Shown here: positions 1 to 64,000 of the stretch, piece by piece
How the letters are laid out: the number at the start of each line of letters is the position of its first letter
How positions within the stretch are numbered: the stretch's first letter is position 1
Origin: Candidatus Oxydemutatoraceae bacterium
GTDB taxonomy: Bacteria > Pseudomonadota > Gammaproteobacteria > Poriferisulfidales > Oxydemutatoraceae
Direction of reading: 5' to 3'
Length of the DNA stretch: 64,000 nt
NCBI GenBank assembly: GCA_965218975.1
Contig: OZ244717.1
Span: 896,001-960,000, forward strand
Notes under the pieces: generated by a model
The model's input: the letters and a program-made list of their open reading frames with translations, nothing else
Told to the model about the DNA's origin: nothing
Databases searched by the model: none
Translations under genes and position numbers: made by a program

Positions 1-254
1 ATGCGGTATCGTTGAAAGATTGCGGCAGACATAGTTATATTATCTATCCGATGTGGCGACACCGCTACGCGCCGGGTGTTGTCGAAAATATCGAATATAT
101 GTTTCAATTGGAATTGGATACCGCACAGGATATTATTTTGGATTCTCGCGAACATAAGGAGTACCGTTGGTTAAGTCGGCAAGCTGCGTTGGAACTGATT
201 TATTCTTATACGAATCGGGTTGCGATTGAACGTTTGTATGCACCGGAGACTTGA
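1..254 (+). CDS. nudB: Dihydroneopterin triphosphate diphosphatase (NUDIX), 5'-truncated by the window edge
   Basis: WRHRYAPGV..N.E..F and EH.EYRWL motifs of the NudB C-terminus; sits directly upstream of yebC-ruvC. Confidence 0.8.
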   Translation, partial: AVSLKDCGRHSYIIYPMWRHRYAPGVVENIEYMFQLELDTAQDIILDSREHKEYRWLSRQAALELIYSYTNRVAIERLYAPET

Positions 255-263
255 GGGACGATC

Positions 264-998
264 ATGGCCGGCCACAGCAAGTGGGCAAATATTCAGCATC
301 GAAAAAAAACGCAAGATACCAAGCGTGGGAAATTGTTCACGCGATTGATTCGGGAAATTACCGTTGCGGCGCGTCTTGCGGGGTGCGATCCGGACAGTAA
401 CCCGCGTTTGCGTTTGGCAATGGACAAAGCCCTATCCTCTAATATGAGTAAAGATACGATTGAACGTGCGATTAAGCGTGGTGCCGGCGACCCGGAAGGA
501 CAAGTTTATGAAAACATTCGTTATGAAGGATATGGCGTCGGCGGTGTCGCAATTTTAGTAGAGTGTCTGACTGATAATCGCAATCGAACAGTCGCTGAAG
601 TCCGGTTCGTATTTAACAAGCATGGAGGTAATTTGGGCGAAACGGGTTCGGTGGCATACTTGTTTAAGCAATATGGCGTATTGAATTTTACGCATATCAA
701 CGAGGATGCTTTACTTGAGGTCGCGCTTGAAGCGGGCGCTTATGATGTTGTTTCGGCACAAGGAAATGCCGAAGTGTTGACTGCGCCGGAGGAGCTGCTT
801 ATCGTTAAAGAGGCGGTTATACAAGCGAAATTTATTCCGCAGAGTTTTGGCGTTGAGATGCGTCCTGAAAGTTATTTGGAACCGAATGAGGATACTAGTA
901 TCCGGTTAGTAAAACTATTGGATACGCTTGAAGAGCTTGACGATGTACAGAGTGTGTATTGCAACGCCGACCTGCGGGATGTTGCACTTGCCGAATGA
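264..998 (+). CDS. yebC: YebC/PmpR family protein
   Basis: MAGHSKWANIQHRK N-terminus, YEGYG, LTDNRNRT. Confidence 0.97.
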   Translation: MAGHSKWANIQHRKKTQDTKRGKLFTRLIREITVAARLAGCDPDSNPRLRLAMDKALSSNMSKDTIERAIKRGAGDPEGQVYENIRYEGYGVGGVAILVECLTDNRNRTVAEVRFVFNKHGGNLGETGSVAYLFKQYGVLNFTHINEDALLEVALEAGAYDVVSAQGNAEVLTAPEELLIVKEAVIQAKFIPQSFGVEMRPESYLEPNEDTSIRLVKLLDTLEELDDVQSVYCNADLRDVALAE

Positions 999-1501
999 AA
1001 ATGTCTTTGTTACGAGTGTTAGGTATTGACCCCGGGCTTGTGAGTACCGGTTATGCGGTGATTGAAGGTAATGGGCATGTCAGTCGCTTATGCGGCGCCG
1101 GAGCGCTGAGACTGTATGGTGAGATCGGCGAACGGTTAAAAATGATTTTTGAAGCCATTAGCGAAGTGATTGAAGAATATCAGCCACAGGAAATGGCGGT
1201 TGAAACGGTGTTCGTGCATAAGTCGGCATCCTCTGCATTAAAGCTCGGACATGCTCGCGGTGTGGTGATTTGTGCCGGAGTTCTCGCCGGACTGCCTACG
1301 CACGAATATAACACACGTTATATCAAGAAAGCGATTACCGGCAAGGGCAATGCTAATAAAGAGCAGATACGATTTATGACTGCCCGTTTGCTGCAAGTCG
1401 CCGCGACTGAAAGCGACGATGCCGCCGACGCGATGGCAATCGCCTTGTGCCATACTTTTGCTCAGTCGCGCAGTTTTAATTTGATGGAAGAATTGAAATG
1501 A
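995..1501 (+). CDS. ruvC: Holliday junction resolvase RuvC
   Basis: LGIDPG, E.VFV, KLGHARG, DDAADA.AIALCH; start placed at ATG 995 (alternative 1001). Confidence 0.95.
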   Translation: MKMSLLRVLGIDPGLVSTGYAVIEGNGHVSRLCGAGALRLYGEIGERLKMIFEAISEVIEEYQPQEMAVETVFVHKSASSALKLGHARGVVICAGVLAGLPTHEYNTRYIKKAITGKGNANKEQIRFMTARLLQVAATESDDAADAMAIALCHTFAQSRSFNLMEELK

Positions 1502-2106
1502 TTGCCCGTATAAGCGGCGAACTGATTATTAAGCAACCGCCTTTTTTATTGGTAGATGTTCATGGAGTCGGATATGAAATGCAGGCGCCGATGTCTACTT
1601 TTTATCAATTGCCCGATATCGGTCAGGCTGTTACATTGCTAACGTATTTTGTCGTTCGCGAAGATGCGCATATTCTCTATGCGTTTTTATCCGAACATGA
1701 GCGGAGTTTATTCCGCGAGATACTGAAAATCAGCGGTATCGGCGCCAAAATCGCGCTGACGCTTTTATCGGGAATGGATGTCGGGGTTTTTAAAGAATGC
1801 ATCATCGCGCAAGACATTGAAGCATTGGTGCGTTTACCGGGCATCGGGCGTAAGACAGCCGAACGGTTGATTGTTGAAATGAAAAACCGTCTGGCAGGTG
1901 ATTTTTGGCAAAAGCTATCGCCGGGGTTAAGTGGCGAACCTCGGGACCACGGTCGTGAAGCGGTTCAAGCATTGGTTTCTTTGGGATATAAGGCTTCCGA
2001 AGCAAAGCGTTTGGTGCGACAGGCAATTGATAACGGCGGCGGGCAAGATGACGTTGAAGTCACTATTCGCAGCGCTTTGAAGCTCAGTTTGGGGCAAGTG
2101 CGTTAG
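1498..2106 (+). CDS. ruvA: Holliday junction branch migration protein RuvA
   Basis: DVHGVGYE, VVREDA, HhH motifs SGIGAK and LPGIGRKTAERL. Confidence 0.97.
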   Translation: MIARISGELIIKQPPFLLVDVHGVGYEMQAPMSTFYQLPDIGQAVTLLTYFVVREDAHILYAFLSEHERSLFREILKISGIGAKIALTLLSGMDVGVFKECIIAQDIEALVRLPGIGRKTAERLIVEMKNRLAGDFWQKLSPGLSGEPRDHGREAVQALVSLGYKASEAKRLVRQAIDNGGGQDDVEVTIRSALKLSLGQVR

Positions 2107-2147
2107 AATAATAGCGCGGAGCAATTAATTCGGTCGTAAATTCGGAT

Positions 2148-3185
2148 ATGAATCCTATGCTTGATTCGAACAAAAAAGAAGATGAAGCGCACTTTGACGT
2201 GCGCATTCGCCCTAAACGGCTATCCGAATATATCGGGCAACAAGTGGTGCGCGAACAGGTGGAAATTTTCATTCGCGCGGCTTGTCAACGCAAAGAAGCT
2301 TTGGATCATGTGCTAATTTTCGGACCTCCGGGCTTGGGTAAGACGACGCTCGCACATATTATTGCGAACGAAATGAATGCTAATCTGCGTCAAACGGCGG
2401 GACCGGTGCTTGAGAAAGCCGGTGATCTTGCGGCGATGCTAACCAACCTTGAACCGAATGACGTGCTGTTCGTTGATGAGATTCATCGTTTAAATCCGGT
2501 AATAGAAGAGATCTTATATCCGGCGCTAGAAGATTTTCAGTTGGATATAATGATCGGCGAAGGGCCTGCAGCACGTTCGATCAAGCTTGACTTGCCGCCT
2601 TTTACTCTTATCGGCGCGACTACTCGTGCCGGTCTGCTGACATCGCCGTTACGCGACCGTTTCGGTATTGTGCAGCGGTTGGGCTTTTATTCAGTAGAAG
2701 AAATTACCCAAATTGTGGTCCGCAGCGCTAGTATTTTGCAAGTGGTAATCGATGAGTGCGGCGCGGGTGAGATTGCGCGGCGTTCACGCGGCACACCGCG
2801 GATCGCCAATCGCCTGTTGCGTAGAGTGCGCGATTATGCGCAAGTGAAAGCACACGGTGCGATTGATCAAAGCATCGCACAGGATGCGCTTGGAATGTTA
2901 CAGGTCGATGTGAATGGCTTTGACGAAATGGACCGCCGATTGTTACTTGCGATTATTGAGAAATTTGCCGGCGGACCGGTGGGGGTTGATAGTCTTGCCG
3001 CCGTTATCGGCGAAGAACGCGGCACGATAGAAGACGTGATCGAACCATTTTTAATCCAAAGCGGTTTTTTGGTGCGTACCGCACGCGGGCGGTTTGCTTC
3101 TCCGTCGGCATGGCGTCATTTTGGACTTGAACCGCCGCCCGCGTCGCCTGCTGCGGAAATCAATCAAAACACGTTGTTTTCGTAG
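2148..3185 (+). CDS. ruvB: Holliday junction ATPase RuvB
   Basis: [42 protein letters not shown]. Confidence 0.98.
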
Positions 3186-3195
3186 CTTGCGATTG

Positions 3196-3597
3196 ATGTT
3201 CGATTGGGAGATTTGAGTTTATTATGAAGATACTGATGCAAGTGGTATCGTGTATTATGCTAACTACCTTAAGTTTATGGAGCGTGCCGGAACCGGGTGG
3301 CTAAGAAATTTAGGCTATGACCCAAGATCGTTTATGTGGGAGAATAATTTGATATTCGTAGTAAAGTCAGTGCGGATTGATTATCTGAAATCAGCGTATT
3401 TTAACGGCACTTTGGAGGTACATACGCAAGTAACCGATACGGGAAAAGTGCATTCGGGTATGATGCAGGAAGTTACCCGCAAGCTTGATCTTCTAACAAC
3501 AGCAACGATGACGATTGTGTGCCCAAACCGTCATTCGTTCAAACCTTCGGCGTTGCCATCGGATTTATTGGGGGGACTGAGTCATGCAGCAAGCTGA
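3196..3597 (+). pseudogene. ybgC: YbgC acyl-CoA thioesterase with an in-frame TGA at codon 7
   Basis: ATG 3196 reads [30 protein letters not shown]. TGA at 3214-3216 falls where the Arg of RVYYEDTD is expected. The track ORF from 3250 lacks the EDTD motif. Position between ruvB and tolQ fits. Confidence 0.8.
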
Positions 3598-4267
3598 TAT
3601 GGATTTTTTTTACCTGTTGGCGAATGCCACACTGGTCGTGCAGTTAGTTATGTTATTGCTGTTGCTGATGTCAGTGGTTAGCTGGGCATACATTTTCAGC
3701 AAGTGGCGTGAATTAGCCAAAGCGAAGATATACGCGGATAGCTTCGAGAAACGCTTTTGGTCGGGTGCCGAGTTAAATCAACTGTACAATGAGTTAAGTG
3801 ATCATGAACGAGGTTTTGGGATCACGGCTATTTTTAACGCCGGATTCGCTGAATATATTCGTTTGCACCGGCAAAGAAAAGTGCTTGCCGAGAAGATTTT
3901 TGAGACGACAGTGCGTGCGATGAAAGTCGCTTGTTCGCGCGAGCGTGAAGCGCATGAGAGCCATTTGACTTTTCTTGCAACGGCAGGTTCAACCGCGCCG
4001 TATATCGGTTTGTTCGGTACGGTGTGGGGCATTATGAATGCTTTTTTGGCATTGCGTAATGTACAACAGGCGACTCTGTCGCTAGTAGCGCCGGGCATTG
4101 CCGAAGCATTGGTTGCAACAGCAATGGGTTTATTGGTGGCAATACCCGCTGTCATTGCTTACAATCGTTTTGCCGATCGAGTTGAGCGTATATCCGCACG
4201 TTATAATAACTTTATTGAAGAACTAACGACTATTTTGAATAAACAAACATTTGGTCAGGACGGCTAG
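3584..4267 (+). CDS. tolQ: Tol-Pal system protein TolQ
   Basis: FEKRFWSG, STAPYIGLFGTVWGIM, VAPGIAEALVATA. Confidence 0.96.
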   Translation: MQQADMDFFYLLANATLVVQLVMLLLLLMSVVSWAYIFSKWRELAKAKIYADSFEKRFWSGAELNQLYNELSDHERGFGITAIFNAGFAEYIRLHRQRKVLAEKIFETTVRAMKVACSREREAHESHLTFLATAGSTAPYIGLFGTVWGIMNAFLALRNVQQATLSLVAPGIAEALVATAMGLLVAIPAVIAYNRFADRVERISARYNNFIEELTTILNKQTFGQDG

Positions 4268-4280
4268 CATATAAATATCG

Positions 4281-4694
4281 ATGCGCAAATTAATGGCGGA
4301 AATTAATGTGGTTCCTTACATTGACGTTATGTTGGTGCTGCTGATTATTTTCATGGTCACTGTACCGTTGATTCAGCAAGGAGTGGAAGTTGACTTGCCT
4401 AAGGCAACGGCAAAGACGATAGATTCGAGTGAGATACCTGATCCCTTGATTGTGACAGTGGATAGTCAGGGGCGCACTTTTTTAAACAAGGGACCGGCGG
4501 CAAACCAGCCGTTGGTGACCGGTAGCCTAATCAAGCAAGTTCGTCAGTTGCTATCCGGAACTCAAGGGGAAGTTTATGTTCGAGGTGATCGCACCGCCGA
4601 ATATGGTGATGTGATCGGTGTGATGGTCATTTTACAAAATGCCGGTGCCGATAGCATCGGTTTGATCACGCAACCGCTTGAGGATATTCAATAA
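4281..4694 (+). CDS. tolR: Tol-Pal system protein TolR
   Basis: AEINVVPYIDVMLVLLIIFMVT, VDLP, VRGD. Confidence 0.96.
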   Translation: MRKLMAEINVVPYIDVMLVLLIIFMVTVPLIQQGVEVDLPKATAKTIDSSEIPDPLIVTVDSQGRTFLNKGPAANQPLVTGSLIKQVRQLLSGTQGEVYVRGDRTAEYGDVIGVMVILQNAGADSIGLITQPLEDIQ

Positions 4695-4716
4695 ATAATG
4701 AATTGCGTTTAGTGAG

Positions 4717-5658
4717 ATGCTTGATAAACGAGGCCGACTCTTATCATCAATCTTAGCTTCGGCGAGTGCTCACTTTCTTGTTATCGCATTCTTCGTTTCT
4801 GATGTAGTTTCTTGTACTACCAACCCTTATACGCCTGTTGGTTATGATCCGCCGGAATCGGAAATAGTTGCGGCAAAAGCGATTCCGCAAGCGGAGATTG
4901 ACGACATTTACAAACGTAAAGCTGAGCAAGAGCGACAGCGGCGCGAGGCTGAAGCACAAAGACAGCGTGAAGCCAAAGCGGCGGAAGAACGCAAACGGCG
5001 TCAATTGGAATTGGAAAAGCAACGGCACGAAGAACAGGAACGCGCTAAAAAAGCCAAGCATGAGGAGCTTCTGAGAGCAAAGCGTGAGGTAAAGATTCAG
5101 GCACAAAAAAAACAAGAAGAACTTCATCGTCAGCAAGCGCTTGAGTTTGAGCGGCAGCGTAAAGCGGAATCCGAAGAACGTCGCCGACGCGAAGAGCAAG
5201 CACAACGCGAACGCGAAGAGCAAGCACAACGCGAACGCGAAGAGCAAGCACAACGCGAACGCGAAGAGCAAGCACAACGCGAACGCGAAGAGCAAGCGCA
5301 ACGCGAAGAGCAAGTGCAACGCGAACGCGAAGAAGAGGCACGTAAGCGTGAGGCGGATGCTTTACATCAGCGTAGGATGATCGCTTGGCAGAGGCGATAT
5401 GTCAGCGATATTCGCCGCAGCATTGAGAAGAGATGGAGGAAACCGCGCACTAGTGTTCAAGGTGGTGATTGCGTTGTCAAAATAAGACAGGATGAAAGTG
5501 GTAAACTACTGGAGGTGAACGTTATTAGTTGTAGTGGCGATTTGCTTTATCGGCGCTCGGTTGAAGATGCTGTTTGGAAATCCGAACCGTTGCCGTTGCC
5601 GCCGTCCCCCGATGTATTTGAAAATGAAATTGAGATTACTTTTAGGCAACAATATTAA
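4717..5658 (+). CDS. tolA: Cell envelope integrity protein TolA
   Basis: N-terminal TM with S-x3-H, long E/R/Q/K helical region, TonB/TolA-like C-domain; gene order tolQ-tolR-x-tolB. Confidence 0.88.
   Translation: MLDKRGRLLSSILASASAHFLVIAFFVSDVVSCTTNPYTPVGYDPPESEIVAAKAIPQAEIDDIYKRKAEQERQRREAEAQRQREAKAAEERKRRQLELEKQRHEEQERAKKAKHEELLRAKREVKIQAQKKQEELHRQQALEFERQRKAESEERRRREEQAQREREEQAQREREEQAQREREEQAQREREEQAQREEQVQREREEEARKREADALHQRRMIAWQRRYVSDIRRSIEKRWRKPRTSVQGGDCVVKIRQDESGKLLEVNVISCSGDLLYRRSVEDAVWKSEPLPLPPSPDVFENEIEITFRQQY
5188..5331 (+). repeat. 24-bp tandem repeat in tolA (EEQAQRER), about 6 copies, one shortened to 18 bp
   Basis: gaagagcaagcacaacgcgaacgc at 5191, 5215, 5239, 5263; variants at 5287 and 5305. 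Confidence 0.92.
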
Positions 5659-5659
5659 A

Positions 5660-6958
5660 CTGCGTTATCGGCAAAATTGGCATCGCCGTTTCATATTGCC
5701 GGCGTTAATACTTTGTATATTGCATTCCTCCCTACAGGCGCAACTCAAAATTGAGGTGACCGAAGGCGTTGAAGACGGTGTGCCGATTAGTATTTTGCCA
5801 TTTCAAGTTGACACGCAAATTACTGATGGACGACGTGAATTTAATCAGATTATTGCCGCCGATTTAGCTTATAGCGGATTGTTTTCCGTAATACCGGATA
5901 ATTCGCAAATGTTGTCGATAGGGCAGATACCCGATTATAGTCAATGGCTAAACCGCGGCGTCGAAAAAATTGTTTTTGGCGCTATTGCGCGCAGAAAGGG
6001 TCTGCTTGAAGTGCGATTCGAATTGCACGATACGGTGCAACGCAGACGTTTGCTAGGGCAAGTAATCAATACCGCCGCATACGACAAGTCTGCCCACTAT
6101 ATCAGTGATGAAATCTATCGGGAACTGACCGGCGCCCCAAGTATATTTCAAACTCGCATTGCATTTGTCACTGCGCAGCGATTTGGCTGGCGGCGGCATC
6201 GATTTATTTTGTACGTTAGCGATGCCGATGGATACAACGCGACGCCGATTTTTATTTCCGACGCGCAGCTTATGTCACCGGCATGGTCGCCGGACCTGAA
6301 GAAGATTGCCTATGTATCGTATGAATCCGGGGACCCCGAAGTTGTTATTCAAACGCTTGCCAGCGCGGCGCGAGAAAACAGCGCCAAGCGCATTGGTTCT
6401 GCCGTAACTCCCGATTGGTCGTTTGACGGCACTCACTTGGTTTATGTTAGTTCCGCACACGGCGATCCGAATATTTACACTGTAAGGCTAAGCGATTGGT
6501 TGGTAACGCGCATTACTAGCCATCCGTCCATTGATACCGAACCGACATGGACACCGGAAGGCGCGATTATTTTCACCTCCGACCGTAGCGGTCAACCGCA
6601 ACTTTATCAGGTGCGCCCCGGCGATAAAACTTTGCAACGGCTCACTTACGACAATCATTATAATTCGGATGCCGATGTCTCCCCTGACGGTAAAAGCATG
6701 GTGTTTCTGAGTCGTCGCCGCGGCAATTATGTGTTAGTGATTCGGAATCTCACGACGGGCAAAGAAGTAGAGCTTGAGGAAAGTCTTGATATCGAGCGTC
6801 CTCGTTTTGCTGCCAACGGGCAGTTGATAGGTTATTTGACGGCAGATGGTACGTTAGGTATATTAACGATTGACGGTGCGTTCGGCAAACCGATACCGAT
6901 CACGGTTGCGGCGCAATTGCGTGGAATCGCATGGTCGCCGTTACCCGGAGCAAATTAG
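5660..6958 (+). CDS. tolB: Tol-Pal beta-propeller protein TolB; start uncertain (CTG 5660 or TTG 5696)
   Basis: Signal-like ILPALILCILHSSLQA, IIAADL..SG, PD40 repeats SPAWSPD, IDTEPTWTP, FTSDRSGQPQLY. Confidence 0.92.
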   Translation: MRYRQNWHRRFILPALILCILHSSLQAQLKIEVTEGVEDGVPISILPFQVDTQITDGRREFNQIIAADLAYSGLFSVIPDNSQMLSIGQIPDYSQWLNRGVEKIVFGAIARRKGLLEVRFELHDTVQRRRLLGQVINTAAYDKSAHYISDEIYRELTGAPSIFQTRIAFVTAQRFGWRRHRFILYVSDADGYNATPIFISDAQLMSPAWSPDLKKIAYVSYESGDPEVVIQTLASAARENSAKRIGSAVTPDWSFDGTHLVYVSSAHGDPNIYTVRLSDWLVTRITSHPSIDTEPTWTPEGAIIFTSDRSGQPQLYQVRPGDKTLQRLTYDNHYNSDADVSPDGKSMVFLSRRRGNYVLVIRNLTTGKEVELEESLDIERPRFAANGQLIGYLTADGTLGILTIDGAFGKPIPITVAAQLRGIAWSPLPGAN

Positions 6959-7926
6959 TGCGTTGCAGTCGATTCATTTATGGCGCCGGGTGCGTACTAG
7001 CATTAATTGCACTAACGACAAATGCGCAGCAACCGAATAAGCTTCTGGTCAAGACACTGACAGAAAACAGGGTTTTACGTGCCGAATTGCAAGAAATAAA
7101 AGCGCAAAATGAAGCGCTGAAAAGACAGCTTCACGATTTACGCACGCGGGATACGGCATCGTCGCGGCAACTACAGGAGTTGCGCGAGACTGTGGAACGA
7201 TTGAAGGCCGAGAATGAATCTGCCCGCAAGCAAAATGCGGAACTTCGCGAGCAAACGATGAGCTCGCAGGAGCTACAGGACCCGAGCAAACAAAACATTG
7301 ACTTGCAAGAGCGTATTCAATCTTTGAGCAAAGCGAATGACGCGTTGCTCGGGCAAGTTAAAACTTTGCAAGAAGCGAATTCCGAACTGTCCGCAGAGTT
7401 AAAAAAATTACGCGAACAAAACGTTCCTTTGAGCGAACCGAAGAAGCTTAAACCGCCCGAATCCTACGCACCCTCCGATAAAAAGCCAGATAAGAAGCCC
7501 GCTGCGGTAAAACCTAAAATACAACAGTTCCAAAGCGATGCGTCACTAAAAGAAACCGATGCGTATAACCGCGCGATGCAGTATTTGGGCAAAAATCCTA
7601 GCGCAGTGCGTAATGCGCTGGGTGAGTTTTTAGCAAAATACGGCAGCGGGCGTTATAGCGGCGAGGTAAATTTTTGGTTGGCAGAGTCATACTATGAAAC
7701 AGCGGAATATAAGGAGGCGGAACGGCATTATGAACGAGTTGTAAAAGACTTTCCCCAAAGCGATAAAATCAACGATGCCCGTCTTAAGTTGGCTTATATC
7801 TACTATGAAACCCGACAGTGGGGCCAGGCGCGTCAATCTTTGAGCCCGTTGTTGAAGTCGGAGGATAAACGTATCAGCCGCCTTGCCGAGAAAAGATTAC
7901 AACGGATGGAACGAGAAGGGCATTAA
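6958..7926 (+). CDS. cpoB: Cell division coordinator CpoB (YbgF) with extended coiled coil
   Basis: GTG 6958 overlaps the tolB stop; signal peptide, long coiled coil, C-terminal TPRs (FWLAESYY, FPQSDK..DARLKL); followed by queE. Confidence 0.8.
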   Translation: MRCSRFIYGAGCVLALIALTTNAQQPNKLLVKTLTENRVLRAELQEIKAQNEALKRQLHDLRTRDTASSRQLQELRETVERLKAENESARKQNAELREQTMSSQELQDPSKQNIDLQERIQSLSKANDALLGQVKTLQEANSELSAELKKLREQNVPLSEPKKLKPPESYAPSDKKPDKKPAAVKPKIQQFQSDASLKETDAYNRAMQYLGKNPSAVRNALGEFLAKYGSGRYSGEVNFWLAESYYETAEYKEAERHYERVVKDFPQSDKINDARLKLAYIYYETRQWGQARQSLSPLLKSEDKRISRLAEKRLQRMEREGH

Positions 7927-8597
7927 TGTCATTTGCCGATTCACGTCTTAAAATCACAGAAATTTTTTATTCAATACAAGGTGAAAGTGCAAGCATCGGT
8001 ATTCCGACGGTGTTCATTCGTCTAACCGGTTGCCCGCTGCGCTGTACCTGGTGCGATACCGAGTATGCGTTCACCGGTGGCGAATGGATGGCAGTACAAG
8101 CAATTTTGCATCAAGTTGCCGCATACCGCGCACAGCATGTTACAGTCACCGGCGGTGAACCGCTGGCGCAAAAGCACTGCCACGCTTTGCTTGTGGCCTT
8201 ATGTAATGAAGGTTATGTCGTTTCGCTTGAAACCAGTGGTGCGTTGGACATCGCGACGCTTGATAAGCGAGTGATTTGCGTTATGGACATTAAACCCCCC
8301 TCGTCGGGCGAAAGCGGCAAAAATCGTTATTCCAATATTGATCACCTTACCATGAAAGATCAGATTAAGTTTGTGATCGGAAATCGTGAAGATTATGAAT
8401 GGGCGCGCCAAGAGATATGTGACCGCGCTTTAGCCGAACATTGTCAGGTGCTTTTTTCTCCGGTAATACAACCTTCTTTCGCCATACCCAACCTGCTTGC
8501 AACGCAATTGGCAGAATGGGTATTGCAGGATCAACTACCTGTGCGGTTTCAAATACAGTTGCATAAGCTGCTTTGGGGTCATGCGCCCGGACGCTGA
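7926..8597 (+). CDS. queE: 7-carboxy-7-deazaguanine synthase (radical SAM)
   Basis: EIFYSIQGE, CPLRCTWCDT, VTGGEPL, Q.QLHK. Confidence 0.96.
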   Translation: MSFADSRLKITEIFYSIQGESASIGIPTVFIRLTGCPLRCTWCDTEYAFTGGEWMAVQAILHQVAAYRAQHVTVTGGEPLAQKHCHALLVALCNEGYVVSLETSGALDIATLDKRVICVMDIKPPSSGESGKNRYSNIDHLTMKDQIKFVIGNREDYEWARQEICDRALAEHCQVLFSPVIQPSFAIPNLLATQLAEWVLQDQLPVRFQIQLHKLLWGHAPGR

Positions 8598-8607
8598 ACG
8601 ACACGCC

Positions 8608-9324
8608 ATGTCCCGGCGGCAATTATCCGCAGCCGCAGCCGACAAAGCGGTCGTTTTGTTATCCGGCGGTATAGATTCCGCGACCGTGCTTGCGCATTCC
8701 ATTGCGCAAGGGCTATCAACATACGCATTGTCGTTTGATTATGGTCAGCGCCACAGCATTGAGCTTCAGGCAGCAAAGAACATTGCCGCGCGGATGCAAG
8801 CGGTGCGGCACCGAGTCATAAATCTGGACTTGGCGGCAATTACCGATTCGGCACTGACTGACACGGCGCAAACTATTCCGTCTGCGAGAACTTGTAATGA
8901 AATTCCCGCAACATACGTTCCCGGGCGGAACATAGTTTTTTTGTCGCTTGCAACCGCTTGGGCGAGTACGCTCGGCGCCAAGCATATTATGATTGGCGCC
9001 AATCAAGTTGACTATTCCGGGTATCCCGATTGTCGGGAGGATTTTCTCAACGCATTTCAGACCATGATCAATTACGGCACACGTCACGAGGCTCATGCCG
9101 CTATCGGCGCTGTCGATGGGATTCATGTTCAAGCGCCGTTACTGAATATGACGAAAGCGGAAATTATTCGCTACGGTATTCGCCTAGCGGTTGATTATGC
9201 GATGACTGTTTCTTGTTACCGCGCTGACCGCAATGCTCGCGCCTGCGGTGATTGCGACGCTTGTTATTTCCGTAAGCAAGGTTTTATTGCCGCCAACGTT
9301 CCGGACCCGACTCGTTATATCTGA
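8608..9324 (+). CDS. queC: 7-cyano-7-deazaguanine synthase
   Basis: LLSGGIDS, TYVPGRN, DYSGYPDCR, SCY...CGDCDAC; start moved to ATG 8608. Confidence 0.96.
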   Translation: MSRRQLSAAAADKAVVLLSGGIDSATVLAHSIAQGLSTYALSFDYGQRHSIELQAAKNIAARMQAVRHRVINLDLAAITDSALTDTAQTIPSARTCNEIPATYVPGRNIVFLSLATAWASTLGAKHIMIGANQVDYSGYPDCREDFLNAFQTMINYGTRHEAHAAIGAVDGIHVQAPLLNMTKAEIIRYGIRLAVDYAMTVSCYRADRNARACGDCDACYFRKQGFIAANVPDPTRYI

Positions 9325-9477
9325 CCGAGTTTAGAGCTTGTTTTACAATCGTTCGGCTGCCGGTTTAATGACAGGAGCCGTGCCGAAGTTTGTTTCTACA
9401 TTGCCAAAAGTATAATAATGCAACGGGTCCGTACAGTCGGCTCACCGAATGAATAAGTACTGTTATAATCCTCTTCT

Positions 9478-10695
9478 ATGGGGATACTTTATCAGACTTT
9501 TCTTTGGTCGTTTTGCATTGCGCTTGCTTTGGGCGCGGTCGCGAATAAAACAAATTTTTGCACGATGGGCGCCGTATCGGACTGGGTCAATATCGGCGAT
9601 ACGGGACGTATGCGTGCGTGGGTGTTGGCAATTGCGGTGGCAATACTTGGCGTTGGGTTATTGCACAGTATGAACAGTGTCGATATGTCGCTTGTAAATA
9701 GCGGCACGACCGGCAAACCCCCGTACACATCGCCGCAATTTATTTGGTTACGTTATGTGGTGGGAGGATTGCTGTTTGGTATCGGCATGACCTTGGGTTC
9801 CGGCTGTGGGAACAAAACATTTATCAGAATCGGCGGAGGTAATCTTAAGTCGATTTTCGTGTTAATGATGATGGGGGCGGGCGCGTATTTAATGATTTAT
9901 ACCGATTTCGGCGAATGGTTGTTTGTACAGTGGATGCGTCCTTTGTCGATTAACTTTACCGGTTACAGTGTTGAGAGTCAGGCGATTCCGGATATTATTG
10001 CCGGTGTTTTCGGTGCCGAAGGTTCGTCTTTTCAGTTGTTGAGTGCGATTGTAGTCGGCGCTCTATTATTTGCATGGGCGTTTCGTTCCGAAGCGTTGCG
10101 CGCAAAGTTTGATAATGTATTTGGCGGTTTCATGGTCGGCATCGCCGTCGTTTCGGTGTGGTATGTCACTGCGGGGCCGTTGGGGCAAACTCTGCTTGAA
10201 GAAGCCGAATTTTTTGATCAGCCGCACTATGATCTTGGTGCGCAGTCCCTTACTTTTGTTAAACCTAGCGCGCATTTTTTCTATCTGATTCGTGAAGGGT
10301 TCGCCTTTAATTTTGTCAGTCTCGCGTTGATTATTAGCGCGGGAATTATTTTGGGTTCTTTACTATATTCATTGTTCGCGCGCGCATTTCGGATTGAATG
10401 GTTTTCATCGATGAACGATTTTGTCAACCATCTTATCGGCGGTTTTTTAATGGGAGTCGGCGGTGTGCTTTCTTTGGGTTGCACTTTCGGACAAGCGATT
10501 ACCGGCGCTTCGACATTGGCGCTGGGATCATTTCTTACTTTTGCCTCTATTGTTTTCGGTGCTGCCGTTACAATGAAGACGCAGTATTATAAAATGGTAT
10601 ACGAAGAGGAAGCCAATTGGTTTGTATCGTTAGCAGCGGCGCTTGCCGATTTGCGCTTTTTACCTCAACGCTGGCGAGTTTTAGACCCAGTTTAA
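9478..10695 (+). CDS. YeeE/YedE family (thiosulfate/sulfur) transporter
   Basis: Multi-TM protein with NFCTMGA, GMTLGSGCG and LGCTFGQ Cys motifs. Confidence 0.88.
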   Translation: MGILYQTFLWSFCIALALGAVANKTNFCTMGAVSDWVNIGDTGRMRAWVLAIAVAILGVGLLHSMNSVDMSLVNSGTTGKPPYTSPQFIWLRYVVGGLLFGIGMTLGSGCGNKTFIRIGGGNLKSIFVLMMMGAGAYLMIYTDFGEWLFVQWMRPLSINFTGYSVESQAIPDIIAGVFGAEGSSFQLLSAIVVGALLFAWAFRSEALRAKFDNVFGGFMVGIAVVSVWYVTAGPLGQTLLEEAEFFDQPHYDLGAQSLTFVKPSAHFFYLIREGFAFNFVSLALIISAGIILGSLLYSLFARAFRIEWFSSMNDFVNHLIGGFLMGVGGVLSLGCTFGQAITGASTLALGSFLTFASIVFGAAVTMKTQYYKMVYEEEANWFVSLAAALADLRFLPQRWRVLDPV

Positions 10696-10737
10696 AAAAA
10701 ATCCCTTGATTTCCCGCCGCAACTGCTTTCCGACGAA

Positions 10738-10813
10738 TGGTGGGTCGTATAGGATTCGAACCTATGACCATCGGATTAAAAGTCCGGTGCTCTACCAACT
10801 GAGCTAACGACCC
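10738..10813 (-). tRNA. tRNA-Lys (UUU)
   Basis: Reverse complement GGGTCGTTAGCTCAGTTGGTAGAGCACCGGACTTTTAATCCGATGGTCATAGGTTCGAATCCTATACGACCCACCA: 76 nt, cloverleaf, anticodon TTT, encoded CCA. Confidence 0.97.
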
Positions 10814-10857
10814 ATACGGATATTCAAGCGGGGAACATTTTATCATTAACTTATTCT

Positions 10858-10885
10858 TTGATTCCATATTGCGGCTGTGTATAAT
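10858..10885 (+). promoter_or_regulatory. Candidate sigma70 promoter of rplM-rpsI
   Basis: TTGATT (10858) - 16 bp - TATAAT (10880), 37 bp before the rplM ATG. Confidence 0.45.
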
Positions 10886-10922
10886 GCTTATTTTTTTCAG
10901 CGACGACATAGTAAATCAATCA

Positions 10923-11351
10923 ATGAAAACTTATAGCGCAAAACCGGGTGAGGTTGAACAGAAGTGGTACTTGGTTGATGCCACCGCCAAGCCATTAGGT
11001 CGTCTTGCCAGCAATATTGCCAAGCGTCTGCGCGGAAAACACAAGCCGCAATACACACCACACACCGATACGGGTGACTATATCATTGTGATTAACGCCG
11101 AAAAAGTGATGGTGACCGGGAATAAGCGTGCCGATAAGATGTATTACCGGCATAGTGGCTACATCGGCAATTTAAAGAAGATGTCTTTTTCTGAAATGCT
11201 TGAAAAGCATCCCGAGCGTACAATTGAGATTGCGGTTAAAGGCATGTTACCGCGTAATTCTTTAGGGCGAAAGATGTTACGTAAGTTGCGTGTTTATGCA
11301 GGCACCACCAATCGACATCAGGCGCAGCAACCTGAGCCGCTGGAAATTTAA
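10923..11351 (+). CDS. rplM: 50S ribosomal protein L13
   Basis: [36 protein letters not shown]; start at ATG 10923. Confidence 0.98.
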
Positions 11352-11353
11352 CT

Positions 11354-11749
11354 ATGGCGATTTTAGCGATATATGGCACCGTCGGGCGTAGAAAACGGTC
11401 AATCGCGCGAGTTTTTCTACGTCCCGGTGGCGGTGGCATCCGCATCAATCGCCGCGAGATAAAAAATTACTTTCACCGCGATAGCCTTTGCATGATTGCC
11501 GTAGAACCGCTTGAGCACGTAGGAATGCGAAATCAATTTGACTGCGATATCCGTGTGCGAGGCGGTGGTATCAGCGGCCAAGCGGGCGCTGTCAAGCTCG
11601 GTATTGCAAGAGCGTTGCTACGATATGACGAAGCATTGCGTCGGCGTTTGCGCGAACGCGGATTTTTAACTCGTGATTCGCGTGTTGTTGAGCGCAAAAA
11701 AGTCGGTCTGCGTAAAGCGCGCAAAGACAAACAATTTTCCAAGCGGTAA
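11354..11749 (+). CDS. rpsI: 30S ribosomal protein S9
   Basis: [37 protein letters not shown] end. Confidence 0.97.
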
Positions 11750-11761
11750 TCGTACTTACTT

Positions 11762-13300
11762 TTAAGCCGCTGTGGCTGTGCCAATTTGAATCGGTTCGGG
11801 CGTCGGGTGGCGCTCTTCCAGCGAGACCGATAGCCCTGCTCCGGTAACAACGCGTGCGTGATAACGTTTCAGAAGACGCGGTTCTTTGACCCCGCACGAG
11901 TGTGCGATCACCGCGACTTCCTTGTGCATATTTTTTACAAAATTAGCCACGCGCACCGATTTTTTCTGCGGGACTAATCCCGCTTGCAATCGTGGGTTGT
12001 GTGTTGTTACACCGGTTGGGCAAGTATTTTTATTACACTGTAGCGCTTGAATGCAACCGATTGCAAACATAAATCCGCGTGCCGAAGTGATGAAATCCGC
12101 CCCCAAACATAATGCCCAAGCAACTTCCGCCGGATTAATCAATTTCCCCGACGCAACGACTTTGACTCGGTCACGCAATCTATATTTGATAAGACTGTCG
12201 ACAACCAGCGGCAGGCTTTCGCGCAAAGGCAATCCCATATTGTCAATCAATGCCATCGGTGCTGCGCCGGTACCGCCGTCGGCACTGTCTATCGTGATAA
12301 AGTCGGGAGCATATTCAATTCCCCGTTCATGGATTAATTTCATCAAGGTGTCAACCCAGCCATAAGCGCCGAGCGCCATTTTGAAACCCGTCGGTTTTCC
12401 GGTTACATCACGGATGTGGTTGATCATGTCAAGTAAGTCGTCATTATTTTTGATTTCCAGGTGGCGGTTAGGGCTGAGCGCGTTTTGACCGGCGGCAATT
12501 CCACGAATTTCAGCAATCTCTTCGGTTACTTTTTCCGCCGGCAGTATTCCGCCTTTCCCGGGCTTCGCGCCTTGACTCAGTTTGAGCTCAAACATCTTAA
12601 CTTGTCGATGCGCTGAGATTTTAGCAAGTTTTGAATCGTCTAGCTTCCCATCCAAAGTGCGAACGCCATTTTTTGCCGTGCCGATTTGGAAAACAAGATC
12701 AACATCTCCTTCCAAATGGTACGGCGACAAACCGCCTTCGCCGGTGTTCATCCAGCATCCCGCCATCTTGGCGCCTTGAGATAAAGCGAGTACCGCAGGT
12801 TTTGAAATAGCTCCATAACTCATTCCCGATACATTGATCAAGGACTTGGCGTTATACGGGTGTTTGCAATAGTGACCGATAGTTATGGGCTGTATGTTGG
12901 TTGTGTTTTCTTCCAATTCGGGAAACGGGCAGTTGACAAAAAATACACTGCCGACATGACGTAGGTCCTTTGTCGAACCGAAAGCGGAGGTAGTGTTTAA
13001 ATCTTTGGCGGCACGATAAACCCACGATCTCTGAGCCCGATTAAAGGGCAGTTCTTCACGGTCCATTGAAAAGAAGTACTGCCGGAAAAACTCTCCGATA
13101 TATTCAAACAGATAACGAAAACGACCGATCACCGGATAATTGCGGCGTACCGCATGCTCACTTTGTGTTCTATCTATAATGTACAGCACCGCAAGCGCGA
13201 TGCTAATGACAAATAAACCGACTAATAAACCGACTTGTAAAAAGAACGAAACTTCTTCAAGTATGCTCTTTAATATTTTTACAAATTCTTCTTGAAACAT
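11762..13300 (-). CDS. FMN-binding glutamate synthase family protein
   Basis: RNYPVIGRFRY, SGMSYGA, NTGEGG, KLSQGAKPGKGG, GCIQALQC...CPTG. Confidence 0.92.
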   Translation of the reverse strand: MFQEEFVKILKSILEEVSFFLQVGLLVGLFVISIALAVLYIIDRTQSEHAVRRNYPVIGRFRYLFEYIGEFFRQYFFSMDREELPFNRAQRSWVYRAAKDLNTTSAFGSTKDLRHVGSVFFVNCPFPELEENTTNIQPITIGHYCKHPYNAKSLINVSGMSYGAISKPAVLALSQGAKMAGCWMNTGEGGLSPYHLEGDVDLVFQIGTAKNGVRTLDGKLDDSKLAKISAHRQVKMFELKLSQGAKPGKGGILPAEKVTEEIAEIRGIAAGQNALSPNRHLEIKNNDDLLDMINHIRDVTGKPTGFKMALGAYGWVDTLMKLIHERGIEYAPDFITIDSADGGTGAAPMALIDNMGLPLRESLPLVVDSLIKYRLRDRVKVVASGKLINPAEVAWALCLGADFITSARGFMFAIGCIQALQCNKNTCPTGVTTHNPRLQAGLVPQKKSVRVANFVKNMHKEVAVIAHSCGVKEPRLLKRYHARVVTGAGLSVSLEERHPTPEPIQIGTATAA

Positions 13301-13303
13301 CGT

Positions 13304-13999
13304 TTAAGTACCTCCGATTGTCAGAGGGAGTAAGGTCTTTACCCCCGTGCTGCTGCCAAGTAATAACATATCCGCACCGCGTAAGGCAAATAAACCGACG
13401 CTCACAACTCCGGGGAGCTGATTGATTTTCTGTTCTAATGCAATTGGATCGTTCATGTCGAGTCTGCGGACATCTAAAATTGCGTTACCATTATCAGTGA
13501 TAAAAATCTTTCCACCGGTTTGGGACACCCGCAATTCCGGAACGCCGCCTAGTGCCGCCAGTTTCCTTGCCACTAAACTTCTCGCCATTGGGGTCACCTC
13601 TATCGGCAGTGGAAAATTTCCCAGTTGTTTGACCAATTTTGATTCATCGGCAATGCAGATAAACTTGTTGCTTGCTTGTGCGATAATTTTTTCTCGCGTT
13701 AAAGCGCCGCCACCGCCTTTAATCAGGCGCAAGCGATGGTCTGCTTCGTCAGCGCCGTCAACATAGATCGGTAGATTGCCGGTATCATTTAAGTCATGGA
13801 CCGGTATCCGATATCGGCACAATTGCTTTTTCGTTGCTTCGGAGCTTGCTACCGCGCCATCAATCCGCTGTTTAATTTTTGCTAACTCATCAATAAAATA
13901 CGTAACGGTCGAGCCGGTGCCGATGCCGACGATATCTCCCGGGCTGATATATTCGATCGCTGCCTGCGCCGCCCAGCGTTTTTTTTCCGCTACCGACAT
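13304..13999 (-). CDS. rpiA: Ribose-5-phosphate isomerase A
   Basis: [35 protein letters not shown]. Confidence 0.97.
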
Positions 14000-14043
14000 T
14001 ATTATTCAGATACAATTTGCAACATTAGTTTCAGCACAGAACG

Positions 14044-15558
14044 ATGAATCAAGATTATTTGATAAGAATCAATACCGCTAAAGTATATGATATCGCACAA
14101 GTTTCGCCGTTGGATAAAGCGCCCATCTTATCTAACCGGCTGCATAACAAGGTTTTATTGAAACGTGAGGACTTGCAGCCGATTTTTTCGTTTAAGCTGC
14201 GCGGTGCATACAACAAAATAGTCGGTTTGCTTGCAGCGGAGCGCGCTGCCGGTGTGATTGCCGCATCGGCTGGGAACCATGCTCAAGGTGTCGCGCTTGC
14301 CGGACAGAAGCTTGGTATTCGCACTATAATTGTAATGCCGCGGACAACGCCGCAAATTAAAATTGCTGCGGTGCGTCAACGAGGCGCCGAGATCATACTG
14401 CAAGGAGATACTTACGATCAGGCATGTCAATATGCGCTCGGTATCGCCGCAGAAAAAAAGCACGTCTTCATTCATCCCTATGACGATGTTGATGTTATTG
14501 CGGGACAAGGGACGATCGGTAAGGAGCTACATGAACAATGCACCGAGGCCATTGATGCTGTCTTTATTCCGGTTGGCGGCGGCGGTTTGATTGCGGGTAT
14601 TGCCGCATACTTAAAAGCAAAGCGCCCCGAAACGAAAATCATCGGGGTCGAACCGGAAGATGCTCCGACTTTGCATGCGGCGATGCAAGCGGGGGAGCGG
14701 ATAGTGCTCAAGCAGGTCGGGTTGTTTGCCGACGGAGTGGCGGTTCGTCAGATCGGCAAAGAAACTTTCCGTGTTGCACAGCGGTACGTTGATGAAGTAG
14801 TGCTGGTTACCACTGATCAAATTTGCGCGGCGATTAAGGATAACTTTGATGAGACTCGGGTGATGGCGGAACCTGCGGGCGCTTTGGCGATTGCCGGAAT
14901 GAAAAAATATGTTGCCGAATATCAGCTAAGAGATTGTCATCTGATTGCGTTGGTTAGCGGCGCCAATATCAACTTTGATCGTCTCGGGCATATTGTTGAG
15001 CGATATGAAATTGGTGAAAATACCGAATCCTTGTTTGCGGTAACAATCCCGGAGCGGCCAGGTAGTTTTCTTGACTTTTGCCGTTTGCTTGAGCATCGGA
15101 CGATTACCGAATTTAATTATCGCTATGCCGATAAAGTTGATGCGCATATATTTGTCGGGTTGAAATTTGCCGATGCGGCACGGGAAAAGAACGTTTTAAT
15201 TCAACTGCTGCGAAGCAATGGCTACTCAGTGTTGGACATTTCCGAGAATGAAATGGCAAAGGTGCATCTGAGACATATGGTCGGGGGGCAGTCAAAGGGG
15301 GCGGACAACGAGCGGTTGTTTCGGTTTCAGTTTCCGGAACGGCCGGGCGCGTTGTTGGAATTTCTTGAAAAGATGCAACGTAATTGGAATATTAGCCTAT
15401 TCCATTATCGTAACCATGGCGCCGCTTACGGACGCGTGTTGGTGGGAATGCAAGTTCCCGATGAAGCGCTTTCAGAGTTGCATGCTTTTATCAAACAAGT
15501 GGGATATCGTTACCACGATGAAAGTGATAATCCGGTGTACCCTTTATTTCTAAAGTAA
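14044..15558 (+). CDS. ilvA: Biosynthetic threonine ammonia-lyase
   Basis: KREDLQPIFSFKLRGAYN, ASAGNHAQG, ACT-like C-domains (FPERPGAL, FHYRNHG). Confidence 0.97.
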   Translation: MNQDYLIRINTAKVYDIAQVSPLDKAPILSNRLHNKVLLKREDLQPIFSFKLRGAYNKIVGLLAAERAAGVIAASAGNHAQGVALAGQKLGIRTIIVMPRTTPQIKIAAVRQRGAEIILQGDTYDQACQYALGIAAEKKHVFIHPYDDVDVIAGQGTIGKELHEQCTEAIDAVFIPVGGGGLIAGIAAYLKAKRPETKIIGVEPEDAPTLHAAMQAGERIVLKQVGLFADGVAVRQIGKETFRVAQRYVDEVVLVTTDQICAAIKDNFDETRVMAEPAGALAIAGMKKYVAEYQLRDCHLIALVSGANINFDRLGHIVERYEIGENTESLFAVTIPERPGSFLDFCRLLEHRTITEFNYRYADKVDAHIFVGLKFADAAREKNVLIQLLRSNGYSVLDISENEMAKVHLRHMVGGQSKGADNERLFRFQFPERPGALLEFLEKMQRNWNISLFHYRNHGAAYGRVLVGMQVPDEALSELHAFIKQVGYRYHDESDNPVYPLFLK

Positions 15559-15591
15559 GCTCTTTTGCTTAATCTGATGCTTGGATTTTAT

Positions 15592-15873
15592 TTATCGCTC
15601 CCGTACCACGACCACAGCTCTTTTCAGCAGAAACCGCGCAAACAGCACAGCAAGCAAAATAAACACCCCGATTGAAAGGCTCAAAGAGTAAAAATTGAAA
15701 ATCAAACTGATCATGCCGATTACGGCAAGACAGACCGCAGTGCCGAGCACCTCTTGAAGCAGGCCTTTTTTCAAGCGCGATAAGTAATTATTCACAAATA
15801 AAAATGCTGCCCACGATAGCACTGCGAACCCTATCGCCACTAGAAAAAAAATCATGTGCTCAACAATAACCAT
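15592..15873 (-). CDS. Small hypothetical membrane protein (about 3 TM)
   Basis: 93-aa hydrophobic ORF converging on ilvA; no recognisable motif. Confidence 0.55.
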   Translation of the reverse strand: MVIVEHMIFFLVAIGFAVLSWAAFLFVNNYLSRLKKGLLQEVLGTAVCLAVIGMISLIFNFYSLSLSIGVFILLAVLFARFLLKRAVVVVRER

Positions 15874-15977
15874 TTCTTTCTCGCGTTAGTTTTTGAATTT
15901 TTACCGGTTCGATTGATATCAAGTTTTCTCTATAGACGATAAACTTTAGCACAATTAAAGGCTTTTGTTCAATATTT

Positions 15978-16016
15978 TGTACGATGCCACCCTAAATGGG
16001 ATTTTTGAAGGGCTTC
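15978..16016 (+). repeat. 39-bp putative transposon end (TGT...), inverted copy at 30948-30986
   Basis: tgtacgatgccaccctaaatgggatttttgaagggcttc matches the reverse complement of 30948-30986 at 37/39. Confidence 0.8.
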
Positions 16017-16082
16017 AGGGGAAGCGTTCGGCAGTAACATTCGGATCGGTGCTTTCTGTCCGTTGCCAGCATGAGGACGGTG

Positions 16083-16402
16083 CAGGGTGAGACGCGCCCG
16101 GAAAACCGATCGGTTTTCAGTGGCGAACGATCCGACAAGGACGTCGGGGCTGGCGTTTATTGACAGAACCAAGTTTCGTCATGGACGAGCAGGGTGAGAC
16201 GCGCCCGGAAAACCGACTGGTTTTCAGCGGCGAACGACCCGACAAGGACGTCGGGGCTGGCGCTCATTGACAGAACCAAGTCTCGTCATGGACGAGCAAG
16301 GTGAGACGCGCCCGGAAAACCGACTGGTTTTCAGTGGCGAACGACCCGACAAGGGCGTCGGGGCTGGCGTTTATTGACAGAACCAAGTCTCGTCATGGAC
16401 GA
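16083..16402. repeat. Tandem array A: 3 x 107-bp palindrome-rich unit
   Basis: Units start at 16083, 16190, 16297; internal hairpins gaaaaccg-at-cggttttc and cccgac-aaggac-gtcggg. Confidence 0.93.
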
Positions 16403-16651
16403 CAGGCACTTTGCCGAAAATCCAGCAACAAACACAAAATGGTTTCATAACCGGTCATTGAATGCTTCCGTATCGGCGAATAGCAGGTCTTCTGCATGAT
16501 CAATACAATCTTCTTGGACGATGCGGTTGAAGCGCTCGATGTGCGCGTTCATTTTTGGACACTTGGGATAGGTCAGCCACTGCTCAATCACGGGTGATTC
16601 CCGGATGAGCTGGGCAAACTGTCCTTGAAACTCACTCCCGCCGTCCGTCAG
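16403..16651 (-). pseudogene. IS481-like (rve integrase core) transposase fragment
   Basis: LTDGGSEFQGQF...TYPKCPKMNAHIERFNRIVQED matches the TDNGSEF and P..N..ERFNRT..EE motifs; N-terminal part absent. Confidence 0.8.
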
Positions 16652-16967
16652 GGTGAGACGCACCCGGAAAACCGATCGGTTTTCAGCGGCGAACGACTCG
16701 ACAAGGACGTTGGGGCTGGCGCTCATTGACAGAACCAAGTCTCGTCATGGACGACAGGGTGAGACGCGCCCGGAAAACCGATCGGTTTTCAGCGGCGAAC
16801 GACCCGACAAGGACGTCGGGGCTGGCGCTCATTGACAGAACCAAGTCTCGTTATGGACGAGCAGGGTGAGACGCGCCCGGAAAACCGATCGGTTTTCAGT
16901 GGCGAACGACCCGACAAGGGCGTCGGGGCTGGCGTTTATTGACAGAACCAAGTCTCGTCATGGACGA
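16649..16967. repeat. Tandem array B: 3 x 106-107-bp unit, same family as array A
   Basis: Units start at 16649, 16755, 16862; the whole block duplicates 16083-16648 with a 566-bp period. Confidence 0.93.
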
Positions 16968-17077
16968 CAGGCACTTTGCTGAAAATCCAGCAACAAACAC
17001 AAAACGGTTTCATAACCGGTCATTGAATGCTTCCGTATCGGCGAATAGCAGGTTTTCTGCATGAATCAATACAATCT

Positions 17078-18989
17078 CTTGACTTCGTAGGTTTTGTCTC
17101 GTAAGTGATTGATATTATTGCCTTCAGGATTCTCAAGGGCACTACATTACGGTGTTGTTTGTAGCCCTCCGCGCTCAGCTTCCCCCAGGGCGTGACTTGT
17201 CGGGAAGCGGGAACGGAGCTTCGTTCCATTTCAGGCCGACACTACGGTAGATCCTATTGGCATCCGCACTCGCGCGGCTCGGCATCGCATACCGCTTCTG
17301 TGTGTCGGTACGTACCAAGATGCTCAACTGCAAGGTGTCGAGCTCGCGCCGGATCCGCTCCGCGCTCATCGGGAAGCCCAGCGCTTTGAGCCGCCGGCGC
17401 AGCTGCTGCAAGCAGCAGAAGGCCATATAGCAGATCGCAATGTGCGCCTGGATACGCCGCGGCTTCCAGTGAAAGATCGGGCGGATGCAAAGGTCATGCT
17501 TGTTAGTGCGAAAGCAATGTTCTACTTCCCACAACCGACGGTACTGCGACAGCAATTCCTTTGGCGCCATCTCCTCGTTGCCGTGTGCGATGATTGCGCG
17601 CAGGCCGTCCCAACGCGCCGCATCGGCCACCTTGGCCGCATCAATCTTAACCCGGCCCTTTGCGGGGAAGCTTAAGTAACAGGCATAGCCGCGCGCCACG
17701 AAACCTGCCGGGCGCTCGCTGCGTTGATACTTCCGGCGCAACTGTGACAATATGCGTTCCCGAACTTCTTGATCCTTGCGCGCGCGCCGGCGTGAATAGG
17801 TGACTATGATCCGCCGGCCTTCGTGGCGAATCATCCGGTAACGCAGGTCCTGCGTTTTGAGCCAGCCTTGATCGTCTGCTGCACTGAGGGCCTGCAGCTT
17901 GATCTTGGCCGGGGCCGACTTGAGACGATAGCCGAGCACATAGGCCAAGCCCTGCTCCTGCAGGAATGTCTGGTTCTCACGGCTCAGCATCGCCGCATCG
18001 GCCACTACTGTAAATACAGCACCCGGATGTCTCTGTTGCAGACTTGTCACTGCCTGCATCAAGGTTTTGCCCTCAAAGGTGTTGCCCGGCAACAGTGCGT
18101 AGTCCACCGGCAGACCGTCGCAGGTCGTCATCAGTGCCAGTAACACCTGGCAGCGGTGCGGCTTGCCGTCCTTACTATAACCTTTCGCGCGCAACGGGTC
18201 CTCTTGCTCGCTCTCGAAGTACAGGGTCGTGCAATCAAAGAAGAACACCTTGAGGGGCTGATCATACAACTTCTGTGCCGCCTGATGAGACTGTTCCCGG
18301 ATGCGTGCGATCACCGCCTCCTCAAGGTGATCCATAGTCTGGTAAACCCGGTCGAGATTGAGCGAAACGCCGCTTCGTTCGAGCTCGCACACCGTAGCGC
18401 GCTTGCTCTGCGGCTGTGCGATACGCGCCAGTACCAGCTCGCGCAGGATGCGGTTCGCTACTGTGCGCCGCGCCCCCAACACCTGGTTCCAACCCAAGTG
18501 CGAATAAATCTGCGTGAACGCCTCGCGCACCCCAAGTATCAGCCGCATCTCCTCACGGCATTCGGCAAGATCTACCCCGAAGCGCGCCAAACGCGGTGCG
18601 TGCCGTGCCTCAGCTGCGAGATCCGCGTACTGCTTCGGTGTGAACAGCGACTGTTGTGCTGTACCGGCTTGGCGCAGCTCTTCCAAGGTGACCTCGCCGA
18701 GCTTGCGCAAAGATGCAAGCTGCTCGGGACTGTCGGCAGCGCCGATATGCCGAACCACACGCTGACGCGGACCATCGGCAGTGCGCACGGAGCGCACGAT
18801 CTGCAAGCGAGTGCGGCCACGTTCGGGATCATATTTTTCACGCAAGTACATAGACCCGAATGATAACCCAAAATCCAAGTGAAAACAAGCCTGGGGGCAC
18901 TACAATAGGGTTTTTCGGCAGCGTCCGGGTAACCCTATGATAATAAAAGATTTATTTTTTGCCCAAAGGTCAAAACCTACGAAGTCAAG
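17078..18989 (-). mobile_element. IS1634-family insertion sequence with 19-bp terminal IRs and 77-bp flanking direct repeats
   Basis: cttgacttcgtaggttttg (17078-17096) is the perfect inverse of caaaacctacgaagtcaag (18971-18989); 17001-17077 is identical to 18990-19066. Confidence 0.93.
17175..18851 (-). CDS. IS1634-family DDE transposase
   Basis: FFDCTTLYFESE, GYSKDGK, VVADAAM, Y..LW.VE..FR..K..L.IRPIFHW...RIQAHI; start probably ATG 18851. Confidence 0.93.
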   Translation of the reverse strand: MYLREKYDPERGRTRLQIVRSVRTADGPRQRVVRHIGAADSPEQLASLRKLGEVTLEELRQAGTAQQSLFTPKQYADLAAEARHAPRLARFGVDLAECREEMRLILGVREAFTQIYSHLGWNQVLGARRTVANRILRELVLARIAQPQSKRATVCELERSGVSLNLDRVYQTMDHLEEAVIARIREQSHQAAQKLYDQPLKVFFFDCTTLYFESEQEDPLRAKGYSKDGKPHRCQVLLALMTTCDGLPVDYALLPGNTFEGKTLMQAVTSLQQRHPGAVFTVVADAAMLSRENQTFLQEQGLAYVLGYRLKSAPAKIKLQALSAADDQGWLKTQDLRYRMIRHEGRRIIVTYSRRRARKDQEVRERILSQLRRKYQRSERPAGFVARGYACYLSFPAKGRVKIDAAKVADAARWDGLRAIIAHGNEEMAPKELLSQYRRLWEVEHCFRTNKHDLCIRPIFHWKPRRIQAHIAICYMAFCCLQQLRRRLKALGFPMSAERIRRELDTLQLSILVRTDTQKRYAMPSRASADANRIYRSVGLKWNEAPFPLPDKSRPGGS

Positions 18990-19181
18990 AAAACGGTTTC
19001 ATAACCGGTCATTGAATGCTTCCGTATCGGCGAATAGCAGGTTTTCTGCATGAATCAATACAATCTTCTTGGACGGTGCGGTTGAAGCGCTCGATGTGCG
19101 CGTTCATTTTTGGACACTTGGGATAGGTCAGCCACTGCTCAATCACGGGTGATTCCCGGATGAGCTGGGCAAACTGTCCTT
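18990..19181 (-). pseudogene. Continuation of the second IS481-like fragment (begins 16968, split by the IS1634), frameshifted
   Basis: Near-identical to 16436-16626, with one extra A (catgaatc vs catgatc). Confidence 0.75.
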
Positions 19182-19325
19182 TCTCGGTAGCATCTTCCGG
19201 TGCATCGGCTTTAATGAATGCTTTGTAGATTGCGGTAGTGCTGATCTTGTCGGGATAATTGATTCCGTTGATAAACTTTGTCTGTATATGAGATTTTGCA
19301 GTCGCTTGCTTTCCTTCAATCGGTT

Positions 19326-19634
19326 TTATTTTAGTGCCTCGCAGGTTTCTTTATAGCCGACTTCCTTACCGTGTCGGTAGGCTTTCCCCCACGGCATCCA
19401 GCGGTGTTGCCGGACGCCGTCGAGAGTGTCGTTTGCTGTCAGTCGCGAAATTGTCGCTGCAATCTGTTCGGTGTAACCCAGTTGATGCATTGCCTGAATC
19501 ATCCCGTTCGCATAACCGCGATCGTACCATGGTTGGAAATTTTGCGGTTCATCAATAAAGCCTTCGGTATCGGCATAGATTCTGTCAATCAATACAAGCA
19601 ATTGTTCCGCTTGCGCTCGTTTGAGAGTATTCAT
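19326..19634 (-). CDS. Hypothetical protein
   Basis: ATG 19634 overlaps the upstream gene's stop; WYDRGYANGM and WGKAYRHG.E.G look like conserved motifs. Confidence 0.7.
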   Translation of the reverse strand: MNTLKRAQAEQLLVLIDRIYADTEGFIDEPQNFQPWYDRGYANGMIQAMHQLGYTEQIAATISRLTANDTLDGVRQHRWMPWGKAYRHGKEVGYKETCEALK

Positions 19635-19963
19635 TATGCCGGACCCAGTGTCGTGAAAAAAGTTAACCACCTAAAAATGATTATTGCCACAACAATCGCA
19701 TTAATGATTATGATGTTGCGATAGCGATGTTTTTCTTCAATTTTATCCGCGCCGGAAGAAAATATGGCCGACATCATCATGTCAAGTAATATCGCCATTA
19801 CAACCAATGGTATTAGCGCAGGCGCAATCAGTGTCGGTATAATTAATGGCCACTCTGTGACAGTACGCGTTTGCGGTTCCGGCGCCAGCAGTGCAAGCAT
19901 CATGCCAAGTAAAAGTAATGCACTGCGCAGAATGCCAAAGCGAGTTATATGTGCTAAAAACAT
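19634..19963 (-). CDS. Hypothetical membrane protein
   Basis: Three hydrophobic segments; divergent from rpe; coupled to the downstream ORF. Confidence 0.7.
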   Translation of the reverse strand: MFLAHITRFGILRSALLLLGMMLALLAPEPQTRTVTEWPLIIPTLIAPALIPLVVMAILLDMMMSAIFSSGADKIEEKHRYRNIIIINAIVVAIIIFRWLTFFTTLGPA

Positions 19964-20007
19964 GACGAATAAGAGTTTACCCTGTATTATTCCGCTTGAG
20001 AAAAGTT

Positions 20008-20676
20008 ATGCAAGAGTTTATTTGTCCGTCCATATTGTCCGCAGATTTTGCTCGACTTGGTGAGGAGGTTCGGTCGGTGTTATCTGCCGACGCGGATATG
20101 ATTCACTTTGACGTAATGGATAATCACTATGTTCCGAATCTGACATTCGGCCCGATGGTGTGTAGTTCCTTACGCAATTGCGGTATCCGTGCGCCCATTG
20201 ATGTGCATTTGATGGCTAAGCCGATTGACCGCTTAATTGTGTCGTTCGCGCAAGCCGGCGCAAGTTGGATTACATTCCATCCCGAAGCCAGCGATCATAT
20301 TGACCGCAGTTTGCAATTGGTACGTGATAACGGCTGCAAGTGCGGTTTGGTATTTAATCCCGCGACGCCGTTAGATTATTTAGACTATGTGATAGATAAA
20401 ATTGATATGGTATTGATCATGTCGGTGAATCCGGGTTTCGGCGGACAAGAGTTCTTGCCTTCGGCATTAAATAAAATCGCTGATGCTCGGCGCAAGATTG
20501 ATCGCGGTGGGAGATCAATTCGACTGCAAGTGGACGGTGGTATAAAGATTGACAACATATCTGCGATCAAGCAAGCGGGTGCCGACACGTTTGTTGCCGG
20601 GTCTGCAATATTCGGAGCGGATGATTACGCCGATGCCATCAACAAATTGCGTCAAGCGATTGTCAGTACCGGATAA
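20008..20676 (+). CDS. rpe: Ribulose-phosphate 3-epimerase
   Basis: [43 protein letters not shown]. Confidence 0.98.
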
Positions 20677-20680
20677 GTAT

Positions 20681-22171
20681 ATGATCTCCAATGCCGAGTT
20701 TAAGCGACTATGTTCCGAAGGGCACACGCATATTCCACTGATTCGGTCTTTGCCGCTACCGCCCGGCATCACCCCCGTCAATGCCTATTTAAGGTTAGCG
20801 GATTCGGCGTATAGCTATTTACTTGAGTCTGCCGAAAGCAGTGCGCGTTGGGGGCGTTATTCGATCATCGGTTTGAGTTGCGAGCAACGTATTGAGGTGC
20901 GAGATCGTCAAGTACGATGGTTCGCAGGTTGTGATTGCGTCGAAGAAGTTGAGTGCGATGATCCGTTAGCGTGGGTGGAAGATTTCGCCCGACGGTTTTG
21001 TATGCCGCGATTGGTTGGGTTGCCGAGATTTACCGGCGGATTGGTGGGGTATTTTGGGTATGAAAGCGCCCGCTATATCGAATCCAAGCTAGTTTGTTCC
21101 TCGATTGCTAAAAAGACTGATCCGTTAAACTCGCCGGACATTTTATTGCTTGTTTCCAAAGAAGTGGTTGTGTTTGATAATCTCGAAAATCATATTCATT
21201 TCATTGCTCATGCCGATACGCAAGTCCCCGACAGCTATGCTCAGGCGGTTCAACAAATTGAGGAAGTACATCGCCGTTTGATTACGGGAGAAGAGAAGCC
21301 GCCGCAGCCGACGAGTGTTGAGGTTGATGAAACATGTTTTGTCTCCGAATTTGGTGCGCAGCGTTTCCGGACAGCGGTTGAGAAAACGCGGCGTTATATT
21401 GTTGACGGTGACATCATGCAGCTGGTTTTATCGCAAAGGCTAAGTGTATCGTTTGATGGTCATCCGTTCACCTGTTATTGCGAATTGCGCAAGATCAATC
21501 CTTCGCCGTATATGTATTATTTTAATTTCGGTAATTTTTATGTCGCCGGTGCATCGCCTGAAATCCTTGTACGAGTGGAGAGCGATGAAATTACCGTACG
21601 CCCGATTGCGGGAACACGTCCGCGACAGCAAGATACCGCTACCGATTTATGCATTGAAAAAGAATTGCTGTCGGATGAAAAAGAGCTTGCCGAGCACTTG
21701 ATGCTGATTGATCTCGGACGCAACGATATCGGTAGAGTTTGTGAGATCGGAAGTGTGCGGGTGACTGATCTGATGGTGATTGAAAAGTACTCGCATGTAA
21801 TGCACATCGTATCGCATATTGTTGGCAAACGGCGTCGGGATGTAAGCTTAATTGATATTTTGCGCGCGACTTTTCCCGCCGGAACTGTAAGCGGTGCGCC
21901 GAAAATCAGGGCGATGGAACTGATTGATGAGTTTGAAACGACCAAGCGCGGTATTTATTCGGGTGCGGTCGGGTACTTGTCATGGGACGGCGCAATGGAT
22001 TTAGCGATTGCAATTCGCACCTTAATTATTAAGGACAATCAGCTGTACGCACAAGCTGGCGCCGGTTTGGTTTATGACTCGAAACCGGCACAAGAATGGC
22101 AAGAGACTATGAATAAAGCGCGGGTGATGATGCGAGCGGCGGAATTGGCATCGCAAAAAAATAATCGGTAG
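20681..22171 (+). CDS. trpE: Anthranilate synthase component I
   Basis: LLES...GRYS, NPSPYM, RPIAGTR, AEHLML.DLGRND, PAGTVSGAPK; start ATG 20681. Confidence 0.96.
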   Translation: MISNAEFKRLCSEGHTHIPLIRSLPLPPGITPVNAYLRLADSAYSYLLESAESSARWGRYSIIGLSCEQRIEVRDRQVRWFAGCDCVEEVECDDPLAWVEDFARRFCMPRLVGLPRFTGGLVGYFGYESARYIESKLVCSSIAKKTDPLNSPDILLLVSKEVVVFDNLENHIHFIAHADTQVPDSYAQAVQQIEEVHRRLITGEEKPPQPTSVEVDETCFVSEFGAQRFRTAVEKTRRYIVDGDIMQLVLSQRLSVSFDGHPFTCYCELRKINPSPYMYYFNFGNFYVAGASPEILVRVESDEITVRPIAGTRPRQQDTATDLCIEKELLSDEKELAEHLMLIDLGRNDIGRVCEIGSVRVTDLMVIEKYSHVMHIVSHIVGKRRRDVSLIDILRATFPAGTVSGAPKIRAMELIDEFETTKRGIYSGAVGYLSWDGAMDLAIAIRTLIIKDNQLYAQAGAGLVYDSKPAQEWQETMNKARVMMRAAELASQKNNR

Positions 22172-22217
22172 TTTCAATCATATCAATCCGGATGACATCT
22201 CCGTTAGGAAATAAGCT

Positions 22218-22799
22218 ATGCTATTGATGATCGACAATTACGATTCCTTCACCTATAACCTGGTGCAATACTTTGGTGAGTTAGGAGCTGACGTGCGAGT
22301 GTTTCGCAACGATAAAATCACTGTGCGTCAAATCGAACAACTGGCGCTGGAACAAATCGTTATTTCCCCCGGTCCTTGCACTCCCGATAAAGCCGGTATC
22401 TCACTTGAAGTCATTAAGCGATTTGTCGGCAGAGTGCCGATTTTGGGGGTTTGTCTCGGACATCAAGTGATCGGTCAAGCGTTTGGCGGCAATATCATAC
22501 GCAGCAAAAAAGTGATGCACGGGAAAACATCATTGGTGCATCATAACGGTCGCGGTTTGTTTACCGGTTTTAATAATCCGTTTCAATCAACGCGGTATCA
22601 TTCGCTGGTGATTGAAAGGGAATCTTTGCCCGAGTGTCTTGAATTGACCGCATGGACGCAAGAAAACAACGAATTTGGTGAAATTATGGCGGTGTGCCAC
22701 AAAGAGTATGCGGTTGCCGGAGTGCAGTTTCATCCGGAATCCATTCTGACGGATTACGGACATGAGTTGCTGAAGCATTTTTTAGATGACAAAATTTAG
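22218..22799 (+). CDS. trpG: Anthranilate synthase component II (glutamine amidotransferase)
   Basis: [29 protein letters not shown]. Confidence 0.95.
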
Positions 22800-23823
22800 C
22801 GCAGTGCTTGAGGCAGTGCTTGCCGGCGATAATCTTGATCAAGTGCAAATGAGCGCATTGATGTCTGCGGTGATGGAGGATAGGCTTAGTGCGGCACAGC
22901 TGGCAGCATTTCTGATTGCTTTGCGTATGAAGGGTGAAACAGCTGATGAATTGACCGCGGCGGCGATGACAGTGCGCAGGTTTGCCGCACCGATCAGCAG
23001 TTGCGTATCCGACTTGGTGGATACTTGCGGCACGGGCGGTGACGGGCTGGGGACATTTAATATTTCCACTGCCGCCGCGATTGTCGCCGCTGCGGCCGGG
23101 GTGCATATTGCCAAGCACGGTAATCGTTCGGTTTCAAGTAACAGCGGTAGTGCGGATTTTTTGCAAGCGATTGGTGTTGATTTGACGCTCAATGCCGATC
23201 AAGTTGCAAGCTGTATTGAACGAGTCGGCATCGGGTTCTTATTTGCGCCGCAGTTTCATAGCGCAATGAAATTTGCCGCACCGGTGCGTAAGGAGATTGG
23301 CGTACGAACGTTATTTAACTTGCTGGGACCGTTAACCAATCCGTTGGGAGCGAAAATTCAGTTAATTGGTGTTTATGACATACAATGGCTGCAGCGAATT
23401 GCGCAAGCGGCACAGCGATTGGGTGTTCGCCGAGCGATGGTTGTGCATGGGGAGGACGGGATGGATGAAATCAGTATTAATGCACCGACTCAAGTAGTGG
23501 AATTGGATCGGGATACACTACGCTCGTATCGTATCTTACCGCAAGATTTTGGTATACGACCGAGCCCGTTTTCAGCGATTGCGGCAAAGGACGTTGCTGC
23601 CGGACGGGAATTAATTTTAGCGGTTTTCAGCGGTGAAAAAGGCGCGGCGCATGATATTATTTCCATCAATGCGGCCGCAGTGATTTATTTGAGCGGAATC
23701 GCGGAAGATTTCCCACAAGCGTTCGCGACGGCACAGACGACGATTGATTCGGGGGCGGCGGCAAGCACATTGGAAAAATTTGTCGCTACAACGCAAATGC
23801 TTGCAAAAATGAAGCAGACATGA
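22786..23823 (+). CDS. trpD: Anthranilate phosphoribosyltransferase
   Basis: [42 protein letters not shown]. Confidence 0.97.
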
Positions 23824-24626
23824 CGGTGCCGGCGCGATTTCTTAAAGAGATCCTTGCGTATAAGCGTGAGGAAGTTGCCGAACGTAAGCGGCAATACACT
23901 GTCGGCGAATTACGCGAGCGGGCGGAAGAGCAGGATAAACCGCGCGGTTTTCAGCGCGCTCTGCAAGCAAGCGTTGCACAGAATAAAGCAACGATTATCG
24001 CCGAATTAAAACGTGCATCGCCGAGCAAAGGTGTCTTACGTGAGGATTTTGACCCGCTGACGATTGCACGCAGCTACATGATCGGCGGCGCAACCTGTTT
24101 GTCGGTGTTAACCGACAATAAATTTTTCAAAAGTTCCGGTGCAATATTAGATTTAGTGCGCAGACATTGTCCCTTGCCCGCCTTGCGTAAGGACTTCATC
24201 ATTGACGAGTACCAAGTGTATGAAAGCCGCGCCTTTGGCGCTGATTGCATGCTGCTGATTGTCGTGGCAACTTCCGGGTCTCAACTGCGGGATTTGTTTC
24301 ATCTGGCCAATGAACAAAATATGGATGTATTGGTAGAAGTGCACAATGCTGCCGAACTTGAAGATGCGCTCGCGTTGGGCGATATCTTGAGGATGATCGG
24401 AATCAACAATCGCGATTTACACACATTTGAAGTTGACCTGCAAACAACTTTGGATTTGGTAAGTGAAATTCCCGGCGACAAACTGATTGTTAGCGAAAGT
24501 GGAATTGGCACCTATGCGGATATTGAGCAGCTGATGAATGTCGGGGTTTATGCGTATCTGATTGGCGAATCATTGATCACTGCCGACAACCCGGGCGAGC
24601 GGTTAAAGGCTTTGCTAGCGCAATGA
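23820..24626 (+). CDS. trpC: Indole-3-glycerol phosphate synthase
   Basis: IAELKRASPSKG, LSVLTD, LRKDFI, GINNRDL, SESGI. Confidence 0.97.
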   Translation: MTVPARFLKEILAYKREEVAERKRQYTVGELRERAEEQDKPRGFQRALQASVAQNKATIIAELKRASPSKGVLREDFDPLTIARSYMIGGATCLSVLTDNKFFKSSGAILDLVRRHCPLPALRKDFIIDEYQVYESRAFGADCMLLIVVATSGSQLRDLFHLANEQNMDVLVEVHNAAELEDALALGDILRMIGINNRDLHTFEVDLQTTLDLVSEIPGDKLIVSESGIGTYADIEQLMNVGVYAYLIGESLITADNPGERLKALLAQ

Positions 24627-25057
24627 GCCGGCGCACGATGCAAGTGAACGTACGCTGGACATCGGCAATGAGTTTTGTTGCAGAAACTGGTACCGGACAT
24701 AGTATTTGCATGGACGGCGCGCCTGAATTCGGCGGACGCAATTTAGCGCCGCGTCCGATGGAAATGGTGTTAGTCGGTGCCGGCGGCTGCAGTAGTTTTG
24801 ATATGGTGAAAATTTTACGGCAGCGAAAGCAGGATTTGCGCGGGATCGAATTACAAGTGCAAGCTGAGCGTGCCGAGACGATACCAGCCATATTCAAGCA
24901 GATTCACATACGATTTATTGTGACCGGCCGTCGCTTGAATAAAGAGATTGTGCGTCAGGCGGTATTTGAATCGGTTGAAAAATATTCATCGGTTTCTAAA
25001 ATGTTAGAAGGAACAGTACGCATTACGTACGACCATGCAATTGTCGAGGTGGAGTAG
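24623..25057 (+). CDS. OsmC/YhfA family protein
   Basis: GH...MDG, PRPME.VL.GAGGCSSFD; the second Cys position reads EKYSS. Confidence 0.88.
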   Translation: MSRRTMQVNVRWTSAMSFVAETGTGHSICMDGAPEFGGRNLAPRPMEMVLVGAGGCSSFDMVKILRQRKQDLRGIELQVQAERAETIPAIFKQIHIRFIVTGRRLNKEIVRQAVFESVEKYSSVSKMLEGTVRITYDHAIVEVE

Positions 25058-25468
25058 ATGCGTGACCTATCAATGGCGGGACTTAGGCATGTTGCTTTGC
25101 GTGTGGCGAAGTTTGAGTCTTGCGAGCAATTTTATACGCAGCTGCTCGGCTATCGAGTTGAGTGGCGCCCTGATGAGGACAATGTGTATCTTACCTGCGG
25201 AATTGATAATCTTGCCTTGCATCGTAGCGAGAATAGAGCGAAATCCGGGCGACTGGATCATATCGGAATTATTCTGAATACACCGCAAGAGGTTGATCGT
25301 TGGTTTAAGTTTTTGCGCTCGCATCATGTGCCGATGGAGGCCGCGCCCAAAACTCATCGCGACGAGACGCGCAGTTTTTATTGTTATGATCCGGACGGAA
25401 CGCTGTTGCAAATGATGTATCATCCGTCGCTCGCTAATGCGCGGATGGTATCGTCCGGTGACACATAG
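25058..25468 (+). CDS. VOC/glyoxalase family protein
   Basis: LRHVAL, FY..LLG, LDHIG, HRD..RSFY..DPDG. Confidence 0.88.
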   Translation: MRDLSMAGLRHVALRVAKFESCEQFYTQLLGYRVEWRPDEDNVYLTCGIDNLALHRSENRAKSGRLDHIGIILNTPQEVDRWFKFLRSHHVPMEAAPKTHRDETRSFYCYDPDGTLLQMMYHPSLANARMVSSGDT

Positions 25469-25488
25469 TTTGTAACGATCGTACGACC

Positions 25489-26763
25489 ATTTCCAAACAA
25501 CTGACAGATTTTGATCGGGCACATTTGTGGCATCCGTACACGACCTTGCCGTCTTGTCAGCCTGCGTATCCGGTGGTTGCTGCCGAAGGAGTCTGCTTGC
25601 AGCTTGCTGACGGCAGGCAGCTGATTGATGGGATGTCTTCATGGTGGGCGGCGATTCACGGTTATAACCATCCGATACTAAATGCCGCTTTAATTGAACA
25701 AAGCTGGCAGATGGCGCACGTGATGTTTGGTGGTCTGACCCACCCGCCGGCAGTGGATTTAGGTAAGCGTTTATTGCAGATTTTGCCGTGCCGGCTGGAT
25801 TGTATTTTCTTTTGTGACTCGGGATCGGTAGCGGTTGAAGTTGCGATTAAAATGGCAGTGCAATACTGGTCTTTGCGTGGCGAGTCACGACGTAAGAAAC
25901 TATTGACGGTTCGCCACGGCTACCACGGCGATACCTTCGCCGCCATGTCGGTATCGGATCCGGAAAATGGAATGCACAATTTATTTGTGTCGCAATTAAC
26001 GCAACAGATTTTCGCGCAAGCGCCGCCGTGTCGGGGCGATTTTGACGAAGCAGTGGGCGATATGCGTGGCAAATTGGCGCGCCATCGAGGAGAAATCATT
26101 GCCGTAATTATTGAACCGGTTGTACAAGGTGCAGGCGGAATGCGCATCTATGACCCGCGCTATCTTATCCATCTGCGTCGATTATGCGATGAGTTTGACA
26201 CTTTGCTGATTTTTGACGAGATTGCAACCGGTTTTGGTCGCACCGGGCGTATGTTTGCAAGCGAACACGCTGCGGTGGTTCCTGACATCATGTGCATTGG
26301 TAAAGCGTTAAGTGCAGGCTATTTGACATTGGCGGCGACTATTACTAATACGCAGATCGCGCGGCAAGTCTGCAGTCATGGCGCGCAACCGTTTATGCAT
26401 GGTCCTACCTATATGGCAAATCCGCTTGCTTGCGCGGTCGCACGCGAGAACATTGACTTGCTATTGCGCGGAGAATGGCAGACGCAGGTTCAGTCTATAG
26501 AGACACAGCTGCACGCCGAGTTGGGAGTGTGCCGGAATCATCCGGCAGTGAAAGCGGTACGAGTGAAAGGTGCGCTTGGTGTGGTTGAAATGTGCTCGCC
26601 GGTGGATGTCGCAACATTGTGTGCATATTTTGTCAAAGCAGGAGTTTGGATTCGTCCGTTTATGAATCTGATTTATCTGATGCCGCCGTACATCATTCGG
26701 GCCGAGCAACTGACGCGATTGACTGACGCGATTTCCCACGCAATCGCCCTAAGTCACAAATAA
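25489..26763 (+). CDS. bioA: Adenosylmethionine-8-amino-7-oxononanoate aminotransferase; start uncertain
   Basis: FDRAHLWHPYT, DGMSSWW..IHGYNHP, DSGSVAVEVA.KMA, FDEIATGFGRTG, HGPTYMANPLAC; homology extends upstream of the track start 25525. Confidence 0.95.
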   Translation: MSKQLTDFDRAHLWHPYTTLPSCQPAYPVVAAEGVCLQLADGRQLIDGMSSWWAAIHGYNHPILNAALIEQSWQMAHVMFGGLTHPPAVDLGKRLLQILPCRLDCIFFCDSGSVAVEVAIKMAVQYWSLRGESRRKKLLTVRHGYHGDTFAAMSVSDPENGMHNLFVSQLTQQIFAQAPPCRGDFDEAVGDMRGKLARHRGEIIAVIIEPVVQGAGGMRIYDPRYLIHLRRLCDEFDTLLIFDEIATGFGRTGRMFASEHAAVVPDIMCIGKALSAGYLTLAATITNTQIARQVCSHGAQPFMHGPTYMANPLACAVARENIDLLLRGEWQTQVQSIETQLHAELGVCRNHPAVKAVRVKGALGVVEMCSPVDVATLCAYFVKAGVWIRPFMNLIYLMPPYIIRAEQLTRLTDAISHAIALSHK

Positions 26764-27392
26764 TGCGCGATGGAAGTCATTACCTTTGCCGCCATTCGCA
26801 TAGCCTGCCGCACAGGTGCCGGTAGATTGCTACCGCCCGCTTCTTGAGCCTGCTGCGCATGTTCTGCCTCATCCGCTTGAATCTGTCTGATGATAGCGAG
26901 GGTTCTCTTGTCTTTAGACGAGATGCGTCTGCAGTGTGATTTAAGATGCTGCACAACTTGATCCTCAGTTTCTTTAACAAAGCCCAAACTATAACGGTCG
27001 CCAAACAAACCGACAACAGCGCCGATAGACATTGAGCCGACATACCAGAGTGGTGTTAGCAGACTGGTTCTACCACCGAGTTCACGGATGCGTTTTTCAC
27101 ACCAGGCCAGGTGGTCGGCTTCTTCATGTGATGCTTGCTTAAGCTGTTTTACCGTCGTATTGCTTCGTGCCGTAAGAGCCTGCCCGTGGTACAATCCTTG
27201 CGCTGAAATTTCCCCTGCGTGGTTCACTCGCATCAAGCGCGCGGAGTCACGTTTGTCGGCGGCGATTAATTCATCGTCACAATTGGTTTCGGTGCTCGGA
27301 ATTTCACGCTGCGCCGTGCTTTGAACAGTTAAGACTTTAATCGCTTGGTCAATGACTTCAAGCAGACGATCAAGTGAAGTGTAATGACGCAT
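26754..27392 (-). CDS. coq7: Demethoxyubiquinone hydroxylase Coq7 (di-iron)
   Basis: LMRVNHAGEI.AQ.LY.GQ, EE.DHL.WC, ETE.QV..HL, DEAEH; start ATG 27392. Confidence 0.95.
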   Translation of the reverse strand: MRHYTSLDRLLEVIDQAIKVLTVQSTAQREIPSTETNCDDELIAADKRDSARLMRVNHAGEISAQGLYHGQALTARSNTTVKQLKQASHEEADHLAWCEKRIRELGGRTSLLTPLWYVGSMSIGAVVGLFGDRYSLGFVKETEDQVVQHLKSHCRRISSKDKRTLAIIRQIQADEAEHAQQAQEAGGSNLPAPVRQAMRMAAKVMTSIAHYL

Positions 27393-27572
27393 TGTGTTGT
27401 AAAGTTGCAAAGTTACAGACGTCTGGCATAGTAGCATAGTCGGTGGTCGAGTGTCATTCTCGCGTAGGCATAAATCTCAAACGGATGCAGGTATCGCTTT
27501 GCATCATCAAAAAAAGGATAACGGTCGTTTAACGCGACCGATGCACCGTTTGCTAATCTTTGGGGAAGCGGT

Positions 27573-28814
27573 TTATTTTACTAAATTCTTCTTCAACCAG
27601 CTAATCGGGTGCATCACTTCAACCGCCATTTGGCGTTGCGCAAGACCACGACGAAAATGTAGCGCGCAACCGATGTTAGACGTTAACAATATTCGGCTTT
27701 TCTGTTGGGCGAGTACGTCCAATAACGGTTCTAACAATGCTTGTGCCGTCGCCGGATGCATAAGCATATAAGCGCCGGCCGCTCCGCAACATGCAGCTTG
27801 TTTGGTTAGCGGTCGGATGTTTAATCCTGGTACCAACGACAACAATTTCTCTACTTCATCGCTTTGCATTGTGCACGGAGTATGCAGTGTAACGGTGTCG
27901 GTGCACTTCCGGAAATTCAGTGCCTTGCGATAATGTGACAGGAAACAGCTAACATCGTAATGCCGGATGTTTAGCCGTTCGGCGTGTTCAGCAAGCTGCA
28001 CGCCACAGCCGCCGGCACAGCTAATCACTTCAGGAGTATTCTGAAAGGCGATGGCGTTTTGCGCAAGCAATGTTTCGGCAGATTGCCAATCACCCGCATG
28101 TTGGTGCATTGCACCACAGCAGTTTTGCTTTTTAGGGACTACCACTTTAAACCCGACGATATTCAGCAATTGCTTTGTTGCATTTAGCGTTTCGCTGTCC
28201 AAGATTTCCCCGACACAACCGGTGAACAACGCGACAGTTTGTTTGCCGGTTTTAGCTTGATTGCGATAAGTGAACCGAGGCATACATCGCGGTAACATCA
28301 TGTCGAATTTTTCCAACCCGAAAAGTTTTAGCACGTGCGTTTTTTGCAGCAGAGTTCTCAGCCCGCTGCGTCGATAGATTTGCAATAATGCCACGCCGCA
28401 ACGGCGCAAAATACGCATACGCGCAAACCCGTTGAGCCAAACCGGAAGTTGAGTCGGAGACTGAGCTGAAAACTTAGCTTGAGTCGTACTTTTTTCTGCG
28501 GACTGAACGAATAACTCGCGCCTCGCTTGATCGAGCAATCGTCCGAACGGCACTTGTGCCGGACAAACTGTTTCGCAATGCCGGCATAACAGACAGCCTT
28601 CCAAATGTTCTATCAACTTTTCGTCGGGCGCAATATCATCGTTCGCCAACGCTTTCATCAGTGAAATTCTGCCGCGCGGCGAATCGCCCTCCTGTTGAAA
28701 CAAGTTGTAAGTGGGACAATGCGGCAAGCATAAGCCGCACATGACGCATCGATCAGCTTCTTTGATTTGCAATGCTTTGGCCGAGGAATCGGTTATAAGA
28801 TCGGTGCGGTGCAT
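27573..28814 (-). CDS. GlcF-like (Fe-S)-binding oxidoreductase subunit
   Basis: CxxCxxCxxxCP twice, SPRGRI, CCG domains (CCGA, ACCGAAG, TSNIGC). Confidence 0.88.
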   Translation of the reverse strand: MHRTDLITDSSAKALQIKEADRCVMCGLCLPHCPTYNLFQQEGDSPRGRISLMKALANDDIAPDEKLIEHLEGCLLCRHCETVCPAQVPFGRLLDQARRELFVQSAEKSTTQAKFSAQSPTQLPVWLNGFARMRILRRCGVALLQIYRRSGLRTLLQKTHVLKLFGLEKFDMMLPRCMPRFTYRNQAKTGKQTVALFTGCVGEILDSETLNATKQLLNIVGFKVVVPKKQNCCGAMHQHAGDWQSAETLLAQNAIAFQNTPEVISCAGGCGVQLAEHAERLNIRHYDVSCFLSHYRKALNFRKCTDTVTLHTPCTMQSDEVEKLLSLVPGLNIRPLTKQAACCGAAGAYMLMHPATAQALLEPLLDVLAQQKSRILLTSNIGCALHFRRGLAQRQMAVEVMHPISWLKKNLVK

Positions 28815-29173
28815 AACAATGGAATCATACTGCTTTTTCTATTGATACTGCATAGTGTCGGATACATAACGAATTAGCGCTCCACAATAAAATAGGCGGA
28901 CGATGCGTAATATCCGCATATCGATTGTCGCACCAGAAATTTCTAACCATCTTTTGGGGGGCAGTAACGGGAAGCAAATTGAAGAACCGGACGATTGGTT
29001 GTTTAATATAATGGATGACAATCGCACAAGGGACTGGAATTGAAAACCCCGGTTCAATCTGCATAAGCTATCATTCAACAACACGAAGTGTACAATAAAC
29101 CCGCGGACTCATAAGTATGTGCTAGCATTCTTGGCTAATCGATGACAAAATAGGTAAATATAAATAGGTAATA

Positions 29174-29812
29174 ATGACAAAATCCGCACCACAAAATATC
29201 GAACAGCTTTTGATTCGGTTTAATAGTGATATTCGACAGGTTGAGTATCTTGCCACCGGCGCACGTGCATGGGTGTACAAAGCATGCTATCGACAACGCA
29301 ATGTAGTTGCCAAAGTTTATAAGCCGAAAGCAGCGGTAAAGTACGCAAAGCGTTGCGGAAAAAATATTGCTGCCTTCGAGTTTTCGCGCAATCGGGAATT
29401 CTATGTTCGTCCGACTTTGCAAAAATATACGGCGGAACCGATTCGCTATTTTAGTGTCGGAGGCTATCATGTTTTTATTCAGGAATTTATTGATGGGTCT
29501 ATGCTGCAAGATTTTATTCGACTATATCGTTATCTTCCCGAAGAAGTGTTGCAAGCGGGGCGTTTCATTGTAGATGAAGCAAGTAAGTTCAATTTATATG
29601 ACATAGACATCCATAAAGGGAATGTTGCGGTTGTCCCGTTTGAGGGTGGTTGGAAGCCGATGCTATGTGATTTTAATATGCTGCCGCAGCATCATTTTCC
29701 GCCTAACCCGTTGCTAGCGATAGGATTTTTCTTTGGCTGGTATTCGCCTAACCGACGCGATTATAGAAATCTTCGCGATTGGGCGGATTATGCGTGTAGA
29801 ATATGCGCTTAA
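29174..29812 (+). CDS. Small protein-kinase-like protein (RIO/Kdo/LPS-kinase type fold)
   Basis: LATGARAWVY, VAKVY, IQEFIDG, DIHKGN catalytic loop, LCDFN. Confidence 0.7.
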   Translation: MTKSAPQNIEQLLIRFNSDIRQVEYLATGARAWVYKACYRQRNVVAKVYKPKAAVKYAKRCGKNIAAFEFSRNREFYVRPTLQKYTAEPIRYFSVGGYHVFIQEFIDGSMLQDFIRLYRYLPEEVLQAGRFIVDEASKFNLYDIDIHKGNVAVVPFEGGWKPMLCDFNMLPQHHFPPNPLLAIGFFFGWYSPNRRDYRNLRDWADYACRICA

Positions 29813-29863
29813 CACAAAATAAATACCCCCCTTCACTTAACTAAAAAATTAAGAAGGTTGATT

Positions 29864-30859
29864 ATGTATGTGGTAACAGGAGCGGGAGGATTCATCGGTA
29901 GGAATACTGTGCTTGAGATGAACAGGCTAGGCATGCCTGCGCCTCTCGTTGTTGACGAACCTACCGGCATGAGTCAGTTGGAAAACTTAGAAGGCTTGAT
30001 TGTCGCAGGCTACTTAGGGAAAGAAGAATTCCTTGATCGGCTGGAAAACGACAGGAAATTTTCTGAGAAAATTAAAGTCATTTTTCATGAAGGCGCTTGC
30101 TCGTCAACTATTGAACAAGATATGGAATATTTGATGCGAGTTAACTTTCATTTTACCGTCAAGCTGCTTCAATTGTGCTCCGAGTTTTATATCGTCGTGC
30201 AGTACGCATCCAGTGCGGGTGTGTATGGTGCGAACCATGTTTCGCGCGAACTTCCGAAGAACGAGGAACCGCTCACCGCCTATGCCCAAAGCAAGTTGAT
30301 GATTGATCTGTTTCTTCGCGAAGCGATACGCCGCGCTCAAGGCAGACCCCTGATGCCGGCAACCGCATTGCGTTATTTCAATGTTTATGGAATGGGTGAG
30401 TGGCATAAAGGTTGTATGCGCAGTGTGCCGCTGGTATTCTACGAACAACTGTTGAAAACCGGTAAAATCAAAGTGTTTGGTGAATATGGCGGATACGAGC
30501 CGGGCGAGCACCGTCGTGATTTCATTTTCATTGAGGATTTGATCAAGTTGAAATTTTGGTGTTTGAGAAACTGTTTTCAACCGGTTATCTTAAATGCAGG
30601 TACCGGTATGAACTGGTCGTTTAATGACGTCGCCAAGGCGGTAATTGATTTTCATGGAAGCGGAGAAATTGAATACATTCCATTTCCCGAACACCTTAAA
30701 AACTCTTATCAGTGTTACACGAAAGCGAATTTGGAAGCATTGCATGCCGCCGGATATAAAGAGAAATTTACACCGATTGACGAAGGGGTTAAGAAATATC
30801 TGACTCAAATCAAGAAGTCGGGACGGCTGGAGTCGTCTTTTACCTGCGCTAACAAATAA
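29864..30859 (+). CDS. hldD: ADP-L-glycero-D-manno-heptose-6-epimerase
   Basis: VTGAGGFIG, FHEGACSST, YASSA.VYG, YxxSK, RYFNVYG..E.HKG.M.S, RDFI, EYIPFPEHLK..YQ.YT.A. Confidence 0.92.
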   Translation: MYVVTGAGGFIGRNTVLEMNRLGMPAPLVVDEPTGMSQLENLEGLIVAGYLGKEEFLDRLENDRKFSEKIKVIFHEGACSSTIEQDMEYLMRVNFHFTVKLLQLCSEFYIVVQYASSAGVYGANHVSRELPKNEEPLTAYAQSKLMIDLFLREAIRRAQGRPLMPATALRYFNVYGMGEWHKGCMRSVPLVFYEQLLKTGKIKVFGEYGGYEPGEHRRDFIFIEDLIKLKFWCLRNCFQPVILNAGTGMNWSFNDVAKAVIDFHGSGEIEYIPFPEHLKNSYQCYTKANLEALHAAGYKEKFTPIDEGVKKYLTQIKKSGRLESSFTCANK

Positions 30860-30947
30860 CCGCAATCGGGCGGATAGGAGTGATGAGGGGAGGAACTTCG
30901 CAGGTGCATAAGCTCAGAAACATTTGGCACTCCTGCCGACCGGAGCA

Positions 30948-30986
30948 GAAGCCTTGCAAAAATCCCATTTAGGGTGGCATCGTACA
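30948..30986 (-). repeat. Inverted copy of the 39-bp end at 15978-16016
   Basis: gaagccttgcaaaaatcccatttagggtggcatcgtaca. Confidence 0.8.
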
Positions 30987-31031
30987 CCGGGTTGCTAAAA
31001 TCGGGTATAGTTGGGATACTATACATAGCTG

Positions 31032-31066
31032 TTGACAACTGTTATCTGTTAACTATATAGTTAACA
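31032..31066 (+). promoter_or_regulatory. Candidate sigma70 promoter overlapped by a perfect 20-bp palindrome (operator)
   Basis: TTGACA 31032-31037, 18-bp spacer, TATAGT 31056-31061; palindrome tgttaactatatagttaaca at 31047-31066. Confidence 0.65.
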
Positions 31067-31319
31067 AAACTAAATTAAATAACGTGTCCGGATTATTTGC
31101 GCGGCGCGTGCGGTCAAAGCTGAACGGCAGAGTCAGCAGCGTATGTATAATTACTGTGAGGTAGAGATTCAAGGGATGGTTAAAGAGCGCTTAAATGATG
31201 CAACAGTGATAGTGTGTATGAATATCATGAACTATATTTTGCAAAGTGAATGTGGGCACGGTGGGTGATATGGGCCTTACATGTACGAAAACAGAATGTA
31301 ATGACAACTTAAAATCACG

Positions 31320-32189
31320 ATGGTGAAAAACACGTTGCTCTTCCTCGTATTGTTCCTACTGGTGTTTGCCGAAGCAGCAAGCGCGCAAATGACGACTTTT
31401 CTTGTAGAGGACCAGATTGTGCCGGCATCGTCGCGAGATGCCGGTTGGACTCTAGGAGACTTTGACGTACAGCCGCCTATTCGCCCGTATGCGGATCAAG
31501 TGGTTCCTAACGGTGCCGGAATGATTCATCCGGAATTAGCCGATTTGGATGGGGATGGCCCCGAAACAATCGGTGTGGTAGATTGGGTGGAAGTTCAAGT
31601 GCGAGTTGTGCCGCGGGATGCGGATGATCCTCCTCTGGCGAGAAGGGGCCCGACCGTAGTGCATACCAGAGCCTTAGCTAAGGCAGGCTTGCTTCTAAGC
31701 AACGGCTGGATTATCGATGCGGATACTGATTTAAACGCCCTTGATTTGAATGACCTCCACAACGCTGTGCTGACATTTGACGAAGCGTTTGATATGGAAA
31801 GAGAGAAGATATACATTGCTGTCGCGCATCGCAATCATCTGGCGGTTATGTCTTCAAGGAGTCTCGGTGCGGAAGATATAAGCGATGGCGGCACGATTAC
31901 TTATGATTTCTCATCGAGCGCCGAACAGACATTCGGTGGTTTGGGGTCCACCGGCACTGGCGGTGCGACAAAATTCGCAACGAATGCCGGTGTGTTCATG
32001 ATGGCGGTCGGCAACTTGGATGGTAATCGGACGGTTAATATTGCCGATGTAACAGCGCTACGAGAAAGATTAACTCTCGGAGTAGGCCCGTATGATGCTG
32101 CCAACCTTGATTTTAATCGTGCGGTGAACCTAGGCGATGATACGTTAGGGCAGGCAAGTATAGGTTTTTCAACACAGATATTTTATTGA
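31320..32189 (+). CDS. Secreted protein with HRNHL-type domain and dockerin-like Ca-binding loops
   Basis: Sec signal (..AEAASA/Q); VDWV.V.VR, GLLL.NG.I.D, YIAV.HRNHL.VMS, YDFS; two EF-loop-like repeats GNLDGNRTVNIAD and ANLDFNRAVNLGD. Confidence 0.8.
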   Translation: MVKNTLLFLVLFLLVFAEAASAQMTTFLVEDQIVPASSRDAGWTLGDFDVQPPIRPYADQVVPNGAGMIHPELADLDGDGPETIGVVDWVEVQVRVVPRDADDPPLARRGPTVVHTRALAKAGLLLSNGWIIDADTDLNALDLNDLHNAVLTFDEAFDMEREKIYIAVAHRNHLAVMSSRSLGAEDISDGGTITYDFSSSAEQTFGGLGSTGTGGATKFATNAGVFMMAVGNLDGNRTVNIADVTALRERLTLGVGPYDAANLDFNRAVNLGDDTLGQASIGFSTQIFY

Positions 32190-32234
32190 TCAATTTATGA
32201 ATGGCTGTGATTTCTTTAACTTGCAACAAGACAA

Positions 32235-35200
32235 ATGCGGATGTTCGGTAACATTAGCAGTGTAGTCAAAGTTTTTAGCGTGGCGGCATTCATCGCTATA
32301 GCGCCTGCTTTGGAAGCGCAATTTACTCCTCAAGATTCTCCCGGTGATACGGACCCGACATTTTTATCGCAGATGGTAGGGACGCGAGACAATCAAGATT
32401 GCTCAGCGGAGGAAGGGATACAATGTCGTTACGGGATGGATGTACGCTTTGGCAATGTCCGGGTGGAAGCAGGGCTTTTTCGGTTTGAGATTCAGCTCAG
32501 AGCGCAGAGGGCAGCAGACGGCGAGCCTAATGGCACGCTTCCTGTCAGTGCGACAGCGCTAGGCAATGTTCTAAATTCCTCACAAATGTATATCCGCTAT
32601 AAGTTGATCCATAGCAGCGAGGCATCTGTTTGGGGAGAGAACGCCGCCGCTGTCAGCCCTACCAACAACCCTACAGGCGCATGCCGCGCAGCGCTCGGTG
32701 CGGACCTAGGCGCCACCCTAACGAACGATAATTCTCAGTTCCTGACAGCGTTTTATAGCTTCCGGGTTTATGGTAATGAGGAGTTTGAGGAGAACTTGAT
32801 GACGCTTGGAAACGCGTCCATATATTCAAGCTTGGGTCCGAATTCCCCCTTAGTGTCAGGGCTAGCGGGGTATTTTATATTGGATGACGAAGCCTATAAA
32901 ACAGTCATGAATGTCGGTTGTGCGATTTCACCCGAGGTGGTGGCAGCGGGTCGTCGGGCAGAGATGACGTTTCATTCCTTTGGCTTCAACGTTGCGTCTC
33001 AACTATGGGATATGAACAGATTCTCTAGGTATGCAGTGCGTGCAGTCAATAATCTGGAGTATGTTCCGCTCGATGGGGTTTCCGCTTATATTGAACATGC
33101 CCGCTTGGCGGATACCAACCGGCACGCGTTGATTCGATTTAACACCGATTTACCGGACGAAGATGTCGTCACAACGACTGCGTCTTATACGGTAGCACGT
33201 TTCTTTGACGGTTCCGCACCGGCGGTTTCATTTGCCGCTGAAAATGTTCTCAAACTGGACGCGAGGACCGTATGGGTAACATTTCCGGAGACGTTCGCAA
33301 CAGCTGTCAGCGACTCGTTTTTGGAAAATGTGTTGCTGCGGGCGACCTTCACCGGACAGGACAGCTACATCGCCGCGGTTTACGGGAATGAAGCGCTGTA
33401 CCGTGTCGGAGTTTTGTATGGAAACGAAGCCTCCGGCTCTCAATTTACTCCGCCAAGAATTGCTCAAGCGACTATTAGTGAGGATAACCGGACGGTTGAG
33501 CTTGTTTTTTCGGTGCCCGTGTCGAGCAATGCGCAAGGGGATGAGATACTGGTGCCGGAAGACTTTGAGGTTGTTTTTTACCCGGGCATTTCTGCGAGGT
33601 CAAGCAGCATTGTCGAAGTAACTCAAGTGGAGGAGGTTGATCCGAGCAGGTATAGATTGACACTAGATATCGAGGGTGCGGATCTTGGCGAAATCACCGG
33701 AGACGAATACTTGCTGATTAAAGGCGCTGAAAGGAGTGAAACAGAATTTTACATCAGCACTGCGACAATTTTTAATCGGGAGCGTGTGCACAGAGACTTA
33801 ACTGAAGTACAGGTGGATGTGGCTGCTCTAGGTGTGGGAATGGCGACAGGCGATTATGGTGTCGGCATGCGCGACTTGCCAGGCAATGCGCTGCTACAAA
33901 TGCGCCGGTCGAGTGTTGACATCAACGTGGCACCGGTATTCAGCGATGCGGAAAGTTTTGAGGTCAACGAAGGGCAGACGGTAGTGGGCACGGTGACGGC
34001 TGAGGATGCGAACATAGAAGACGAGGCAATGTATTTGATTACCGACGGTGCGGATCAAGCTCAGTTCACAATTGACCCGTCTTCGGGCGAGTTGAGATTC
34101 ACAACCGCACCGGACTTTGAGAATCCGGCGGATGAGGGTGCGAATAACGTTTATATGCTCATCGTGACGGCGACCGGCGGCACGGACGCTCGGGCATTGA
34201 CAACAACGCAAGCGATTACGGTGACGGTGCTGGATGTGTCGACGACGGTCACGATTACGGCGGCGGAGCCGACGGTAACGGAAGGCGAGCCGGCGGTATT
34301 CGTGTTTGAGCGGACCGACGCGACGGATGCATCGACATTGACGGTGAACATTACGGTAGACGATTCCGGCGGAGTGCTTGCGGATGCGGAGCCTGATACG
34401 ATTACTTTTGACGCCGATTCTGCAACAGCGGCGCTTAACCTTGCCACCATTGATGATGCGTTTGACGAAGACGACAGCACGGTGACGGTTACCGTTGTCG
34501 CCGGTATAGTTTATGCGGTCGGCACTGAGAATAGCGCCGAGGTGCGAGTGGTCGACAACGATGATGCACCGGAGTTGGTTTTGTCTCAGACCACCGTTGA
34601 AGAAGGGGCTGAGATTACTATCTCTATAGATAACAGGAGGAACCAGTCGGTATTAGCGGTCACGTTCGAGTTTGACGGCACGGCGATGCCTGAGAACGAC
34701 TATATAGTAACGACGCTCGGAGGTTCACCGCTGTTGTCACCGTATAATGTGACTATTGAGATTTCTGCGCGGAACCGAGTTGCTGTACTAAGAATAAGGA
34801 CGGTAGACGACCAAGTGGACGAGGCAGATGAGACGATTGAGATAACCGCGCGGCATGAGGGCGGCATAATCGGCGAGGAAACGATTATGGTCATCGACAA
34901 CGATGCGCCGCCGGAGTTGGATTTGTCGGTGAGCGCGGTAATGATTGATGAAGGCGAATCGGTCGATATTACGCTAGAGATCACGAATGAATCGGTATAT
35001 GCCGAGAATCAAACGATCGCGTTAGAGTTTACCGGCAATGCGACGACTACTGCCGACTATACGGTTGACGGCTTGCTGCTACAGCTGCCGTCGTATGAGT
35101 TGACTTTACCGGCGGGAGAATCTGCGGCAAGCGCAACGATCATGGCGCTGATAGACGCCATGACGGCTGAGGGAGATGAGACTATTATGATTACCGCTCG

Positions 35201-38200
35201 GCATGAAGGCGAAATGATCGGCGACAAGGCAACAATCATGATCATTGATAACACGGCGCCGGTATTCAGTGATCCGGTAAGTTTTGCGGTCAACGAAGGG
35301 CAGACGACAGTGGGCATGGTGACGGCTGCGGATGCGAACACGGAAGACGAGGTGACGTATTCGGTTACCGGCGGTGCGGATGAGACCTTGTTCGCCATTG
35401 ACGACCCGTCTTTGGGCGAGTTGAGTTTCGTCACTGCACCGGACTTTGAGAATCCGGTGGATGCGGGTGAAGACAACAACTACATGCTCATCGTGACGGC
35501 GACTGGCGGCACGGACGCTCGGGAATTGACGACGACAGAAGCGATTACAGTGATGGTGCTTGATGTGGATGAGTCGACGGTAACGATCACAGCGGACAAG
35601 GCGTCGGTGACGGAAGGCGAGCAGGCGATGTTCACGCTTGAGCGGACTGCGCCGACGGATGTGGAATTATTGGTGAGAATCACGGTAGGGGACCCCGGCG
35701 GAGTGCTTGCAGCAGCGGCGCCTGAAATGGTTACTTTTGACGCCGGTTCTACAACAGCGGCGCTCAGTCTTGCCACCATTGATGATATGATTGACGAAGC
35801 CGACAGCACACTGACGGTTACCGTTGTCGCCGGTATAGTTCATGAGGTCGGTATTGAGAATAGCGCTGAGGTGCGGGTGATTGACGTCAACGTGGCACCG
35901 GTATTCAGTGATGCGGTAAGTTTTGAGGTCAACGAAGAGCAGACGATAGTGGGCACGGTGACGGCTGCGGATGCGAACACGGAAGACGAGGTGACGTATT
36001 CGGTTACCGGCGGTGCGGATGAGACCTTGTTCGCCATTGACGACCCGTCTTCGGGCGAGTTGAGATTCACAACCGCACCGGACTATGAGAATCCGATGGA
36101 TGCGGATACGGATAACGTTTATACGCTCACCGTGACGGCGACCGGCGGCACGGACGCTCGGGCATTGACAACAACGCAAGCGATTACGGTGACGGTGCTG
36201 GATGTGCCGACTACAATTACAATTACAGCGGACGAGGCAGAGGTCACAGAAGGCGAACCGGCGATGTTTACACTCAGCCGGACAGACGCGACGGATGCGC
36301 CGGCATTGACAGTGAACATTACGGCAGTTGAGATCGGCGAAGTGCTTGCGGATGCGGCGCCTAGTACGGTGACTTTTGACGCCGGTTCTGCGACAGCGGA
36401 GCTCAGTCTTGCTACCGTCATTGATGAGATGATTGGCGACAGAACGGTGACGGTTACCGTGAACGCCGGTGTGGGTTATGCGGTCGGTAGTGAGAATAGC
36501 GCCGAGGTGCGGGTGATCGACATCAACGTGGCGCCGGTATTCAGCAGTTCGGAAAGTTTTGCGGTCAACGAAGGGCAGACGATAGTGGGCACGGTGACGG
36601 CTGCGGATGCAAACACGGAAGACGAGGTGACGTCGTATTCGGTTACCGGCGGTGCGGATGGTGCCTTGTTTACCTTCGCCGACCCATCTTTGGGCGAGTT
36701 GAGTTTCGTCACTGCACCGGACTATGAGAATCCGACGGATGCAGATACGGATAACGTTTATACGCTCACCGTGACGGCAATCGGCGGCACGGACGCTCGG
36801 GCGTTGACGGCGACGCAAGCGATTACGGTGACGGTGCTTGATGTGCCTATGACGATCACGATTACGGCAGACGATACAGAGGTCACGGAAGGCGAACCGG
36901 CGATGTTTACACTCAGCCGGACCGACGCGACGGATGCACCGGTATTGGCGGTAAACATTACGGCAGTTGAGGTCGGCGAAGTGCTTGCGACTGCAGCGCC
37001 TAGTACGGTTACTTTTGCTGCCGATTCTGCGACAACGATGCTCAGCCTTGCCACCGTCATTGATGATACGTTCGGCGTCAGAACGGTGACGGTTACCGTG
37101 AACGCCGGTGTGGGTTATGAGGTCGGTATTGAGAATAGTGCTGAGGTGCGAGTGGTTGACGTCAACGTGGCGCCGGTATTCAGCAGTTCGGAAAGTTTTG
37201 CGGTCAACGAGGGGCAGACGGTAGTCGGCACGGTGACGGCTGCGGATGCGAATCCGGGAGACGAGGTAACGTATTCGATTACCGGCGGTGCGGATGAGAC
37301 CTTGTTCGCCATTGACGACCCGTCTTCGGGCGAGTTGAGATTCACAACCGCACCGGACTTTGAGAGTCCGGCGGATGCGGATACGAACAACAACTACATG
37401 CTCATCGTGACGGCAATCGGCGGCACGGACGCTCGGGCGTTGACAACAACGCAAGAGATTGAGGTGACGGTGCTGGATGTGCCGACTACAATTACGATTA
37501 CGGCGGACGAGGCAGAGGTCACAGAAGGCGAACCGGCGATGTTTACACTCAGTCGGACCGACGCGACGGATGCGCCGGCATTGACAGTGAACATTACGGT
37601 AGATGCGACCGTCGGAGTGCTTGCGACTGCGGCGCCTAGTACGGTGACTTTCGACGCCGGTTCTGCGACAACGGAGTTTAGTCTTGCCACTGTCATTGAT
37701 GAAATGATTGGCGACAGAACGGTGACGGTTACCGTGAACGCCGGTGTGGGTTATGCGGTCGGGATTGAGAATAGCGCTGAGGTGCGGGTGATTGACATCA
37801 ATGTGGCGCCGGTATTCAGTGATGCGGTAAGTTTTGCGGTCAACGAAGGGCAGACGATAGTGGGCACGGTGACGGCTGCGGATGCAAACACGGAAGACGA
37901 GGTGACGTCGTATTCGGTTACCGGCGGTGCGGATGGTGCCTTGTTTACCTTCGCCGACCCATCTTTGGGCGAGTTGAGTTTCGTCACTGCACCGGACTAT
38001 GAGAATCCGACGGATGCAGATACGGATAACGTTTATACGCTCACCGTGACGGCAATCGGCGGCACGGACGCTCGGGCGTTGACGGCGACGCAAGCGATTA
38101 CGGTGACGGTGCTTGATGTGCCTATGACGGTCACGATTACGGCAGACGATACAGAGGTCACGGAAGGCGAGCTGGCGGTGTTCACGTTCAGCCGGACCGA

Positions 38201-41200
38201 CGCGACGGATGCACCGGTATTGGCGGTAAACATTACGGCAGTTGAGGTCGGTGAAGTGCTTGCGACTGCAGCGCCTAGTACGGTTACTTTTGCTGCCGAT
38301 TCTGCGACAACGATGCTCAGCCTTGCCACCGTCATTGATGATACGTTCGGCGTCAGAACGATGACGGTTACCGTGAACGCCGGTGTGGGTTATGAGGTCG
38401 GTATTGAGAATAGCGCCGAGGTGCGAGTGGTTGACGTCAACGTGGCGCCGGTATTCAGCAGTTCGGAAAGTTTTGCGGTCAACGAAGAGCAGACGATAGT
38501 AGGCACGGTGACGGCTGCGGATGCAAACACGGAAGACGAGGTGACGTCGTATTCGGTTACCGGCGGTGCGGATGGTGCCTTGTTTACCTTCGCCGACCCA
38601 TCTTCGGGCGAGTTGAGTTTTGCCACTGCACCGGACTTTGAGAATCCGGCGGATGCGGATACGAACAACAACTACATGCTCATCGTGACGGCGACCGGCG
38701 GCACGGACGCTCGGGCGTTGACAACAACGCAAGAGATTGAGGTGACGGTGCTGGATGTGCCGACTACAATTACGATTACGGCGGACGAGGCAGAGGTCAC
38801 AGAAGGCGAACCGGCGATGTTTACACTCAGCCGGACAGACGCGACGGATGCGCCGGCATTGGCGGTAAACATTACGGTAGATGTGACCGTCGGAGTGCTT
38901 GCGGATGCGGCGCCTAGTACAGTGACTTTCGACACCGGTTCTGCGACAACGATGCTCAGCCTTGCCACCGTCATTGATGATACGTTCGGCGTCAGAACGG
39001 TGACGGTTACCGTGAACGTCGGTGTGGGTTATGAGGTCGGTATTGAGAATAGCGCCGAGGTGCGGGTTGTCGACGATGATCTGCTGCCGGACTTGGTTTT
39101 GTCGGTGAGCGCGACCACCATTGATGAAGGGGCATCAGCCGATATTACAATAGAGATCAAGAACGATTCGGTATTTACCGAAGATCAAACGATCACGTTA
39201 GAGTTTGACGGCGATGCGACGCCTGAGGAGGACTATGCGGTATTGGTTGAGAATTTACCGCTGTCGCCACCGTATGAGTTGATTTTGCCGGCGGGGGCAT
39301 CTGCGACAGTCGCAACGATAATGGCGAAGGCAGCCGACATGACGGATGAGGGGGATGAGACAATTATGATTACCGCCCGGCATGGTGGCGACACGATCGG
39401 CGAAGAGACGATCACGATCATTGATAACGTGGCGCCGGTATTCATCAGTGCGGCAAGTTTCGAGGTCAACGAGGGGCAGACGCTAGTCGGCACGGTAGTG
39501 GCTGAGGATGCCAATAGCCTAGACGATGTTCTGTACGTGGTTCAATCTAATGACTCTAATGACTCGTCGCCGGATAGCGCTCTGTTTTCAATCCTCTCGC
39601 TCACAGGCGTACTGAGATTCGAGACGGCGCCGGATTTTGAGGCTCCGGCAGATGCGGATATGAACAACGAATACATAATTACTATTTTGGCGTCCGATTT
39701 CAATGGGAGCCTAAGCAATCAAGGGTTAACGGCACGCCAAAGAGTTACCGTTATGGTGCGTAATGTGGTTGAGTCGACGGTAACGGTTACAGCGAACCAG
39801 GCGTCGGTGACGGAAGGCGAGTCGGCGATGTTCACGTTGGCTCGGACCGTGCCGACGGATACGGAATTAATGGTGAAGATTACGGTAGATGATCCCGGCG
39901 GAGCGCTTGCAACTGTAGCGCCTGAAATGGTTACTTTTGATGCCGGTTCTACGACAGCGGCACTCAGTCTTGTTACTATTGATGATGCGTTTGACGAAGC
40001 CGACAGCACACTGACGGTTACCGTTGTCGCCGGTATAGTTCATGAGGTCGGTATTGAGAATAGCGCTGAGGTGCGGGTAGTTGACGATGATCTGCTGCCG
40101 GAGTTGGTTTTGTTGGTGAGCGCGACCACCATTGATGAAGGGGCATCAGCCGATATTACAATAGAGATCAAGAACGATTCGGTATTTACCGAAGATCAAA
40201 CGATCACGTTAGAGTTTGACGGCGATGCGACGCCTGAGGAGGACTATGCGGTATTGGTTGAGAATTTACCGCTGTCGCCACCGTATGAGTTGATTTTGCC
40301 GGCGGGGGCATCTGCGACAGTCGCAACGATAATGGCGAAGGCAGCCGACATGACGGATGAGGGGGATGAGACAATTATGATTACCGCCCGGCATGGTGGC
40401 GACACGATCGGCGAAGAGACGATCACGATCATTGATAACGTGGCGCCGGTATTCATCAGTGCGGCAAGTTTCGAGGTCAACGAGGGGCAGACGCTAGTCG
40501 GCACGGTAGTGGCTGAGGATGCCAATAGCATAGACGATGATATCGCGTATGGAATTTTTGTTAATCCCTCGTATCTGGATAGCATTCTGTTTCCAATTTT
40601 AATCCACCAGTTCACAGGCGTACTGAGATTCGAGACGGCGCCGGACTTTGAGGCTCCGGCAGGTGCGGATATGAACAATGAGTACGTGTATGCTATTACG
40701 GCGAACAGTAGCAGAGGCACCGGTCGAGCGTTAACGACATTCCAAACGATTACCGTTATGGTGCGTAATGTGGTTGAGTCGACGGTAACGGTTACAGCGA
40801 ACCAGGCGTCGGTGACGGAAGGCGAGCCGGCGATGTTCACGTTGGCTCGGACCGTGCCGACGGATACGGAATTAATGGTGAAGATTACGGTAGATGATCC
40901 CGGCGGAGCGCTTGCAACTGTAGCGCCTGAAATGGTTACTTTTGATGCCGGTTCTACGACAGCGGCACTCAGTCTTGTTACTATTGATGATGCGTTTGAC
41001 GAAGCCGACAGCACGCTGACGGTTACCGTTGTCGCCGGTATAGTTCATGAGGTCGGTATTGAGAATAGCGCCGAGGTGCGGGTTGTCGACGATGATCTGC
41101 TGCCGGACTTGGTTTTGTCGGTGAGCGCGACCACCATTGATGAAGGGGCATCAGCCGATATTACAATAGAGATCAAGAACGATTCGGTATTTACCGAAGA

Positions 41201-44200
41201 TCAAACGATCACGTTAGAGTTTGACGGCGATGCGACGCCTGAGGAGGACTATGCGGTATTGGTTGAGAATTTACCGCTGTCGCCACCGTATGAGTTGATT
41301 TTGCCGGCGGGGGCATCTGCGACAGTCGCAACGATAATGGCGAAGGCAGCCGACATGACGGATGAGGGGGATGAGACAATTATGATTACCGCCCGGCATG
41401 GTGGCGACACGATCGGCGAAGAGACGATCACGATCATTGATAACGTGGCGCCGGTATTCATCAGTGCGGCAAGTTTCGAGGTCAACGAGGGGCAGACGCT
41501 AGTCGGCACGGTAGTGGCTGAGGATGCCAATAGCCTAGACGATGTTCTGTACGTGGTTCAATCTAATGACTCTAATGACTCGTCGCCGGATAGCGCTCTG
41601 TTTTCAATCCTCTCGCTCACAGGCGTACTGAGATTCGAGACGGCGCCGGATTTTGAGGCTCCGGCAGATGCGGATATGAACAACGAATACATAATTACTA
41701 TTTTGGCGTCCGATTTCAATGGGAGCCTAAGCAATCAAGGGTTAACGGCACGCCAAAGAGTTACCGTTATGGTGCTTGATGTGCCTACGACGATTACGAT
41801 TACGGCGGACAAAGCAGAGGTTACGGAAGGCGAGCCGGCGGTGTTTACATTCAGTCGGACCGACGCGACGGATGCGCCGGCATTGACAGTGAACATTACG
41901 ATAGATGCGACCGACGAAGTGCTTGCGGATGCGGCGCCTGGTATGGTGACTTTTGACGCCGGTTCTGCGAGAACGGTGCTTAGCCTTGCCACCGTCATTG
42001 ATGAGGCGTTTGGTGTCAGAACGGTGATGGTTACCGTGAACGACGGTGTGGGTTATGAGGTCGGTATTGAGAATAGCGCCGAGGTGCGGGTGATTGACGT
42101 CAACGTGGCACCGGTATTCAGCAGTGCGGAAAGTTTTGAGGTCAACGAAGGGGAGACGGTAGTCGGCACGGTGACGGCTGAGGATGCGAACATAGAAGAC
42201 GAAGTGACGTATTCGATTACCAACGGCGCGGATCAAGATCAGTTTACTATTAACTCGTCTTCGGGCGAGTTGAGTTTCGTCACCGCACCGGACTTTGAGA
42301 ATGCAGCGGATGCGGACGGAGACAATGCATACATGCTCACGGTGGCGGCAATCGGCGGCACGGACGCTCGGGCGTTGACGACGACGCAAGCGATTATGGT
42401 GACGGTGCTTGATGTGCCGACGACGATTACGATTACGGCAGACGAGCCGATGGTAACGGAAGGCGAGTCGGCGATGTTCACATTCAGCCGGACCGACGCG
42501 ACGGATGCGCCTGCATTGACGGTGAACATTACGGTAGATGATCCCGAGGGGGTGCTTGCGGCAGCGGCACCTGAAATGGTGACTTTTGCTGCCGATTCTG
42601 CGACAACGGCGCTCAACCTTGCCACCATTGATGATACGCTTGAAGAAGACGACAGCACGGTGACGGTTACCGTGAACGACGGTGTGGATTATGCGGTCGG
42701 TATTGAGAATAGTGCCGAGGTGCGGGTGAACGACAACGACGGGCCGTTCACGATCTCGTTCGTCCAGAGCGAATATACGTTCAATGAAAGGGACTCGGTA
42801 GTTGTCATGATCAGACTGAGCGGCGAAAGACCGCTGCGCGGCGCTGTAAGCGCTACTATCTCGACAATGGAAGGCAGCGCGCTCCATCCTGAGGATTATA
42901 CCCTGGTTAATTCTAGGTTTTCATTCGGCCCTAGCGATTCTATCCCTGCGCTGCGTTCTGAATCTCTTTCTCGTATCAATGACGCGATTTTCGAGACCGA
43001 AGAATTCTTTTCGGTGAGAATTAGATCTGTAATGGCATCGGATCCCGCCGATGAGGTGGTGATCGGTCAGGGCGAAGCGACGATTACCATCATTGATAAC
43101 GATTCGCCTCCTATCTGGAGTTTAGACATGTTGCCGAGTAGTGTCAGTGAAAGTAGGGACACCGCGGTGCCGATTGTGATGAAGCGGATGCGTGATTTAC
43201 TTGACAGAGGATATCCGCTGACGCTTGAGTTGGGGGGGACGGCGACGTTCGGCGAAGACTACGTTATCACGGATATGGATGACAATCCGTTCGCGTTACC
43301 GCTTACATTCCCTGCGCCGTATATTGCCGATGATGTGTTTGATCTTCGGACAGATAAAACAGTCGAATTCGGCTTAGTGATAACAGACGACGCGGTGTTT
43401 GAGGGAGCCGAGACGATTGAGCTGCGATTAACTACGACGGACCCTGACGTTACGATAGGCAGCGATACGACTCAGACGATCACGATCATTGACGACGATA
43501 CGACGCCGGTGTTGTCTCTGTCGGTGAGTGCGACCACCATTGAAGAGGGAGCATCGGTCGATATTACAGTGATGACGAACGAGTCGGTATATGCCGAAGA
43601 TCAAACGATCACGTTAGAGTTTGCCGGCGATGCGATGCCTGAGGACGACTATACGGTAATGGTCGACAGCTTGCCGCTGTCGTCGCCGTATGAGTTAACT
43701 TTGCCGGCGGGGTTGTCTTCGGTAACCGCAACGATCATGGCGACAGACGACCGAGCGGACGAAGCGAATGAGACGATCACACTAACCGCCCGGCATGAAG
43801 GCGACACAATCGGCGAGGAAACGATCACGATCATTGACGATGATGCGGCGCCGGAGTTGGATTTGTCGGTGAGCGAGACCACCATCGACGAAGGGGCATC
43901 GGGCGATATCGAAGTGGGAATCACGAACGAATCGGTATTTGCCGAAGATCAAACGATTACGTTAGAGTTTGCCGGCGAGGCGACGCCTGAGGACGACTAT
44001 ACGGTAATGGTCGGAGGTTCGTTGCTGTCGTCGCCGTATCAAGTGATTTTACCGGCGGGGTCGTCTTCGGTAAGCGCAATGATCATGGCGCTAATAGACG
44101 ACATGACGGCTGAGGGGAATGAGACGATTATGATTACCGCCCGGCATGAAGGTGAAATGATCGGCGAGGTAACGATCACGATCATTGATAACACGGCGCC

Positions 44201-47200
44201 GGTCTTCAGCGATGCGGTAAGTTTTGAGGTCGACGAAGGACAGACGACGGTCGGCGTTGTGACGGCTGAGGATGCGAACCCGCAAGACGAGGCAATGTAT
44301 TCGGTTACCGGCGGTGCGGATGATGCCCTGTTTGATATCGACTCGTCTTCGGGTGAATTGAGTTTCGTCACCGCGCCGGACTTTGAGAATGCGGTGGATG
44401 CGGATACGGATAACGTTTATATGCTCATCGTGACGGCGATCGGCGGCACGGACGCTCGAGCGTTGACGACGACGCAAGAGATTACGGTGACGGTGCTTGA
44501 TGTGCCGACGACGGTCACGATTACGGCGGCGGAGCCGACGGTAACGGAAGGTGAGCCGGTAATGTTCACGTTTGAGCGGACCGACGCGACGGATGCGCCG
44601 GCATTGACGGTGAACATTACGATAGATGCGACCGACGAAGTGCTTGCGGATGTGGCGCCTGGTATGGTGACTTTCGACGCCGGTTCTGCGAGAACGGTGC
44701 TTAGCCTTGCCACCGTCATTGATGAGGCGTTTGGCGTCAGAACGGTGATGGTTACCGTGAACGACGGTGTGGGTTATGAGGTCGGTATTGAGAATAGCGC
44801 CGAGGTGCGGGTGATTGACGTCAACGTGGCACCGGTATTCAGCAGTGCGGAAAGTTTTGAGGTCAACGAAGGGGAGACGGTAGTCGGCACGGTGACGGCT
44901 GAGGATGCGAACATAGAAGACGAAGTGACGTATTCGATTACCAACGGCGCGGATCAAGATCAGTTTACTATTGACTCGTCTTCGGGCGAGTTGAGTTTCG
45001 CCACCGCACCGGACTTTGAGAATGCAGCGGATGCGGACGGAGACAATGCATACATGCTCACGGTGGCGGTAATCGGCGGCACGGACGCTCGGGCGTTGAC
45101 GACGACGCAAGCGATTATGGTGACGGTGCTTGATGTGCCGACGACGATTACGATTACGGCAGACGAGCCGATGGTAACGGAAGGCGAGCCGGCGGTGTTC
45201 ACGTTCAGCCGGACCGACGCGACGGATGCGCCTGCATTGACGGTGAACATTACGGTAGACGATTCCGGCGGAGTGCTTGCGGATGCGGCGCCTGATACGA
45301 TTACTTTTGACGCCGATTCTGCGACAACGGTGCTCAACCTTGCCACCATTGATGATACGCTTGAAGAAGACGACAGCACGGTGACGGTTACCGTGAACGA
45401 CGGTGTGGATTATGCGGTCGGTATTGAGAATAGTGCCGAGGTGCGGGTGAACGACAACGACGGGCCGTTAACGATCTCGTTCGTCACGACCGAGTATATG
45501 GTCAATGAAAGCGATAGAGAGGTAAGGTTCGAACTCAGACTGAGCGACGAAAGACCGCTGCGCGGCAATATAAACGTTGGCTTAACGGCACGCGACGGCA
45601 GCGCGGTCCTTACTGAGGATTATTCCCCGAGAGGTAGTGTTACTATCTATACTCCTATATCAGTTCTGATGAGAACTGTGCAGTATTTCATTATCGATGA
45701 CGATGTCTTCGAAACCGAAGAATTCTTTTCGTTGAGGATTTCCGGTGTAACGACGTTTCATAGCGACGATGAGGTGGTGATCGGTCAGGGGCGCGTAGCG
45801 ACGGTTACCATCATTGATGACGATTTGCCTCCTATCTGGAGTTTGGACATGTTGCCGAGTAGTGTCAGTGAAAGTAGGGACACCGCGGTGCCGATTGTGA
45901 TGAGGCGGATGCGTGATTTACTTGACAGAGGATATCCGCTGACGCTTGAGTTGGGGGGGACGGCGACGTTCGGCGAAGACTACGTTATCACGGATATGGA
46001 TGACAATTCGTTCGCGTTACCGCTTACATTCCCTGCGCCGTATATTGCCGATGATGTGTTTGATCTTCGGACAGATAAAACAGTCGAATTCCGCTTAGTG
46101 ATAACAGACGACGCGGTGTTTGAGGGAGCCGAGACGATTGAGCTGCGATTAACTACGACGGACCCTGACGTTACGATAGGCAGCGATACGACTCAGACGA
46201 TTACGATCATCGACAACGATGCGGTGCCGGTGTTGTCTCTGACGGTCGGTGCAACCGCAATCAATGAAGGCGCATTGACCGATATCGAAGTGGGAATCAC
46301 GAACGAGTCGGTATATGCCGAAGATCAAACGATCACGTTAGAGTTTGCCGGCGATGCGATGCCTGAGGACGACTATACGGTAATGGTCGGAGATTCGCCG
46401 TTGTCATCGCCGTATGTGTTGACTTTGCCGGCGGGGTTGTCTTCGGTAAGCGCAACGATCATGGCGACAGACGACATGACGGCTGAGGGGAATGAGACGA
46501 TCACACTAACCGCCCGGCATGAAGGCGACACGATCGGCGAGGCAATGATTACGATCATTGACGATGATGCGGCGCCGGAGTTGGATTTGTCGGTGAGCGA
46601 GACCACCATTGACGAAGGAGTATCAGCCGATATTACGCTAGAAATCACGAACGAATCGGTATTTGCCGAGAATCAAACGATTACGTTAGAGTTTGACGGC
46701 ACGGCAACGGAGGATGACTATACGCTATCGGCTGAGAATTTACCGCTGTTGCCGCCGCATGAGTTGATTTTACCGGCGGGGTCGTCTTCGGTAAGCGCAA
46801 TGATCATGGCGCTAATAGACGACATGACGGCTGAGGGGAATGAGACGATTATGATTACCGCCCGGCATGAAGGCGAAATGATCGGCGAGGTAACGATCAC
46901 GATCATTGATAACACGGCGCCGGTCTTCAGCGATGCGGTAAGTTTTGAGGTCGACGAAGGACAGACGACGGTCGGCGTTGTGACGGCTGAGGATGCGAAC
47001 CCGCAAGACGAGGCAATGTATTCGATTACCGGTGGGGCGGATGATGCCCTGTTTGATATTGACTCGTCTTCGGGTGAGTTGAGTTTCGCCACCGCACCGG
47101 ACTTTGAGAATGCGGCGGATGCGGATACGGATAACGTTTATGTGCTCACGGTGACGGCAATCGGCGGCACGGACGCTCGAGCGTTGACGACGACGCAAGA

Positions 47201-50200
47201 GATTACGGTAACGGTGCTTGATGTGCCTACGACGGTCACGATTACGGCGGCGGAGCCGACGATAACGGAAGGCGAGTCGGCGGTGTTTACATTCAGTCGG
47301 ACCGACGCGACGGATGCGCCGGCATTGACGGTGAACATTACGATAGATGCGACCGACGAAGTACTTGCGGATGCGGCGCCTGAAATGGTGACTTTCGACG
47401 CCGGTTCTGCGAGAACGGTGCTTAGCCTTGCCACCGTCATTGATGAGGCGTTTGGCGTCAGGACGGTGATGGTTACCGTGAACGACGGTATGGGTTATGA
47501 GGTCGGTATTGAGAATAGCGCCGAGGTGCGGGTGATTGACGTCAACGTGGCACCGGTATTCAGCAGTTCGGAAAGTTTTGAGGTCAACGAAGGGCAGACG
47601 GTAGTCGGCACGGTGACGGCTGAGGATGCGAACATAGAGGACGAGGTGATGTATTCGATTACCAACGGCGCGGATCAAGATCAGTTTACTATTGACCCGT
47701 TTTCGGGCGAGTTGAGTTTCGCCACCACACCGGACTTTGAGAATCCGGCGGATGCGGATACGGATAACGTTTATATGCTCATCGTGACGGCAGTCAGCGG
47801 CACGGACGCTCGGGCATTGACGACGACGCAAGAGATTGCGGTGACGGTGCTTGATGTGCCGACGACGATCACGATTACGGCAGAAGACCCGACGGTCACG
47901 GAAGGCGAGCCGGCGGTGTTCACGTTCAGCCGGACCGAGGCGACGGATGCGCCTGCATTGACGGTGAACATTACGGTAGACGATTCCGGCGGAGTGCTTG
48001 CGGATGCGGCGCCTGATACGATTACTTTTGCTGCCGATTCTGCGACAACGGCGCTCAGTCTTGCCACCGACGACGATACGCTTGAAGAAGACGGCAGCAC
48101 GGTGACGGTTACCGTCATAGGCGGTATGGATTATGCGGTCGGTATTGAGAACAGTGCTTCGGTGCGGGTTGTCGACAACGACGTTAACGTGGCGCCGGCA
48201 TTCATCAGTGCAGCAAGTTTTGATGTCAACGAAGGGGAGACGGTAGTCGGTACGGTGACGGCTGCGGATGCGAACATAGAAGACGAGGTGATGTATTCGA
48301 TTACCGGCGATGCGGATGATGTTTTGTTTGCAATTGACCCGTCTTCGGGCGAGTTGAGTTTCGCCACCGCACCGGACTATGAGAATCCGGCGGATGCGGA
48401 TACGGATAACGTTTATATGCTCATCGTGACGGCAACCGGCGGCACGGACGCTCGGGCGTTGACGACGACGCAAGCGATTACGGTGACGGTGCTTGATGTG
48501 CCTACGACGATTACGATTACGGCGGCAGAGCCGATGGTAACGGAAGGCGAGCCGGCGGTGTTCGTGTTTGAGCGGACCGACTCGACGAATGTGTCGGAAT
48601 TGAATGTGTTCTTTACGGTAGATGATCCCGGCGGAGTGCTTGTGCTTCCAAAGCCTTTTGCTCTTTCTTTTGGAGCTGCTGGAGCTGCTTCCGAGACAGC
48701 GATGCTCAGCCTTGCCACCATTGATGACGCGCTTGAAGAAGACGACAGCACGGTGACGGTTACCGTTGGTGCCCATATGAATTATGAGGTCGGCATTGAG
48801 AATAGTGCCGAGGTGCGGGTTGTCGACAACGACGTCAACGTGGCGCCGGCATTCATCAGTGCAGCAAGTTTTGAGGTCAACGAAGGGGAGACGGTAGTCG
48901 GCACGGTGACGGCTGCGGATGCGAATATAGAAGACGAGGTGACGTATTCGGTTATCGGCGGTGCGGATGATGCCTTGTTTGATATCGACTCGTCTTCGGG
49001 CGAACTGAGCTTCACAACCGCACCGGACTATGAGAATCCGGTGGATGCGGATGAAGACAATAACTACATGCTCACGGTGGTGGCAATCGGCGGCACGGAC
49101 GTTCGGACGTTGACGACGACGCAAGCGATTACGGTGACGGTGCTTGATGTGCCTACGACGATCACGATTACGGCGGCAGAGCCGATGGTAACGGAAGGCG
49201 AGCCGGCGGTGTTTACATTCAGTCGGACCGACGCGACGGATGCGCCGGTATTGGCGGTGAACATTACGGTAGATGATTCCGACGGGGTGCTTGCGGCAGC
49301 GGCACCTGAAATGGTGACTTTTGACGCCGGTTCTGCGATAACGGTGCTCAACCTTGCCACTATTGATGATACGCTTGAAGAAGACGACAGCACGGTGACG
49401 GTTACCGTTGTTGCCACTACGGATTATGAAGTCGGTATTGAGAACAGTGCTTCGGTGCGGGTTGTCGACAACGACGTCAACGTAGCGCCGGTATTCACCA
49501 GTGCAGCAAGTTTTGAGGTCAACGAAGGGCAGACAGTAGTCGGCACAGTGACGGCTGCGGATGTGAACATAGAGGACGAGGTGATGTATTCGATTACCGG
49601 CAGCGCGGATCAAGATCAGTTTACTATTGACCCGTCTTCGGGTGAGTTGAGTTTCGCCGCTGCACCGGACTTTGAGAATCCGACGGATGCGGACGGAGAC
49701 AATGCATACATGCTCACAGTGGCGGCAATCGGCGGCACGGACGTTCGGGCGTTGACGACGACGCAAGCGATTACCGTCAGAGTGCTTGATTTGCCGGTAA
49801 TAACGATTGCGGCAGTCGAGCCGATGGTAACGGAAGGCGAGCCGGCGGTGTTCGTGTTTGAGCGGACCGACGCGACGGATGTGTTGGATTTGTTTGTGTT
49901 CTTTACGGTAGTTGAGTCCGGCGAGGTGCTTGTGGTTCCAACGCCTGCTGGTATTTCTTTTAGACCTGCTTCCGAGACAGTGATGCTCAGCGTTGCCACC
50001 ATTGATGATACGCTTGAAGAAGACGACAGCACGGTGACGGTTACCATTGGTGTCGACGATACGGGTTTTTATGAAGTCGGTATTGAGAACAGTGCCGAGG
50101 TGCGGGTTGTCGACAACGACGTCAACGTAGCGCCGGTATTTACGAGTGCGGAAAGTTTTGAGGTCAACGAAGGGCAGACGTTAGTCGGCACGGTGACGGC

Positions 50201-53200
50201 TGAGGATGCGAACATGGGGGATGAGGTGACCTATTCGGTTACTGGCGGTGCGGATGGCACCCTGTTCACCATTGACCCGTCTTCGGGCGAGTTGAGTCTC
50301 GCCACTGCACCGGACTATGAGAATCCGGCGGATGCGGATACGGATAACGTTTATATGCTCACGGTGGCGGCAATCGGCGGCACGGACGCTCGAGCGTTGA
50401 CGACGACACAAGGGATTACGGTGACGGTGCTTGATGTGCCTACGACGATCACGATTACGGCGGACAAAGCAGAGGTTACGGAAGGCGAGCCGGTAATGTT
50501 TACATTCAGTCGGACCGACGCGACGGATGCGCTTGCATTGGCGGTGAACATTACGGTAGATGATCTCGACGGGGTGCTTGCGGCAGCGGCACCTGAAATG
50601 GTGACTTTTGCTGCCGGTTCTGCGACAGCGGAGCTCAGTCTTGCCACCGACGACGATACGCTTGAAGAAGACGACAGCGTAGTGACGGTTACCATCATAG
50701 ACAGTGCGGACTATAGGATCGGTATTGAGAACAGTGCTTCGGTGCGTGTTGTCGACGACGACGTCAACGTGGCGCCGGCATTCATCAGTGCAGCAAGTTT
50801 TGAGGTCAACGAAGGGCAGCCAGTAGTCGGTACGGTGACGGCTGCGGATGCGAACATAGAAGACGAGGTGATGTATTCGATTACCGGCGATGCGGATGAT
50901 GCCCTGTTTGATATCGACTCGTCTTCGGGCGAGTTGGGTTTCGCCACTGCACCGGACTTTGAGAATGCAGCGGATGCGGATACGGATAACGTTTATATGC
51001 TCATCGTGACGGCAACCGGCGGCACGGACGCTCGGGCGTTGACGACGACGCAAGCGATTACGGTGACGGTGCTTGATGTGCCTACGACGATTACGATTAC
51101 GGCGGCAGAGCCGATGGTAACGGAAGGCGAGCCGGCAGTGTTCGTGTTTGAGCGGACCGACTCGACGAATGTGTCGGAATTGAATGTGTTCTTTACGGTA
51201 GATGATCCCGGCGGAGTGCTTGTGCTTCCAAAGCCTTTTGCTCTTTCTTTTGGAGCTGCTGGAGCTGCTTCCGAGACAGCGATGCTCAGCCTTGCCACCA
51301 TTGATGATGCGCTTGAAGAAGACGACAGCACGGTAACGGTTACCGTTGGTGCCCATATGAATTATGAGGTCGGCATTGAGAATAGTGCCGAGGTGCGGGT
51401 TGTCGACAACGACGTCAACGTGGCACCGGTATTCAGCGATCCGGTAAGTTTTGAGGTCAACGAAGGGGAGACGGTAGTCGGCACGGTGACGGCTGAGGAT
51501 GCGAACCCGCAAGACGAGGTGAGGTATTCGGTTACCGGCGGTGCGGATGATGCCCTGTTTGATATCGACTCGTCTTCGGGCGAACTGAGCTTCACAACCG
51601 CACCGGACTATGAGAATCCGGCGGATGCGGATACGGATAACGTTTATATGCTCATCGTGACGGCGGCCGGCGGCACGGGTGCTCGGGCGTTGACGACGAC
51701 GCAAGAGATTACGGTGACGGTGCTTGATGTGCCGACTACAATTACGATTTTTGCTGACGAACCGACGGTAACGGAAGGCGAGCTGGCGGTGTTCACGTTG
51801 AATCGGACCGCGCCGACGGATACGGGATTATTGGTGGAGATTGAGGTAGTTGATTCCCCCGACGGAACGGTAGTCGGTAACCCCGGTGGAGCGCTTATGG
51901 TTTTGATACCTGATATGATTACTTTTAGGGCCGGTTCTACGACAGCGGTGCTCAGTCTTGCCACCATTGATGATATGATTGATGAAGCCGACAGCACGCT
52001 GACGGTTACCGTTGTTGAAGGGATGAGTTATGAGGTTGGTATCGAGAATAGCGCCGAGGTGCGGGTTGTCGACAACGATGACGTACCGGGTGCGCCGGCG
52101 GAATTAGCAGCCGCAGCGGGCGACACGCACGCAGTCCTAAGTTGGGAAGCGCCTGCCGACCCCGGCACTTCGCCGATTGAGCGTTACGAATATCGCGCGA
52201 GCAGTGACGCCGGAACGATTGGGGATCAGGAATGGAATGCCGCCGGCGATGCGACGGGCGAAGTCAGAACTCAAATCGTATCGAGCTTAAGCAACGACAC
52301 GGAATACACATTTGAAGTACGCGCGGTCAGCGCGGCGGGCAACGGTGCAGCCGCGCAAATCACGGCGACACCGAGTTCCGAGACGGCGGTATTCACTCTG
52401 ACGTTTGACCCGAGCGAATATACGCTCACTGAAAGTGACCAGAGGGTAACTCTCACGCTCAGACTGATCGGCGAAGAGCGTGCGCTGCAAGATGATGTAA
52501 CCGTTACTGTCTCGACACACGACGGCAGCGCGGTCACTCCTCAGGATTATGTGGCTATTGAGAATGCGACGGTTGTCTTTGAACCCGAAGAGGGCGTGAC
52601 CGAGTTAACGCAAACGGTGACGGTTCAGATTGTCAATGACATCGTTTTTGAGTTAGATGACGAGATCTTTTCGGTGATTATTAACGATGTAACGGCGGCG
52701 ACTTCCAGCGACACGGTCGTGATTGATCAAGGCGAAGCGACGGTTACCATCGTCGATGACGGCGGCCCACCGATTTGGGTATTGGACCGGTTGCCGAGTT
52801 CTGTCGGTGAAAGCACGGGCACCGTGTCGATTGAGATGAGGCGCGTGTCGATTGTTAATTCTGATACTAACCGCGGGTATTCGCTGACGCTTGAGCTGGG
52901 AGGGACGGCGACGTTCGGCGACGACTACGTCATCACGGATATAGACGGCAATCCGTTGGCGTCGCCGCCTACATTCGATATAGCGCAAAACCAAACAATG
53001 CTTGAAGCCCGCCTGATAATAACGGACGATAGGGTGTTTGAGGGCGAGGAGACGATTGAGATACGCTTGAGCACGACCGAGCCGAAGATCCTGATAGACG
53101 ACGCTACGACGCAGACGATCACGCTCATCGACAACGATGCAGCGCCGGAGTTAGATTTGTCGGTGAGTGCGGTAGCGATTGACGAAGGGGCATCGGTTGA

Positions 53201-56200
53201 TATTACGCTAGAGATCACGAACGAATCGGTATTTGCTGAGGATCAAACGATTACATTAGAGTTTACCGGCGATGCGATGCCTGAGGACGACTATACGGTA
53301 TCGGTCGACGGTTCGCCGCTGTTACCGCCGTATGAGTTGACTTTAACGGCGGGAGAATCTGCGCTAAACGCAACGATCATGGCGCTAATAGACGACATGA
53401 CGGCTGAGGGAGATGAGACGATTACACTAACCGCGCGGCATGGTGACGACACAATCGGCGAGGAAACGATCACAATCATTGATAACGAGGCGCCGGTATT
53501 CAGCAGTATGCCAAGTTTTGAGGTCAACGAAGGGGAGACGATAGTCGGCACGGTGACGGCTGAGGATGCGAACATAGAGGACGAGGTGATGTATTCGGTT
53601 ACCGGTGACGGTGCGGATGATGTCTTGTTTGATGTCGACTCGTCTTCGGGCGAACTGAGCTTCATAACCGCACCGGACTATGAGAATCCGGCGGATGCGG
53701 ATACGGATAACGTTTATATGCTCATCGTGACGGCGGCTGGCGGCACGGACGTTCGGGCGTTGACGACGACACAAGCGATTACGGTGACGGTGCTTGATGT
53801 GGCTACGACGATTACGATTACGGCAGACGAGCCGATGGTCACGGAAGGCGAGCCGGCGATGTTCACGTTCAGCCGGACCGACGCGACGGATGCGCTTGCA
53901 TTGACGGTGAACATTACGGTAGATGATTCCGGCGGAGTGCTTGCGGATGCGGCGCCTGATACGATTACTTTTGCTGCCGATTCTGCGACAACGGCGCTCA
54001 ACCTTGCCACCATTGATGATACGCTTGAAGAAGACGACAGCACGGTGACGGTTACCGTCATAGGCGGTATGGATTATGCGGTCGGTATTGAGAATAGTGC
54101 CGAGGTGCGGGTGAACGACAACGACGTTAACGTGGCGCCGGCATTCATCAGTGCAGCAAGTTTTGATGTCAACGAAGGAGAGACGGTAGTCGGCACGGTG
54201 ACGGCTGGGGATGCGAACCCGCAAGACGAGGTAACGTATTCGGTTACCGGCGGTGCGGATGATGCCCTGTTTGATATCGACTCGTCTTCGGGCGAACTGA
54301 GCTTCACAACTGCACCGGACTATGAGAATCCGGCAGATGCGGATACGGATAACGTTTATATGCTCATCGTGACGGCGGCCGGCGGCACGGACGCTCGGGC
54401 GTTGACGACGACGCAAGCGATTACGGTGACGGTGCTTGATGTGCCTACGACGATTACGATTACGGCGGCAGAGCCGATGGTAACGGAAGGCGAGCCGGCG
54501 GTGTTCGTGTTTGAGCGGACCGACGCGACGGATGCGCCGACATTGACAGTGAACATTACGATAGATGCGACCGACGAAGTGCTTGCGGATGCGGCGCCTG
54601 GTATGGTGACTTTTGACGCCGGTTCTACGACAACGGTACTTAGCCTTGCCACTGTCATTGATGAAATGTTTGGTGTCAGAACGGTGACGGTTACCGTGAA
54701 CGACGATGTGGATTATGCGGTCGGTATTGAGAATAGCGCCGAGGTGCGGGTGATTGACGTCAACGTGGCGCCGGTATTCAGTGAGCCGGTGAGTTTTGAC
54801 ATTGATGAGAGTCTGACAGTAGTCGGCACGGTGACGGCTGAGGATGCGAACATAGAAGACGAGGTGATGTATTCGGTTACCGGTGACGGTGCGGATGATG
54901 CTCTGTTTGATATCGACTCGTCTTCGGGCGAACTGAGCTTCACAACCGCACCGGACTATGAGAATCCGGCGGATGCGGATACGGATAACGTTTATATGCT
55001 CATCGTGACGGCGGTCGGCGGCACGGACGCTCGAGCGTTGACGACGACACAAGGGATTACGGTGACGGTGCTTGATGTGCCGACGACGGTCACGATTACG
55101 GTGGCAGAGCCGATGGTAACGGAAGGCGAGTCGGCGGTGTTTACATTCAGTCGGACCGACGTGACGGATGCGCCGGCATTGACAGTGAACATTACGATAG
55201 ATGCGACCGACGAAGTGCTTGCGGATGCGGCGCCTGGTATGGTGACTTTTGACGCCGGTTCTGCGAGAACGGTGCTTAGCCTTGCCACCGTCATTGATGA
55301 GGCGTTTGGCGTCAGGACGGTGATGGTTACCGTGAACGACGGTGTGGGTTATGAGGTCGGTATTGAGAATAGCGCCGAGGTGCGGGTGATTGACGTCAAC
55401 GTGGCACCGGTATTCAGCAGTGCGGAAAGTTTTGAGGTCGACGAAGGGGAGACGGTAGTCGGCACGGTGACGGCTGAGGATGCGAACATAGAAGACGAAG
55501 TGACGTATTCGATTACCAACGGCGCGGATCAAGATCAGTTTACTATTGACCCGTCTTCGGGCGAGTTGAGTTTCGTCACCGCACCGGACTTTGAGAATGC
55601 AGCGGATGCGGACGGAGACAATGCATACATGCTCACGGTGGCGGCAATCGGCGGCACGGACGCTCGGGCGTTGACGACGACGCAAGCGATTATGGTGACG
55701 GTGCTTGATGTGCCGACGACGATTACGATTACGGCAGACGAGCCGATGGTAACGGAAGGCGAGCCGGCGGTGTTCACGTTCAGCCGGACCGAGGCGACGG
55801 ATGCGCTGGCATTGACGGTGAACATTACGGTAGACGATTCCGGCGGAGTGCTTGCGGATGCGGCGCCTGATACGATTACTTTTGCTGCCGATTCTGCGAC
55901 AACGGCGCTCAGTCTTGCCACCGACGATGATACGCTTGAAGAAGACGACAGCACGGTGACGGTTACCGTGAACGACGGTGTGGATTATGCGGTCGGTATT
56001 GAGAACAGTGCCGAGGTGCGGGTGAACGACAACGACGGGCCGTTCACGATCTCGTTCGTCCAGAGCGAATATACGTTCAATGAAAGGGACTCGGCAGTTG
56101 TCATGATCAGACTGAGCGGCGAAAGACCGCGGCGCGGCAATGTAACGGTTACGGTTGATGCACACGACGGCAGCGCGGTTTTTATTGAGGATTATGGGTT

Positions 56201-59200
56201 GCGTAGTAGCGGTCTTATCTTTTTTCCTACCGTAATGCTGAGATCTGAGAGGTTTATTACTATTGATAACGCGGTTGTCGAGACCGAAGAATTCTTTTCG
56301 GTGAGAATTAGATCTGTAATGGCATCGGATCCCGCCGATGAGGTGGTGATCGGTCAGGGCGAAGCGACGATTACCATCATTGATAACGATTCGCCTCCTA
56401 TCTGGAGTTTAGACATGTTGCCGAGTAGTGTCAGTGAAAGTAGAGACACCGCGGTGCCGATTGTGATGAAGCGGATGCGTGATTTACTTGACAGAGGATA
56501 TCCGCTGACGCTTGAGTTGGGGGGGACGGCGACGTTCGGCGAAGACTACGTTATCACGGATATGGATGACAATCCGTTCGCGTTACCGCTTACATTCCCT
56601 GCGCCGTATATTGCCGATGATGTGTTTGATCTTCGGACAGATAAAACAGTCGAATTCCGCTTAGTGATAACAGACGACGCGGTGTTTGAGGGAGCCGAGA
56701 CGATTGAGCTGCGATTAACTACGACGGACCCTGACGTTACGATAGGCAGCGATACGACTCAGACGATCACGATCATCGACAACGATGCGGTGCCGGTATT
56801 GTCTCTAACGGTCGGTGCGACCACCATTGAAGAGGGAGCATCGGTCGATATTACAGTGATGACGAACGAGTCGGTATATGCCGAAGATCAAACGATCACG
56901 TTAGAGTTTGCCGGCGATGCGATGCCTGAGGACGACTATACGGTAATGGTCGACAGCTTGCCGCTGTCGTCGCCGTATGAGTTGACTTTGCCGGCGGGGT
57001 TGTCTTCGATAACCGCAACGATCATGGCGACAGACGACCGAGCGGACGAAGCGAATGAGACGATCACACTAACCGCCCGGCATGAAGGCGACACAATCGG
57101 CGAGGAAACGATCACGATCATTGACGATGATGCGGCGCCGGAGTTGGATTTGTCGGTGAGCGAGACCACCATCGACGAAGGGGCATCGGGCGATATCGAA
57201 GTGGGAATCACGAACGAATCGGTATTTGCCGAAGATCAAACGATTACGTTAGAGTTTGCCGGCGAGGCGACGCCTGAGGGCGACTATACGGTAATGGTCG
57301 GAGGTTCGTTGCTGTCGTCGCCGTATCAAGTGATTTTACCGGCGGGGTCGTCTTCGGTAAGCGCAATGATCATGGCGCTAATAGACGACATGACGGCTGA
57401 GGGGAATGAGACGATTATGATTACCGCCCGGCATGAAGGCGACATGATCGGCGAGGAAACGATCACGATCATTGATAACGTAGCGCCGGCATTCAGCGAT
57501 GCGGTAAGTTTTGCGGTCAACGAAGGACAGACGACGGTCGGCGTTGTGACGGCTGAGGATGCGAACCCGCAAGACGAGGCAATGTATTCGATTACCGGTG
57601 GGGCGGATGATGCCCTGTTTGATATTGACTCGTCTTCGGGTGAGTTGAGTTTCGCCACTGCACCGGACTATGAGAATCCGGCGGATGCGGATACGGATAA
57701 CGTTTATGTGCTCACGGTGACGGCAATCGGCGGCACGGACGCTCGAGCGTTGACGACGACGCAAGAGATTACGGTAACGGTGCTTGATGTGCCTACGACG
57801 GTCACGATTACGGCAGACAAGGCAGAGGTCACGGAAGGCGAGTCGGCGGTGTTTACATTCAGTCGGACCGACGCGACGGATGCGCCGGCATTGACGGTGA
57901 ACATTACGGTAGATGATCCTGCCGGAGCGCTTGCGACTGCGCTGCCTGGTATGGTGACTTTTGACGCCGGTTCTGCGAGAACGGTGCTTAGCCTTGCCAC
58001 CGTCATTGATGAGGCGTTTGGCGTCAGGACGGTGATGGTTACCGTGAACGATGGTATGGGTTATGAGGTCGGTATTGAGAATAGCGCCGAGGTGCGGGTG
58101 ATTGACGTCAACGTGGCACCGGTATTCAGCGATGCGGAAAGTTTTGAGGTCAACGAAGGGCAGACGGCAATCGGCACGGTGACGGCTGCGGATGCGAACA
58201 TAGAAGACGAGGTGATGTATTCGGTTACCGGCGGGGCGGATGATGCTCTGTTTGCAATTGACTCGTCTTCGGGCGAATTGAGTTTCGCCACCGCACCGGA
58301 CTATGAGAATCCGGCGGATGCGGATGAAGACAATAACTACATGCTCATCGTGACGGCGGCCGGCGGCACGGACGCTCGGGCGTTGACGACGACGCAAGCG
58401 ATTACGGTGACGGTGCTTGATGTGCCGACGACGATCACGATTACGGCAGAAGACCCGACGGTCACGGAAGGCGAGCCAGCGGTGTTCACGTTCAGCCGGA
58501 CCGACGCGACGGATGCGCTTGCATTGACGGTGAACATTACGGTAGACGATTCCGGCGGAGTGCTTGCGGATGCGGCGCCTGATACGATTACTTTTGCTGC
58601 CGATTCTGCGACAACGGCGCTCAGTCTTGCCACCGACGACGATACGCTTGAAGAAGACGACAGCACGGTGACGGTTACCGTCATAGGCGGTATGGATTAT
58701 GCGGTCGGTATTGAGAATAGTGCCGAGGTGCGGGTGAACGACAACGACGTTAACGTGGCGCCGGCATTCATCAGTGCAGCAAGTTTTGAGGTCAACGAAG
58801 GGGAGACGGTAGTCGGCACGGTGACGGCTGAGGATGCGAACCGGCAAGACGAGGTAACGTATTCGGTTACCGGCGGTGCGGATGATGCCTTGTTTGATAT
58901 CGACTCGTCTTCGGGCGAACTGATCTTCACAACTGCACCGGACTATGAGAATCCGGCAGATGTGGATACGGATAACGTTTATATGCTCATCGTGACGGCG
59001 GCCGGCGGCACAGACGCTCGGGCATTGACGACGACGCAAGAGATTACGGTGACGGTGCTTGATGTGCCTACGACAATTACGATTACGGCGGACAAAGCAG
59101 AGGTTACGGAAGGCGAGTCGGTGGTGTTTACATTCAGTCGGACCGACGCGACGGATGTGCCAAATTTGTTTGTGAACATTACGGTAGTTGCAACCGACGA

Positions 59201-62200
59201 AGTGCTTGCGGATGCGGCGCCTGGTATGGTGACTTTTGACGCCGGTTCTACGACAACGGTACTTAGCCTTGCCACTGTCATTGATGAAATGATTGGCGAC
59301 AGAACGGTGACGGTTACCGTGAACGACGGTGTGGATTATGCGGTCGGTATTGAGAATAGTGCTGAGGTGCGGGTGGTTGACGTCAACGTGGCGCCGGTAT
59401 TCAGCAGTATGCCAAGTTTTGAGGTCAACGAAGGGGAGACGGTAGTCGGCACGGTGACGGCTGAGGATGCGAACCCGCAAGACGAGGCAATGTATTCGAT
59501 TACCGGTGGGGCGGATGAGACCTTGTTCACCATTGACGACCCGTCTTCGGGTGAATTGAGTTTCGTCACCGCGCCGGACTTTGAGAATGCGGCGGATGCG
59601 GATGCGGATAACGTTTATATGCTCATCGTGACGGCAATCGGCGGCACGGACGCTCGAGCGTTGACGACGACGCAAGAGATTACGGTGACGGTGCTTGATG
59701 TGGCTACGACGATCACGATTACGGCGGACAAAGCAGAGGTTACGGAAGGCGAGCTGGCGGTGTTTACATTCAGTCGGACCGACGCGACGGATGCGCTGGC
59801 ATTGACGGTGAACATTACGGTAGATGATCCTGCCGGAGCGCTTGCGACTGCGCTGCCTGGTATGGTGACTTTTGACGCCGGTTCTGCGCGAACGGTGCTT
59901 AGCCTTGCCACCGTCATTGATGAGGCGTTTGGCGTCAGGACGGTGATGGTTACCGTGAACGACGGTATGGGTTATGAGGTCGGTATTGAGAATAGCGCCG
60001 AGGTGCGGGTGATTGACGTCAACGTGGCACCGGTATTCAGCAGTGCGGAAAGTTTTGAGGTCGACGAAGGGGAGACGGTAGTCGGCACGGTGACGGCTGC
60101 GGATGCGAACATAGAAGACGAGGTGATGTATTCGGTTACCAACGGCGCGGATCAAGATCAGTTTACTATTGACCCGTCTTCGGGCGAATTGAGTTTCGCC
60201 ACCGCACCGGACTTTGAGAATGCGGCGGATGCAGATACGGATAACGTTTATATGCTCATCGTGACGGCGGCCGGCGGCACGGACGCTCGGGCGTTGACGA
60301 CGACGCAAGAGATTGCGGTGACGGTGCTTGATGTGGCTACGACGATTACGATTACGGCAGAAGACCCGACGGTCACGGAAGGCGAGCCGGCGGTGTTCAC
60401 GTTCACCCGGACCGACGCGACGGATGCGCTGGCATTGACGGTGAACATTACGGTAGACGATTCCGGCGGAGTGCTTGCGGATGCGGCGCCTGATACGATT
60501 ACTTTTGACGCCGATTCTGCGACAACGGTGCTCAACCTTGCCACCATTGATGATACGCTTGAAGAAGACGACAGCACGGTGACGGTTACCGTGAACGACG
60601 GTGTGGATTATGCGGTCGGTATTGAGAATAGTGCCGAGGTGCGGGTGAACGACAACGACGGGCCGTTAACGATCTCGTTCGTCACGACCGAGTATATGGT
60701 CAATGAAAGCGATAGAGAGGTAAGGTTCGAACTCAGACTGAGCGACGAAAGACCGCTGCGCGGCAATATAAACGTTGACTTAACGGCAAGCGACGGCAGC
60801 GCGGTCCTTCATGAGGATTATTCCCCGAGAGTTAGTGTTACTATCTATACTCCTATATCAGTTCTGATGAGAACTGTGCAGTATTTCATTATCGATGACG
60901 ATGTCTTCGAAACCGAAGAATTCTTTTCGTTGAGGATTTCCGGTGTAACGACGTTTCATAGCGACGATGAGGTGGTGATCGGTCAGGGGCGCGTAGCGAC
61001 GGTTACCATCATTGATGACGATTTGCCTCCTATCTGGAGTTTGGACATGTTGCCGAGTAGTGTCAGTGAAAGTAGGGACACCGCGGTGCCGATTGTGATG
61101 AGGCGGATGCGTGATTTACTTGACAGAGGATATCCGCTGACGCTTGAGTTGGGGGGGACGGCGACGTTCGGCGAAGACTACGTTATCACGGATATGGATG
61201 ACAATTCGTTCGCGTTACCGCTTACATTCCCTGCGCCGTATATTGCCGATGATGTGTTTGATCTTCGGACAGATAAAACAGTCGAATTCCGCTTAGTGAT
61301 AACAGACGACGCGGTGTTTGAGGGAGCCGAGACGATTGAGCTGCGATTAACTACGACGGACCCTGACGTTACGATAGGCAGCGATACGACTCAGACGATT
61401 ACGATCATCGACAACGATGCGGTGCCGGTGTTGTCTCTGACGGTCGGTGCAACCGCAATCAATGAAGGCGCATTGACCGATATCGAAGTGGGAATCACGA
61501 ACGAGTCGGTATATGCCGAAGATCAAACGATCACGTTAGAGTTTGCCGGCGATGCGATGCCTGAGGACGACTATACGGTAATGGTCGGAGATTCGCCGTT
61601 GTCATCGCCGTATGTGTTGACTTTGCCGGCGGGGTTGTCTTCGGTAACCGCAACGATCATGGCGACAGACGACATGACGGCTGAGGGGAATGAGACGATC
61701 ACACTAACCGCCCGGCATGAAGGCGACACAATCGGCGAGGAAACGATTACGATCATTGACGATGATGCGGCGCCGGAGTTGGATTTGTCGGTGAGCGAGA
61801 CCACCATTGACGAAGGCGCATTGACCGATATTGAAGTGGGAATCACGAACGAGTCGGTATATGCCGAAGATCAAACGATCACATTAGAGTTTGCCGGTGA
61901 GGCGACGCCTGAGGACGACTATACAGTAATGGTCGGAGGTTCGTTGCTGTCGTCGCCGTATCAAGTGATTTTACCGGCGGGGTCGTCTTCGGTAAGCGCA
62001 ATGATCATGGCGCTAATAGACGACATGATGGCTGAGGGGAATGAGACGATTATGATTACCGCCCGGCATGAAGGCGAAATGATCGGCGAGGTAACGATCA
62101 CGATCATTGATAACACGGCGCCGGTCTTCAGCGATGCGGTAAGTTTTGAGGTCGACGAAGGACAGACGACGGTCGGCGTTGTGACGGCTGAGGATGCGAA

Positions 62201-64000
62201 CCCGCAAGACGAGGCAATGTATTTGATTACCGGTGGGGCGGATGAGGCCTTGTTCACCATTGACGACCCGTCTTCGGGTGAATTGAGTTTCGTCACCGCG
62301 CCGGACTTTGAGAATGCGGCGGATGCGGATACGGATAACGTTTATATGCTCATCGTGACGGCAATCGGCGGCACGGACGCTCGAGCGTTGACGACGACGC
62401 AAGAGATTACGGTGACGGTGCTTGATGTGCCTACGACGGTCACGATTACGGCGGCGGAGCCGACGGTAACGGAAGGTGAGCCGGTAATGTTCACGTTTGA
62501 GCGGACCGACGCGACGGATGCGCTGGCATTGACGGTGAACATTACGATAGATGCGACCGACGAAGTGCTTGCGGATGCGGCGCCTGAAATGGTGACTTTC
62601 GACGCCGGTTCTGCGAGAACGGTGCTTAGCCTTGCCACCGTCATTGATGAGGCGTTTGGCGTCAAGACGGTGATGGTTACCGTGAACGACGGTATGGGTT
62701 ATGAGGTCGGTATTGAGAATAGCGCCGAGGTGCGGGTGATTGACGTCAACGTGGCACCGGTATTCAGCAGTGCGGAAAGTTTTGAGGTCAACGAAGGCCA
62801 GACGGCAATCGGCACGGTGACGGCTGCGGATGCGAACATAGAAGACGAGGTGATGTATTCGGTTACCGGCGGGGCGGATGATGCTCTGTTTGTAATTGAC
62901 TCGTCTTCGGGCGAATTGAGTTTCGCCACCGCACCGGACTATGAGAATCCGGCGGATGCGGATGAAGACAATAACTATATGCTCATCGTGACAGCGGCCG
63001 GCGGCACGGACGCTCGGGCGTTAACGACGACGCAAGCGATTACGGTGACGGTGCTTGATGTGCCGACGACGATCACGATTACGGCAGAAGACCCGACGGT
63101 CACGGAAGGCGAGCCGGCGGTGTTCACGTTCAGCCGGACCGACGCGACGGATGCGCTTGCATTGACGGTGAACATTACGGTAGACGATTCCGGCGGAGTG
63201 CTTGCGGATGCGGCGCCTGATACGATTACTTTTGCTGCCGATTCTGCGACAACGGCGCTCAGTCTTGCCACCGACGACGATACGCTTGAAGAAGACGACA
63301 GCACGGTGACGGTTACCGTCATAGGCGGTATGGATTATGCGGTCGGTATTGAGAATAGTGCCGAGGTGCGGGTGAACGACAACGACGTTAACGTGGCGCC
63401 GGCATTCATCAGTGCAGCAAGTTTTGAGGTCAACGAAGGGGAGACGGTAGTCGGCACGGTGACGGCTGAGGATGCGAACCGGCAAGACGAGGTAACGTAT
63501 TCGGTTACCGGCGGTGCGGATGATGCCTTGTTTGATATCGACTCGTCTTCGGGCGAACTGATCTTCACAACTGCACCGGACTATGAGAATCCGGCAGATG
63601 TGGATACGGATAACGTTTATATGCTCATCGTGACGGCGGCCGGCGGCACAGACGCTCGGGCATTGACGACGACGCAAGAGATTACGGTGACGGTGCTTGA
63701 TGTGCCTACGACGATTACGATTACGGCGGACAAAGCAGAGGTTACGGAAGGCGAGTCGGTGGTGTTTACATTCAGTCGGACCGACGCGACGGATGTGCCA
63801 AATTTGTTTGTGAACATTACGGTAGTTGCAACCGACGAAGTGCTTGCGGATGCGGCGCCTGGTATGGTGACTTTTGACGCCGGTTCTACGACAACGGTAC
63901 TTAGCCTTGCCACTGTCATTGATGAAATGATTGGCGACAGAACGGTGATGGTTACCGTGAACGACGGTGTGGATTATGCGGTCGGTATTGAGAATAGTGC
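32235..64000 (+). CDS. Giant repetitive secreted adhesin-like protein (cadherin-like, Calx-beta-like and FN3 domains), >10,500 aa, 3'-incomplete
   Basis: ATG 32235 reads MRMFGNISSVVKVFSVAAFIAIAPALEA/QF. The same frame still encodes the repeat at 63960 (NDGVDYAVGIENS). The track lists no stop-terminated ORF in this frame. Motifs: NVAPVF..F.VNEGQT.VGTVTA.D...APD[FY]ENP.D.D.[DN]N.Y and VTEGE...T.DD...E.D..VTV. Confidence 0.93.
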   Translation, partial: MRMFGNISSVVKVFSVAAFIAIAPALEAQFTPQDSPGDTDPTFLSQMVGTRDNQDCSAEEGIQCRYGMDVRFGNVRVEAGLFRFEIQLRAQRAADGEPNGTLPVSATALGNVLNSSQMYIRYKLIHSSEASVWGENAAAVSPTNNPTGACRAALGADLGATLTNDNSQFLTAFYSFRVYGNEEFEENLMTLGNASIYSSLGPNSPLVSGLAGYFILDDEAYKTVMNVGCAISPEVVAAGRRAEMTFHSFGFNVASQLWDMNRFSRYAVRAVNNLEYVPLDGVSAYIEHARLADTNRHALIRFNTDLPDEDVVTTTASYTVARFFDGSAPAVSFAAENVLKLDARTVWVTFPETFATAVSDSFLENVLLRATFTGQDSYIAAVYGNEALYRVGVLYGNEASGSQFTPPRIAQATISEDNRTVELVFSVPVSSNAQGDEILVPEDFEVVFYPGISARSSSIVEVTQVEEVDPSRYRLTLDIEGADLGEITGDEYLLIKGAERSETEFYISTATIFNRERVHRDLTEVQVDVAALGVGMATGDYGVGMRDLPGNALLQMRRSSVDINVAPVFSDAESFEVNEGQTVVGTVTAEDANIEDEAMYLITDGADQAQFTIDPSSGELRFTTAPDFENPADEGANNVYMLIVTATGGTDARALTTTQAITVTVLDVSTTVTITAAEPTVTEGEPAVFVFERTDATDASTLTVNITVDDSGGVLADAEPDTITFDADSATAALNLATIDDAFDEDDSTVTVTVVAGIVYAVGTENSAEVRVVDNDDAPELVLSQTTVEEGAEITISIDNRRNQSVLAVTFEFDGTAMPENDYIVTTLGGSPLLSPYNVTIEISARNRVAVLRIRTVDDQVDEADETIEITARHEGGIIGEETIMVIDNDAPPELDLSVSAVMIDEGESVDITLEITNESVYAENQTIALEFTGNATTTADYTVDGLLLQLPSYELTLPAGESAASATIMALIDAMTAEGDETIMITARHEGEMIGDKATIMIIDNTAPVFSDPVSFAVNEGQTTVGMVTAADANTEDEVTYSVTGGADETLFAIDDPSLGELSFVTAPDFENPVDAGEDNNYMLIVTATGGTDARELTTTEAITVMVLDVDESTVTITADKASVTEGEQAMFTLERTAPTDVELLVRITVGDPGGVLAAAAPEMVTFDAGSTTAALSLATIDDMIDEADSTLTVTVVAGIVHEVGIENSAEVRVIDVNVAPVFSDAVSFEVNEEQTIVGTVTAADANTEDEVTYSVTGGADETLFAIDDPSSGELRFTTAPDYENPMDADTDNVYTLTVTATGGTDARALTTTQAITVTVLDVPTTITITADEAEVTEGEPAMFTLSRTDATDAPALTVNITAVEIGEVLADAAPSTVTFDAGSATAELSLATVIDEMIGDRTVTVTVNAGVGYAVGSENSAEVRVIDINVAPVFSSSESFAVNEGQTIVGTVTAADANTEDEVTSYSVTGGADGALFTFADPSLGELSFVTAPDYENPTDADTDNVYTLTVTAIGGTDARALTATQAITVTVLDVPMTITITADDTEVTEGEPAMFTLSRTDATDAPVLAVNITAVEVGEVLATAAPSTVTFAADSATTMLSLATVIDDTFGVRTVTVTVNAGVGYEVGIENSAEVRVVDVNVAPVFSSSESFAVNEGQTVVGTVTAADANPGDEVTYSITGGADETLFAIDDPSSGELRFTTAPDFESPADADTNNNYMLIVTAIGGTDARALTTTQEIEVTVLDVPTTITITADEAEVTEGEPAMFTLSRTDATDAPALTVNITVDATVGVLATAAPSTVTFDAGSATTEFSLATVIDEMIGDRTVTVTVNAGVGYAVGIENSAEVRVIDINVAPVFSDAVSFAVNEGQTIVGTVTAADANTEDEVTSYSVTGGADGALFTFADPSLGELSFVTAPDYENPTDADTDNVYTLTVTAIGGTDARALTATQAITVTVLDVPMTVTITADDTEVTEGELAVFTFSRTDATDAPVLAVNITAVEVGEVLATAAPSTVTFAADSATTMLSLATVIDDTFGVRTMTVTVNAGVGYEVGIENSAEVRVVDVNVAPVFSSSESFAVNEEQTIVGTVTAADANTEDEVTSYSVTGGADGALFTFADPSSGELSFATAPDFENPADADTNNNYMLIVTATGGTDARALTTTQEIEVTVLDVPTTITITADEAEVTEGEPAMFTLSRTDATDAPALAVNITVDVTVGVLADAAPSTVTFDTGSATTMLSLATVIDDTFGVRTVTVTVNVGVGYEVGIENSAEVRVVDDDLLPDLVLSVSATTIDEGASADITIEIKNDSVFTEDQTITLEFDGDATPEEDYAVLVENLPLSPPYELILPAGASATVATIMAKAADMTDEGDETIMITARHGGDTIGEETITIIDNVAPVFISAASFEVNEGQTLVGTVVAEDANSLDDVLYVVQSNDSNDSSPDSALFSILSLTGVLRFETAPDFEAPADADMNNEYIITILASDFNGSLSNQGLTARQRVTVMVRNVVESTVTVTANQASVTEGESAMFTLARTVPTDTELMVKITVDDPGGALATVAPEMVTFDAGSTTAALSLVTIDDAFDEADSTLTVTVVAGIVHEVGIENSAEVRVVDDDLLPELVLLVSATTIDEGASADITIEIKNDSVFTEDQTITLEFDGDATPEEDYAVLVENLPLSPPYELILPAGASATVATIMAKAADMTDEGDETIMITARHGGDTIGEETITIIDNVAPVFISAASFEVNEGQTLVGTVVAEDANSIDDDIAYGIFVNPSYLDSILFPILIHQFTGVLRFETAPDFEAPAGADMNNEYVYAITANSSRGTGRALTTFQTITVMVRNVVESTVTVTANQASVTEGEPAMFTLARTVPTDTELMVKITVDDPGGALATVAPEMVTFDAGSTTAALSLVTIDDAFDEADSTLTVTVVAGIVHEVGIENSAEVRVVDDDLLPDLVLSVSATTIDEGASADITIEIKNDSVFTEDQTITLEFDGDATPEEDYAVLVENLPLSPPYELILPAGASATVATIMAKAADMTDEGDETIMITARHGGDTIGEETITIIDNVAPVFISAASFEVNEGQTLVGTVVAEDANSLDDVLYVVQSNDSNDSSPDSALFSILSLTGVLRFETAPDFEAPADADMNNEYIITILASDFNGSLSNQGLTARQRVTVMVLDVPTTITITADKAEVTEGEPAVFTFSRTDATDAPALTVNITIDATDEVLADAAPGMVTFDAGSARTVLSLATVIDEAFGVRTVMVTVNDGVGYEVGIENSAEVRVIDVNVAPVFSSAESFEVNEGETVVGTVTAEDANIEDEVTYSITNGADQDQFTINSSSGELSFVTAPDFENAADADGDNAYMLTVAAIGGTDARALTTTQAIMVTVLDVPTTITITADEPMVTEGESAMFTFSRTDATDAPALTVNITVDDPEGVLAAAAPEMVTFAADSATTALNLATIDDTLEEDDSTVTVTVNDGVDYAVGIENSAEVRVNDNDGPFTISFVQSEYTFNERDSVVVMIRLSGERPLRGAVSATISTMEGSALHPEDYTLVNSRFSFGPSDSIPALRSESLSRINDAIFETEEFFSVRIRSVMASDPADEVVIGQGEATITIIDNDSPPIWSLDMLPSSVSESRDTAVPIVMKRMRDLLDRGYPLTLELGGTATFGEDYVITDMDDNPFALPLTFPAPYIADDVFDLRTDKTVEFGLVITDDAVFEGAETIELRLTTTDPDVTIGSDTTQTITIIDDDTTPVLSLSVSATTIEEGASVDITVMTNESVYAEDQTITLEFAGDAMPEDDYTVMVDSLPLSSPYELTLPAGLSSVTATIMATDDRADEANETITLTARHEGDTIGEETITIIDDDAAPELDLSVSETTIDEGASGDIEVGITNESVFAEDQTITLEFAGEATPEDDYTVMVGGSLLSSPYQVILPAGSSSVSAMIMALIDDMTAEGNETIMITARHEGEMIGEVTITIIDNTAPVFSDAVSFEVDEGQTTVGVVTAEDANPQDEAMYSVTGGADDALFDIDSSSGELSFVTAPDFENAVDADTDNVYMLIVTAIGGTDARALTTTQEITVTVLDVPTTVTITAAEPTVTEGEPVMFTFERTDATDAPALTVNITIDATDEVLADVAPGMVTFDAGSARTVLSLATVIDEAFGVRTVMVTVNDGVGYEVGIENSAEVRVIDVNVAPVFSSAESFEVNEGETVVGTVTAEDANIEDEVTYSITNGADQDQFTIDSSSGELSFATAPDFENAADADGDNAYMLTVAVIGGTDARALTTTQAIMVTVLDVPTTITITADEPMVTEGEPAVFTFSRTDATDAPALTVNITVDDSGGVLADAAPDTITFDADSATTVLNLATIDDTLEEDDSTVTVTVNDGVDYAVGIENSAEVRVNDNDGPLTISFVTTEYMVNESDREVRFELRLSDERPLRGNINVGLTARDGSAVLTEDYSPRGSVTIYTPISVLMRTVQYFIIDDDVFETEEFFSLRISGVTTFHSDDEVVIGQGRVATVTIIDDDLPPIWSLDMLPSSVSESRDTAVPIVMRRMRDLLDRGYPLTLELGGTATFGEDYVITDMDDNSFALPLTFPAPYIADDVFDLRTDKTVEFRLVITDDAVFEGAETIELRLTTTDPDVTIGSDTTQTITIIDNDAVPVLSLTVGATAINEGALTDIEVGITNESVYAEDQTITLEFAGDAMPEDDYTVMVGDSPLSSPYVLTLPAGLSSVSATIMATDDMTAEGNETITLTARHEGDTIGEAMITIIDDDAAPELDLSVSETTIDEGVSADITLEITNESVFAENQTITLEFDGTATEDDYTLSAENLPLLPPHELILPAGSSSVSAMIMALIDDMTAEGNETIMITARHEGEMIGEVTITIIDNTAPVFSDAVSFEVDEGQTTVGVVTAEDANPQDEAMYSITGGADDALFDIDSSSGELSFATAPDFENAADADTDNVYVLTVTAIGGTDARALTTTQEITVTVLDVPTTVTITAAEPTITEGESAVFTFSRTDATDAPALTVNITIDATDEVLADAAPEMVTFDAGSARTVLSLATVIDEAFGVRTVMVTVNDGMGYEVGIENSAEVRVIDVNVAPVFSSSESFEVNEGQTVVGTVTAEDANIEDEVMYSITNGADQDQFTIDPFSGELSFATTPDFENPADADTDNVYMLIVTAVSGTDARALTTTQEIAVTVLDVPTTITITAEDPTVTEGEPAVFTFSRTEATDAPALTVNITVDDSGGVLADAAPDTITFAADSATTALSLATDDDTLEEDGSTVTVTVIGGMDYAVGIENSASVRVVDNDVNVAPAFISAASFDVNEGETVVGTVTAADANIEDEVMYSITGDADDVLFAIDPSSGELSFATAPDYENPADADTDNVYMLIVTATGGTDARALTTTQAITVTVLDVPTTITITAAEPMVTEGEPAVFVFERTDSTNVSELNVFFTVDDPGGVLVLPKPFALSFGAAGAASETAMLSLATIDDALEEDDSTVTVTVGAHMNYEVGIENSAEVRVVDNDVNVAPAFISAASFEVNEGETVVGTVTAADANIEDEVTYSVIGGADDALFDIDSSSGELSFTTAPDYENPVDADEDNNYMLTVVAIGGTDVRTLTTTQAITVTVLDVPTTITITAAEPMVTEGEPAVFTFSRTDATDAPVLAVNITVDDSDGVLAAAAPEMVTFDAGSAITVLNLATIDDTLEEDDSTVTVTVVATTDYEVGIENSASVRVVDNDVNVAPVFTSAASFEVNEGQTVVGTVTAADVNIEDEVMYSITGSADQDQFTIDPSSGELSFAAAPDFENPTDADGDNAYMLTVAAIGGTDVRALTTTQAITVRVLDLPVITIAAVEPMVTEGEPAVFVFERTDATDVLDLFVFFTVVESGEVLVVPTPAGISFRPASETVMLSVATIDDTLEEDDSTVTVTIGVDDTGFYEVGIENSAEVRVVDNDVNVAPVFTSAESFEVNEGQTLVGTVTAEDANMGDEVTYSVTGGADGTLFTIDPSSGELSLATAPDYENPADADTDNVYMLTVAAIGGTDARALTTTQGITVTVLDVPTTITITADKAEVTEGEPVMFTFSRTDATDALALAVNITVDDLDGVLAAAAPEMVTFAAGSATAELSLATDDDTLEEDDSVVTVTIIDSADYRIGIENSASVRVVDDDVNVAPAFISAASFEVNEGQPVVGTVTAADANIEDEVMYSITGDADDALFDIDSSSGELGFATAPDFENAADADTDNVYMLIVTATGGTDARALTTTQAITVTVLDVPTTITITAAEPMVTEGEPAVFVFERTDSTNVSELNVFFTVDDPGGVLVLPKPFALSFGAAGAASETAMLSLATIDDALEEDDSTVTVTVGAHMNYEVGIENSAEVRVVDNDVNVAPVFSDPVSFEVNEGETVVGTVTAEDANPQDEVRYSVTGGADDALFDIDSSSGELSFTTAPDYENPADADTDNVYMLIVTAAGGTGARALTTTQEITVTVLDVPTTITIFADEPTVTEGELAVFTLNRTAPTDTGLLVEIEVVDSPDGTVVGNPGGALMVLIPDMITFRAGSTTAVLSLATIDDMIDEADSTLTVTVVEGMSYEVGIENSAEVRVVDNDDVPGAPAELAAAAGDTHAVLSWEAPADPGTSPIERYEYRASSDAGTIGDQEWNAAGDATGEVRTQIVSSLSNDTEYTFEVRAVSAAGNGAAAQITATPSSETAVFTLTFDPSEYTLTESDQRVTLTLRLIGEERALQDDVTVTVSTHDGSAVTPQDYVAIENATVVFEPEEGVTELTQTVTVQIVNDIVFELDDEIFSVIINDVTAATSSDTVVIDQGEATVTIVDDGGPPIWVLDRLPSSVGESTGTVSIEMRRVSIVNSDTNRGYSLTLELGGTATFGDDYVITDIDGNPLASPPTFDIAQNQTMLEARLIITDDRVFEGEETIEIRLSTTEPKILIDDATTQTITLIDNDAAPELDLSVSAVAIDEGASVDITLEITNESVFAEDQTITLEFTGDAMPEDDYTVSVDGSPLLPPYELTLTAGESALNATIMALIDDMTAEGDETITLTARHGDDTIGEETITIIDNEAPVFSSMPSFEVNEGETIVGTVTAEDANIEDEVMYSVTGDGADDVLFDVDSSSGELSFITAPDYENPADADTDNVYMLIVTAAGGTDVRALTTTQAITVTVLDVATTITITADEPMVTEGEPAMFTFSRTDATDALALTVNITVDDSGGVLADAAPDTITFAADSATTALNLATIDDTLEEDDSTVTVTVIGGMDYAVGIENSAEVRVNDNDVNVAPAFISAASFDVNEGETVVGTVTAGDANPQDEVTYSVTGGADDALFDIDSSSGELSFTTAPDYENPADADTDNVYMLIVTAAGGTDARALTTTQAITVTVLDVPTTITITAAEPMVTEGEPAVFVFERTDATDAPTLTVNITIDATDEVLADAAPGMVTFDAGSTTTVLSLATVIDEMFGVRTVTVTVNDDVDYAVGIENSAEVRVIDVNVAPVFSEPVSFDIDESLTVVGTVTAEDANIEDEVMYSVTGDGADDALFDIDSSSGELSFTTAPDYENPADADTDNVYMLIVTAVGGTDARALTTTQGITVTVLDVPTTVTITVAEPMVTEGESAVFTFSRTDVTDAPALTVNITIDATDEVLADAAPGMVTFDAGSARTVLSLATVIDEAFGVRTVMVTVNDGVGYEVGIENSAEVRVIDVNVAPVFSSAESFEVDEGETVVGTVTAEDANIEDEVTYSITNGADQDQFTIDPSSGELSFVTAPDFENAADADGDNAYMLTVAAIGGTDARALTTTQAIMVTVLDVPTTITITADEPMVTEGEPAVFTFSRTEATDALALTVNITVDDSGGVLADAAPDTITFAADSATTALSLATDDDTLEEDDSTVTVTVNDGVDYAVGIENSAEVRVNDNDGPFTISFVQSEYTFNERDSAVVMIRLSGERPRRGNVTVTVDAHDGSAVFIEDYGLRSSGLIFFPTVMLRSERFITIDNAVVETEEFFSVRIRSVMASDPADEVVIGQGEATITIIDNDSPPIWSLDMLPSSVSESRDTAVPIVMKRMRDLLDRGYPLTLELGGTATFGEDYVITDMDDNPFALPLTFPAPYIADDVFDLRTDKTVEFRLVITDDAVFEGAETIELRLTTTDPDVTIGSDTTQTITIIDNDAVPVLSLTVGATTIEEGASVDITVMTNESVYAEDQTITLEFAGDAMPEDDYTVMVDSLPLSSPYELTLPAGLSSITATIMATDDRADEANETITLTARHEGDTIGEETITIIDDDAAPELDLSVSETTIDEGASGDIEVGITNESVFAEDQTITLEFAGEATPEGDYTVMVGGSLLSSPYQVILPAGSSSVSAMIMALIDDMTAEGNETIMITARHEGDMIGEETITIIDNVAPAFSDAVSFAVNEGQTTVGVVTAEDANPQDEAMYSITGGADDALFDIDSSSGELSFATAPDYENPADADTDNVYVLTVTAIGGTDARALTTTQEITVTVLDVPTTVTITADKAEVTEGESAVFTFSRTDATDAPALTVNITVDDPAGALATALPGMVTFDAGSARTVLSLATVIDEAFGVRTVMVTVNDGMGYEVGIENSAEVRVIDVNVAPVFSDAESFEVNEGQTAIGTVTAADANIEDEVMYSVTGGADDALFAIDSSSGELSFATAPDYENPADADEDNNYMLIVTAAGGTDARALTTTQAITVTVLDVPTTITITAEDPTVTEGEPAVFTFSRTDATDALALTVNITVDDSGGVLADAAPDTITFAADSATTALSLATDDDTLEEDDSTVTVTVIGGMDYAVGIENSAEVRVNDNDVNVAPAFISAASFEVNEGETVVGTVTAEDANRQDEVTYSVTGGADDALFDIDSSSGELIFTTAPDYENPADVDTDNVYMLIVTAAGGTDARALTTTQEITVTVLDVPTTITITADKAEVTEGESVVFTFSRTDATDVPNLFVNITVVATDEVLADAAPGMVTFDAGSTTTVLSLATVIDEMIGDRTVTVTVNDGVDYAVGIENSAEVRVVDVNVAPVFSSMPSFEVNEGETVVGTVTAEDANPQDEAMYSITGGADETLFTIDDPSSGELSFVTAPDFENAADADADNVYMLIVTAIGGTDARALTTTQEITVTVLDVATTITITADKAEVTEGELAVFTFSRTDATDALALTVNITVDDPAGALATALPGMVTFDAGSARTVLSLATVIDEAFGVRTVMVTVNDGMGYEVGIENSAEVRVIDVNVAPVFSSAESFEVDEGETVVGTVTAADANIEDEVMYSVTNGADQDQFTIDPSSGELSFATAPDFENAADADTDNVYMLIVTAAGGTDARALTTTQEIAVTVLDVATTITITAEDPTVTEGEPAVFTFTRTDATDALALTVNITVDDSGGVLADAAPDTITFDADSATTVLNLATIDDTLEEDDSTVTVTVNDGVDYAVGIENSAEVRVNDNDGPLTISFVTTEYMVNESDREVRFELRLSDERPLRGNINVDLTASDGSAVLHEDYSPRVSVTIYTPISVLMRTVQYFIIDDDVFETEEFFSLRISGVTTFHSDDEVVIGQGRVATVTIIDDDLPPIWSLDMLPSSVSESRDTAVPIVMRRMRDLLDRGYPLTLELGGTATFGEDYVITDMDDNSFALPLTFPAPYIADDVFDLRTDKTVEFRLVITDDAVFEGAETIELRLTTTDPDVTIGSDTTQTITIIDNDAVPVLSLTVGATAINEGALTDIEVGITNESVYAEDQTITLEFAGDAMPEDDYTVMVGDSPLSSPYVLTLPAGLSSVTATIMATDDMTAEGNETITLTARHEGDTIGEETITIIDDDAAPELDLSVSETTIDEGALTDIEVGITNESVYAEDQTITLEFAGEATPEDDYTVMVGGSLLSSPYQVILPAGSSSVSAMIMALIDDMMAEGNETIMITARHEGEMIGEVTITIIDNTAPVFSDAVSFEVDEGQTTVGVVTAEDANPQDEAMYLITGGADEALFTIDDPSSGELSFVTAPDFENAADADTDNVYMLIVTAIGGTDARALTTTQEITVTVLDVPTTVTITAAEPTVTEGEPVMFTFERTDATDALALTVNITIDATDEVLADAAPEMVTFDAGSARTVLSLATVIDEAFGVKTVMVTVNDGMGYEVGIENSAEVRVIDVNVAPVFSSAESFEVNEGQTAIGTVTAADANIEDEVMYSVTGGADDALFVIDSSSGELSFATAPDYENPADADEDNNYMLIVTAAGGTDARALTTTQAITVTVLDVPTTITITAEDPTVTEGEPAVFTFSRTDATDALALTVNITVDDSGGVLADAAPDTITFAADSATTALSLATDDDTLEEDDSTVTVTVIGGMDYAVGIENSAEVRVNDNDVNVAPAFISAASFEVNEGETVVGTVTAEDANRQDEVTYSVTGGADDALFDIDSSSGELIFTTAPDYENPADVDTDNVYMLIVTAAGGTDARALTTTQEITVTVLDVPTTITITADKAEVTEGESVVFTFSRTDATDVPNLFVNITVVATDEVLADAAPGMVTFDAGSTTTVLSLATVIDEMIGDRTVMVTVNDGVDYAVGIENS
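33920..64000 (+). repeat. Nested intragenic repeat array: base period ~636-650 bp; higher orders ~1.0, 1.275, 2.58, 2.72 and 4.63 kb
   Basis: Offsets of homologous shadow ORFs: 36119/36758/37394/38033/38672; 39233/40244/41249; 42239/44960; 48413/50993; 53714/58337/62975. Confidence 0.92.
52083..52373 (+). other. Single fibronectin type III domain within the giant protein
   Basis: VPGAPAELAAAAGDTHAVLSWEAPADPGTSPIERYEYR...LSNDTEYTFEVRAVSAAGNG...ATP. Confidence 0.85.

Follow-up and report, generated by a model that had tools for sequence, protein, structure and literature searches.

A dockerin-like secreted protein encoded directly upstream of a giant cadherin-repeat protein: a candidate surface docking pair in Gammaproteobacteria and Bacteroidota

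The classic modular connectors of bacterial surfaces are cohesin-dockerin pairs, which also serve widely as a protein-engineering tool, and the cellulosome of Clostridium thermocellum is anchored to the cell by SLH repeats. Dockerin-like modules are said to be widespread outside cellulose degraders and often unrelated to polysaccharide breakdown, as Peer et al. reportedly described in 2009, and no receptor except cohesin is said to have been proposed there. In the Cloacimonadota, dockerin-bearing GH18, GH57, S8 and C25 enzymes and a CTD-anchored cohesin scaffold were inferred for 'Ca. Stygibacter', according to excerpts of a MAG study (PMC8542988).

The locus studied here lies in a stretch of 64,000 nucleotides (the window) and consists of a gene for a small secreted protein, P0001, followed by the gene for a giant surface protein with a beta-rich N-terminal domain, called the N-domain below (Table 1). 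Like the type II X-module-dockerin (XDoc) of C. thermocellum CipA (2b59, 5g5d, 4fl4, 3kcp), the model of P0001 displays a beta-sandwich directly followed by a duplicated calcium-loop/helix dockerin-like unit. As in the CipA system, modules of this family are found at the C-terminus of cohesin-carrying scaffold-like proteins, and the candidate receptor belongs, judged by its relatives, to a protein with a cell-anchoring end. However, the sandwich of P0001 has its own DW, HRNHL and YDF motifs and no Pfam family, its dockerin part falls below the Pfam dockerin threshold, and its module is without cargo. No sequence test identifies the candidate receptor, unlike that of CipA, as a cohesin, and its relatives, in Gram-negative hosts, appear to be anchored by T9SS tails or other C-terminal sorting tails rather than by SLH repeats. 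The Bacteroidales loci described below resemble the excerpted 'Ca. Stygibacter' system (PMC8542988) in their GH57 and Peptidase_C25 cargo and in having cohesin proteins and T9SS-type tails in the same loci; those excerpts name only Pfam/InterPro dockerins and cohesins, and in them there is no HRNHL sandwich, N-domain, module-then-N-domain order or proteobacterial form. No paper on the module, the N-domain or the pair was found in the literature, and the joint occurrence of module and N-domain in two phyla points to a candidate for an undescribed surface docking pair.

Table 1. Features of the small gene and the giant gene, in positions of the window
Feature	Position	Strand	Basis
Sigma-70-like promoter match: TTGACA, 18 nt, TATAGT, 11/12	31032..31061	+	consensus match only
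Small secreted protein P0001, 289 aa: leader, conserved N-terminal strand, beta-sandwich, dockerin-like pair	31320..32189	+	ORF, AlphaFold2 model, relatives
Predicted Sec signal peptide of P0001, residues 1-22, cleavage after ASA	31320..31385	+	sequence reading
Beta-sandwich, residues ~84-200, without known family, X-module-like position	31569..31919	+	model strands, conserved motifs
Dockerin-like module, residues ~225-289: loop 1, helix, loop 2, helix	31992..32186	+	loops, model, Foldseek
Giant surface protein, at least 10,588 aa: conserved N-terminal region of ~580 aa, then cadherin, Calx-beta and fn3 repeats	32235..63998	+	
Predicted Sec signal peptide of giant, residues 1-28, cleavage after LEA	32235..32318	+	sequence and aligned homologues
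N-domain, residues ~53-298, beta-rich, candidate receptor for small protein	32391..33128	+	alignments A5, A7
Rest of conserved N-terminal region, residues ~299-573, probably 2-3 Ig-like domains	33129..33953	+	alignments A3, A4; low-confidence model

The ORF coordinates agree with what had been reported in a sequence-only reading of the window, namely two co-directional genes with a gap of 45 bp. The small gene starts with ATG, and the giant gene is 3'-open at the window edge. That reading had also assigned Sec leaders to both proteins, and by inspection and in aligned relatives both N-termini look Sec-type, with a hydrophobic core followed by ASA/Q in the small protein and LEA/Q in the giant; the closest relatives of P0001 keep the hydrophobic leader and then A-x-A-Q. 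Every motif it quoted was found in P0001, namely VVDWVEVQVRVV (residues 86-97), GLLLSNGWIID (123-133), HRNHLAVMS (170-178) and YDFS (195-198). The two calcium-loop repeats fall inside the intervals given for them, loop 1 being NLDGNRTVNIAD (12 residues, 232-243, nt 32013-32048) and loop 2 NLDFNRAVNLGD (12 residues, 262-273, nt 32103-32138). The sandwich motifs VVDWV.V.R, LLLS.G, HRNHL and YDF are not due to chance, since they are conserved in an alignment of 58 relatives: D88, W89 and G129 do not vary at all, and 53-57 of the 58 retain R95, H170, R171, N172, H173, S178 and F197. Loop positions 1, 3, 5 and 12 are D or N in 47-57 of these sequences. The AlphaFold2 model of P0001 (pLDDT 82, pTM 0.82) displayed a beta-sandwich and two EF-hand loop-helix units. 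The modelled strands included residues 86-98, 117-126, 151-154 and 162-169 (pLDDT ~90), and one helix was predicted after each calcium loop (241-253 and 271-279, pLDDT 93-97).

No Pfam or NCBIfam family was matched by P0001. Pfam Dockerin_1 (PF00404) gave an E value of 0.75 and 10.5 bits, below its gathering score of 22.9, while five of the 58 relatives matched it at E<=0.01 (best 5.9e-6). The clusters nearest to P0001 in the ESM Atlas were unnamed, one of them with Dockerin_1 on 19% of its members. Foldseek comparison of the model with the PDB placed C. thermocellum type II cohesin/X-module-dockerin entries, among them 2b59_B, 5g5d_B, 4fl4 and 3kcp, at all of the ten best positions (probability 0.87-1.00), with modest scores (best E 1.3e-3, none <=1e-3, TM 0.29-0.54, rmsd ~6 A). 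From rank 11 onward the probability was 0.12 or lower, except for the dockerin 2y3n_B at rank 13 (0.95), which matched the dockerin part of P0001 with a TM of 0.74 and an rmsd of 1.5 over 55 columns. P0001 has, as dockerins do, two tandem EF-hand-type loops, each followed by a predicted helix, within about 60-70 residues. The dockerin-like nature of its C-terminus (~65 residues), already proposed from the sequence, is supported by the two loops, the predicted helices and the X-module-dockerin fold matches. The best PDB sequence match, to an ornithine-cyclodeaminase-like protein (E 0.13), was rejected as chance.

More than 150 relatives of P0001 were detected at E<=1e-3 among 1.84 billion representatives (50% clustering). 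In 108 of 120 ORFs, mainly varied secreted Bacteroidota proteins, no more than 25 aa separated the module from the ORF end, the place expected of an anchor, and at the family level it is, like dockerins, a C-terminal appendage of secreted cargo proteins; P0001 itself carries no cargo domain. The joined cargo was diverse (Peptidase_C25, C10, GH57, CBMs and Cohesin), and in three of six scanned proteins the module came after choice-of-anchor J, D or Q domains. Short module ORFs (<=360 aa) made up 15 of the 120. The sequence-only reading had described the HRNHL domain as typical of C-termini of Bacteroidota and Ignavibacteria secreted proteins and not a free-standing proteobacterial gene. The first part stood, since the module is mostly C-terminal in proteins of Bacteroidota, Chlorobiota and Ignavibacteriota type, and the second fell for this lineage, the module standing alone in four other gammaproteobacterial loci (six genes, three of them in tandem in locus L033) and also in some Bacteroidales.

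A role of the module as a T9SS-type sorting signal was considered and rejected, as NCBIfam/Pfam T9SS tails were absent from six of six module proteins. T9SS tails were identified in two of 34 scanned module proteins, both with a non-terminal module, and Gammaproteobacteria are not known to have T9SS.

In the four other gammaproteobacterial loci with a free-standing module, its gene was in every case located directly 5' of a gene for a large protein, the first ~580 aa of which align with those of the giant. Among the loci analyzed, a module gene was located directly upstream on the same strand of 16 of the 18 N-domain ORFs, compared with 34 of 340 other ORFs of at least 300 aa (Fisher p 2.5e-13). 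In the module tree, 12 of the 16 N-domain-adjacent modules branched in one 15-row subgroup (SH-like 95), and label changes numbered 6 versus 15.2 in shuffles, with none of 500 shuffles that low; both the synteny p value and the tree clustering overstate independence, because the loci were picked by module presence and many are related. Conversely, 104 of the 120 module genes did not adjoin an N-domain gene. In one protein (L039, 6448-7911) the N-domain and the module occur together. The module and N-domain genes form a conserved gene pair. Its recurrence across genomes and in two phyla (16/18) bears out the co-occurrence that the sequence-only reading had put forward as a check. When the N-domain (A5) and P0001 residues 24-289 (A1) were modelled as a complex, both runs scored 0.00; the fold of the partner was uncertain, and the result speaks neither for nor against binding.

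The giant carries tandem Pfam Cadherin domains, as cadherin-repeat adhesins do: 27 Cadherin stretches (5+14+8) were detected in three scanned pieces (E 3e-53 to 5e-104), together with Calx-beta and fn3 domains, and the first cadherin repeat spans residues 574-666. The N-terminal motifs quoted earlier, DVRFGNVRVEAGLFRFEIQLRA and LNSSQMYIRY, were both located in it. The N-domain had no match in Pfam, the PDB or the ESM Atlas (Atlas best 0.83, at noise level), and PDB sequence searches with giant residues 1-570 and with the A5 profile gave 0 hits each. A word-index search with residues 1-570 that covered proteins 1751-5000 aa long found no relatives, which is weak evidence because the relatives proved to be 920-1644 aa or >5000 aa long. 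An AlphaFold2 model of residues 1-600 from 11 sequences had a pLDDT of 47 and was not usable; at that low confidence it was rich in beta strands, about 10 of them falling within residues 64-270, and Foldseek returned just generic Ig-array matches (TM <=0.29).

An HMM built from gammaproteobacterial sequences alone also retrieved Bacteroidales ORFs, and the N-domains of the two groups are homologous (hhalign 95.7%, E 8.7e-9). The Bacteroidales hosts were T9SS-anchored adhesin-like proteins with the domain at the N-terminus; seven of 12 carried a T9SS sorting domain at E<=1e-3, four of the 12 scoring above the curated cut-off. Among the gammaproteobacterial homologues, choice-of-anchor U was present in four of five scanned (E<=1e-5; three above the curated cut-off), and in three of three examined the tail was Gly-rich and hydrophobic with an Arg-rich terminal stretch. 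These shorter homologues of the giant, in having choice-of-anchor U, resemble giant Sec-dependent repeat adhesins with sorting tails of the PEP-CTERM, GlyGly-CTERM and MYXO-CTERM types (NCBIfam), but their tails matched such models below threshold (MYXO-CTERM E 0.0057, MprA GlyGly-CTERM E 0.014, PEP-CTERM E 0.057). The C-terminus of the window's own giant lies beyond the window, and the anchoring evidence comes from these relatives.

The N-domain had been expected to be cohesin-like, cohesins being nine-stranded beta-sandwiches of jelly-roll type, but sequence comparison did not support this. Pfam Cohesin (PF00963) was detected in none of 18 N-domain members even at E<=10, and none was found at E<=1e-3 in the 10,588 aa of the giant that the window covers. 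The alignment of 18 N-domains (A5) compared with six Pfam-verified cohesins from related loci (A6), which represent a single Bacteroidales cohesin type, reached an hhalign probability of 0.12% (E 0.47), and alignment A8 likewise gave 0.12% against these cohesins.

We tentatively favour, at somewhat under an even chance, a reading in which the small protein and the giant form a surface docking pair, with P0001 on the N-domain. Both proteins would be exported by Sec, and the giant would be tethered to the cell via its far C-terminus, by analogy with its shorter relatives, so that a long stalk of cadherin repeats would carry the N-domain at its distal end. P0001 would be a bare docking module, with its sandwich in the position of the cellulosomal X-module and a two-loop, putatively calcium-binding dockerin-like unit. 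We infer that it may bind the N-domain non-covalently, probably in a calcium-dependent manner, and would there act as the tip, or cap, subunit. An adhesive role of the complex is suggested by the domains of the stalk (cadherin, Calx-beta and fn3). In Bacteroidota, T9SS-anchored proteins with the N-domain at their start would receive enzymes and scaffolds through the module. A difficulty for the docking pair is that the classical scheme offers no evident role for a module free of cargo.

It is also possible, but on balance doubtful, that the N-domain represents a second, non-cohesin class of receptor for X-dockerin-like modules. Bacteroidota T9SS-anchored adhesins and gammaproteobacterial giant adhesins of small genomes would then share one system, and in the window a cargo-free cap would be loaded on an adhesin more than 10,000 aa long, at its distal tip. 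In that case the cap, through its conserved DW/HRNH site, could itself be the head that binds the ligand.

Alternatively, P0001 may be a real X-dockerin-like protein whose partner is a true cohesin or other surface component encoded outside the window, the adjacency reflecting shared regulation or a shared job, for instance in one adhesive surface layer, and not direct contact with the N-domain. Pfam Cohesin was identified in five of 34 scanned module-bearing Bacteroidales proteins, a local HMM detected cohesins in nine Bacteroidales-type loci, and in L026 a cohesin-plus-module protein is preceded, just upstream, by a T9SS-tailed cohesin protein. True cohesins could therefore be the real partner of the module in these loci. 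The Cloacimonadota cohesin scaffolds with CTD anchor and dockerin enzymes, as given in the excerpts (PMC8542988), and the lack of cohesin similarity in the N-domain also agree with an outside partner. However, no cohesin was found in the window, in the part of the giant that it covers or in the four gammaproteobacterial loci, and the ordered synteny in two phyla (16/18), the separate module subgroup and the fusion of N-domain and module are all more specific than shared regulation requires. We consider this explanation unlikely.

The sandwich of P0001 is conserved more strongly than its dockerin part, which would fit a ligand or catalytic-type site, and L033 has three tandem paralogues 5' of the giant gene, as in diversified binding proteins. 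Together with the missing cargo, these features would suit, instead of a docked subunit, a periplasmic or extracellular helper in folding, export or maturation of the giant's N-terminal region, or else a secreted lectin or adhesin that binds calcium, acts on its own and has a DW/HRNH ligand site. Such a role appears quite improbable, since the module is C-terminal on unrelated enzymes and scaffolds (108/120), unlike a helper dedicated to one adhesin, no enzyme or chaperone family was matched in Pfam, NCBIfam or PDB sequence searches, and docking modules were the top fold matches. That the adjacency is functionless, the small gene being a cargo-less module remnant transferred along with the adhesin gene, would fit the minority status of free-standing modules (15/120 ORFs <=360 aa) and a GC content of the two genes above that of the upstream housekeeping genes (0.51, with 0.55 over most of the giant, vs 0.48), but is very improbable, as the small gene is intact, with its own signal peptide and all family-wide conserved residues, and as the free-standing form is located beside an N-domain gene in five gammaproteobacterial genomes at just 26-39% identity and also in Bacteroidales L036 and L050.

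If the docking pair proposed here is true, a dockerin-type module with a different receptor would be a new, orthogonal docking pair. It would explain the retention on the cell of many Bacteroidota enzymes that have no T9SS tail, and it would give a first clue to the construction of giant-adhesin tips in Gammaproteobacteria with small genomes. The module and the N-domain are two large uncharacterised families without a Pfam or NCBIfam model, the latter distributed in two phyla.

The small and giant genes are likely to form an operon, because no terminator-like site was found on the + strand between them. The promoter match of Table 1 is located in a 460-bp AT-richer spacer 5' of the small gene; the consensus scan that identified it detected four sigma-70-like sites versus 2.8 expected.

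P0001, the small secreted protein, and the giant protein are encoded 45 bp apart on the same strand, and the two-gene arrangement described in the sequence-only reading was confirmed. Every motif it had quoted was found in the two proteins, and residues 232-243 and 262-273 of P0001 match its two Ca-loop stretches. The Sec signals it had claimed for both genes agree with hydrophobic leaders at both N-termini, which were read by eye as ending ASA/Q in P0001 and LEA/Q in the giant protein and are kept in relatives. The two genes likely form an operon, as judged from their sequence, because no plus-strand terminator-like site was found between them and a sigma-70-like match is located upstream. 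The genes upstream of the pair were housekeeping genes (rpe, trp genes, COQ7 and an epimerase). The GC content of the giant gene was 0.55 versus 0.48 in this housekeeping block, and its GC skew was steadily positive. The composition of the giant gene most likely accounts for the long antisense ORFs inside it, which would be artefacts. The DDE_Tnp_1 ORF is probably an insertion sequence amid housekeeping genes; the GC content was 0.57 in the transposase stretch (16001-18000) versus about 0.47-0.50 on the flanks.

Features of the window and of related loci in other genomes
Feature	Location	Strand	Description
tRNA gene	window 10741-10813	-	sole Rfam match in window, 77 bits
DDE_Tnp_1 transposase ORF	window 17175-18878	-	567 aa, E 1.1e-13
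Sigma-70-like match, strong	window 31032-31061		in 460-bp spacer 5' of small gene
Small gene (P0001)	window 31320-32189	+	ORF, ATG start, 289 aa
Giant gene	window 32235-63998	+	ORF open at window 3' end, at least 10,588 aa
Antisense ORF in giant gene (example)	window 35667-38732		1021 aa
Module and large protein	L001		Ca. Oxydemutatoraceae, Chromatiales; 295 aa, then 1591 aa
Module and large protein	L006		Chromatiales; module, then 1550 aa
Module and large protein	L031		Chromatiales; 353 aa, then 1362 aa
Module genes and large protein	L033		Ca. Porisulfidus; three tandem module genes, then open ORF of at least 3338 aa
Module locus	L072		Burkholderiales
Gene 1	L026:6570-13193		Cohesin + T9SS tail, 571 aa
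Gene 2	L026:6570-13193		three Pfam Cohesins + HRNHL-dockerin module, 762 aa
Gene 3	L026:6570-13193		N-domain + LTD + T9SS tail, 850 aa

P0001 had no match above threshold in Pfam or NCBIfam (Dockerin_1: E 0.75, 10.5 bits, below the cut-off of 22.9), and a PDB sequence search gave chance-level matches only. An exhaustive phmmer search of 1.84 billion representatives yielded no fewer than 150 relatives with E<=1e-3, and 25 of those listed reached E<=1e-10. Many were free-standing proteins of about 280-340 aa, and in others the region formed the end of a long protein. Among 58 aligned relatives, no Pfam family covered the sandwich (0/58) and Dockerin_1 covered the tail in five (best E 5.9e-6). 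The AlphaFold2 model of P0001 based on this alignment (pLDDT 82, pTM 0.82) displayed a beta-sandwich at about residues 86-200, followed by helices 241-253 and 271-279, each right after a loop. The top 10 Foldseek matches of the model in the PDB were all type II cohesin/X-module-dockerin entries from C. thermocellum (E 1.3e-3 to 5.9e-2, so none at E<=1e-3; probability 0.87-1.00; about 200 aligned columns; target-normalised TM 0.29-0.54). From rank 11 onwards the probability was at most 0.12, except for rank 13, the lone dockerin 2y3n_B (probability 0.95, TM 0.74, rmsd 1.5 A, 55 columns). Positions 1, 3, 5 and 12 of the predicted Ca loops were D or N in 51, 47, 51 and 57 of the 58 relatives for loop 1 and in 57, 50, 48 and 54 for loop 2, a residue pattern that obeys the EF-hand/dockerin rule. 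Based on the relatives, the model, the Foldseek matches and the loop conservation, P0001 was read as starting with a signal peptide and a short, conserved N-terminal strand, continuing with an X-module-like sandwich that belongs to an undescribed family, and ending in a dockerin-like pair. D88, W89 and G129 were invariant in the 58 relatives, and R95, H170, R171, N172, H173, S178 and F197 were nearly invariant. The D-W (88-89) and H-R-N-H (170-173) residues of the sandwich varied less than the Ca loops did, in two phyla and whatever the cargo type, and may form a site for a metal or a ligand, or else the docking interface.

The combination of HRNHL sandwich and dockerin-like pair, hereafter the module, was searched for in one genome per GTDB species, giving 336 pattern matches. 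Confirmed relatives numbered 246, and the best 80 of them provided 75 related loci. These were mostly from MAGs of Bacteroidales or other Bacteroidota, with a few from Chlorobiota and five from Pseudomonadota (L001, L006, L031, L033 and L072). L028 and L039 came from a MAG labelled Thermoplasmatota, perhaps through a binning error; they otherwise resemble Bacteroidales loci. A local family HMM identified the module in 120 ORFs of the 75 loci and the window, followed by at most 25 aa in 108 of them; 15 ORFs of at most 360 aa were essentially bare modules. The Pfam cargo scan covered 34 of the 120 ORFs, the longest ones fitting 50,000 residues, and detected Peptidase_C25 (2), Peptidase_C10 (1), GH57 (2), CBM20, CBM48, CBM_4_9, beta-helix/NosD, PKD, fn3, Fib_succ_major, Laminin_G_3 and LTD, as well as Cohesin in five ORFs. 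T9SS tails occurred in two of these 34, in both of which the module was not C-terminal, and in none of six module proteins scanned with NCBIfam, three of which had choice-of-anchor J, D or Q before the module. The C-terminal position, the preceding choice-of-anchor domains and the near-absence of T9SS tails indicate that the module stands where a C-terminal device for anchoring or docking would be.

Beyond residue ~573 the giant protein displayed a run of cadherin repeats, with 27 stretches across the three scanned pieces, together with Calx-beta and fn3 domains, and its residues 1-570 had no match in Pfam, NCBIfam or PDB. In each of the other four gammaproteobacterial loci a free-standing module gene immediately preceded a large gene of the same orientation, and the first ~580 residues of the four large proteins aligned with the giant protein at 21-24% identity. 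On the Ca. Porisulfidus chromosome (L033:7718-10699) the module paralogues, measured from stop to stop, were 339, 303 and 320 aa long; three precede the large gene there versus one in the window. Seven more homologues were found (920-1644 aa). Choice-of-anchor U was present near the end of four of five shorter homologues (E<=1e-5), above the curated cut-off in three and below it in P0157, and was absent from P0155. The three tails that were read (P0155, P0156 and P0157) ended in a Gly-rich, hydrophobic and Arg-rich stretch, with sub-threshold matches only to MYXO-CTERM, GlyGly-CTERM (MprA tail) and PEP-CTERM models. If the giant protein resembles these homologues, its N-terminal region would be the cell-distal end, the gene itself running past the window end.

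This region contains the N-domain (residues ~53-298), the candidate receptor for P0001. An HMM of five gammaproteobacterial N-domains weakly matched four Bacteroidales ORFs in a set of 2,946 (E 2.8e-4 to 2.8e-3), in each case right behind the signal peptide. A mixed-seed HMM identified 18 N-domain ORFs. Because its seeds match by construction, the gammaproteobacterial and Bacteroidales alignments were compared by hhalign as an independent test (probability 95.7%, E 8.7e-9, 166 columns). NCBIfam was scanned with 12 of the 13 Bacteroidales N-domain proteins, omitting the contig-truncated L007; seven had a T9SS type A sorting domain at the end (E<=1e-3), four of them above the curated cut-off. 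Several contained SprB repeats, InlB B-repeats, NIDO or LTD, on account of which these proteins look like surface adhesins.

A module gene was located upstream of 16 of the 18 N-domain ORFs, on the same strand and ending -150 to +600 nt away, versus 34 of 340 control ORFs of at least 300 aa with neither domain (Fisher p 2.5e-13) or 58 of all 447 other ORFs of that length (p 4.5e-12); the loci had been chosen by the module, several are close kin, and the stop-to-stop ORFs include spurious ones. The two exceptions were a convergent pair in L017 and a 488-aa ORF in L039 (6448-7911), a fusion of both partners with the N-domain at 70-289 and the module at 266-487. In a FastTree phylogeny of 111 module copies (domain E<1e-10, more than 200 model positions covered), 12 of the 16 N-domain-adjacent modules fell into one 15-row set (SH-like support 95), the other three rows lying in tandem beside them in the same arrays. 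The adjacency label changed six times on this tree versus 15.2 times in shuffles (0/500 as low), a difference that near-copies inflate.

The sequence-only reading had described the N-domain as cohesin-like, and here the sequence tests went against it. Pfam Cohesin matched none of the 18 N-domains even at E<=10, an N-domain profile found no match in the PDB, the domain went unrecognised in the Atlas (best score 0.83), and hhalign against six Pfam-verified cohesins from related loci gave a probability of 0.12%. Membership in the cohesin family is thus not supported at the sequence level. The structure model of the giant N-terminus (pLDDT 47) was too poor for use and Foldseek on it was uninformative, so that the modelling speaks neither for nor against a cohesin-like fold. 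Real cohesins were present in nine Bacteroidales-type loci, and none were found in the gammaproteobacterial loci or the window.

The best supported reading, held tentatively, is that P0001 and the giant protein form a docking pair. The Ca-binding X-dockerin-like module would attach to the N-domain of a cell-anchored surface protein, and the window pair would be the minimal form, a cargo-free module with a giant cadherin-repeat adhesin. Binding of P0001 to the giant protein, the central claim, is putative. The earlier interpretation is partly supported: fold and loops argue for its dockerin-like side and the 16 of 18 neighbours for the gene linkage, and the cohesin analogy did not hold at the sequence level. 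The main alternative, that the dockerin is real and its partner lies elsewhere, is less probable. It bears on the Bacteroidales MAG locus L026, whose three consecutive genes read like a layered scaffold, since their order fits a scaffold docked on a cohesin anchor and one docked on an N-domain anchor equally well. Somewhat less probable still is that P0001 is a helper or an independent ligand-binding protein, a reading that agrees with how very strongly the DW and HRNH residues are conserved. A remnant without function is improbable.

Two known systems come closest to the proposed docking pair: the type II X-dockerin/cohesin pair found in clostridial cellulosomes, and the cellulosome-like sets inferred from Cloacimonadota MAGs, which combine dockerin-bearing GH57, C25, GH18 and S8 enzymes with a cohesin scaffold that carries a CTD anchor (PMC8542988). 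Pfam dockerins were also noted in Bacteroidales single-cell genomes (PMC10266427). The dockerin side is familiar; what is unfamiliar is the candidate receptor, the sandwich and the setting in an adhesin. A full-text literature search found no mention of the HRNHL sandwich or the N-domain, of the order of their genes or of a proteobacterial form; the module and N-domain families and their linkage are real and, as far as the literature was searched, undescribed. Proteins of ~1160 aa that combine four cohesin repeats with a module at the C-terminus were encoded in L058:7031-17064, L059:7031-16354, L029:7160-16653 and L049:2984-7752, followed by GH57 enzymes and others with the same terminal module, possibly a starch-directed, cellulosome-like set in Bacteroidales.

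Follow-up and report, generated by a model that had tools for sequence, protein, structure and literature searches.

Giant adhesins of proteobacteria that are exported by a T1SS reach MDa size, consist of rods of acidic Ca2+-type domains and are held at the cell by their N-terminus, and giant acidic repeat adhesins in these bacteria leave by the T1SS as a rule. The protein described here resembles the T1SS giants LapA, SiiE, BapA and MpIBP in its MDa size, its acidic rod of Ig-, cadherin- or Calx-beta-like domains of the Ca2+ type, its unique end module and its presumed surface role (excerpts of PMC12153261). It differs from them in a Sec-like N-terminus, in the absence of RTX features from 10,588 aa and of T1SS genes from the 28 upstream ORFs scanned, and in an anchor that would be C-terminal. 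BapP of Pseudoalteromonas tunicata is an adhesin of a marine gammaproteobacterium and combines a predicted Sec/SPI signal with a unique N-terminal module and Calx-beta/Big_9 repeats; it has 12 repeats, an N-terminal propeller and adjoining T1SS genes, whereas the present protein has 91 domains, another head and paralogues with a membrane-anchor tail, and the secretion route of BapP was left open by its authors (excerpts of PMC12153261). The giant adhesion proteins of Endozoicomonas, which are host-associated marine gammaproteobacteria, are encoded by genes of >15 kb enriched in cadherin-related domains, but their clusters carry HemolysinCabind and VCBS, a T1SS-type signature missing from the present protein (part of bioRxiv 10.1101/2025.03.06.641946). 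Long extracellular Calx-beta arrays that mediate Ca2+-dependent adhesion are also found in the sponge Aggregation Factor arm MAFp4 (29 such domains predicted), and related sponge proteins combine Calx-beta with Fn3 (excerpts of PMC11670116); MAFp4 is a eukaryotic glycoprotein with a wreath domain, and the resemblance is one of architecture only.

A further point of comparison is provided by GlyGly-CTERM substrates such as VesB of Vibrio cholerae, whose surface localisation needs the GlyGly-CTERM, rhombosortase and the T2SS (excerpts of PMC6219818). These share with three relatives of the present protein (P0001, P0012 and P0013) a signal peptide and a tail composed of glycines, a helix and basic residues. 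They differ in that the tail of P0012 lies under the TIGR03501 cut-off and in that the members named in the surveyed portions of the literature are enzymes (proteases, a DNase) or proteins of unknown function, not MDa fibres. None of the papers searched mentions 'GlyGly-CTERM' together with 'cadherin'.

The window, by which we mean the whole stretch of 64,000 nucleotides that was analysed, contains a single + strand frame that begins at ATG 32235 and runs past the window end, as the original prediction had stated; it spans 10,588 codons with 0 stops in its own translation. The gene and the N-terminal parts of its product are located as follows.

32235..63998, + strand: giant ORF by translation, 10,588 codons, at least 1,110 kDa, 3' end open at the window edge
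32235..32321, + strand: signal-peptide-like N-terminus, aa 1-29, read from the sequence
32322..33953, + strand: head, aa 30-573, a rare family, from profile search and alignment to P0001

The nearest in-frame stop before the ORF lies at 32217, and the next start codon after it is the ATG at 32235. In-frame stops, named beforehand as an observation that would speak against the gene, are absent over the 31.7 kb, as are frameshifts. The longest of the other ORFs overlapping the region has 1,021 aa, so that the giant frame is far beyond chance. It looked hidden because the default ORF listing reports closed ORFs only: between 32000 and 64000 at >=300 aa this listing gives seven antisense ORFs and lacks the giant frame, which accounts for its reported absence from the ORF track. 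The antisense ORFs were rejected as genes, since the five of seven that were scanned gave no credible family and yielded a lone Ribosomal_L17 line without a passing stretch. A gene of this kind is missed by ORF lists from which open-ended frames are dropped; what such lists display in its place are antisense ORFs, here spurious and up to 1,021 aa long. The giant gene is real and apparently intact, in a Gram-negative genome of gammaproteobacterial type. Its product is rich in T (13.6%), A (11.7%), V (11.4%), D (10.4%) and E (7.9%). It contains 31 Lys, 26 of them in the repeats, and four Cys (aa 56, 64, 150 and 229), all in the head and none in the repeats, in agreement with the D/E/T/V/A-rich, Lys-poor and Cys-free repeats described originally.

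The N-terminus looks like a Sec signal peptide with a putative cleavage site. It has basic residues at positions 2 and 12, a hydrophobic core (12-aa hydropathy maximum 2.32 at aa 11) and an Ala-x-Ala-type site before Gln30, and it aligns with the signal-like N-terminal stretch of P0001. Such a basic, hydrophobic N-terminus would depart from the 'no Sec signal' pattern of T1SS adhesins of the RTX/LapA type. The head, signal stretch included, extends for 573 aa up to the first cadherin, close to the unique head of ~560 aa first proposed, and has an N-terminal half that holds all four Cys and a beta-rich C-terminal half. Sequence searches define it as a rare family newly found here, with 11 detectable relatives: an all-length HMMER scan of 1.84 billion protein representatives gave 11 matches, and P0001, the best head homologue, aligns end to end with 31% identity (E 2e-64). 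The head has no Pfam match at E<=1, TPS and IAT_beta included, and no NCBIfam match; head searches among proteins of 5,500-17,500 aa and of 1,004-2,865 aa gave no match, and the best E in a profile search of the PDB was 0.087. Leads from the Atlas were Big_5 and SWM_repeat at a score of 0.87. A fold assignment by Foldseek was set aside, as it returned generic tandem Ig/FN3 chains with TM <=0.20 for an AF2 model of pLDDT 51 built from 12 sequences.

The remainder of the visible protein is a highly acidic rod of 91 beta-sandwich domains that is free of Cys and nearly free of Lys. With c denoting cadherin, A, B and C divergent Calx-beta-type domains, X canonical Calx-beta and F fn3, the first part of the array reads cABB, (cA)x5, (cAB)x3, cA, cA, XCBB, cA, cA, XCBB and the second part (cA)x7, F, XCB, (cA)x4, XCBB, (cA)x5, XCBB, (cA)x3, followed by the window end. 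The basic unit is an obligate didomain of cadherin plus type A, and the other elements are placed as follows.

33954..63998, + strand: repeat array of 91 domains, cut by the window end, from HMMs built from the protein's own copies
42729..44168, + strand: XCBB cassette 1 (canonical Calx-beta, type C, two type B), own-copy HMMs; its X domain scores 52.1 bits against Calx-beta (cut-off 27)
45450..46889, + strand: XCBB cassette 2, own-copy HMMs and Pfam
52092..52361, + strand: the only fn3 domain, aa 6620-6709, fn3 35.8 bits (cut-off 25)
52386..53465, + strand: XCB cassette 3, the most divergent copy, directly 3' of fn3, Pfam and own-copy HMMs
56025..57458, + strand: XCBB cassette 4, own-copy HMMs
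60648..62090, + strand: XCBB cassette 5, own-copy HMMs

The manual counts made at first sight were borne out closely. Where about 33 cadherin-like domains, 55-60 Calx-beta-like domains of four subtypes and one FN3 had been reported, the own-protein HMMs count exactly 33 cadherins, 57 Calx-beta-type domains that cluster 33/14/5/5, and the single fn3. An iterated HMM seeded on type A drifted to 85 matches including all 33 cadherins; its matches were split from the cadherins by their overlap with cadherin matches. A 20-mer that occurs 19 times in the giant gene gave 23 single matches in unrelated genomes among species-representative contigs, and no multi-copy locus.

Pfam Cadherin (PF00028) passes in 29 stretches when the protein is scanned in six pieces (35-220 bits, cut-off 28.8), and 27 solved cadherin structures are matched by the cadherin profile at E<=1e-3. 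Across the 33 cA units, the consensus has an invariant Glu near the start, an invariant Asp and Asn in the middle and an invariant Asp-x-Glu, and a linker of D-x-N-x-A-P-x-F type (24 matches) joins type A to the next cadherin rather than cadherin to cadherin. As a statement on fold and profile, the label 'Calx-beta-like' is correct; the Pfam model, however, rejects 52 of the 57 domains so named. Pfam Calx-beta (PF03160) is matched by the five type X domains only (four passing stretches in the long pieces), and the X profile also matches the NCX1 CBD at E 1e-13. Types A (33 copies), B (14) and C (5) fall outside the Pfam model: one A, one C and two B representatives have no match at E<=1, and none of the 14 B copies has one at E<=10. 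PDB profile searches with types A, B and C gave nothing relevant. The commonest subtype, type A, is nonetheless Calx-beta by predicted fold. A model of one type-A domain has a pLDDT of 88.7, with canonical X copies making up four of the 30 alignment rows, and all 25 of its PDB matches at E<=1e-3 are Calx-beta domains of NCX/CALX or integrin beta4 (TM 0.56-0.72). Types B and C are linked to A by profile comparison and motifs only, through hhalign (A~B E 4e-6, B~C E 1.3e-6; controls A~cadherin 0.0019 and B~cadherin 0.39) and through the DY and DD..E..E motifs shared in a joint alignment. A direct connection by sequence between canonical X and types A, B and C was rejected, with hhalign values of 0.11, 0.09 and 7e-4, respectively, that are no better than the cadherin control of 0.0019, so that the basis of the Calx-beta assignment of the three types is the fold together with the A~B~C links. 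The domain types and acidic motifs together point to an array of the Ca2+ type, with putative Ca2+ binding and rigidity.

Two further giants are built from the same cA and XCB modules, as detected with the own-copy HMMs. P0012 has 5,899 aa (81% identity in the repeats) and P0013 has 7,842 aa; these proteins and two ORFs of the window are each recorded on one contig of 2,081,000 bp, and they are apparently giant paralogues encoded on the same 2.08-Mb contig as the present gene. Both have signal-like N-termini, and their C-terminal 600 aa are 97.8% identical. This C-terminal region contains choice_anch_U (59.9 bits, cut-off 32) followed by a tripartite tail of Gly-run, transmembrane helix and basic residues; against TIGR03501 GlyGly_CTERM the tail of P0012 scores 9.2 bits (cut-off 15.5, E 2.2). 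P0001 combines the head of the giant protein with a tail of the P0012/P0013 type (E 9e-9), so that all three relatives have a signal-like N-terminus, choice-of-anchor-U and the tripartite tail. A phmmer search with the head found nothing in P0012 or P0013 at E<=10, so that none of the three giants is merely a copy of another. Among other giant proteins related through the repeats, IAT_beta, HemolysinCabind, SLH or T9SS-type tails occur, from which it follows that repeat content does not dictate the export route.

Taken as a whole, the best explanation is that the protein is a multi-domain cell-surface fibre of >1.1 MDa, a reading to which we give somewhat better than even weight. In this reading the protein would cross the inner membrane through Sec, and its C-terminus beyond the window would consist of choice-of-anchor-U, a Gly run, a transmembrane helix and a basic cluster as in P0001, P0012 and P0013. 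The tail may be processed in a GlyGly-CTERM-like manner, with cleavage by a rhombosortase-type intramembrane protease and attachment of a lipid, and translocation across the outer membrane would come next, possibly by a T2SS. Held by its C-terminus, the fibre would have a stalk stiffened by Ca2+ and would carry the N-terminal head as its binding module at the far tip, a polarity reversed relative to that of T1SS adhesins. At the usual domain length of 4-5 nm, the stalk would measure roughly 0.35-0.45 um for the part seen. The original proposal of a Sec-dependent route is supported at the N-terminus, which aligns with the signal peptide of P0001, and by the signal and sorting-type tail of the paralogues and P0001; for its C-terminal end, which lies beyond the window, the tail is extrapolated from these proteins. 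We hold Sec export with a C-terminal tether of the GlyGly-CTERM/rhombosortase type and a distal head to be modestly probable. No rhombosortase or T2SS gene occurs among the 28 upstream ORFs scanned, and we know of no precedent for a folded rod of >1 MDa passing through a T2SS. A bolder version, in which a GlyGly-CTERM-like/rhombosortase-type pathway otherwise associated with enzymes of ordinary size has been turned to MDa fibres, with three lipid-tethered giants, a new head (perhaps loaded with the small dockerin-like protein of the upstream ORF) and a stalk that imitates or plugs into the Calx-beta adhesion of a host such as a sponge, is a speculation that we think unlikely.

The size and repetitiveness of the gene raise the question of an assembly that over-expanded a repeat array, or of an array that is no longer expressed. 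Such an origin would fit the exact DNA repeats of up to 815 bp (13 repeat pairs exceed 190 bp), the protein segments of about 400 aa that recur with 100% identity, and the fact that the giant protein itself was returned neither by the head search (5,500-17,500 aa) nor by the all-length HMMER scan. Against it stand the 31.7 kb without stop or frameshift, a domain order that is irregular and not a pure tandem array, and the divergence of the copies. With dS between copies of about 0.3-0.5, median dN/dS is 0.41 for cadherin, 0.65 for A, 0.47 for B, 0.50 for C and 0.87 for X, and it is <1 in 96-100% of usable pairs of cadherin, A and B. An over-expanded assembly would yield identical copies, so that divergence at dS of about 0.3 with dN/dS of 0.4-0.9 argues for a real gene and not an assembly duplication; the longest exact DNA repeat being only 815 bp, the copies are distinct. 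We regard an artefact or dead gene as very improbable, the least likely of the alternatives weighed here.

The alternatives that accept the gene differ in how its product leaves the cell and where it ends up. Were it a T1SS adhesin of the RTX/LapA/SiiE/MpIBP type, the N-terminus would not be a cleaved Sec signal, the protein would exit C-terminus first through ABC/MFP/TolC, and the head would serve as a surface retention plug. This would accord with the default route for giant acidic proteobacterial repeat adhesins and with the giant relatives P0076, P0091, P0092 and P0097, which carry PF00353, taken by us to be HemolysinCabind. The C-terminus of the giant gene and its downstream genes also fall beyond the window, and BapP pairs a predicted Sec signal with neighbouring T1SS genes (excerpts of PMC12153261). 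The RTX/T1SS features that the original prediction proposed to look for are missing, however, with no HemolysinCabind in the 10,588 aa and no T1SS gene among the 28 upstream ORFs; P0001 shares the signal-like N-terminus, the tails of P0001, P0012 and P0013 are of the membrane-anchor type with no PF00353 listed, and the four head Cys fit periplasmic oxidative folding better than a cytoplasmic start, all of which makes T1SS export unlikely, slightly more so than the bolder version above. A Sec-dependent T5SS passenger with a classical autotransporter barrel beyond the window would share the signal-like N-terminus, and the giant Calx-beta relatives P0084, P0085 and P0089 carry PF11924, presumably the inverse-autotransporter barrel (IAT_beta). 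Yet neither TPS nor IAT_beta is found in the head at E<=1, P0001, P0012 and P0013 end in a single helix and basic tail instead of a barrel, and the 200-aa C-termini of P0014, P0063 and P0070, which look barrel-like by eye, have no Pfam match; among the export alternatives this is the least probable. Finally, the protein might be exported by Sec and then released, as a matrix or biofilm component or by shedding from its anchor, and link cells into Ca2+-dependent homophilic networks. When its GlyGly-CTERM is not intact, VesB is set free by the T2SS (excerpts of PMC6219818), VesC is freed by autoproteolysis in its linker (excerpts of PMC13393428), and Ca2+-dependent interactions, homophilic as well as heterophilic, are mediated by the cadherin-like proteins CabC and CabD (excerpts of PMC12153261). 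The full anchor-type tail kept by P0001, P0012 and P0013 speaks against release, which we place between the T5SS and T1SS readings in likelihood, nearer the latter.

Directly upstream of the giant gene lies a second + strand ORF that may be functionally connected with it.

31032..31061, + strand: promoter-like site ahead of the upstream ORF, 11/12 consensus positions, a consensus match only
31320..32189, + strand: upstream ORF, 289 aa, with a signal-peptide-like N-terminus, a DxDGDG motif and a dockerin-like C-terminal stretch

No terminator-like site is present on the + strand between the promoter-like site and the giant ORF, and the arrangement suggests that the two genes are probably co-transcribed. 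Readthrough from the upstream ORF into the giant ORF was considered and rejected: the two share a frame, but three stops lie between them and the giant ORF has its own signal-like start. Pfam gave weak matches of the upstream product to FG-GAP (E 0.35) and Dockerin (E 0.75), and the nearest Atlas clusters are hypothetical proteins of ~240 aa (score 0.94-0.95), in one of which 19% of members have Dockerin_1. Residues 116-279 match residues 6-148 of P0002 (E 8e-11), a single protein in which a part like the upstream ORF is followed by a head homologue. The head may have this small secreted dockerin-like protein as its partner. The end of P0002 is abnormal, possibly because the metagenome call is frameshifted, and the 'fusion' could be no more than adjacency.

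The bacterium is probably a host-associated gammaproteobacterium with a small genome. A sponge-symbiont setting is suggested only indirectly, by the name of P0001, given by NCBI as a Candidatus Oxydemutatoraceae MAG protein, and by the listing of a species of its genus among the dominant symbionts of a sponge (excerpts of PMC11685487). The giant protein points to a second export solution, with entry through Sec, probably a C-terminal tail of the GlyGly-CTERM kind, and an N-terminal module at the far end of a fibre of ~0.4 um. If true, rhombosortase-type (possibly T2SS) pathways would handle cargo two orders of magnitude larger than is known so far, the heads would constitute a new N-terminal family, and the protein would be a concrete candidate for the means by which such a bacterium adheres to its environment. 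On the bolder version above, the full-length protein may well exceed 17,500 aa, since none of the proteins of 5,500-17,500 aa in the collection searched carries this head. The giant protein, P0012 and P0013 together comprise at least 24,329 aa, corresponding to about 3.5% of the 2.08-Mb contig, and the giant protein is the longest of the three.

The plus-strand frame that opens with the ATG at 32235 proved stop-free to the window end when open-ended ORFs were listed (32235..63998, +; 10,588 aa), and our own translation of it contained 0 stops. The nearest upstream in-frame stop is at 32217 and the first start codon thereafter is 32235, while the largest other ORF overlapping the region has 1,021 aa. 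This bears out the original prediction of a hidden giant ORF running in a plus frame from this ATG past the window end. The gene had looked hidden because the default listing gives closed ORFs only, and the giant frame is absent from it. For the giant-gene half of the window, that listing holds seven ORFs of at least 300 aa, all antisense, including four of 912–1,021 aa:

35667-38732, minus strand, antisense ORF inside the giant gene
46812-49766, minus strand, antisense ORF inside the giant gene
53427-56165, minus strand, antisense ORF inside the giant gene
57378-60308, minus strand, antisense ORF inside the giant gene

None of the five antisense ORFs scanned, out of these seven, gave a credible Pfam family; they are shadow ORFs, liable to annotator mis-calls. 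The visible part of the giant protein has a mass of ~1,110 kDa. Its composition is as had been claimed, with Thr, Ala, Val, Asp and Glu making up 55% of residues, few Lys (31, of which 26 are within repeats) and repeats devoid of Cys, the four Cys residues (aa 56, 64, 150 and 229) all lying in the head. The repeats contain 1,869 Asp+Glu versus 267 Lys+Arg.

Exactly 33 cadherin domains were found in the protein with an HMM grown from its first cadherin. Pfam Cadherin scored above cut-off in all six pieces of the protein (29 stretches), and a profile of the 33 copies matches 27 solved cadherins, including those of CELSR1, protocadherin-15 and cadherin-23. The remaining 57 non-cadherin domains cluster into four groups at ~35% identity, designated X (canonical Calx-beta) and A, B and C (divergent Calx-beta-type).

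Domain types of the array, with median dN/dS from pairwise Nei-Gojobori estimates between domain copies
Cadherin (c): median dN/dS 0.41
Type A: 33 copies, median dN/dS 0.65
Type B: 14 copies, median dN/dS 0.47
Type C: 5 copies, median dN/dS 0.50
Type X: 5 copies, median dN/dS 0.87
fn3 (F): single copy, aa 6620-6709

Type-specific HMMs gave the order after the 573-aa head as cABB, (cA)x5, (cAB)x3, cA, cA, XCBB, cA, cA, XCBB, (cA)x7, F, XCB, (cA)x4, XCBB, (cA)x5, XCBB, (cA)x3, the final cA unit being severed by the window end. Type A follows each cadherin without exception, so that the building block of the array is the cA didomain; XCB(B) forms a second, less frequent cassette.

Only type X scores above the cut-off of the Pfam Calx-beta model (52.1 bits versus 27), and the type-X profile matches the NCX1 CBD with an E-value of 1e-13. 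Representatives of types A, B and C had no Pfam Calx-beta match at E<=1, and none of the 14 type-B copies matched Calx-beta at E<=10. Direct profile comparison with X was weak (A, E 0.11; B, 0.09; C, 7e-4), the A, B and C comparisons being no better than a control of A against cadherin (E 0.0019). The divergent types are nevertheless linked by hhalign, A to B with E 4e-6 (87% probability) and B to C with E 1.3e-6 (91% probability), against E 0.39 for the control of B with cadherin. In a joint alignment V-x-E-G at the start and DD..E..E at the end are conserved across all four types, and the G-x-A...DY motif is present in B, C and X but lost from A. One type-A domain was modelled with AlphaFold2 (pLDDT 88.7), with the caveat that 4 of the 30 alignment rows were canonical X copies; the model had 25 PDB matches at E<=1e-3, every one a Calx-beta domain of NCX1, CALX or integrin beta4 (TM 0.56–0.72). 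Judged from this model and the profiles, the original description of the 57 domains as Calx-beta-like, in four subtypes, holds for fold and superfamily, though not for the Pfam model, 52 of the 57 being divergent.

The array contains exact DNA repeats of up to 815 bp, and protein stretches of ~400 aa recur at 100% identity. Median dS between copies is 0.29–0.53, and among the usable pairs of cadherin, A and B copies 96–100% have a dN lower than their dS. In-frame stops, which had been named as evidence against a giant gene, are absent over 31.7 kb. As far as the sequence can tell, the diverged copies, the irregular domain order and the unbroken 31.7-kb frame speak against over-expansion of the array during assembly.

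Synonymous codon usage in the array (33954-63998) is unlike that in the rest of the window (264-32189), with Thr ACG at 64% versus 31% and Glu GAG at 63% versus 34%. GC3 is 0.62 in the array, 0.52 in the gene's own head and ~0.45–0.53 in ten housekeeping genes. GC-biased gene conversion between repeat copies, or descent of the modules from a foreign source, may underlie this.

At the N-terminus of the giant protein, basic residues lead into a hydrophobic core, with an Ala-x-Ala-type site ahead of Gln30. The head (aa 30-573) matched no Pfam or NCBIfam family, and its structure model (pLDDT 51) was too poor for use; neither a profile search of the PDB nor a fold search was informative. When all 1.84 billion representatives were scanned with HMMER, only 11 relatives emerged at E<=1e-3. 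The best, P0001 (1,563 aa), is a MAG protein of Candidatus Oxydemutatoraceae (NCBI name), a gammaproteobacterial family, and its alignment with the head (31% identity, E 2e-64) starts at the signal-like stretch and extends into the linker that precedes the first cadherin. In PMC11685487, the symbionts named as dominant in a Stylissa sponge include a species of P0001's namesake genus. Another head homologue, P0002, bears on the region just upstream of the giant gene:

29174-29812, plus strand, 212-aa ORF immediately before the ADP-heptose epimerase gene
31032-31061, promoter-like site
31320-32189, plus strand, 289-aa ORF with a signal-like start, a DxDGDG motif and a dockerin-like stretch

In the 289-aa ORF, residues 116-279 are similar to an N-terminal segment of P0002 (E 8e-11); within that one protein the segment is followed by the head homologue, with no signal peptide at the junction. 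P0002 is a metagenome protein with an abnormal end and may be a frameshifted call. The 289-aa ORF and the giant ORF share a frame, with three stops and no terminator-like site between them, and probably form an operon, their products being candidate partners.

A search with a stalk query (aa 3300-4300) among proteins of 5,500–17,500 aa matched 94 giant proteins, the best two being P0012 (5,899 aa, 81% identity) and P0013 (7,842 aa, 50% identity). The record of each, like those of the 289-aa and 212-aa ORFs, gives a contig of 2,081,000 bp, and for this reason they are most likely paralogues within the same genome. Each has a signal-like N-terminus and a stalk of cA, XCB and F modules, as in the giant ORF. 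In P0013 the Pfam list ahead of 12 cA units includes PF13855, PF00560 and PF12799, which we take to be leucine-rich-repeat families. The C-terminal 600 aa of the two are 97.8% identical, which suggests concerted evolution of a tail cassette. This region scores 59.9 bits with the choice-of-anchor-U domain model, above its cut-off of 32, and the tail consists of a Gly run, a hydrophobic helix and a terminal basic cluster, scoring 9.2 bits with the GlyGly_CTERM model, below its cut-off of 15.5. P0001, from another organism, ends like P0012 (E 9e-9), and such a tail occurs in only these 3 of 105 collected proteins. P0001 has the head in common with the giant protein and P0012 and P0013 the stalk; as independent relatives, they indicate the same export logic.

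The giant protein would accordingly pass through Sec, undergo processing of a GlyGly-CTERM-like tail and cross the outer membrane as a rod of >1 MDa, giving a fibre tethered by its C-terminus with the head at the tip. According to PMC6219818, VesB reaches the cell surface only with its tail, rhombosortase and the T2SS, and the cleaved protein is joined to a glycerophosphoethanolamine-containing moiety; PMC13393428 describes a GlyGly-CTERM tail and rhombosortase as enough for membrane association, outer-membrane crossing needing a second signal. With its C-terminus and the downstream genes lying past the window end, the protein could instead be exported by a T1SS or a T5SS. No T1SS, T2SS or rhomboid genes are among the 28 ORFs upstream of the giant gene. 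A predicted Sec signal and T1SS genes can occur side by side, as reported for BapP (PMC12153261). Distant giant stalk relatives (P0062, P0076, P0084-P0104) carry PF11924, PF00353, SLH, CHU_C or a T9SS-type tail (39 bits for FlgD_ig, whereas Por_Secre_tail, at 25.3 bits, falls short of its cut-off of 27); these inverse-autotransporter, RTX, SLH or T9SS-type modules occur in other organisms, and the stalk is evidently, on sequence grounds, portable between export systems.

Giant cadherin-type adhesins have precedents in host-associated marine gammaproteobacteria, among them the 92 genes >15 kb of Endozoicomonas (bioRxiv 10.1101/2025.03.06.641946). What is new is the head family, the obligate didomain of cadherin and divergent Calx, and the presence of three such giant genes, taking up at least 73 kb of the 2.08-Mb contig. 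The pairing of a Sec signal with a likely GlyGly-CTERM-like anchor at such protein size is new as well; our literature search found no paper combining 'GlyGly-CTERM' with 'cadherin'.

Genes among the 28 ORFs upstream, such as ruvCAB, tolQ/tolA/tolB/ybgF, gamma-type queE, queC, trpEGDC, bioA, COQ7 and that for ADP-heptose epimerase, mark the chromosome as being of Gram-negative, gammaproteobacterial type. The 212-aa ORF had faint kinase-like matches only (ABC1, E 0.1; heptose(II) kinase RfaY, E 0.13) and may encode an LPS-core kinase. Two further features lie in this half of the window:

10738-10813, minus strand, tRNA-Lys (anticodon TTT), between the YeeE/YedE-type transporter gene and rplM
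17175-18878, minus strand, IS1634-family transposase (338 bits), between ilvA and rpe

The transposase gene, with a GC3 of 0.71 versus ~0.49 in its neighbours, lies in a GC-rich stretch (16001-20000) where local GC reaches 0.57, and is probably a recent insertion. The tRNA-Lys gene is the sole RNA gene found in the window.

Follow-up and report, generated by a model that had tools for sequence, protein, structure and literature searches.

The analysed window comprises 64,000 nt of the forward strand of contig OZ244717.1 (assembly GCA_965218975.1, positions 896,001-960,000) from a Candidatus Oxydemutatoraceae bacterium, and from window position 32235 to its end (32235..64000, + strand) it is occupied by the first 10,588 codons of a single giant open reading frame (ORF). 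The complete ORF spans 58,644 nt and encodes 19,547 aa, ending at window coordinate 90878 (genome coordinates G000:C1:928235-986878). Its N-terminus carries a signal-peptide-like sequence of the Sec type, and Pfam returns cadherin, Calx-beta, and fn3 matches along the protein, which contains approximately 55 cadherin-like domain starts, 5 fn3 domains, 13 copies of a special Calx-beta domain, and 12 copies of what we term the 'PPIW' domain. Judged from this sequence content, the product is predicted to be a cadherin/Calx-beta surface fibre with a Sec signal and a GlyGly-CTERM-like tail. The gene is organized as tandem super-repeats of ~4.6 and ~9.3 kb, each including one tandem Calx-beta pair, and the special domains are spaced at intervals of 380-2,300 residues along the fibre.

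Five copies of the special domain (42741-60660) lie in the window, all within this single ORF and on the + strand. A sequence-only reading of the same DNA had reported five copies, each ending in PPIW and followed by a conserved domain, and both their places and the peptides quoted for them agree with the translation; the third copy, given as starting at 52380, is present with its true start four codons further downstream, at 52392. Copy 1 (42741..43118) is of type alpha, with a variable centre (segment S2) at about 42843-43001 and a PPIW domain at 43119..43505, while copy 2 (45462..45839; PPIW domain 45840..46226) is of type gamma, haplotype gamma0. Copy 3 (52392..52778) is of C type, with an fn3 domain before it and a diverged PPIW domain after it (about 52779-53120). 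Copy 4 (56037..56405; PPIW domain 56406..56792) is of type beta and combines alpha-type ends with a beta-type centre (about 56139-56288), and copy 5 (60660..61037; PPIW domain 61038..61424) is again of type gamma, haplotype gamma1. The fivefold recurrence described in the earlier reading is correct for the window and too low for the whole gene, where 12 of the 13 special domains are directly followed by a PPIW domain, and for the genome, where 33 copies are distributed over six very long ORFs and one interrupted stretch. All copies checked for frame are in frame, free of internal stops, and contained in ORFs of 2,547-19,552 codons.

Profile searches and structure prediction agree on the identity of the special domain. 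PF03160 (Pfam cut-off 27) matched the copy at 42741 with 45.2 bits and the copy at 52392 with 60.9 bits, and a PDB profile search using a profile of 25 copies identified NCX1 CBD1/CBD12 (E=2e-19). An AF2 model of copy 1 with its PPIW domain (pLDDT 82.6) had the CBD12 structures of NCX1 and CALX as its best Foldseek matches (E=8e-14), and CBD1 alone (3gin, 2dpk) was matched at TM 0.86-0.89 and rmsd 1.6-2.0 A. In the AF2 model and its Foldseek alignments, the special domain is a seven-strand, CBD1-like beta-sandwich and the PPIW domain has a second Calx-beta fold. Across the 25 aligned copies the framework residues EY..NE, DGSA, EDY, ETEE.FS, and IIDDD are conserved, and the acidic motifs E16, D52, ETEE, and IIDDD, which have a putative Ca2+ role, are kept. 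By profile and predicted fold, the special domain is thus a true Calx-beta domain like NCX1 CBD1, which together with the PPIW domain aligns as a CBD12-like tandem. Whereas the CBD1-CBD2 pair of NCX1 and CALX belongs to the cytoplasmic loop that regulates a transporter, the pair described here is part of a predicted extracellular bacterial fibre and is repeated 12 times within one protein.

When the closely related alpha, beta, and gamma copies are compared, protein identity is 29-46% in segment S2, their middle ~50 codons, and 95-98% in the PPIW domain that follows, and indels of 1-3 codons set the three types apart. Alignment confirmed the earlier observation that 42741 (alpha) and 56037 (beta) have the same ends and different cores, with the first ~100 nt and last ~120 nt in common. 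It likewise bore out the four codon differences reported between 45462 (gamma0) and 60660 (gamma1) and the identity of the sequence following them: the two copies differ by 5 nt in four codons (GGC/GAC, CGC/AGC, ACT/CAT, and GGT/GTT), all amino-acid changing, and are otherwise identical from 595 nt upstream through 621 nt downstream of the PPIW codons. A still sharper contrast, reaching beyond the window, is that between copy 60660 and the one at protein residue 12565: 11 nucleotide differences, every one non-synonymous, are confined to 100 nt of a 3,385-nt stretch that is identical elsewhere, a clustering with a chance bound of about 6e-15. In window coordinates, the 11 gamma-haplotype differences occupy 60778..60877 (+), gamma1 departing from gamma0 at 60778, 60789, 60810, 60811, and 60832, and gamma2 departing from gamma0 at 60837, 60855, 60856, 60867, 60873, and 60877. 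When four adjoining sub-units of 4.6 kb are compared in 90-nt windows, the highest diversity (pi 0.20-0.24) falls in three windows, all of them belonging to the special domain; the next diversity island reaches 0.165 and typical windows 0.01-0.04. In the C-type subfamily, which includes copy 52392, the special domain is not more variable than the neighbouring domain.

Contigs from four public runs, belonging to two studies, carry exactly the gamma0, gamma1, and gamma2 haplotypes at their assembled positions. Only these haplotypes and no within-population switching were seen in this survey, which was made at the level of contigs, where rare variants are dropped. Because the assembled haplotypes are reproduced in independent contigs of two studies, the differences are real; read errors, which the earlier reading had named as a possible refutation, do not account for them.

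The special-domain copies are recombinant mosaics that exchange segments among paralogous cassettes. The table of variable sites contains blocks common to different copies, and trees of the separate segments conflict: copy 56037 is identical or near-identical to alpha in S1 and S3, but its S2 clusters with that of the remaining beta copies (support 98), and one C-type copy changes clade in S2 (support 100). Moreover, the gamma1 haplotype recurs with one base different at G000:C1:1815122-1815499 (-), within a 9,164-aa paralogue located 858 kb away. The paralogue has 88% identity over 4.7 kb, and a ~680-nt tract spanning the whole gamma1 domain includes a single difference; such near-identity within 88%-identical surroundings points to gene conversion. 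Breakpoints lie near conserved framework motifs, so that each copy is a patchwork drawn from a small set of old segment alleles (alpha, beta, gamma, and C). For the majority of the bases specific to gamma1 or gamma2, the rest of the genome offers no donor, and conversion from extant copies therefore does not explain them.

Segmental gene conversion is the basis of antigenic or phase variation at vlsE, pilE/pilS, tprK, and MgPar. The giant gene shares with these systems the mosaic exchange among paralogous cassettes and the location of breakpoints in conserved framework. It differs from them in having neither silent donors nor a single expression site, as all copies checked are in frame, in showing no within-population switching in contigs, and in belonging to an organism that is no known pathogen.

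The suggestion of diversifying selection in the sequence-only reading finds modest support in one part of the family and not across the whole. In the alpha/beta/gamma clade, non-synonymous changes in the special domain number 149.7, against 30.3 synonymous ones (dN/dS 1.51, p=0.034), compared with a dN/dS of 0.45 in the next domain (Fisher OR 3.5, p=0.0012); since the domain-wide value of 1.51 averages in framework codons that do not vary, it must be higher at the other sites. Within types, all 12 codon changes counted were non-synonymous and none synonymous (p 0.011-0.041). Over all 25 aligned copies, however, which are not independent and whose recombination violates the tree models used, tree-based dN/dS remains below 1 (S1 0.70, S2 0.82, S3 0.55, and PPIW domain 0.62), and in the 15 C-type copies it is 0.54-0.75 in the special domain vs 0.67 in its neighbour (p=0.54). 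Pairwise ML omega, calculated on 13 pairs that are likewise not independent, exceeds 1 in S2 in 10 and is below 1 in the PPIW domain in 12, with S2 significantly above 1 in only 2 of the 13 tests and significantly below 1 in one pair. These S2 values are fragile because the segment contains indels and its divergence is high, at 1.5-2.7 substitutions per codon, and relaxed constraint could give an omega of ~1. Taken from these codon comparisons, selection for diversity in the special domain is plausible, with modest support that falls short of proof.

We favour, with moderate confidence, a model of a calcium-type fibre with homogenised repeats in which a CBD1-like domain is exchanged piecewise and changes in its centre are tolerated or favoured. 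Its first two steps are shown by the data: unequal recombination and homogenising conversion keep most of each repeat near-identical, both within the gene and between giant paralogues, and the 33 genomic copies of the CBD1-like domain trade pieces with one another. In a third step, replacements in the central strands and loops may be tolerated or favoured and homogenisation there resisted, through which an island of divergence would persist inside uniform repeats. A distinction between homogenising and diversifying gene conversion is drawn in part of one published account (PMC3924843). What the fibre displays is about eight distinct, fixed, germline-encoded variants of one domain, with neither a reverse transcriptase nor any other dedicated mutator involved. 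The earlier phrase 'antibody-like repertoire' is too strong for this number of fixed sequences, whose ligand role is putative; their likely function would be to recognize a variety of ligands or surfaces, or to evade whatever recognizes the fibre.

Rather unlikely, in our assessment, is that old paralogous lineages and flank homogenisation suffice, with ancient centres evolving under relaxed constraint (omega ~1) and no need of selection for diversity. Such an origin would fit the S2 distances, which separate the alpha, beta, and gamma types from one another by as much (1.5-2.6 per codon) as from the C type (2.3-2.7), in the presence of PPIW domains separated by only 0.05-0.08. It is also consistent with the 25-copy range of 0.55-0.82, the lack of contrast between C-type special domains and their neighbours, and the non-significance of most tests for omega above 1. 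It is harder to reconcile with the complete absence of synonymous changes within types or with a clade ratio above 1 despite invariant framework codons, and the 11 changes crowded into 100 nt of an otherwise identical 3.4 kb call for selection against homogenisation or else for change that arises locally.

We consider it doubtful that the 33 cassettes, in six giant co-directionally readable adhesin genes and an interrupted stretch, constitute a system of combinatorial surface variation without silent loci, in which sub-domain conversion at framework motifs, perhaps with local mutation independent of reverse transcriptase in the central 100-150 nt, continually makes new variants. If this were true, the variants would all be displayed together on the fibres, under phage, grazer, or host pressure, as a germline 'repertoire on a filament' kept against concerted evolution.

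Local diversification of the central segment without a reverse transcriptase, through error-prone repair or programmed micro-conversion from lost or other-strain donors, seems to us very improbable as the source of the pattern. The confinement of all 11 gamma differences to 100 nt, every one of them non-synonymous and 9 lacking a genomic donor, is what such a process would produce, and the transition:transversion ratio is 77:103 in the special domain vs 31:10 in the domain next to it in those copies. A low transition share is, however, also expected at saturation and for selected replacements, and neither an enzyme nor a sequence signal emerged as a candidate; moreover, just three gamma haplotypes occur, stable across runs of two studies in contigs that cannot show rare variants.

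An artefact of assembly or polishing, with a collapsed or chimeric consensus in a 58-kb array whose multi-kb identical repeats are hard to assemble, is scarcely credible, as contigs of the four runs reproduce the reference, 5-difference, and 11-difference haplotypes, the differences are substitutions and leave the reading frame open, and one haplotype is found again at another locus, between different flanks.

Least tenable of all is that a DGR, or other templated adenine-specific mutagenesis, rewrites the domain, an explanation refuted for this genome unless a reverse transcriptase resides on an unsequenced plasmid or phage. The resemblance to DGRs is in the clustered, mostly non-synonymous differences in a surface-protein domain with identical flanks, but PF00078 gave 0 matches in the whole closed, single-contig genome (99.44% complete; as a control, the same search was positive in 3 of 14 genomes), which extends to the genome the absence of a reverse transcriptase noted earlier for the window. 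The adenine-specific changes proposed as a check did not appear: across 42 ordered comparisons, the share of mismatches at template adenines was 0.17-0.60, near the 0.23 given by base composition. Indels separate the types, contrary to the equal lengths of a DGR, no copy among the 33 was seen alone as a non-coding template, all frame-checked ones being within long ORFs, and the domain is an internal Calx-beta fold, unlike a variable region of the C-terminal C-type lectin or Ig kind. The previous judgement against a simple DGR consequently stands, and its alternative of targeted mutagenesis falls, given that the 60660 haplotype recurs at another gene, that haplotypes are unchanged in other samples, and that the copies are recombinant mosaics.

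The giant ORF ends in the tail GGGGGAVGLWFILLMLASVAASRR, which is Gly-rich, then hydrophobic, then basic, matching the tripartite tail by which the GlyGly-CTERM signal is defined in a section of PMC6219818. Against TIGR03501 the tail scores 15.1 bits, just below the cut-off of 15.5 (E=0.155), and tails of this type are common to 8 of the 13 ORFs >1,500 aa. The genome encodes a rhombosortase (TIGR03902, 141.8 bits, cut-off 84; G000:C1:43033-43494, -), by which the tail is probably cleaved. The tripartite tail, present in eight long ORFs, and the above-cut-off rhombosortase are features in common with GlyGly-CTERM substrates such as VesB of Vibrio cholerae; the TIGR03501 score under cut-off is a difference, as is size, the known substrates named in that section being ordinary-size enzymes and not giant fibres. 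Neither RTX repeats nor a T1SS-type C-terminus were found in the last 800 residues, where Pfam gives fn3 alone and NCBIfam only sub-threshold matches to choice-of-anchor U and MXAN_2561, and a type I secreted RTX adhesin of the LapA, SiiE, or MpIBP type was rejected for lack of these C-terminal signals. Runs of cadherin-like and Calx-beta beta-sandwiches are described as Ca2+-stiffened extenders in part of PMC12153261. Long runs of both domains are shared with the giant adhesins BapP, LapA, SiiE, and CabC/CabD of Saccharophagus. In contrast to those adhesins, the ORF described here combines a signal-like N-terminus and a GlyGly-CTERM-like tail with a genomic rhombosortase in place of an RTX/T1SS end, the fibre of 19,547 aa is several times larger, and its extender is non-uniform, with divergent domains inserted periodically.

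The five copies of the X domain, the Calx-beta domain of the giant fibrillar surface-protein gene, that a sequence-only reading had proposed begin at window positions 42741, 45462, 52392, 56037 and 60660, with PPIW ending each, and the peptides quoted for them match the translation. The giant gene as a whole carries 12 modules in which X is directly followed by the 'PPIW' (P) domain, as well as one X without P. Across the genome, tblastn identified 33 X domains, borne by open reading frames of 19,552 (the giant gene), 9,164, 7,845, 5,903, 5,254 and 2,547 codons and also by an interrupted stretch near 742 kb. A close clade of three types unites eight copies of the giant gene with two from paralogues: alpha (residues 3503, at window 42741, and 17454), beta (residue 7935, at window 56037, the 5,903-aa gene and a mosaic at residue 11022) and gamma, the last occurring as gamma0 (residue 4410, at window 45462), gamma1 (residue 9476, at window 60660, and the 9,164-aa gene) and gamma2 (residues 12565 and 16546). 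The remaining copies, including that at 52392, are of C type and are preceded by an fn3 domain.

Differences among close copies are sharply clustered in X. The copies at 45462 and 60660 differ at five bases in four codons, the same four that had been noticed by eye, and are otherwise identical over a span that begins 595 nt upstream of the PPIW codons and ends 621 nt downstream of them. Between the 60660 copy and the residue-12565 copy, which lies outside the window, 11 bases differ within 100 nt and the rest of 3,385 nt is identical; all 11 differences are non-synonymous (chance bound ~6e-15). These self-comparisons were made at ungapped offsets; megablast HSPs merged into long 94% alignments. 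Nucleotide diversity among ten close copies rises to peaks of 0.18-0.32 within X and amounts to 0.003-0.09 in its flanks, with lesser peaks of 0.12-0.16. In four consecutive 4.6-kb sub-units, the top three 90-nt windows (0.20-0.24) fall in X and the next island reaches 0.165, so that X exceeds every other part of the repeat in variability without being its sole variable patch. The stark contrast described in the sequence-only reading is due to homogenised flanks as much as to a fast centre. In S2, the variable centre of the successive segments S1, S2 and S3 of X, alpha, beta and gamma lie 1.5-2.6 per codon from one another, on a par with their distances from C type (2.3-2.7), while the corresponding P-domain distances are small among the three types (0.05-0.08) and 1.1-1.2 to C type. 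We also observed smaller divergence islands (pi 0.10-0.165) between the near-identical 4.6-kb sub-units, at window ~59077, 57817 and 59347-59794; a dimorphic patch in the T-type domain, ITIDATDEVLADAAP / ITVDDPAGALATALP, is one example.

A diversity-generating retroelement (DGR) as the source of these changes was rejected: reverse transcriptase (PF00078) has no match in the genome, in a search that was positive in three control genomes; the test for adenine-specific changes that had been named as a check shows no bias, the share of mismatches at putative-template adenines being 0.17-0.60 against a base frequency of 0.23 over 42 ordered copy pairs; none of the 33 copies came to light as a stand-alone candidate template, every frame-checked copy lying in a long open reading frame; and indels of 1-3 codons separate the X types. 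The earlier objection to a simple DGR, founded on indels and on the lack of a reverse transcriptase in the window, is thereby borne out, and the latter now extends to the whole genome. Clustered, non-synonymous changes flanked by identical sequence can mimic a DGR where no retroelement is present, a point of use in genome screens for new diversifiers.

Recombination among the copies is evident in the block structure of their variable sites. The copy at 56037 is alpha-type over its first ~100 nt and over its last ~120 nt and beta-type in the middle, and the residue-11022 copy has ends in common with the beta copy in the 5,903-aa gene together with a patch resembling gamma1 (NINVD.TAS) and a 3' end resembling gamma. 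The four segment trees conflict accordingly: the 56037 copy is identical or nearly so to alpha in S1 and S3 and groups with the beta copies in S2 (support 98), where alpha sits on a branch of 0.52, and a C-type copy in the 5,254-aa gene falls within the 52392 clade in S2 (support 100) and within another clade in S1 and S3. Exchange also reaches distant loci. The 9,164-aa gene, on the opposite strand at a distance of 858 kb, shows 88% identity to the giant gene over 4.7 kb, yet only one base separates it from the 60660 copy in the interval that begins ~260 nt ahead of the gamma1 domain start and ends 420 nt past it; this ~680-nt interval is a recent conversion tract carrying the whole of X. Given its presence at two loci, the four codon changes of the 60660 copy, although real and amino-acid changing as originally described, represent a haplotype rather than fresh mutations made in place.

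Simple copying from extant copies explains only part of this variation. When donors for the 11 gamma1- or gamma2-specific bases were sought with 11-15-mers, two, both gamma1-specific, proved to be shared with the residue-11022 copy, and the other nine had no donor anywhere in the genome; copy-paste was rejected for these nine, which are therefore point mutations or imports from donors absent here. Gene conversion is described as able either to homogenise or to diversify (PMC3924843). On our reading, duplication and conversion hold the flanks uniform, and X stands out as a divergent island made of old segment alleles that paralogues have exchanged.

Whether replacements in X have been favoured was assessed with pairwise GY94 fits and parsimony counts on the segment trees. 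In the alpha/beta/gamma clade, dN/dS is 2.78 in S1, 1.42 in S2 and 1.19 in S3 (0.86, 2.31 and 0.80 substitutions per codon, respectively), against 0.45 in the P domain (0.32 substitutions per codon). For the whole of X in this clade, 30.3 synonymous and 149.7 non-synonymous changes give a dN/dS of 1.51 (binomial p=0.034), and the contrast between X and P has an odds ratio of 3.5 (p=0.0012). Codons of X that changed within types comprise 0 synonymous and 12 non-synonymous cases, the probability of 0/12 synonymous being 0.011-0.041; the flanks of three comparable pairs show 9-13 synonymous and 20-28 non-synonymous changes, four indel pairs being left out of these counts because their 145-227 'non-synonymous' codons are frame-shift artefacts of the ungapped comparison. 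Individual codon-model fits give an omega above 1 for S2 in 10 of 13 pairs, significantly in only two, and below 1 for P in 12 of 13. Several observations weigh against selection, however. Over all 25 copies, dN/dS falls below 1 (S1 0.70, S2 0.82, S3 0.55, P 0.62), and the 15 C-type copies show no difference between X (0.54-0.75) and P (0.67; p=0.54); furthermore, S2 is near saturation and contains indels, and the copies recombine and are not independent. The diversifying selection proposed earlier is plausible, with modest support, in the alpha/beta/gamma clade, where replacements in X are at least tolerated and probably favoured. If the divergence is selected, X would be the part of the fibre that the environment (possibly ligands, phages or grazers) 'sees', and the locus would offer a clear natural example of concerted evolution being opposed by selection in a bacterium.

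DNA of the window is held by six public sequencing runs from two studies, examined in all cases as Logan contigs, which can reveal the presence of a haplotype and not the absence of rare variants. For one study, which may also have supplied the assembly, two high-depth runs (X1 and X2) each have a contig over the core that matches the window exactly and a second contig, which carries the five gamma0 differences in X1 and all 11 gamma2 differences in X2. One run of the other study holds a 309-nt contig with the 11-difference haplotype. The differences between copies are real and not read errors, as the assembled haplotypes reappear in contigs of both studies. Among the matches listed from these contigs, which drop rare variants, there were no further variants in the 100-nt cluster. 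Run X5 has only gamma0/gamma2-type bases at the gamma1 sites, at a depth of ~10, from which we draw no inference, and in run X6 the core is without contig cover. Over window 60000-61700, the summed contig word depth in X1 and X2 is 10-50x higher across cadherin and T-type domains than across X and PPIW domains; this fits many more near-identical copies of the former, though contig depth does not equal copy number.

The profile of 25 X copies (alignment A1) matches CBD1, the first Ca2+-binding Calx-beta domain of NCX1, a Na+/Ca2+ exchanger (E=2e-19). An AlphaFold model of X and P (mean pLDDT 82.6) contains two beta-sandwiches; its best Foldseek matches are the CBD1-CBD2 tandems of NCX1 and CALX (E=8e-14), and CBD1 alone superposes on X with a TM of 0.86-0.89 and an rmsd of 1.6-2.0 A. 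By this match to tandems, the 'PPIW' domain is a second Calx-beta fold and the module a CBD12-like pair. Kept in all X types of alignment A1 are EY..NE, DGSA, EDY, ETEE.FS and IIDDD, and most other positions vary.

The open reading frame that carries these modules starts at window 32235, is open at the window end and terminates at window coordinate 90878 (G000:C1:928235-986878), with no stop and no N in its 58,644 nt. Its 19,547 codons rank among very large bacterial genes. Pfam identifies cadherin, Calx-beta and fn3 domains in the protein, and a motif map resolves an order of (cadherin - T domain)n followed by X-P-S-S, with 13 X, 12 P, 5 fn3 and ~55 cadherin starts. The N-terminus is signal-peptide-like, and the C-terminus consists of GGGGGAVGLWFILLMLASVAASRR and then a short basic tail; no RTX repeats occur in the last 800 residues. 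GlyGly-CTERM is described as a Gly/Ser-rich motif, a hydrophobic stretch and basic residues, which rhombosortase cuts (PMC6219818). The GlyGly-CTERM model scores 15.1 bits on this tail, just below its cut-off of 15.5, and a rhombosortase match elsewhere in the genome reaches 141.8 bits against a cut-off of 84; the fibre is probably rhombosortase-anchored. The genome is a single contig of 2,081,000 bases (47.7% G+C, 99.44% complete; the window is bases 896001-960000) with 13 open reading frames of at least 1,500 codons, eight of which have a Gly-rich, hydrophobic, basic tail in common. These 13 frames total 63,033 codons, or 9.1% of the 2.08-Mb genome, and must therefore matter to the organism.

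The usual picture of giant repeat adhesins is of uniform extenders whose binding domains lie only at the tips. In the Ca2+-dependent adhesins BapP, LapA, SiiE and CabC/D, cadherin-like and Calx-beta repeats are presented as stiffened extenders (PMC12153261), whereas this ~19,500-residue fibre has a periodic CBD12-like module with a divergent first domain. Proteins above 5,000 aa are described as rare (PMC11573180), and larger bacterial proteins have been reported from metagenome-derived, curated sequences (10.1101/2023.11.21.568195). Among the papers listed by our search on hypervariability and gene conversion, none mentions Calx-beta, which does not imply absence from print. The novelty lies in the combination: in a giant fibre, probably anchored by rhombosortase, a CBD12-like module recurs periodically, and its first domain moves between paralogues and escapes concerted evolution.

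Relatives of X outside the genome are distant: the best reach at most 38% identity, in five of 40 related genomes, and sets that may omit the organism's own or very near genomes gave 74 loci in JGI metagenome contigs (all at most 43%) and five in GTDB species genomes (all at most 34%). Related genomes (G006, G034 and others; loci L002-L008) contain long frames of 2,021-7,976 codons with Calx-beta modules just 28-38% identical to those of the giant gene, and with identity this low, turnover of the gene family between genera appears to be fast.

Upstream of the giant gene, the window contains the housekeeping genes ruvAB, tol-pal, queC, trp genes and rpe as well as one DDE transposase, and no secretion or diversification gene adjoins the giant gene among the window genes. 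The Tol-Pal, RuvAB and trp genes indicate no more than a Gram-negative bacterium. The transposase frame (PF01609, 51.9 bits; window 17175-18878, minus strand) is insertion-sequence-like and lies among the housekeeping genes, with a G+C of 0.57 against ~0.48 around it. The residue-16546 copy (G000:C1:~977800, outside the window) has a 5-codon insertion just upstream of X, GYIGGMDAVG for DYAVG, which looks like a small duplication or slippage. Finally, at G000:C1:741900-754035, outside the window, ~350-nt tandem units with 77-82% identity to the S-type domain that follows PPIW occupy short open frames (189-1,669 codons) directly behind the 7,845-codon frame; frameshifts or stops may have interrupted a giant gene here, or the assembly may be at fault.
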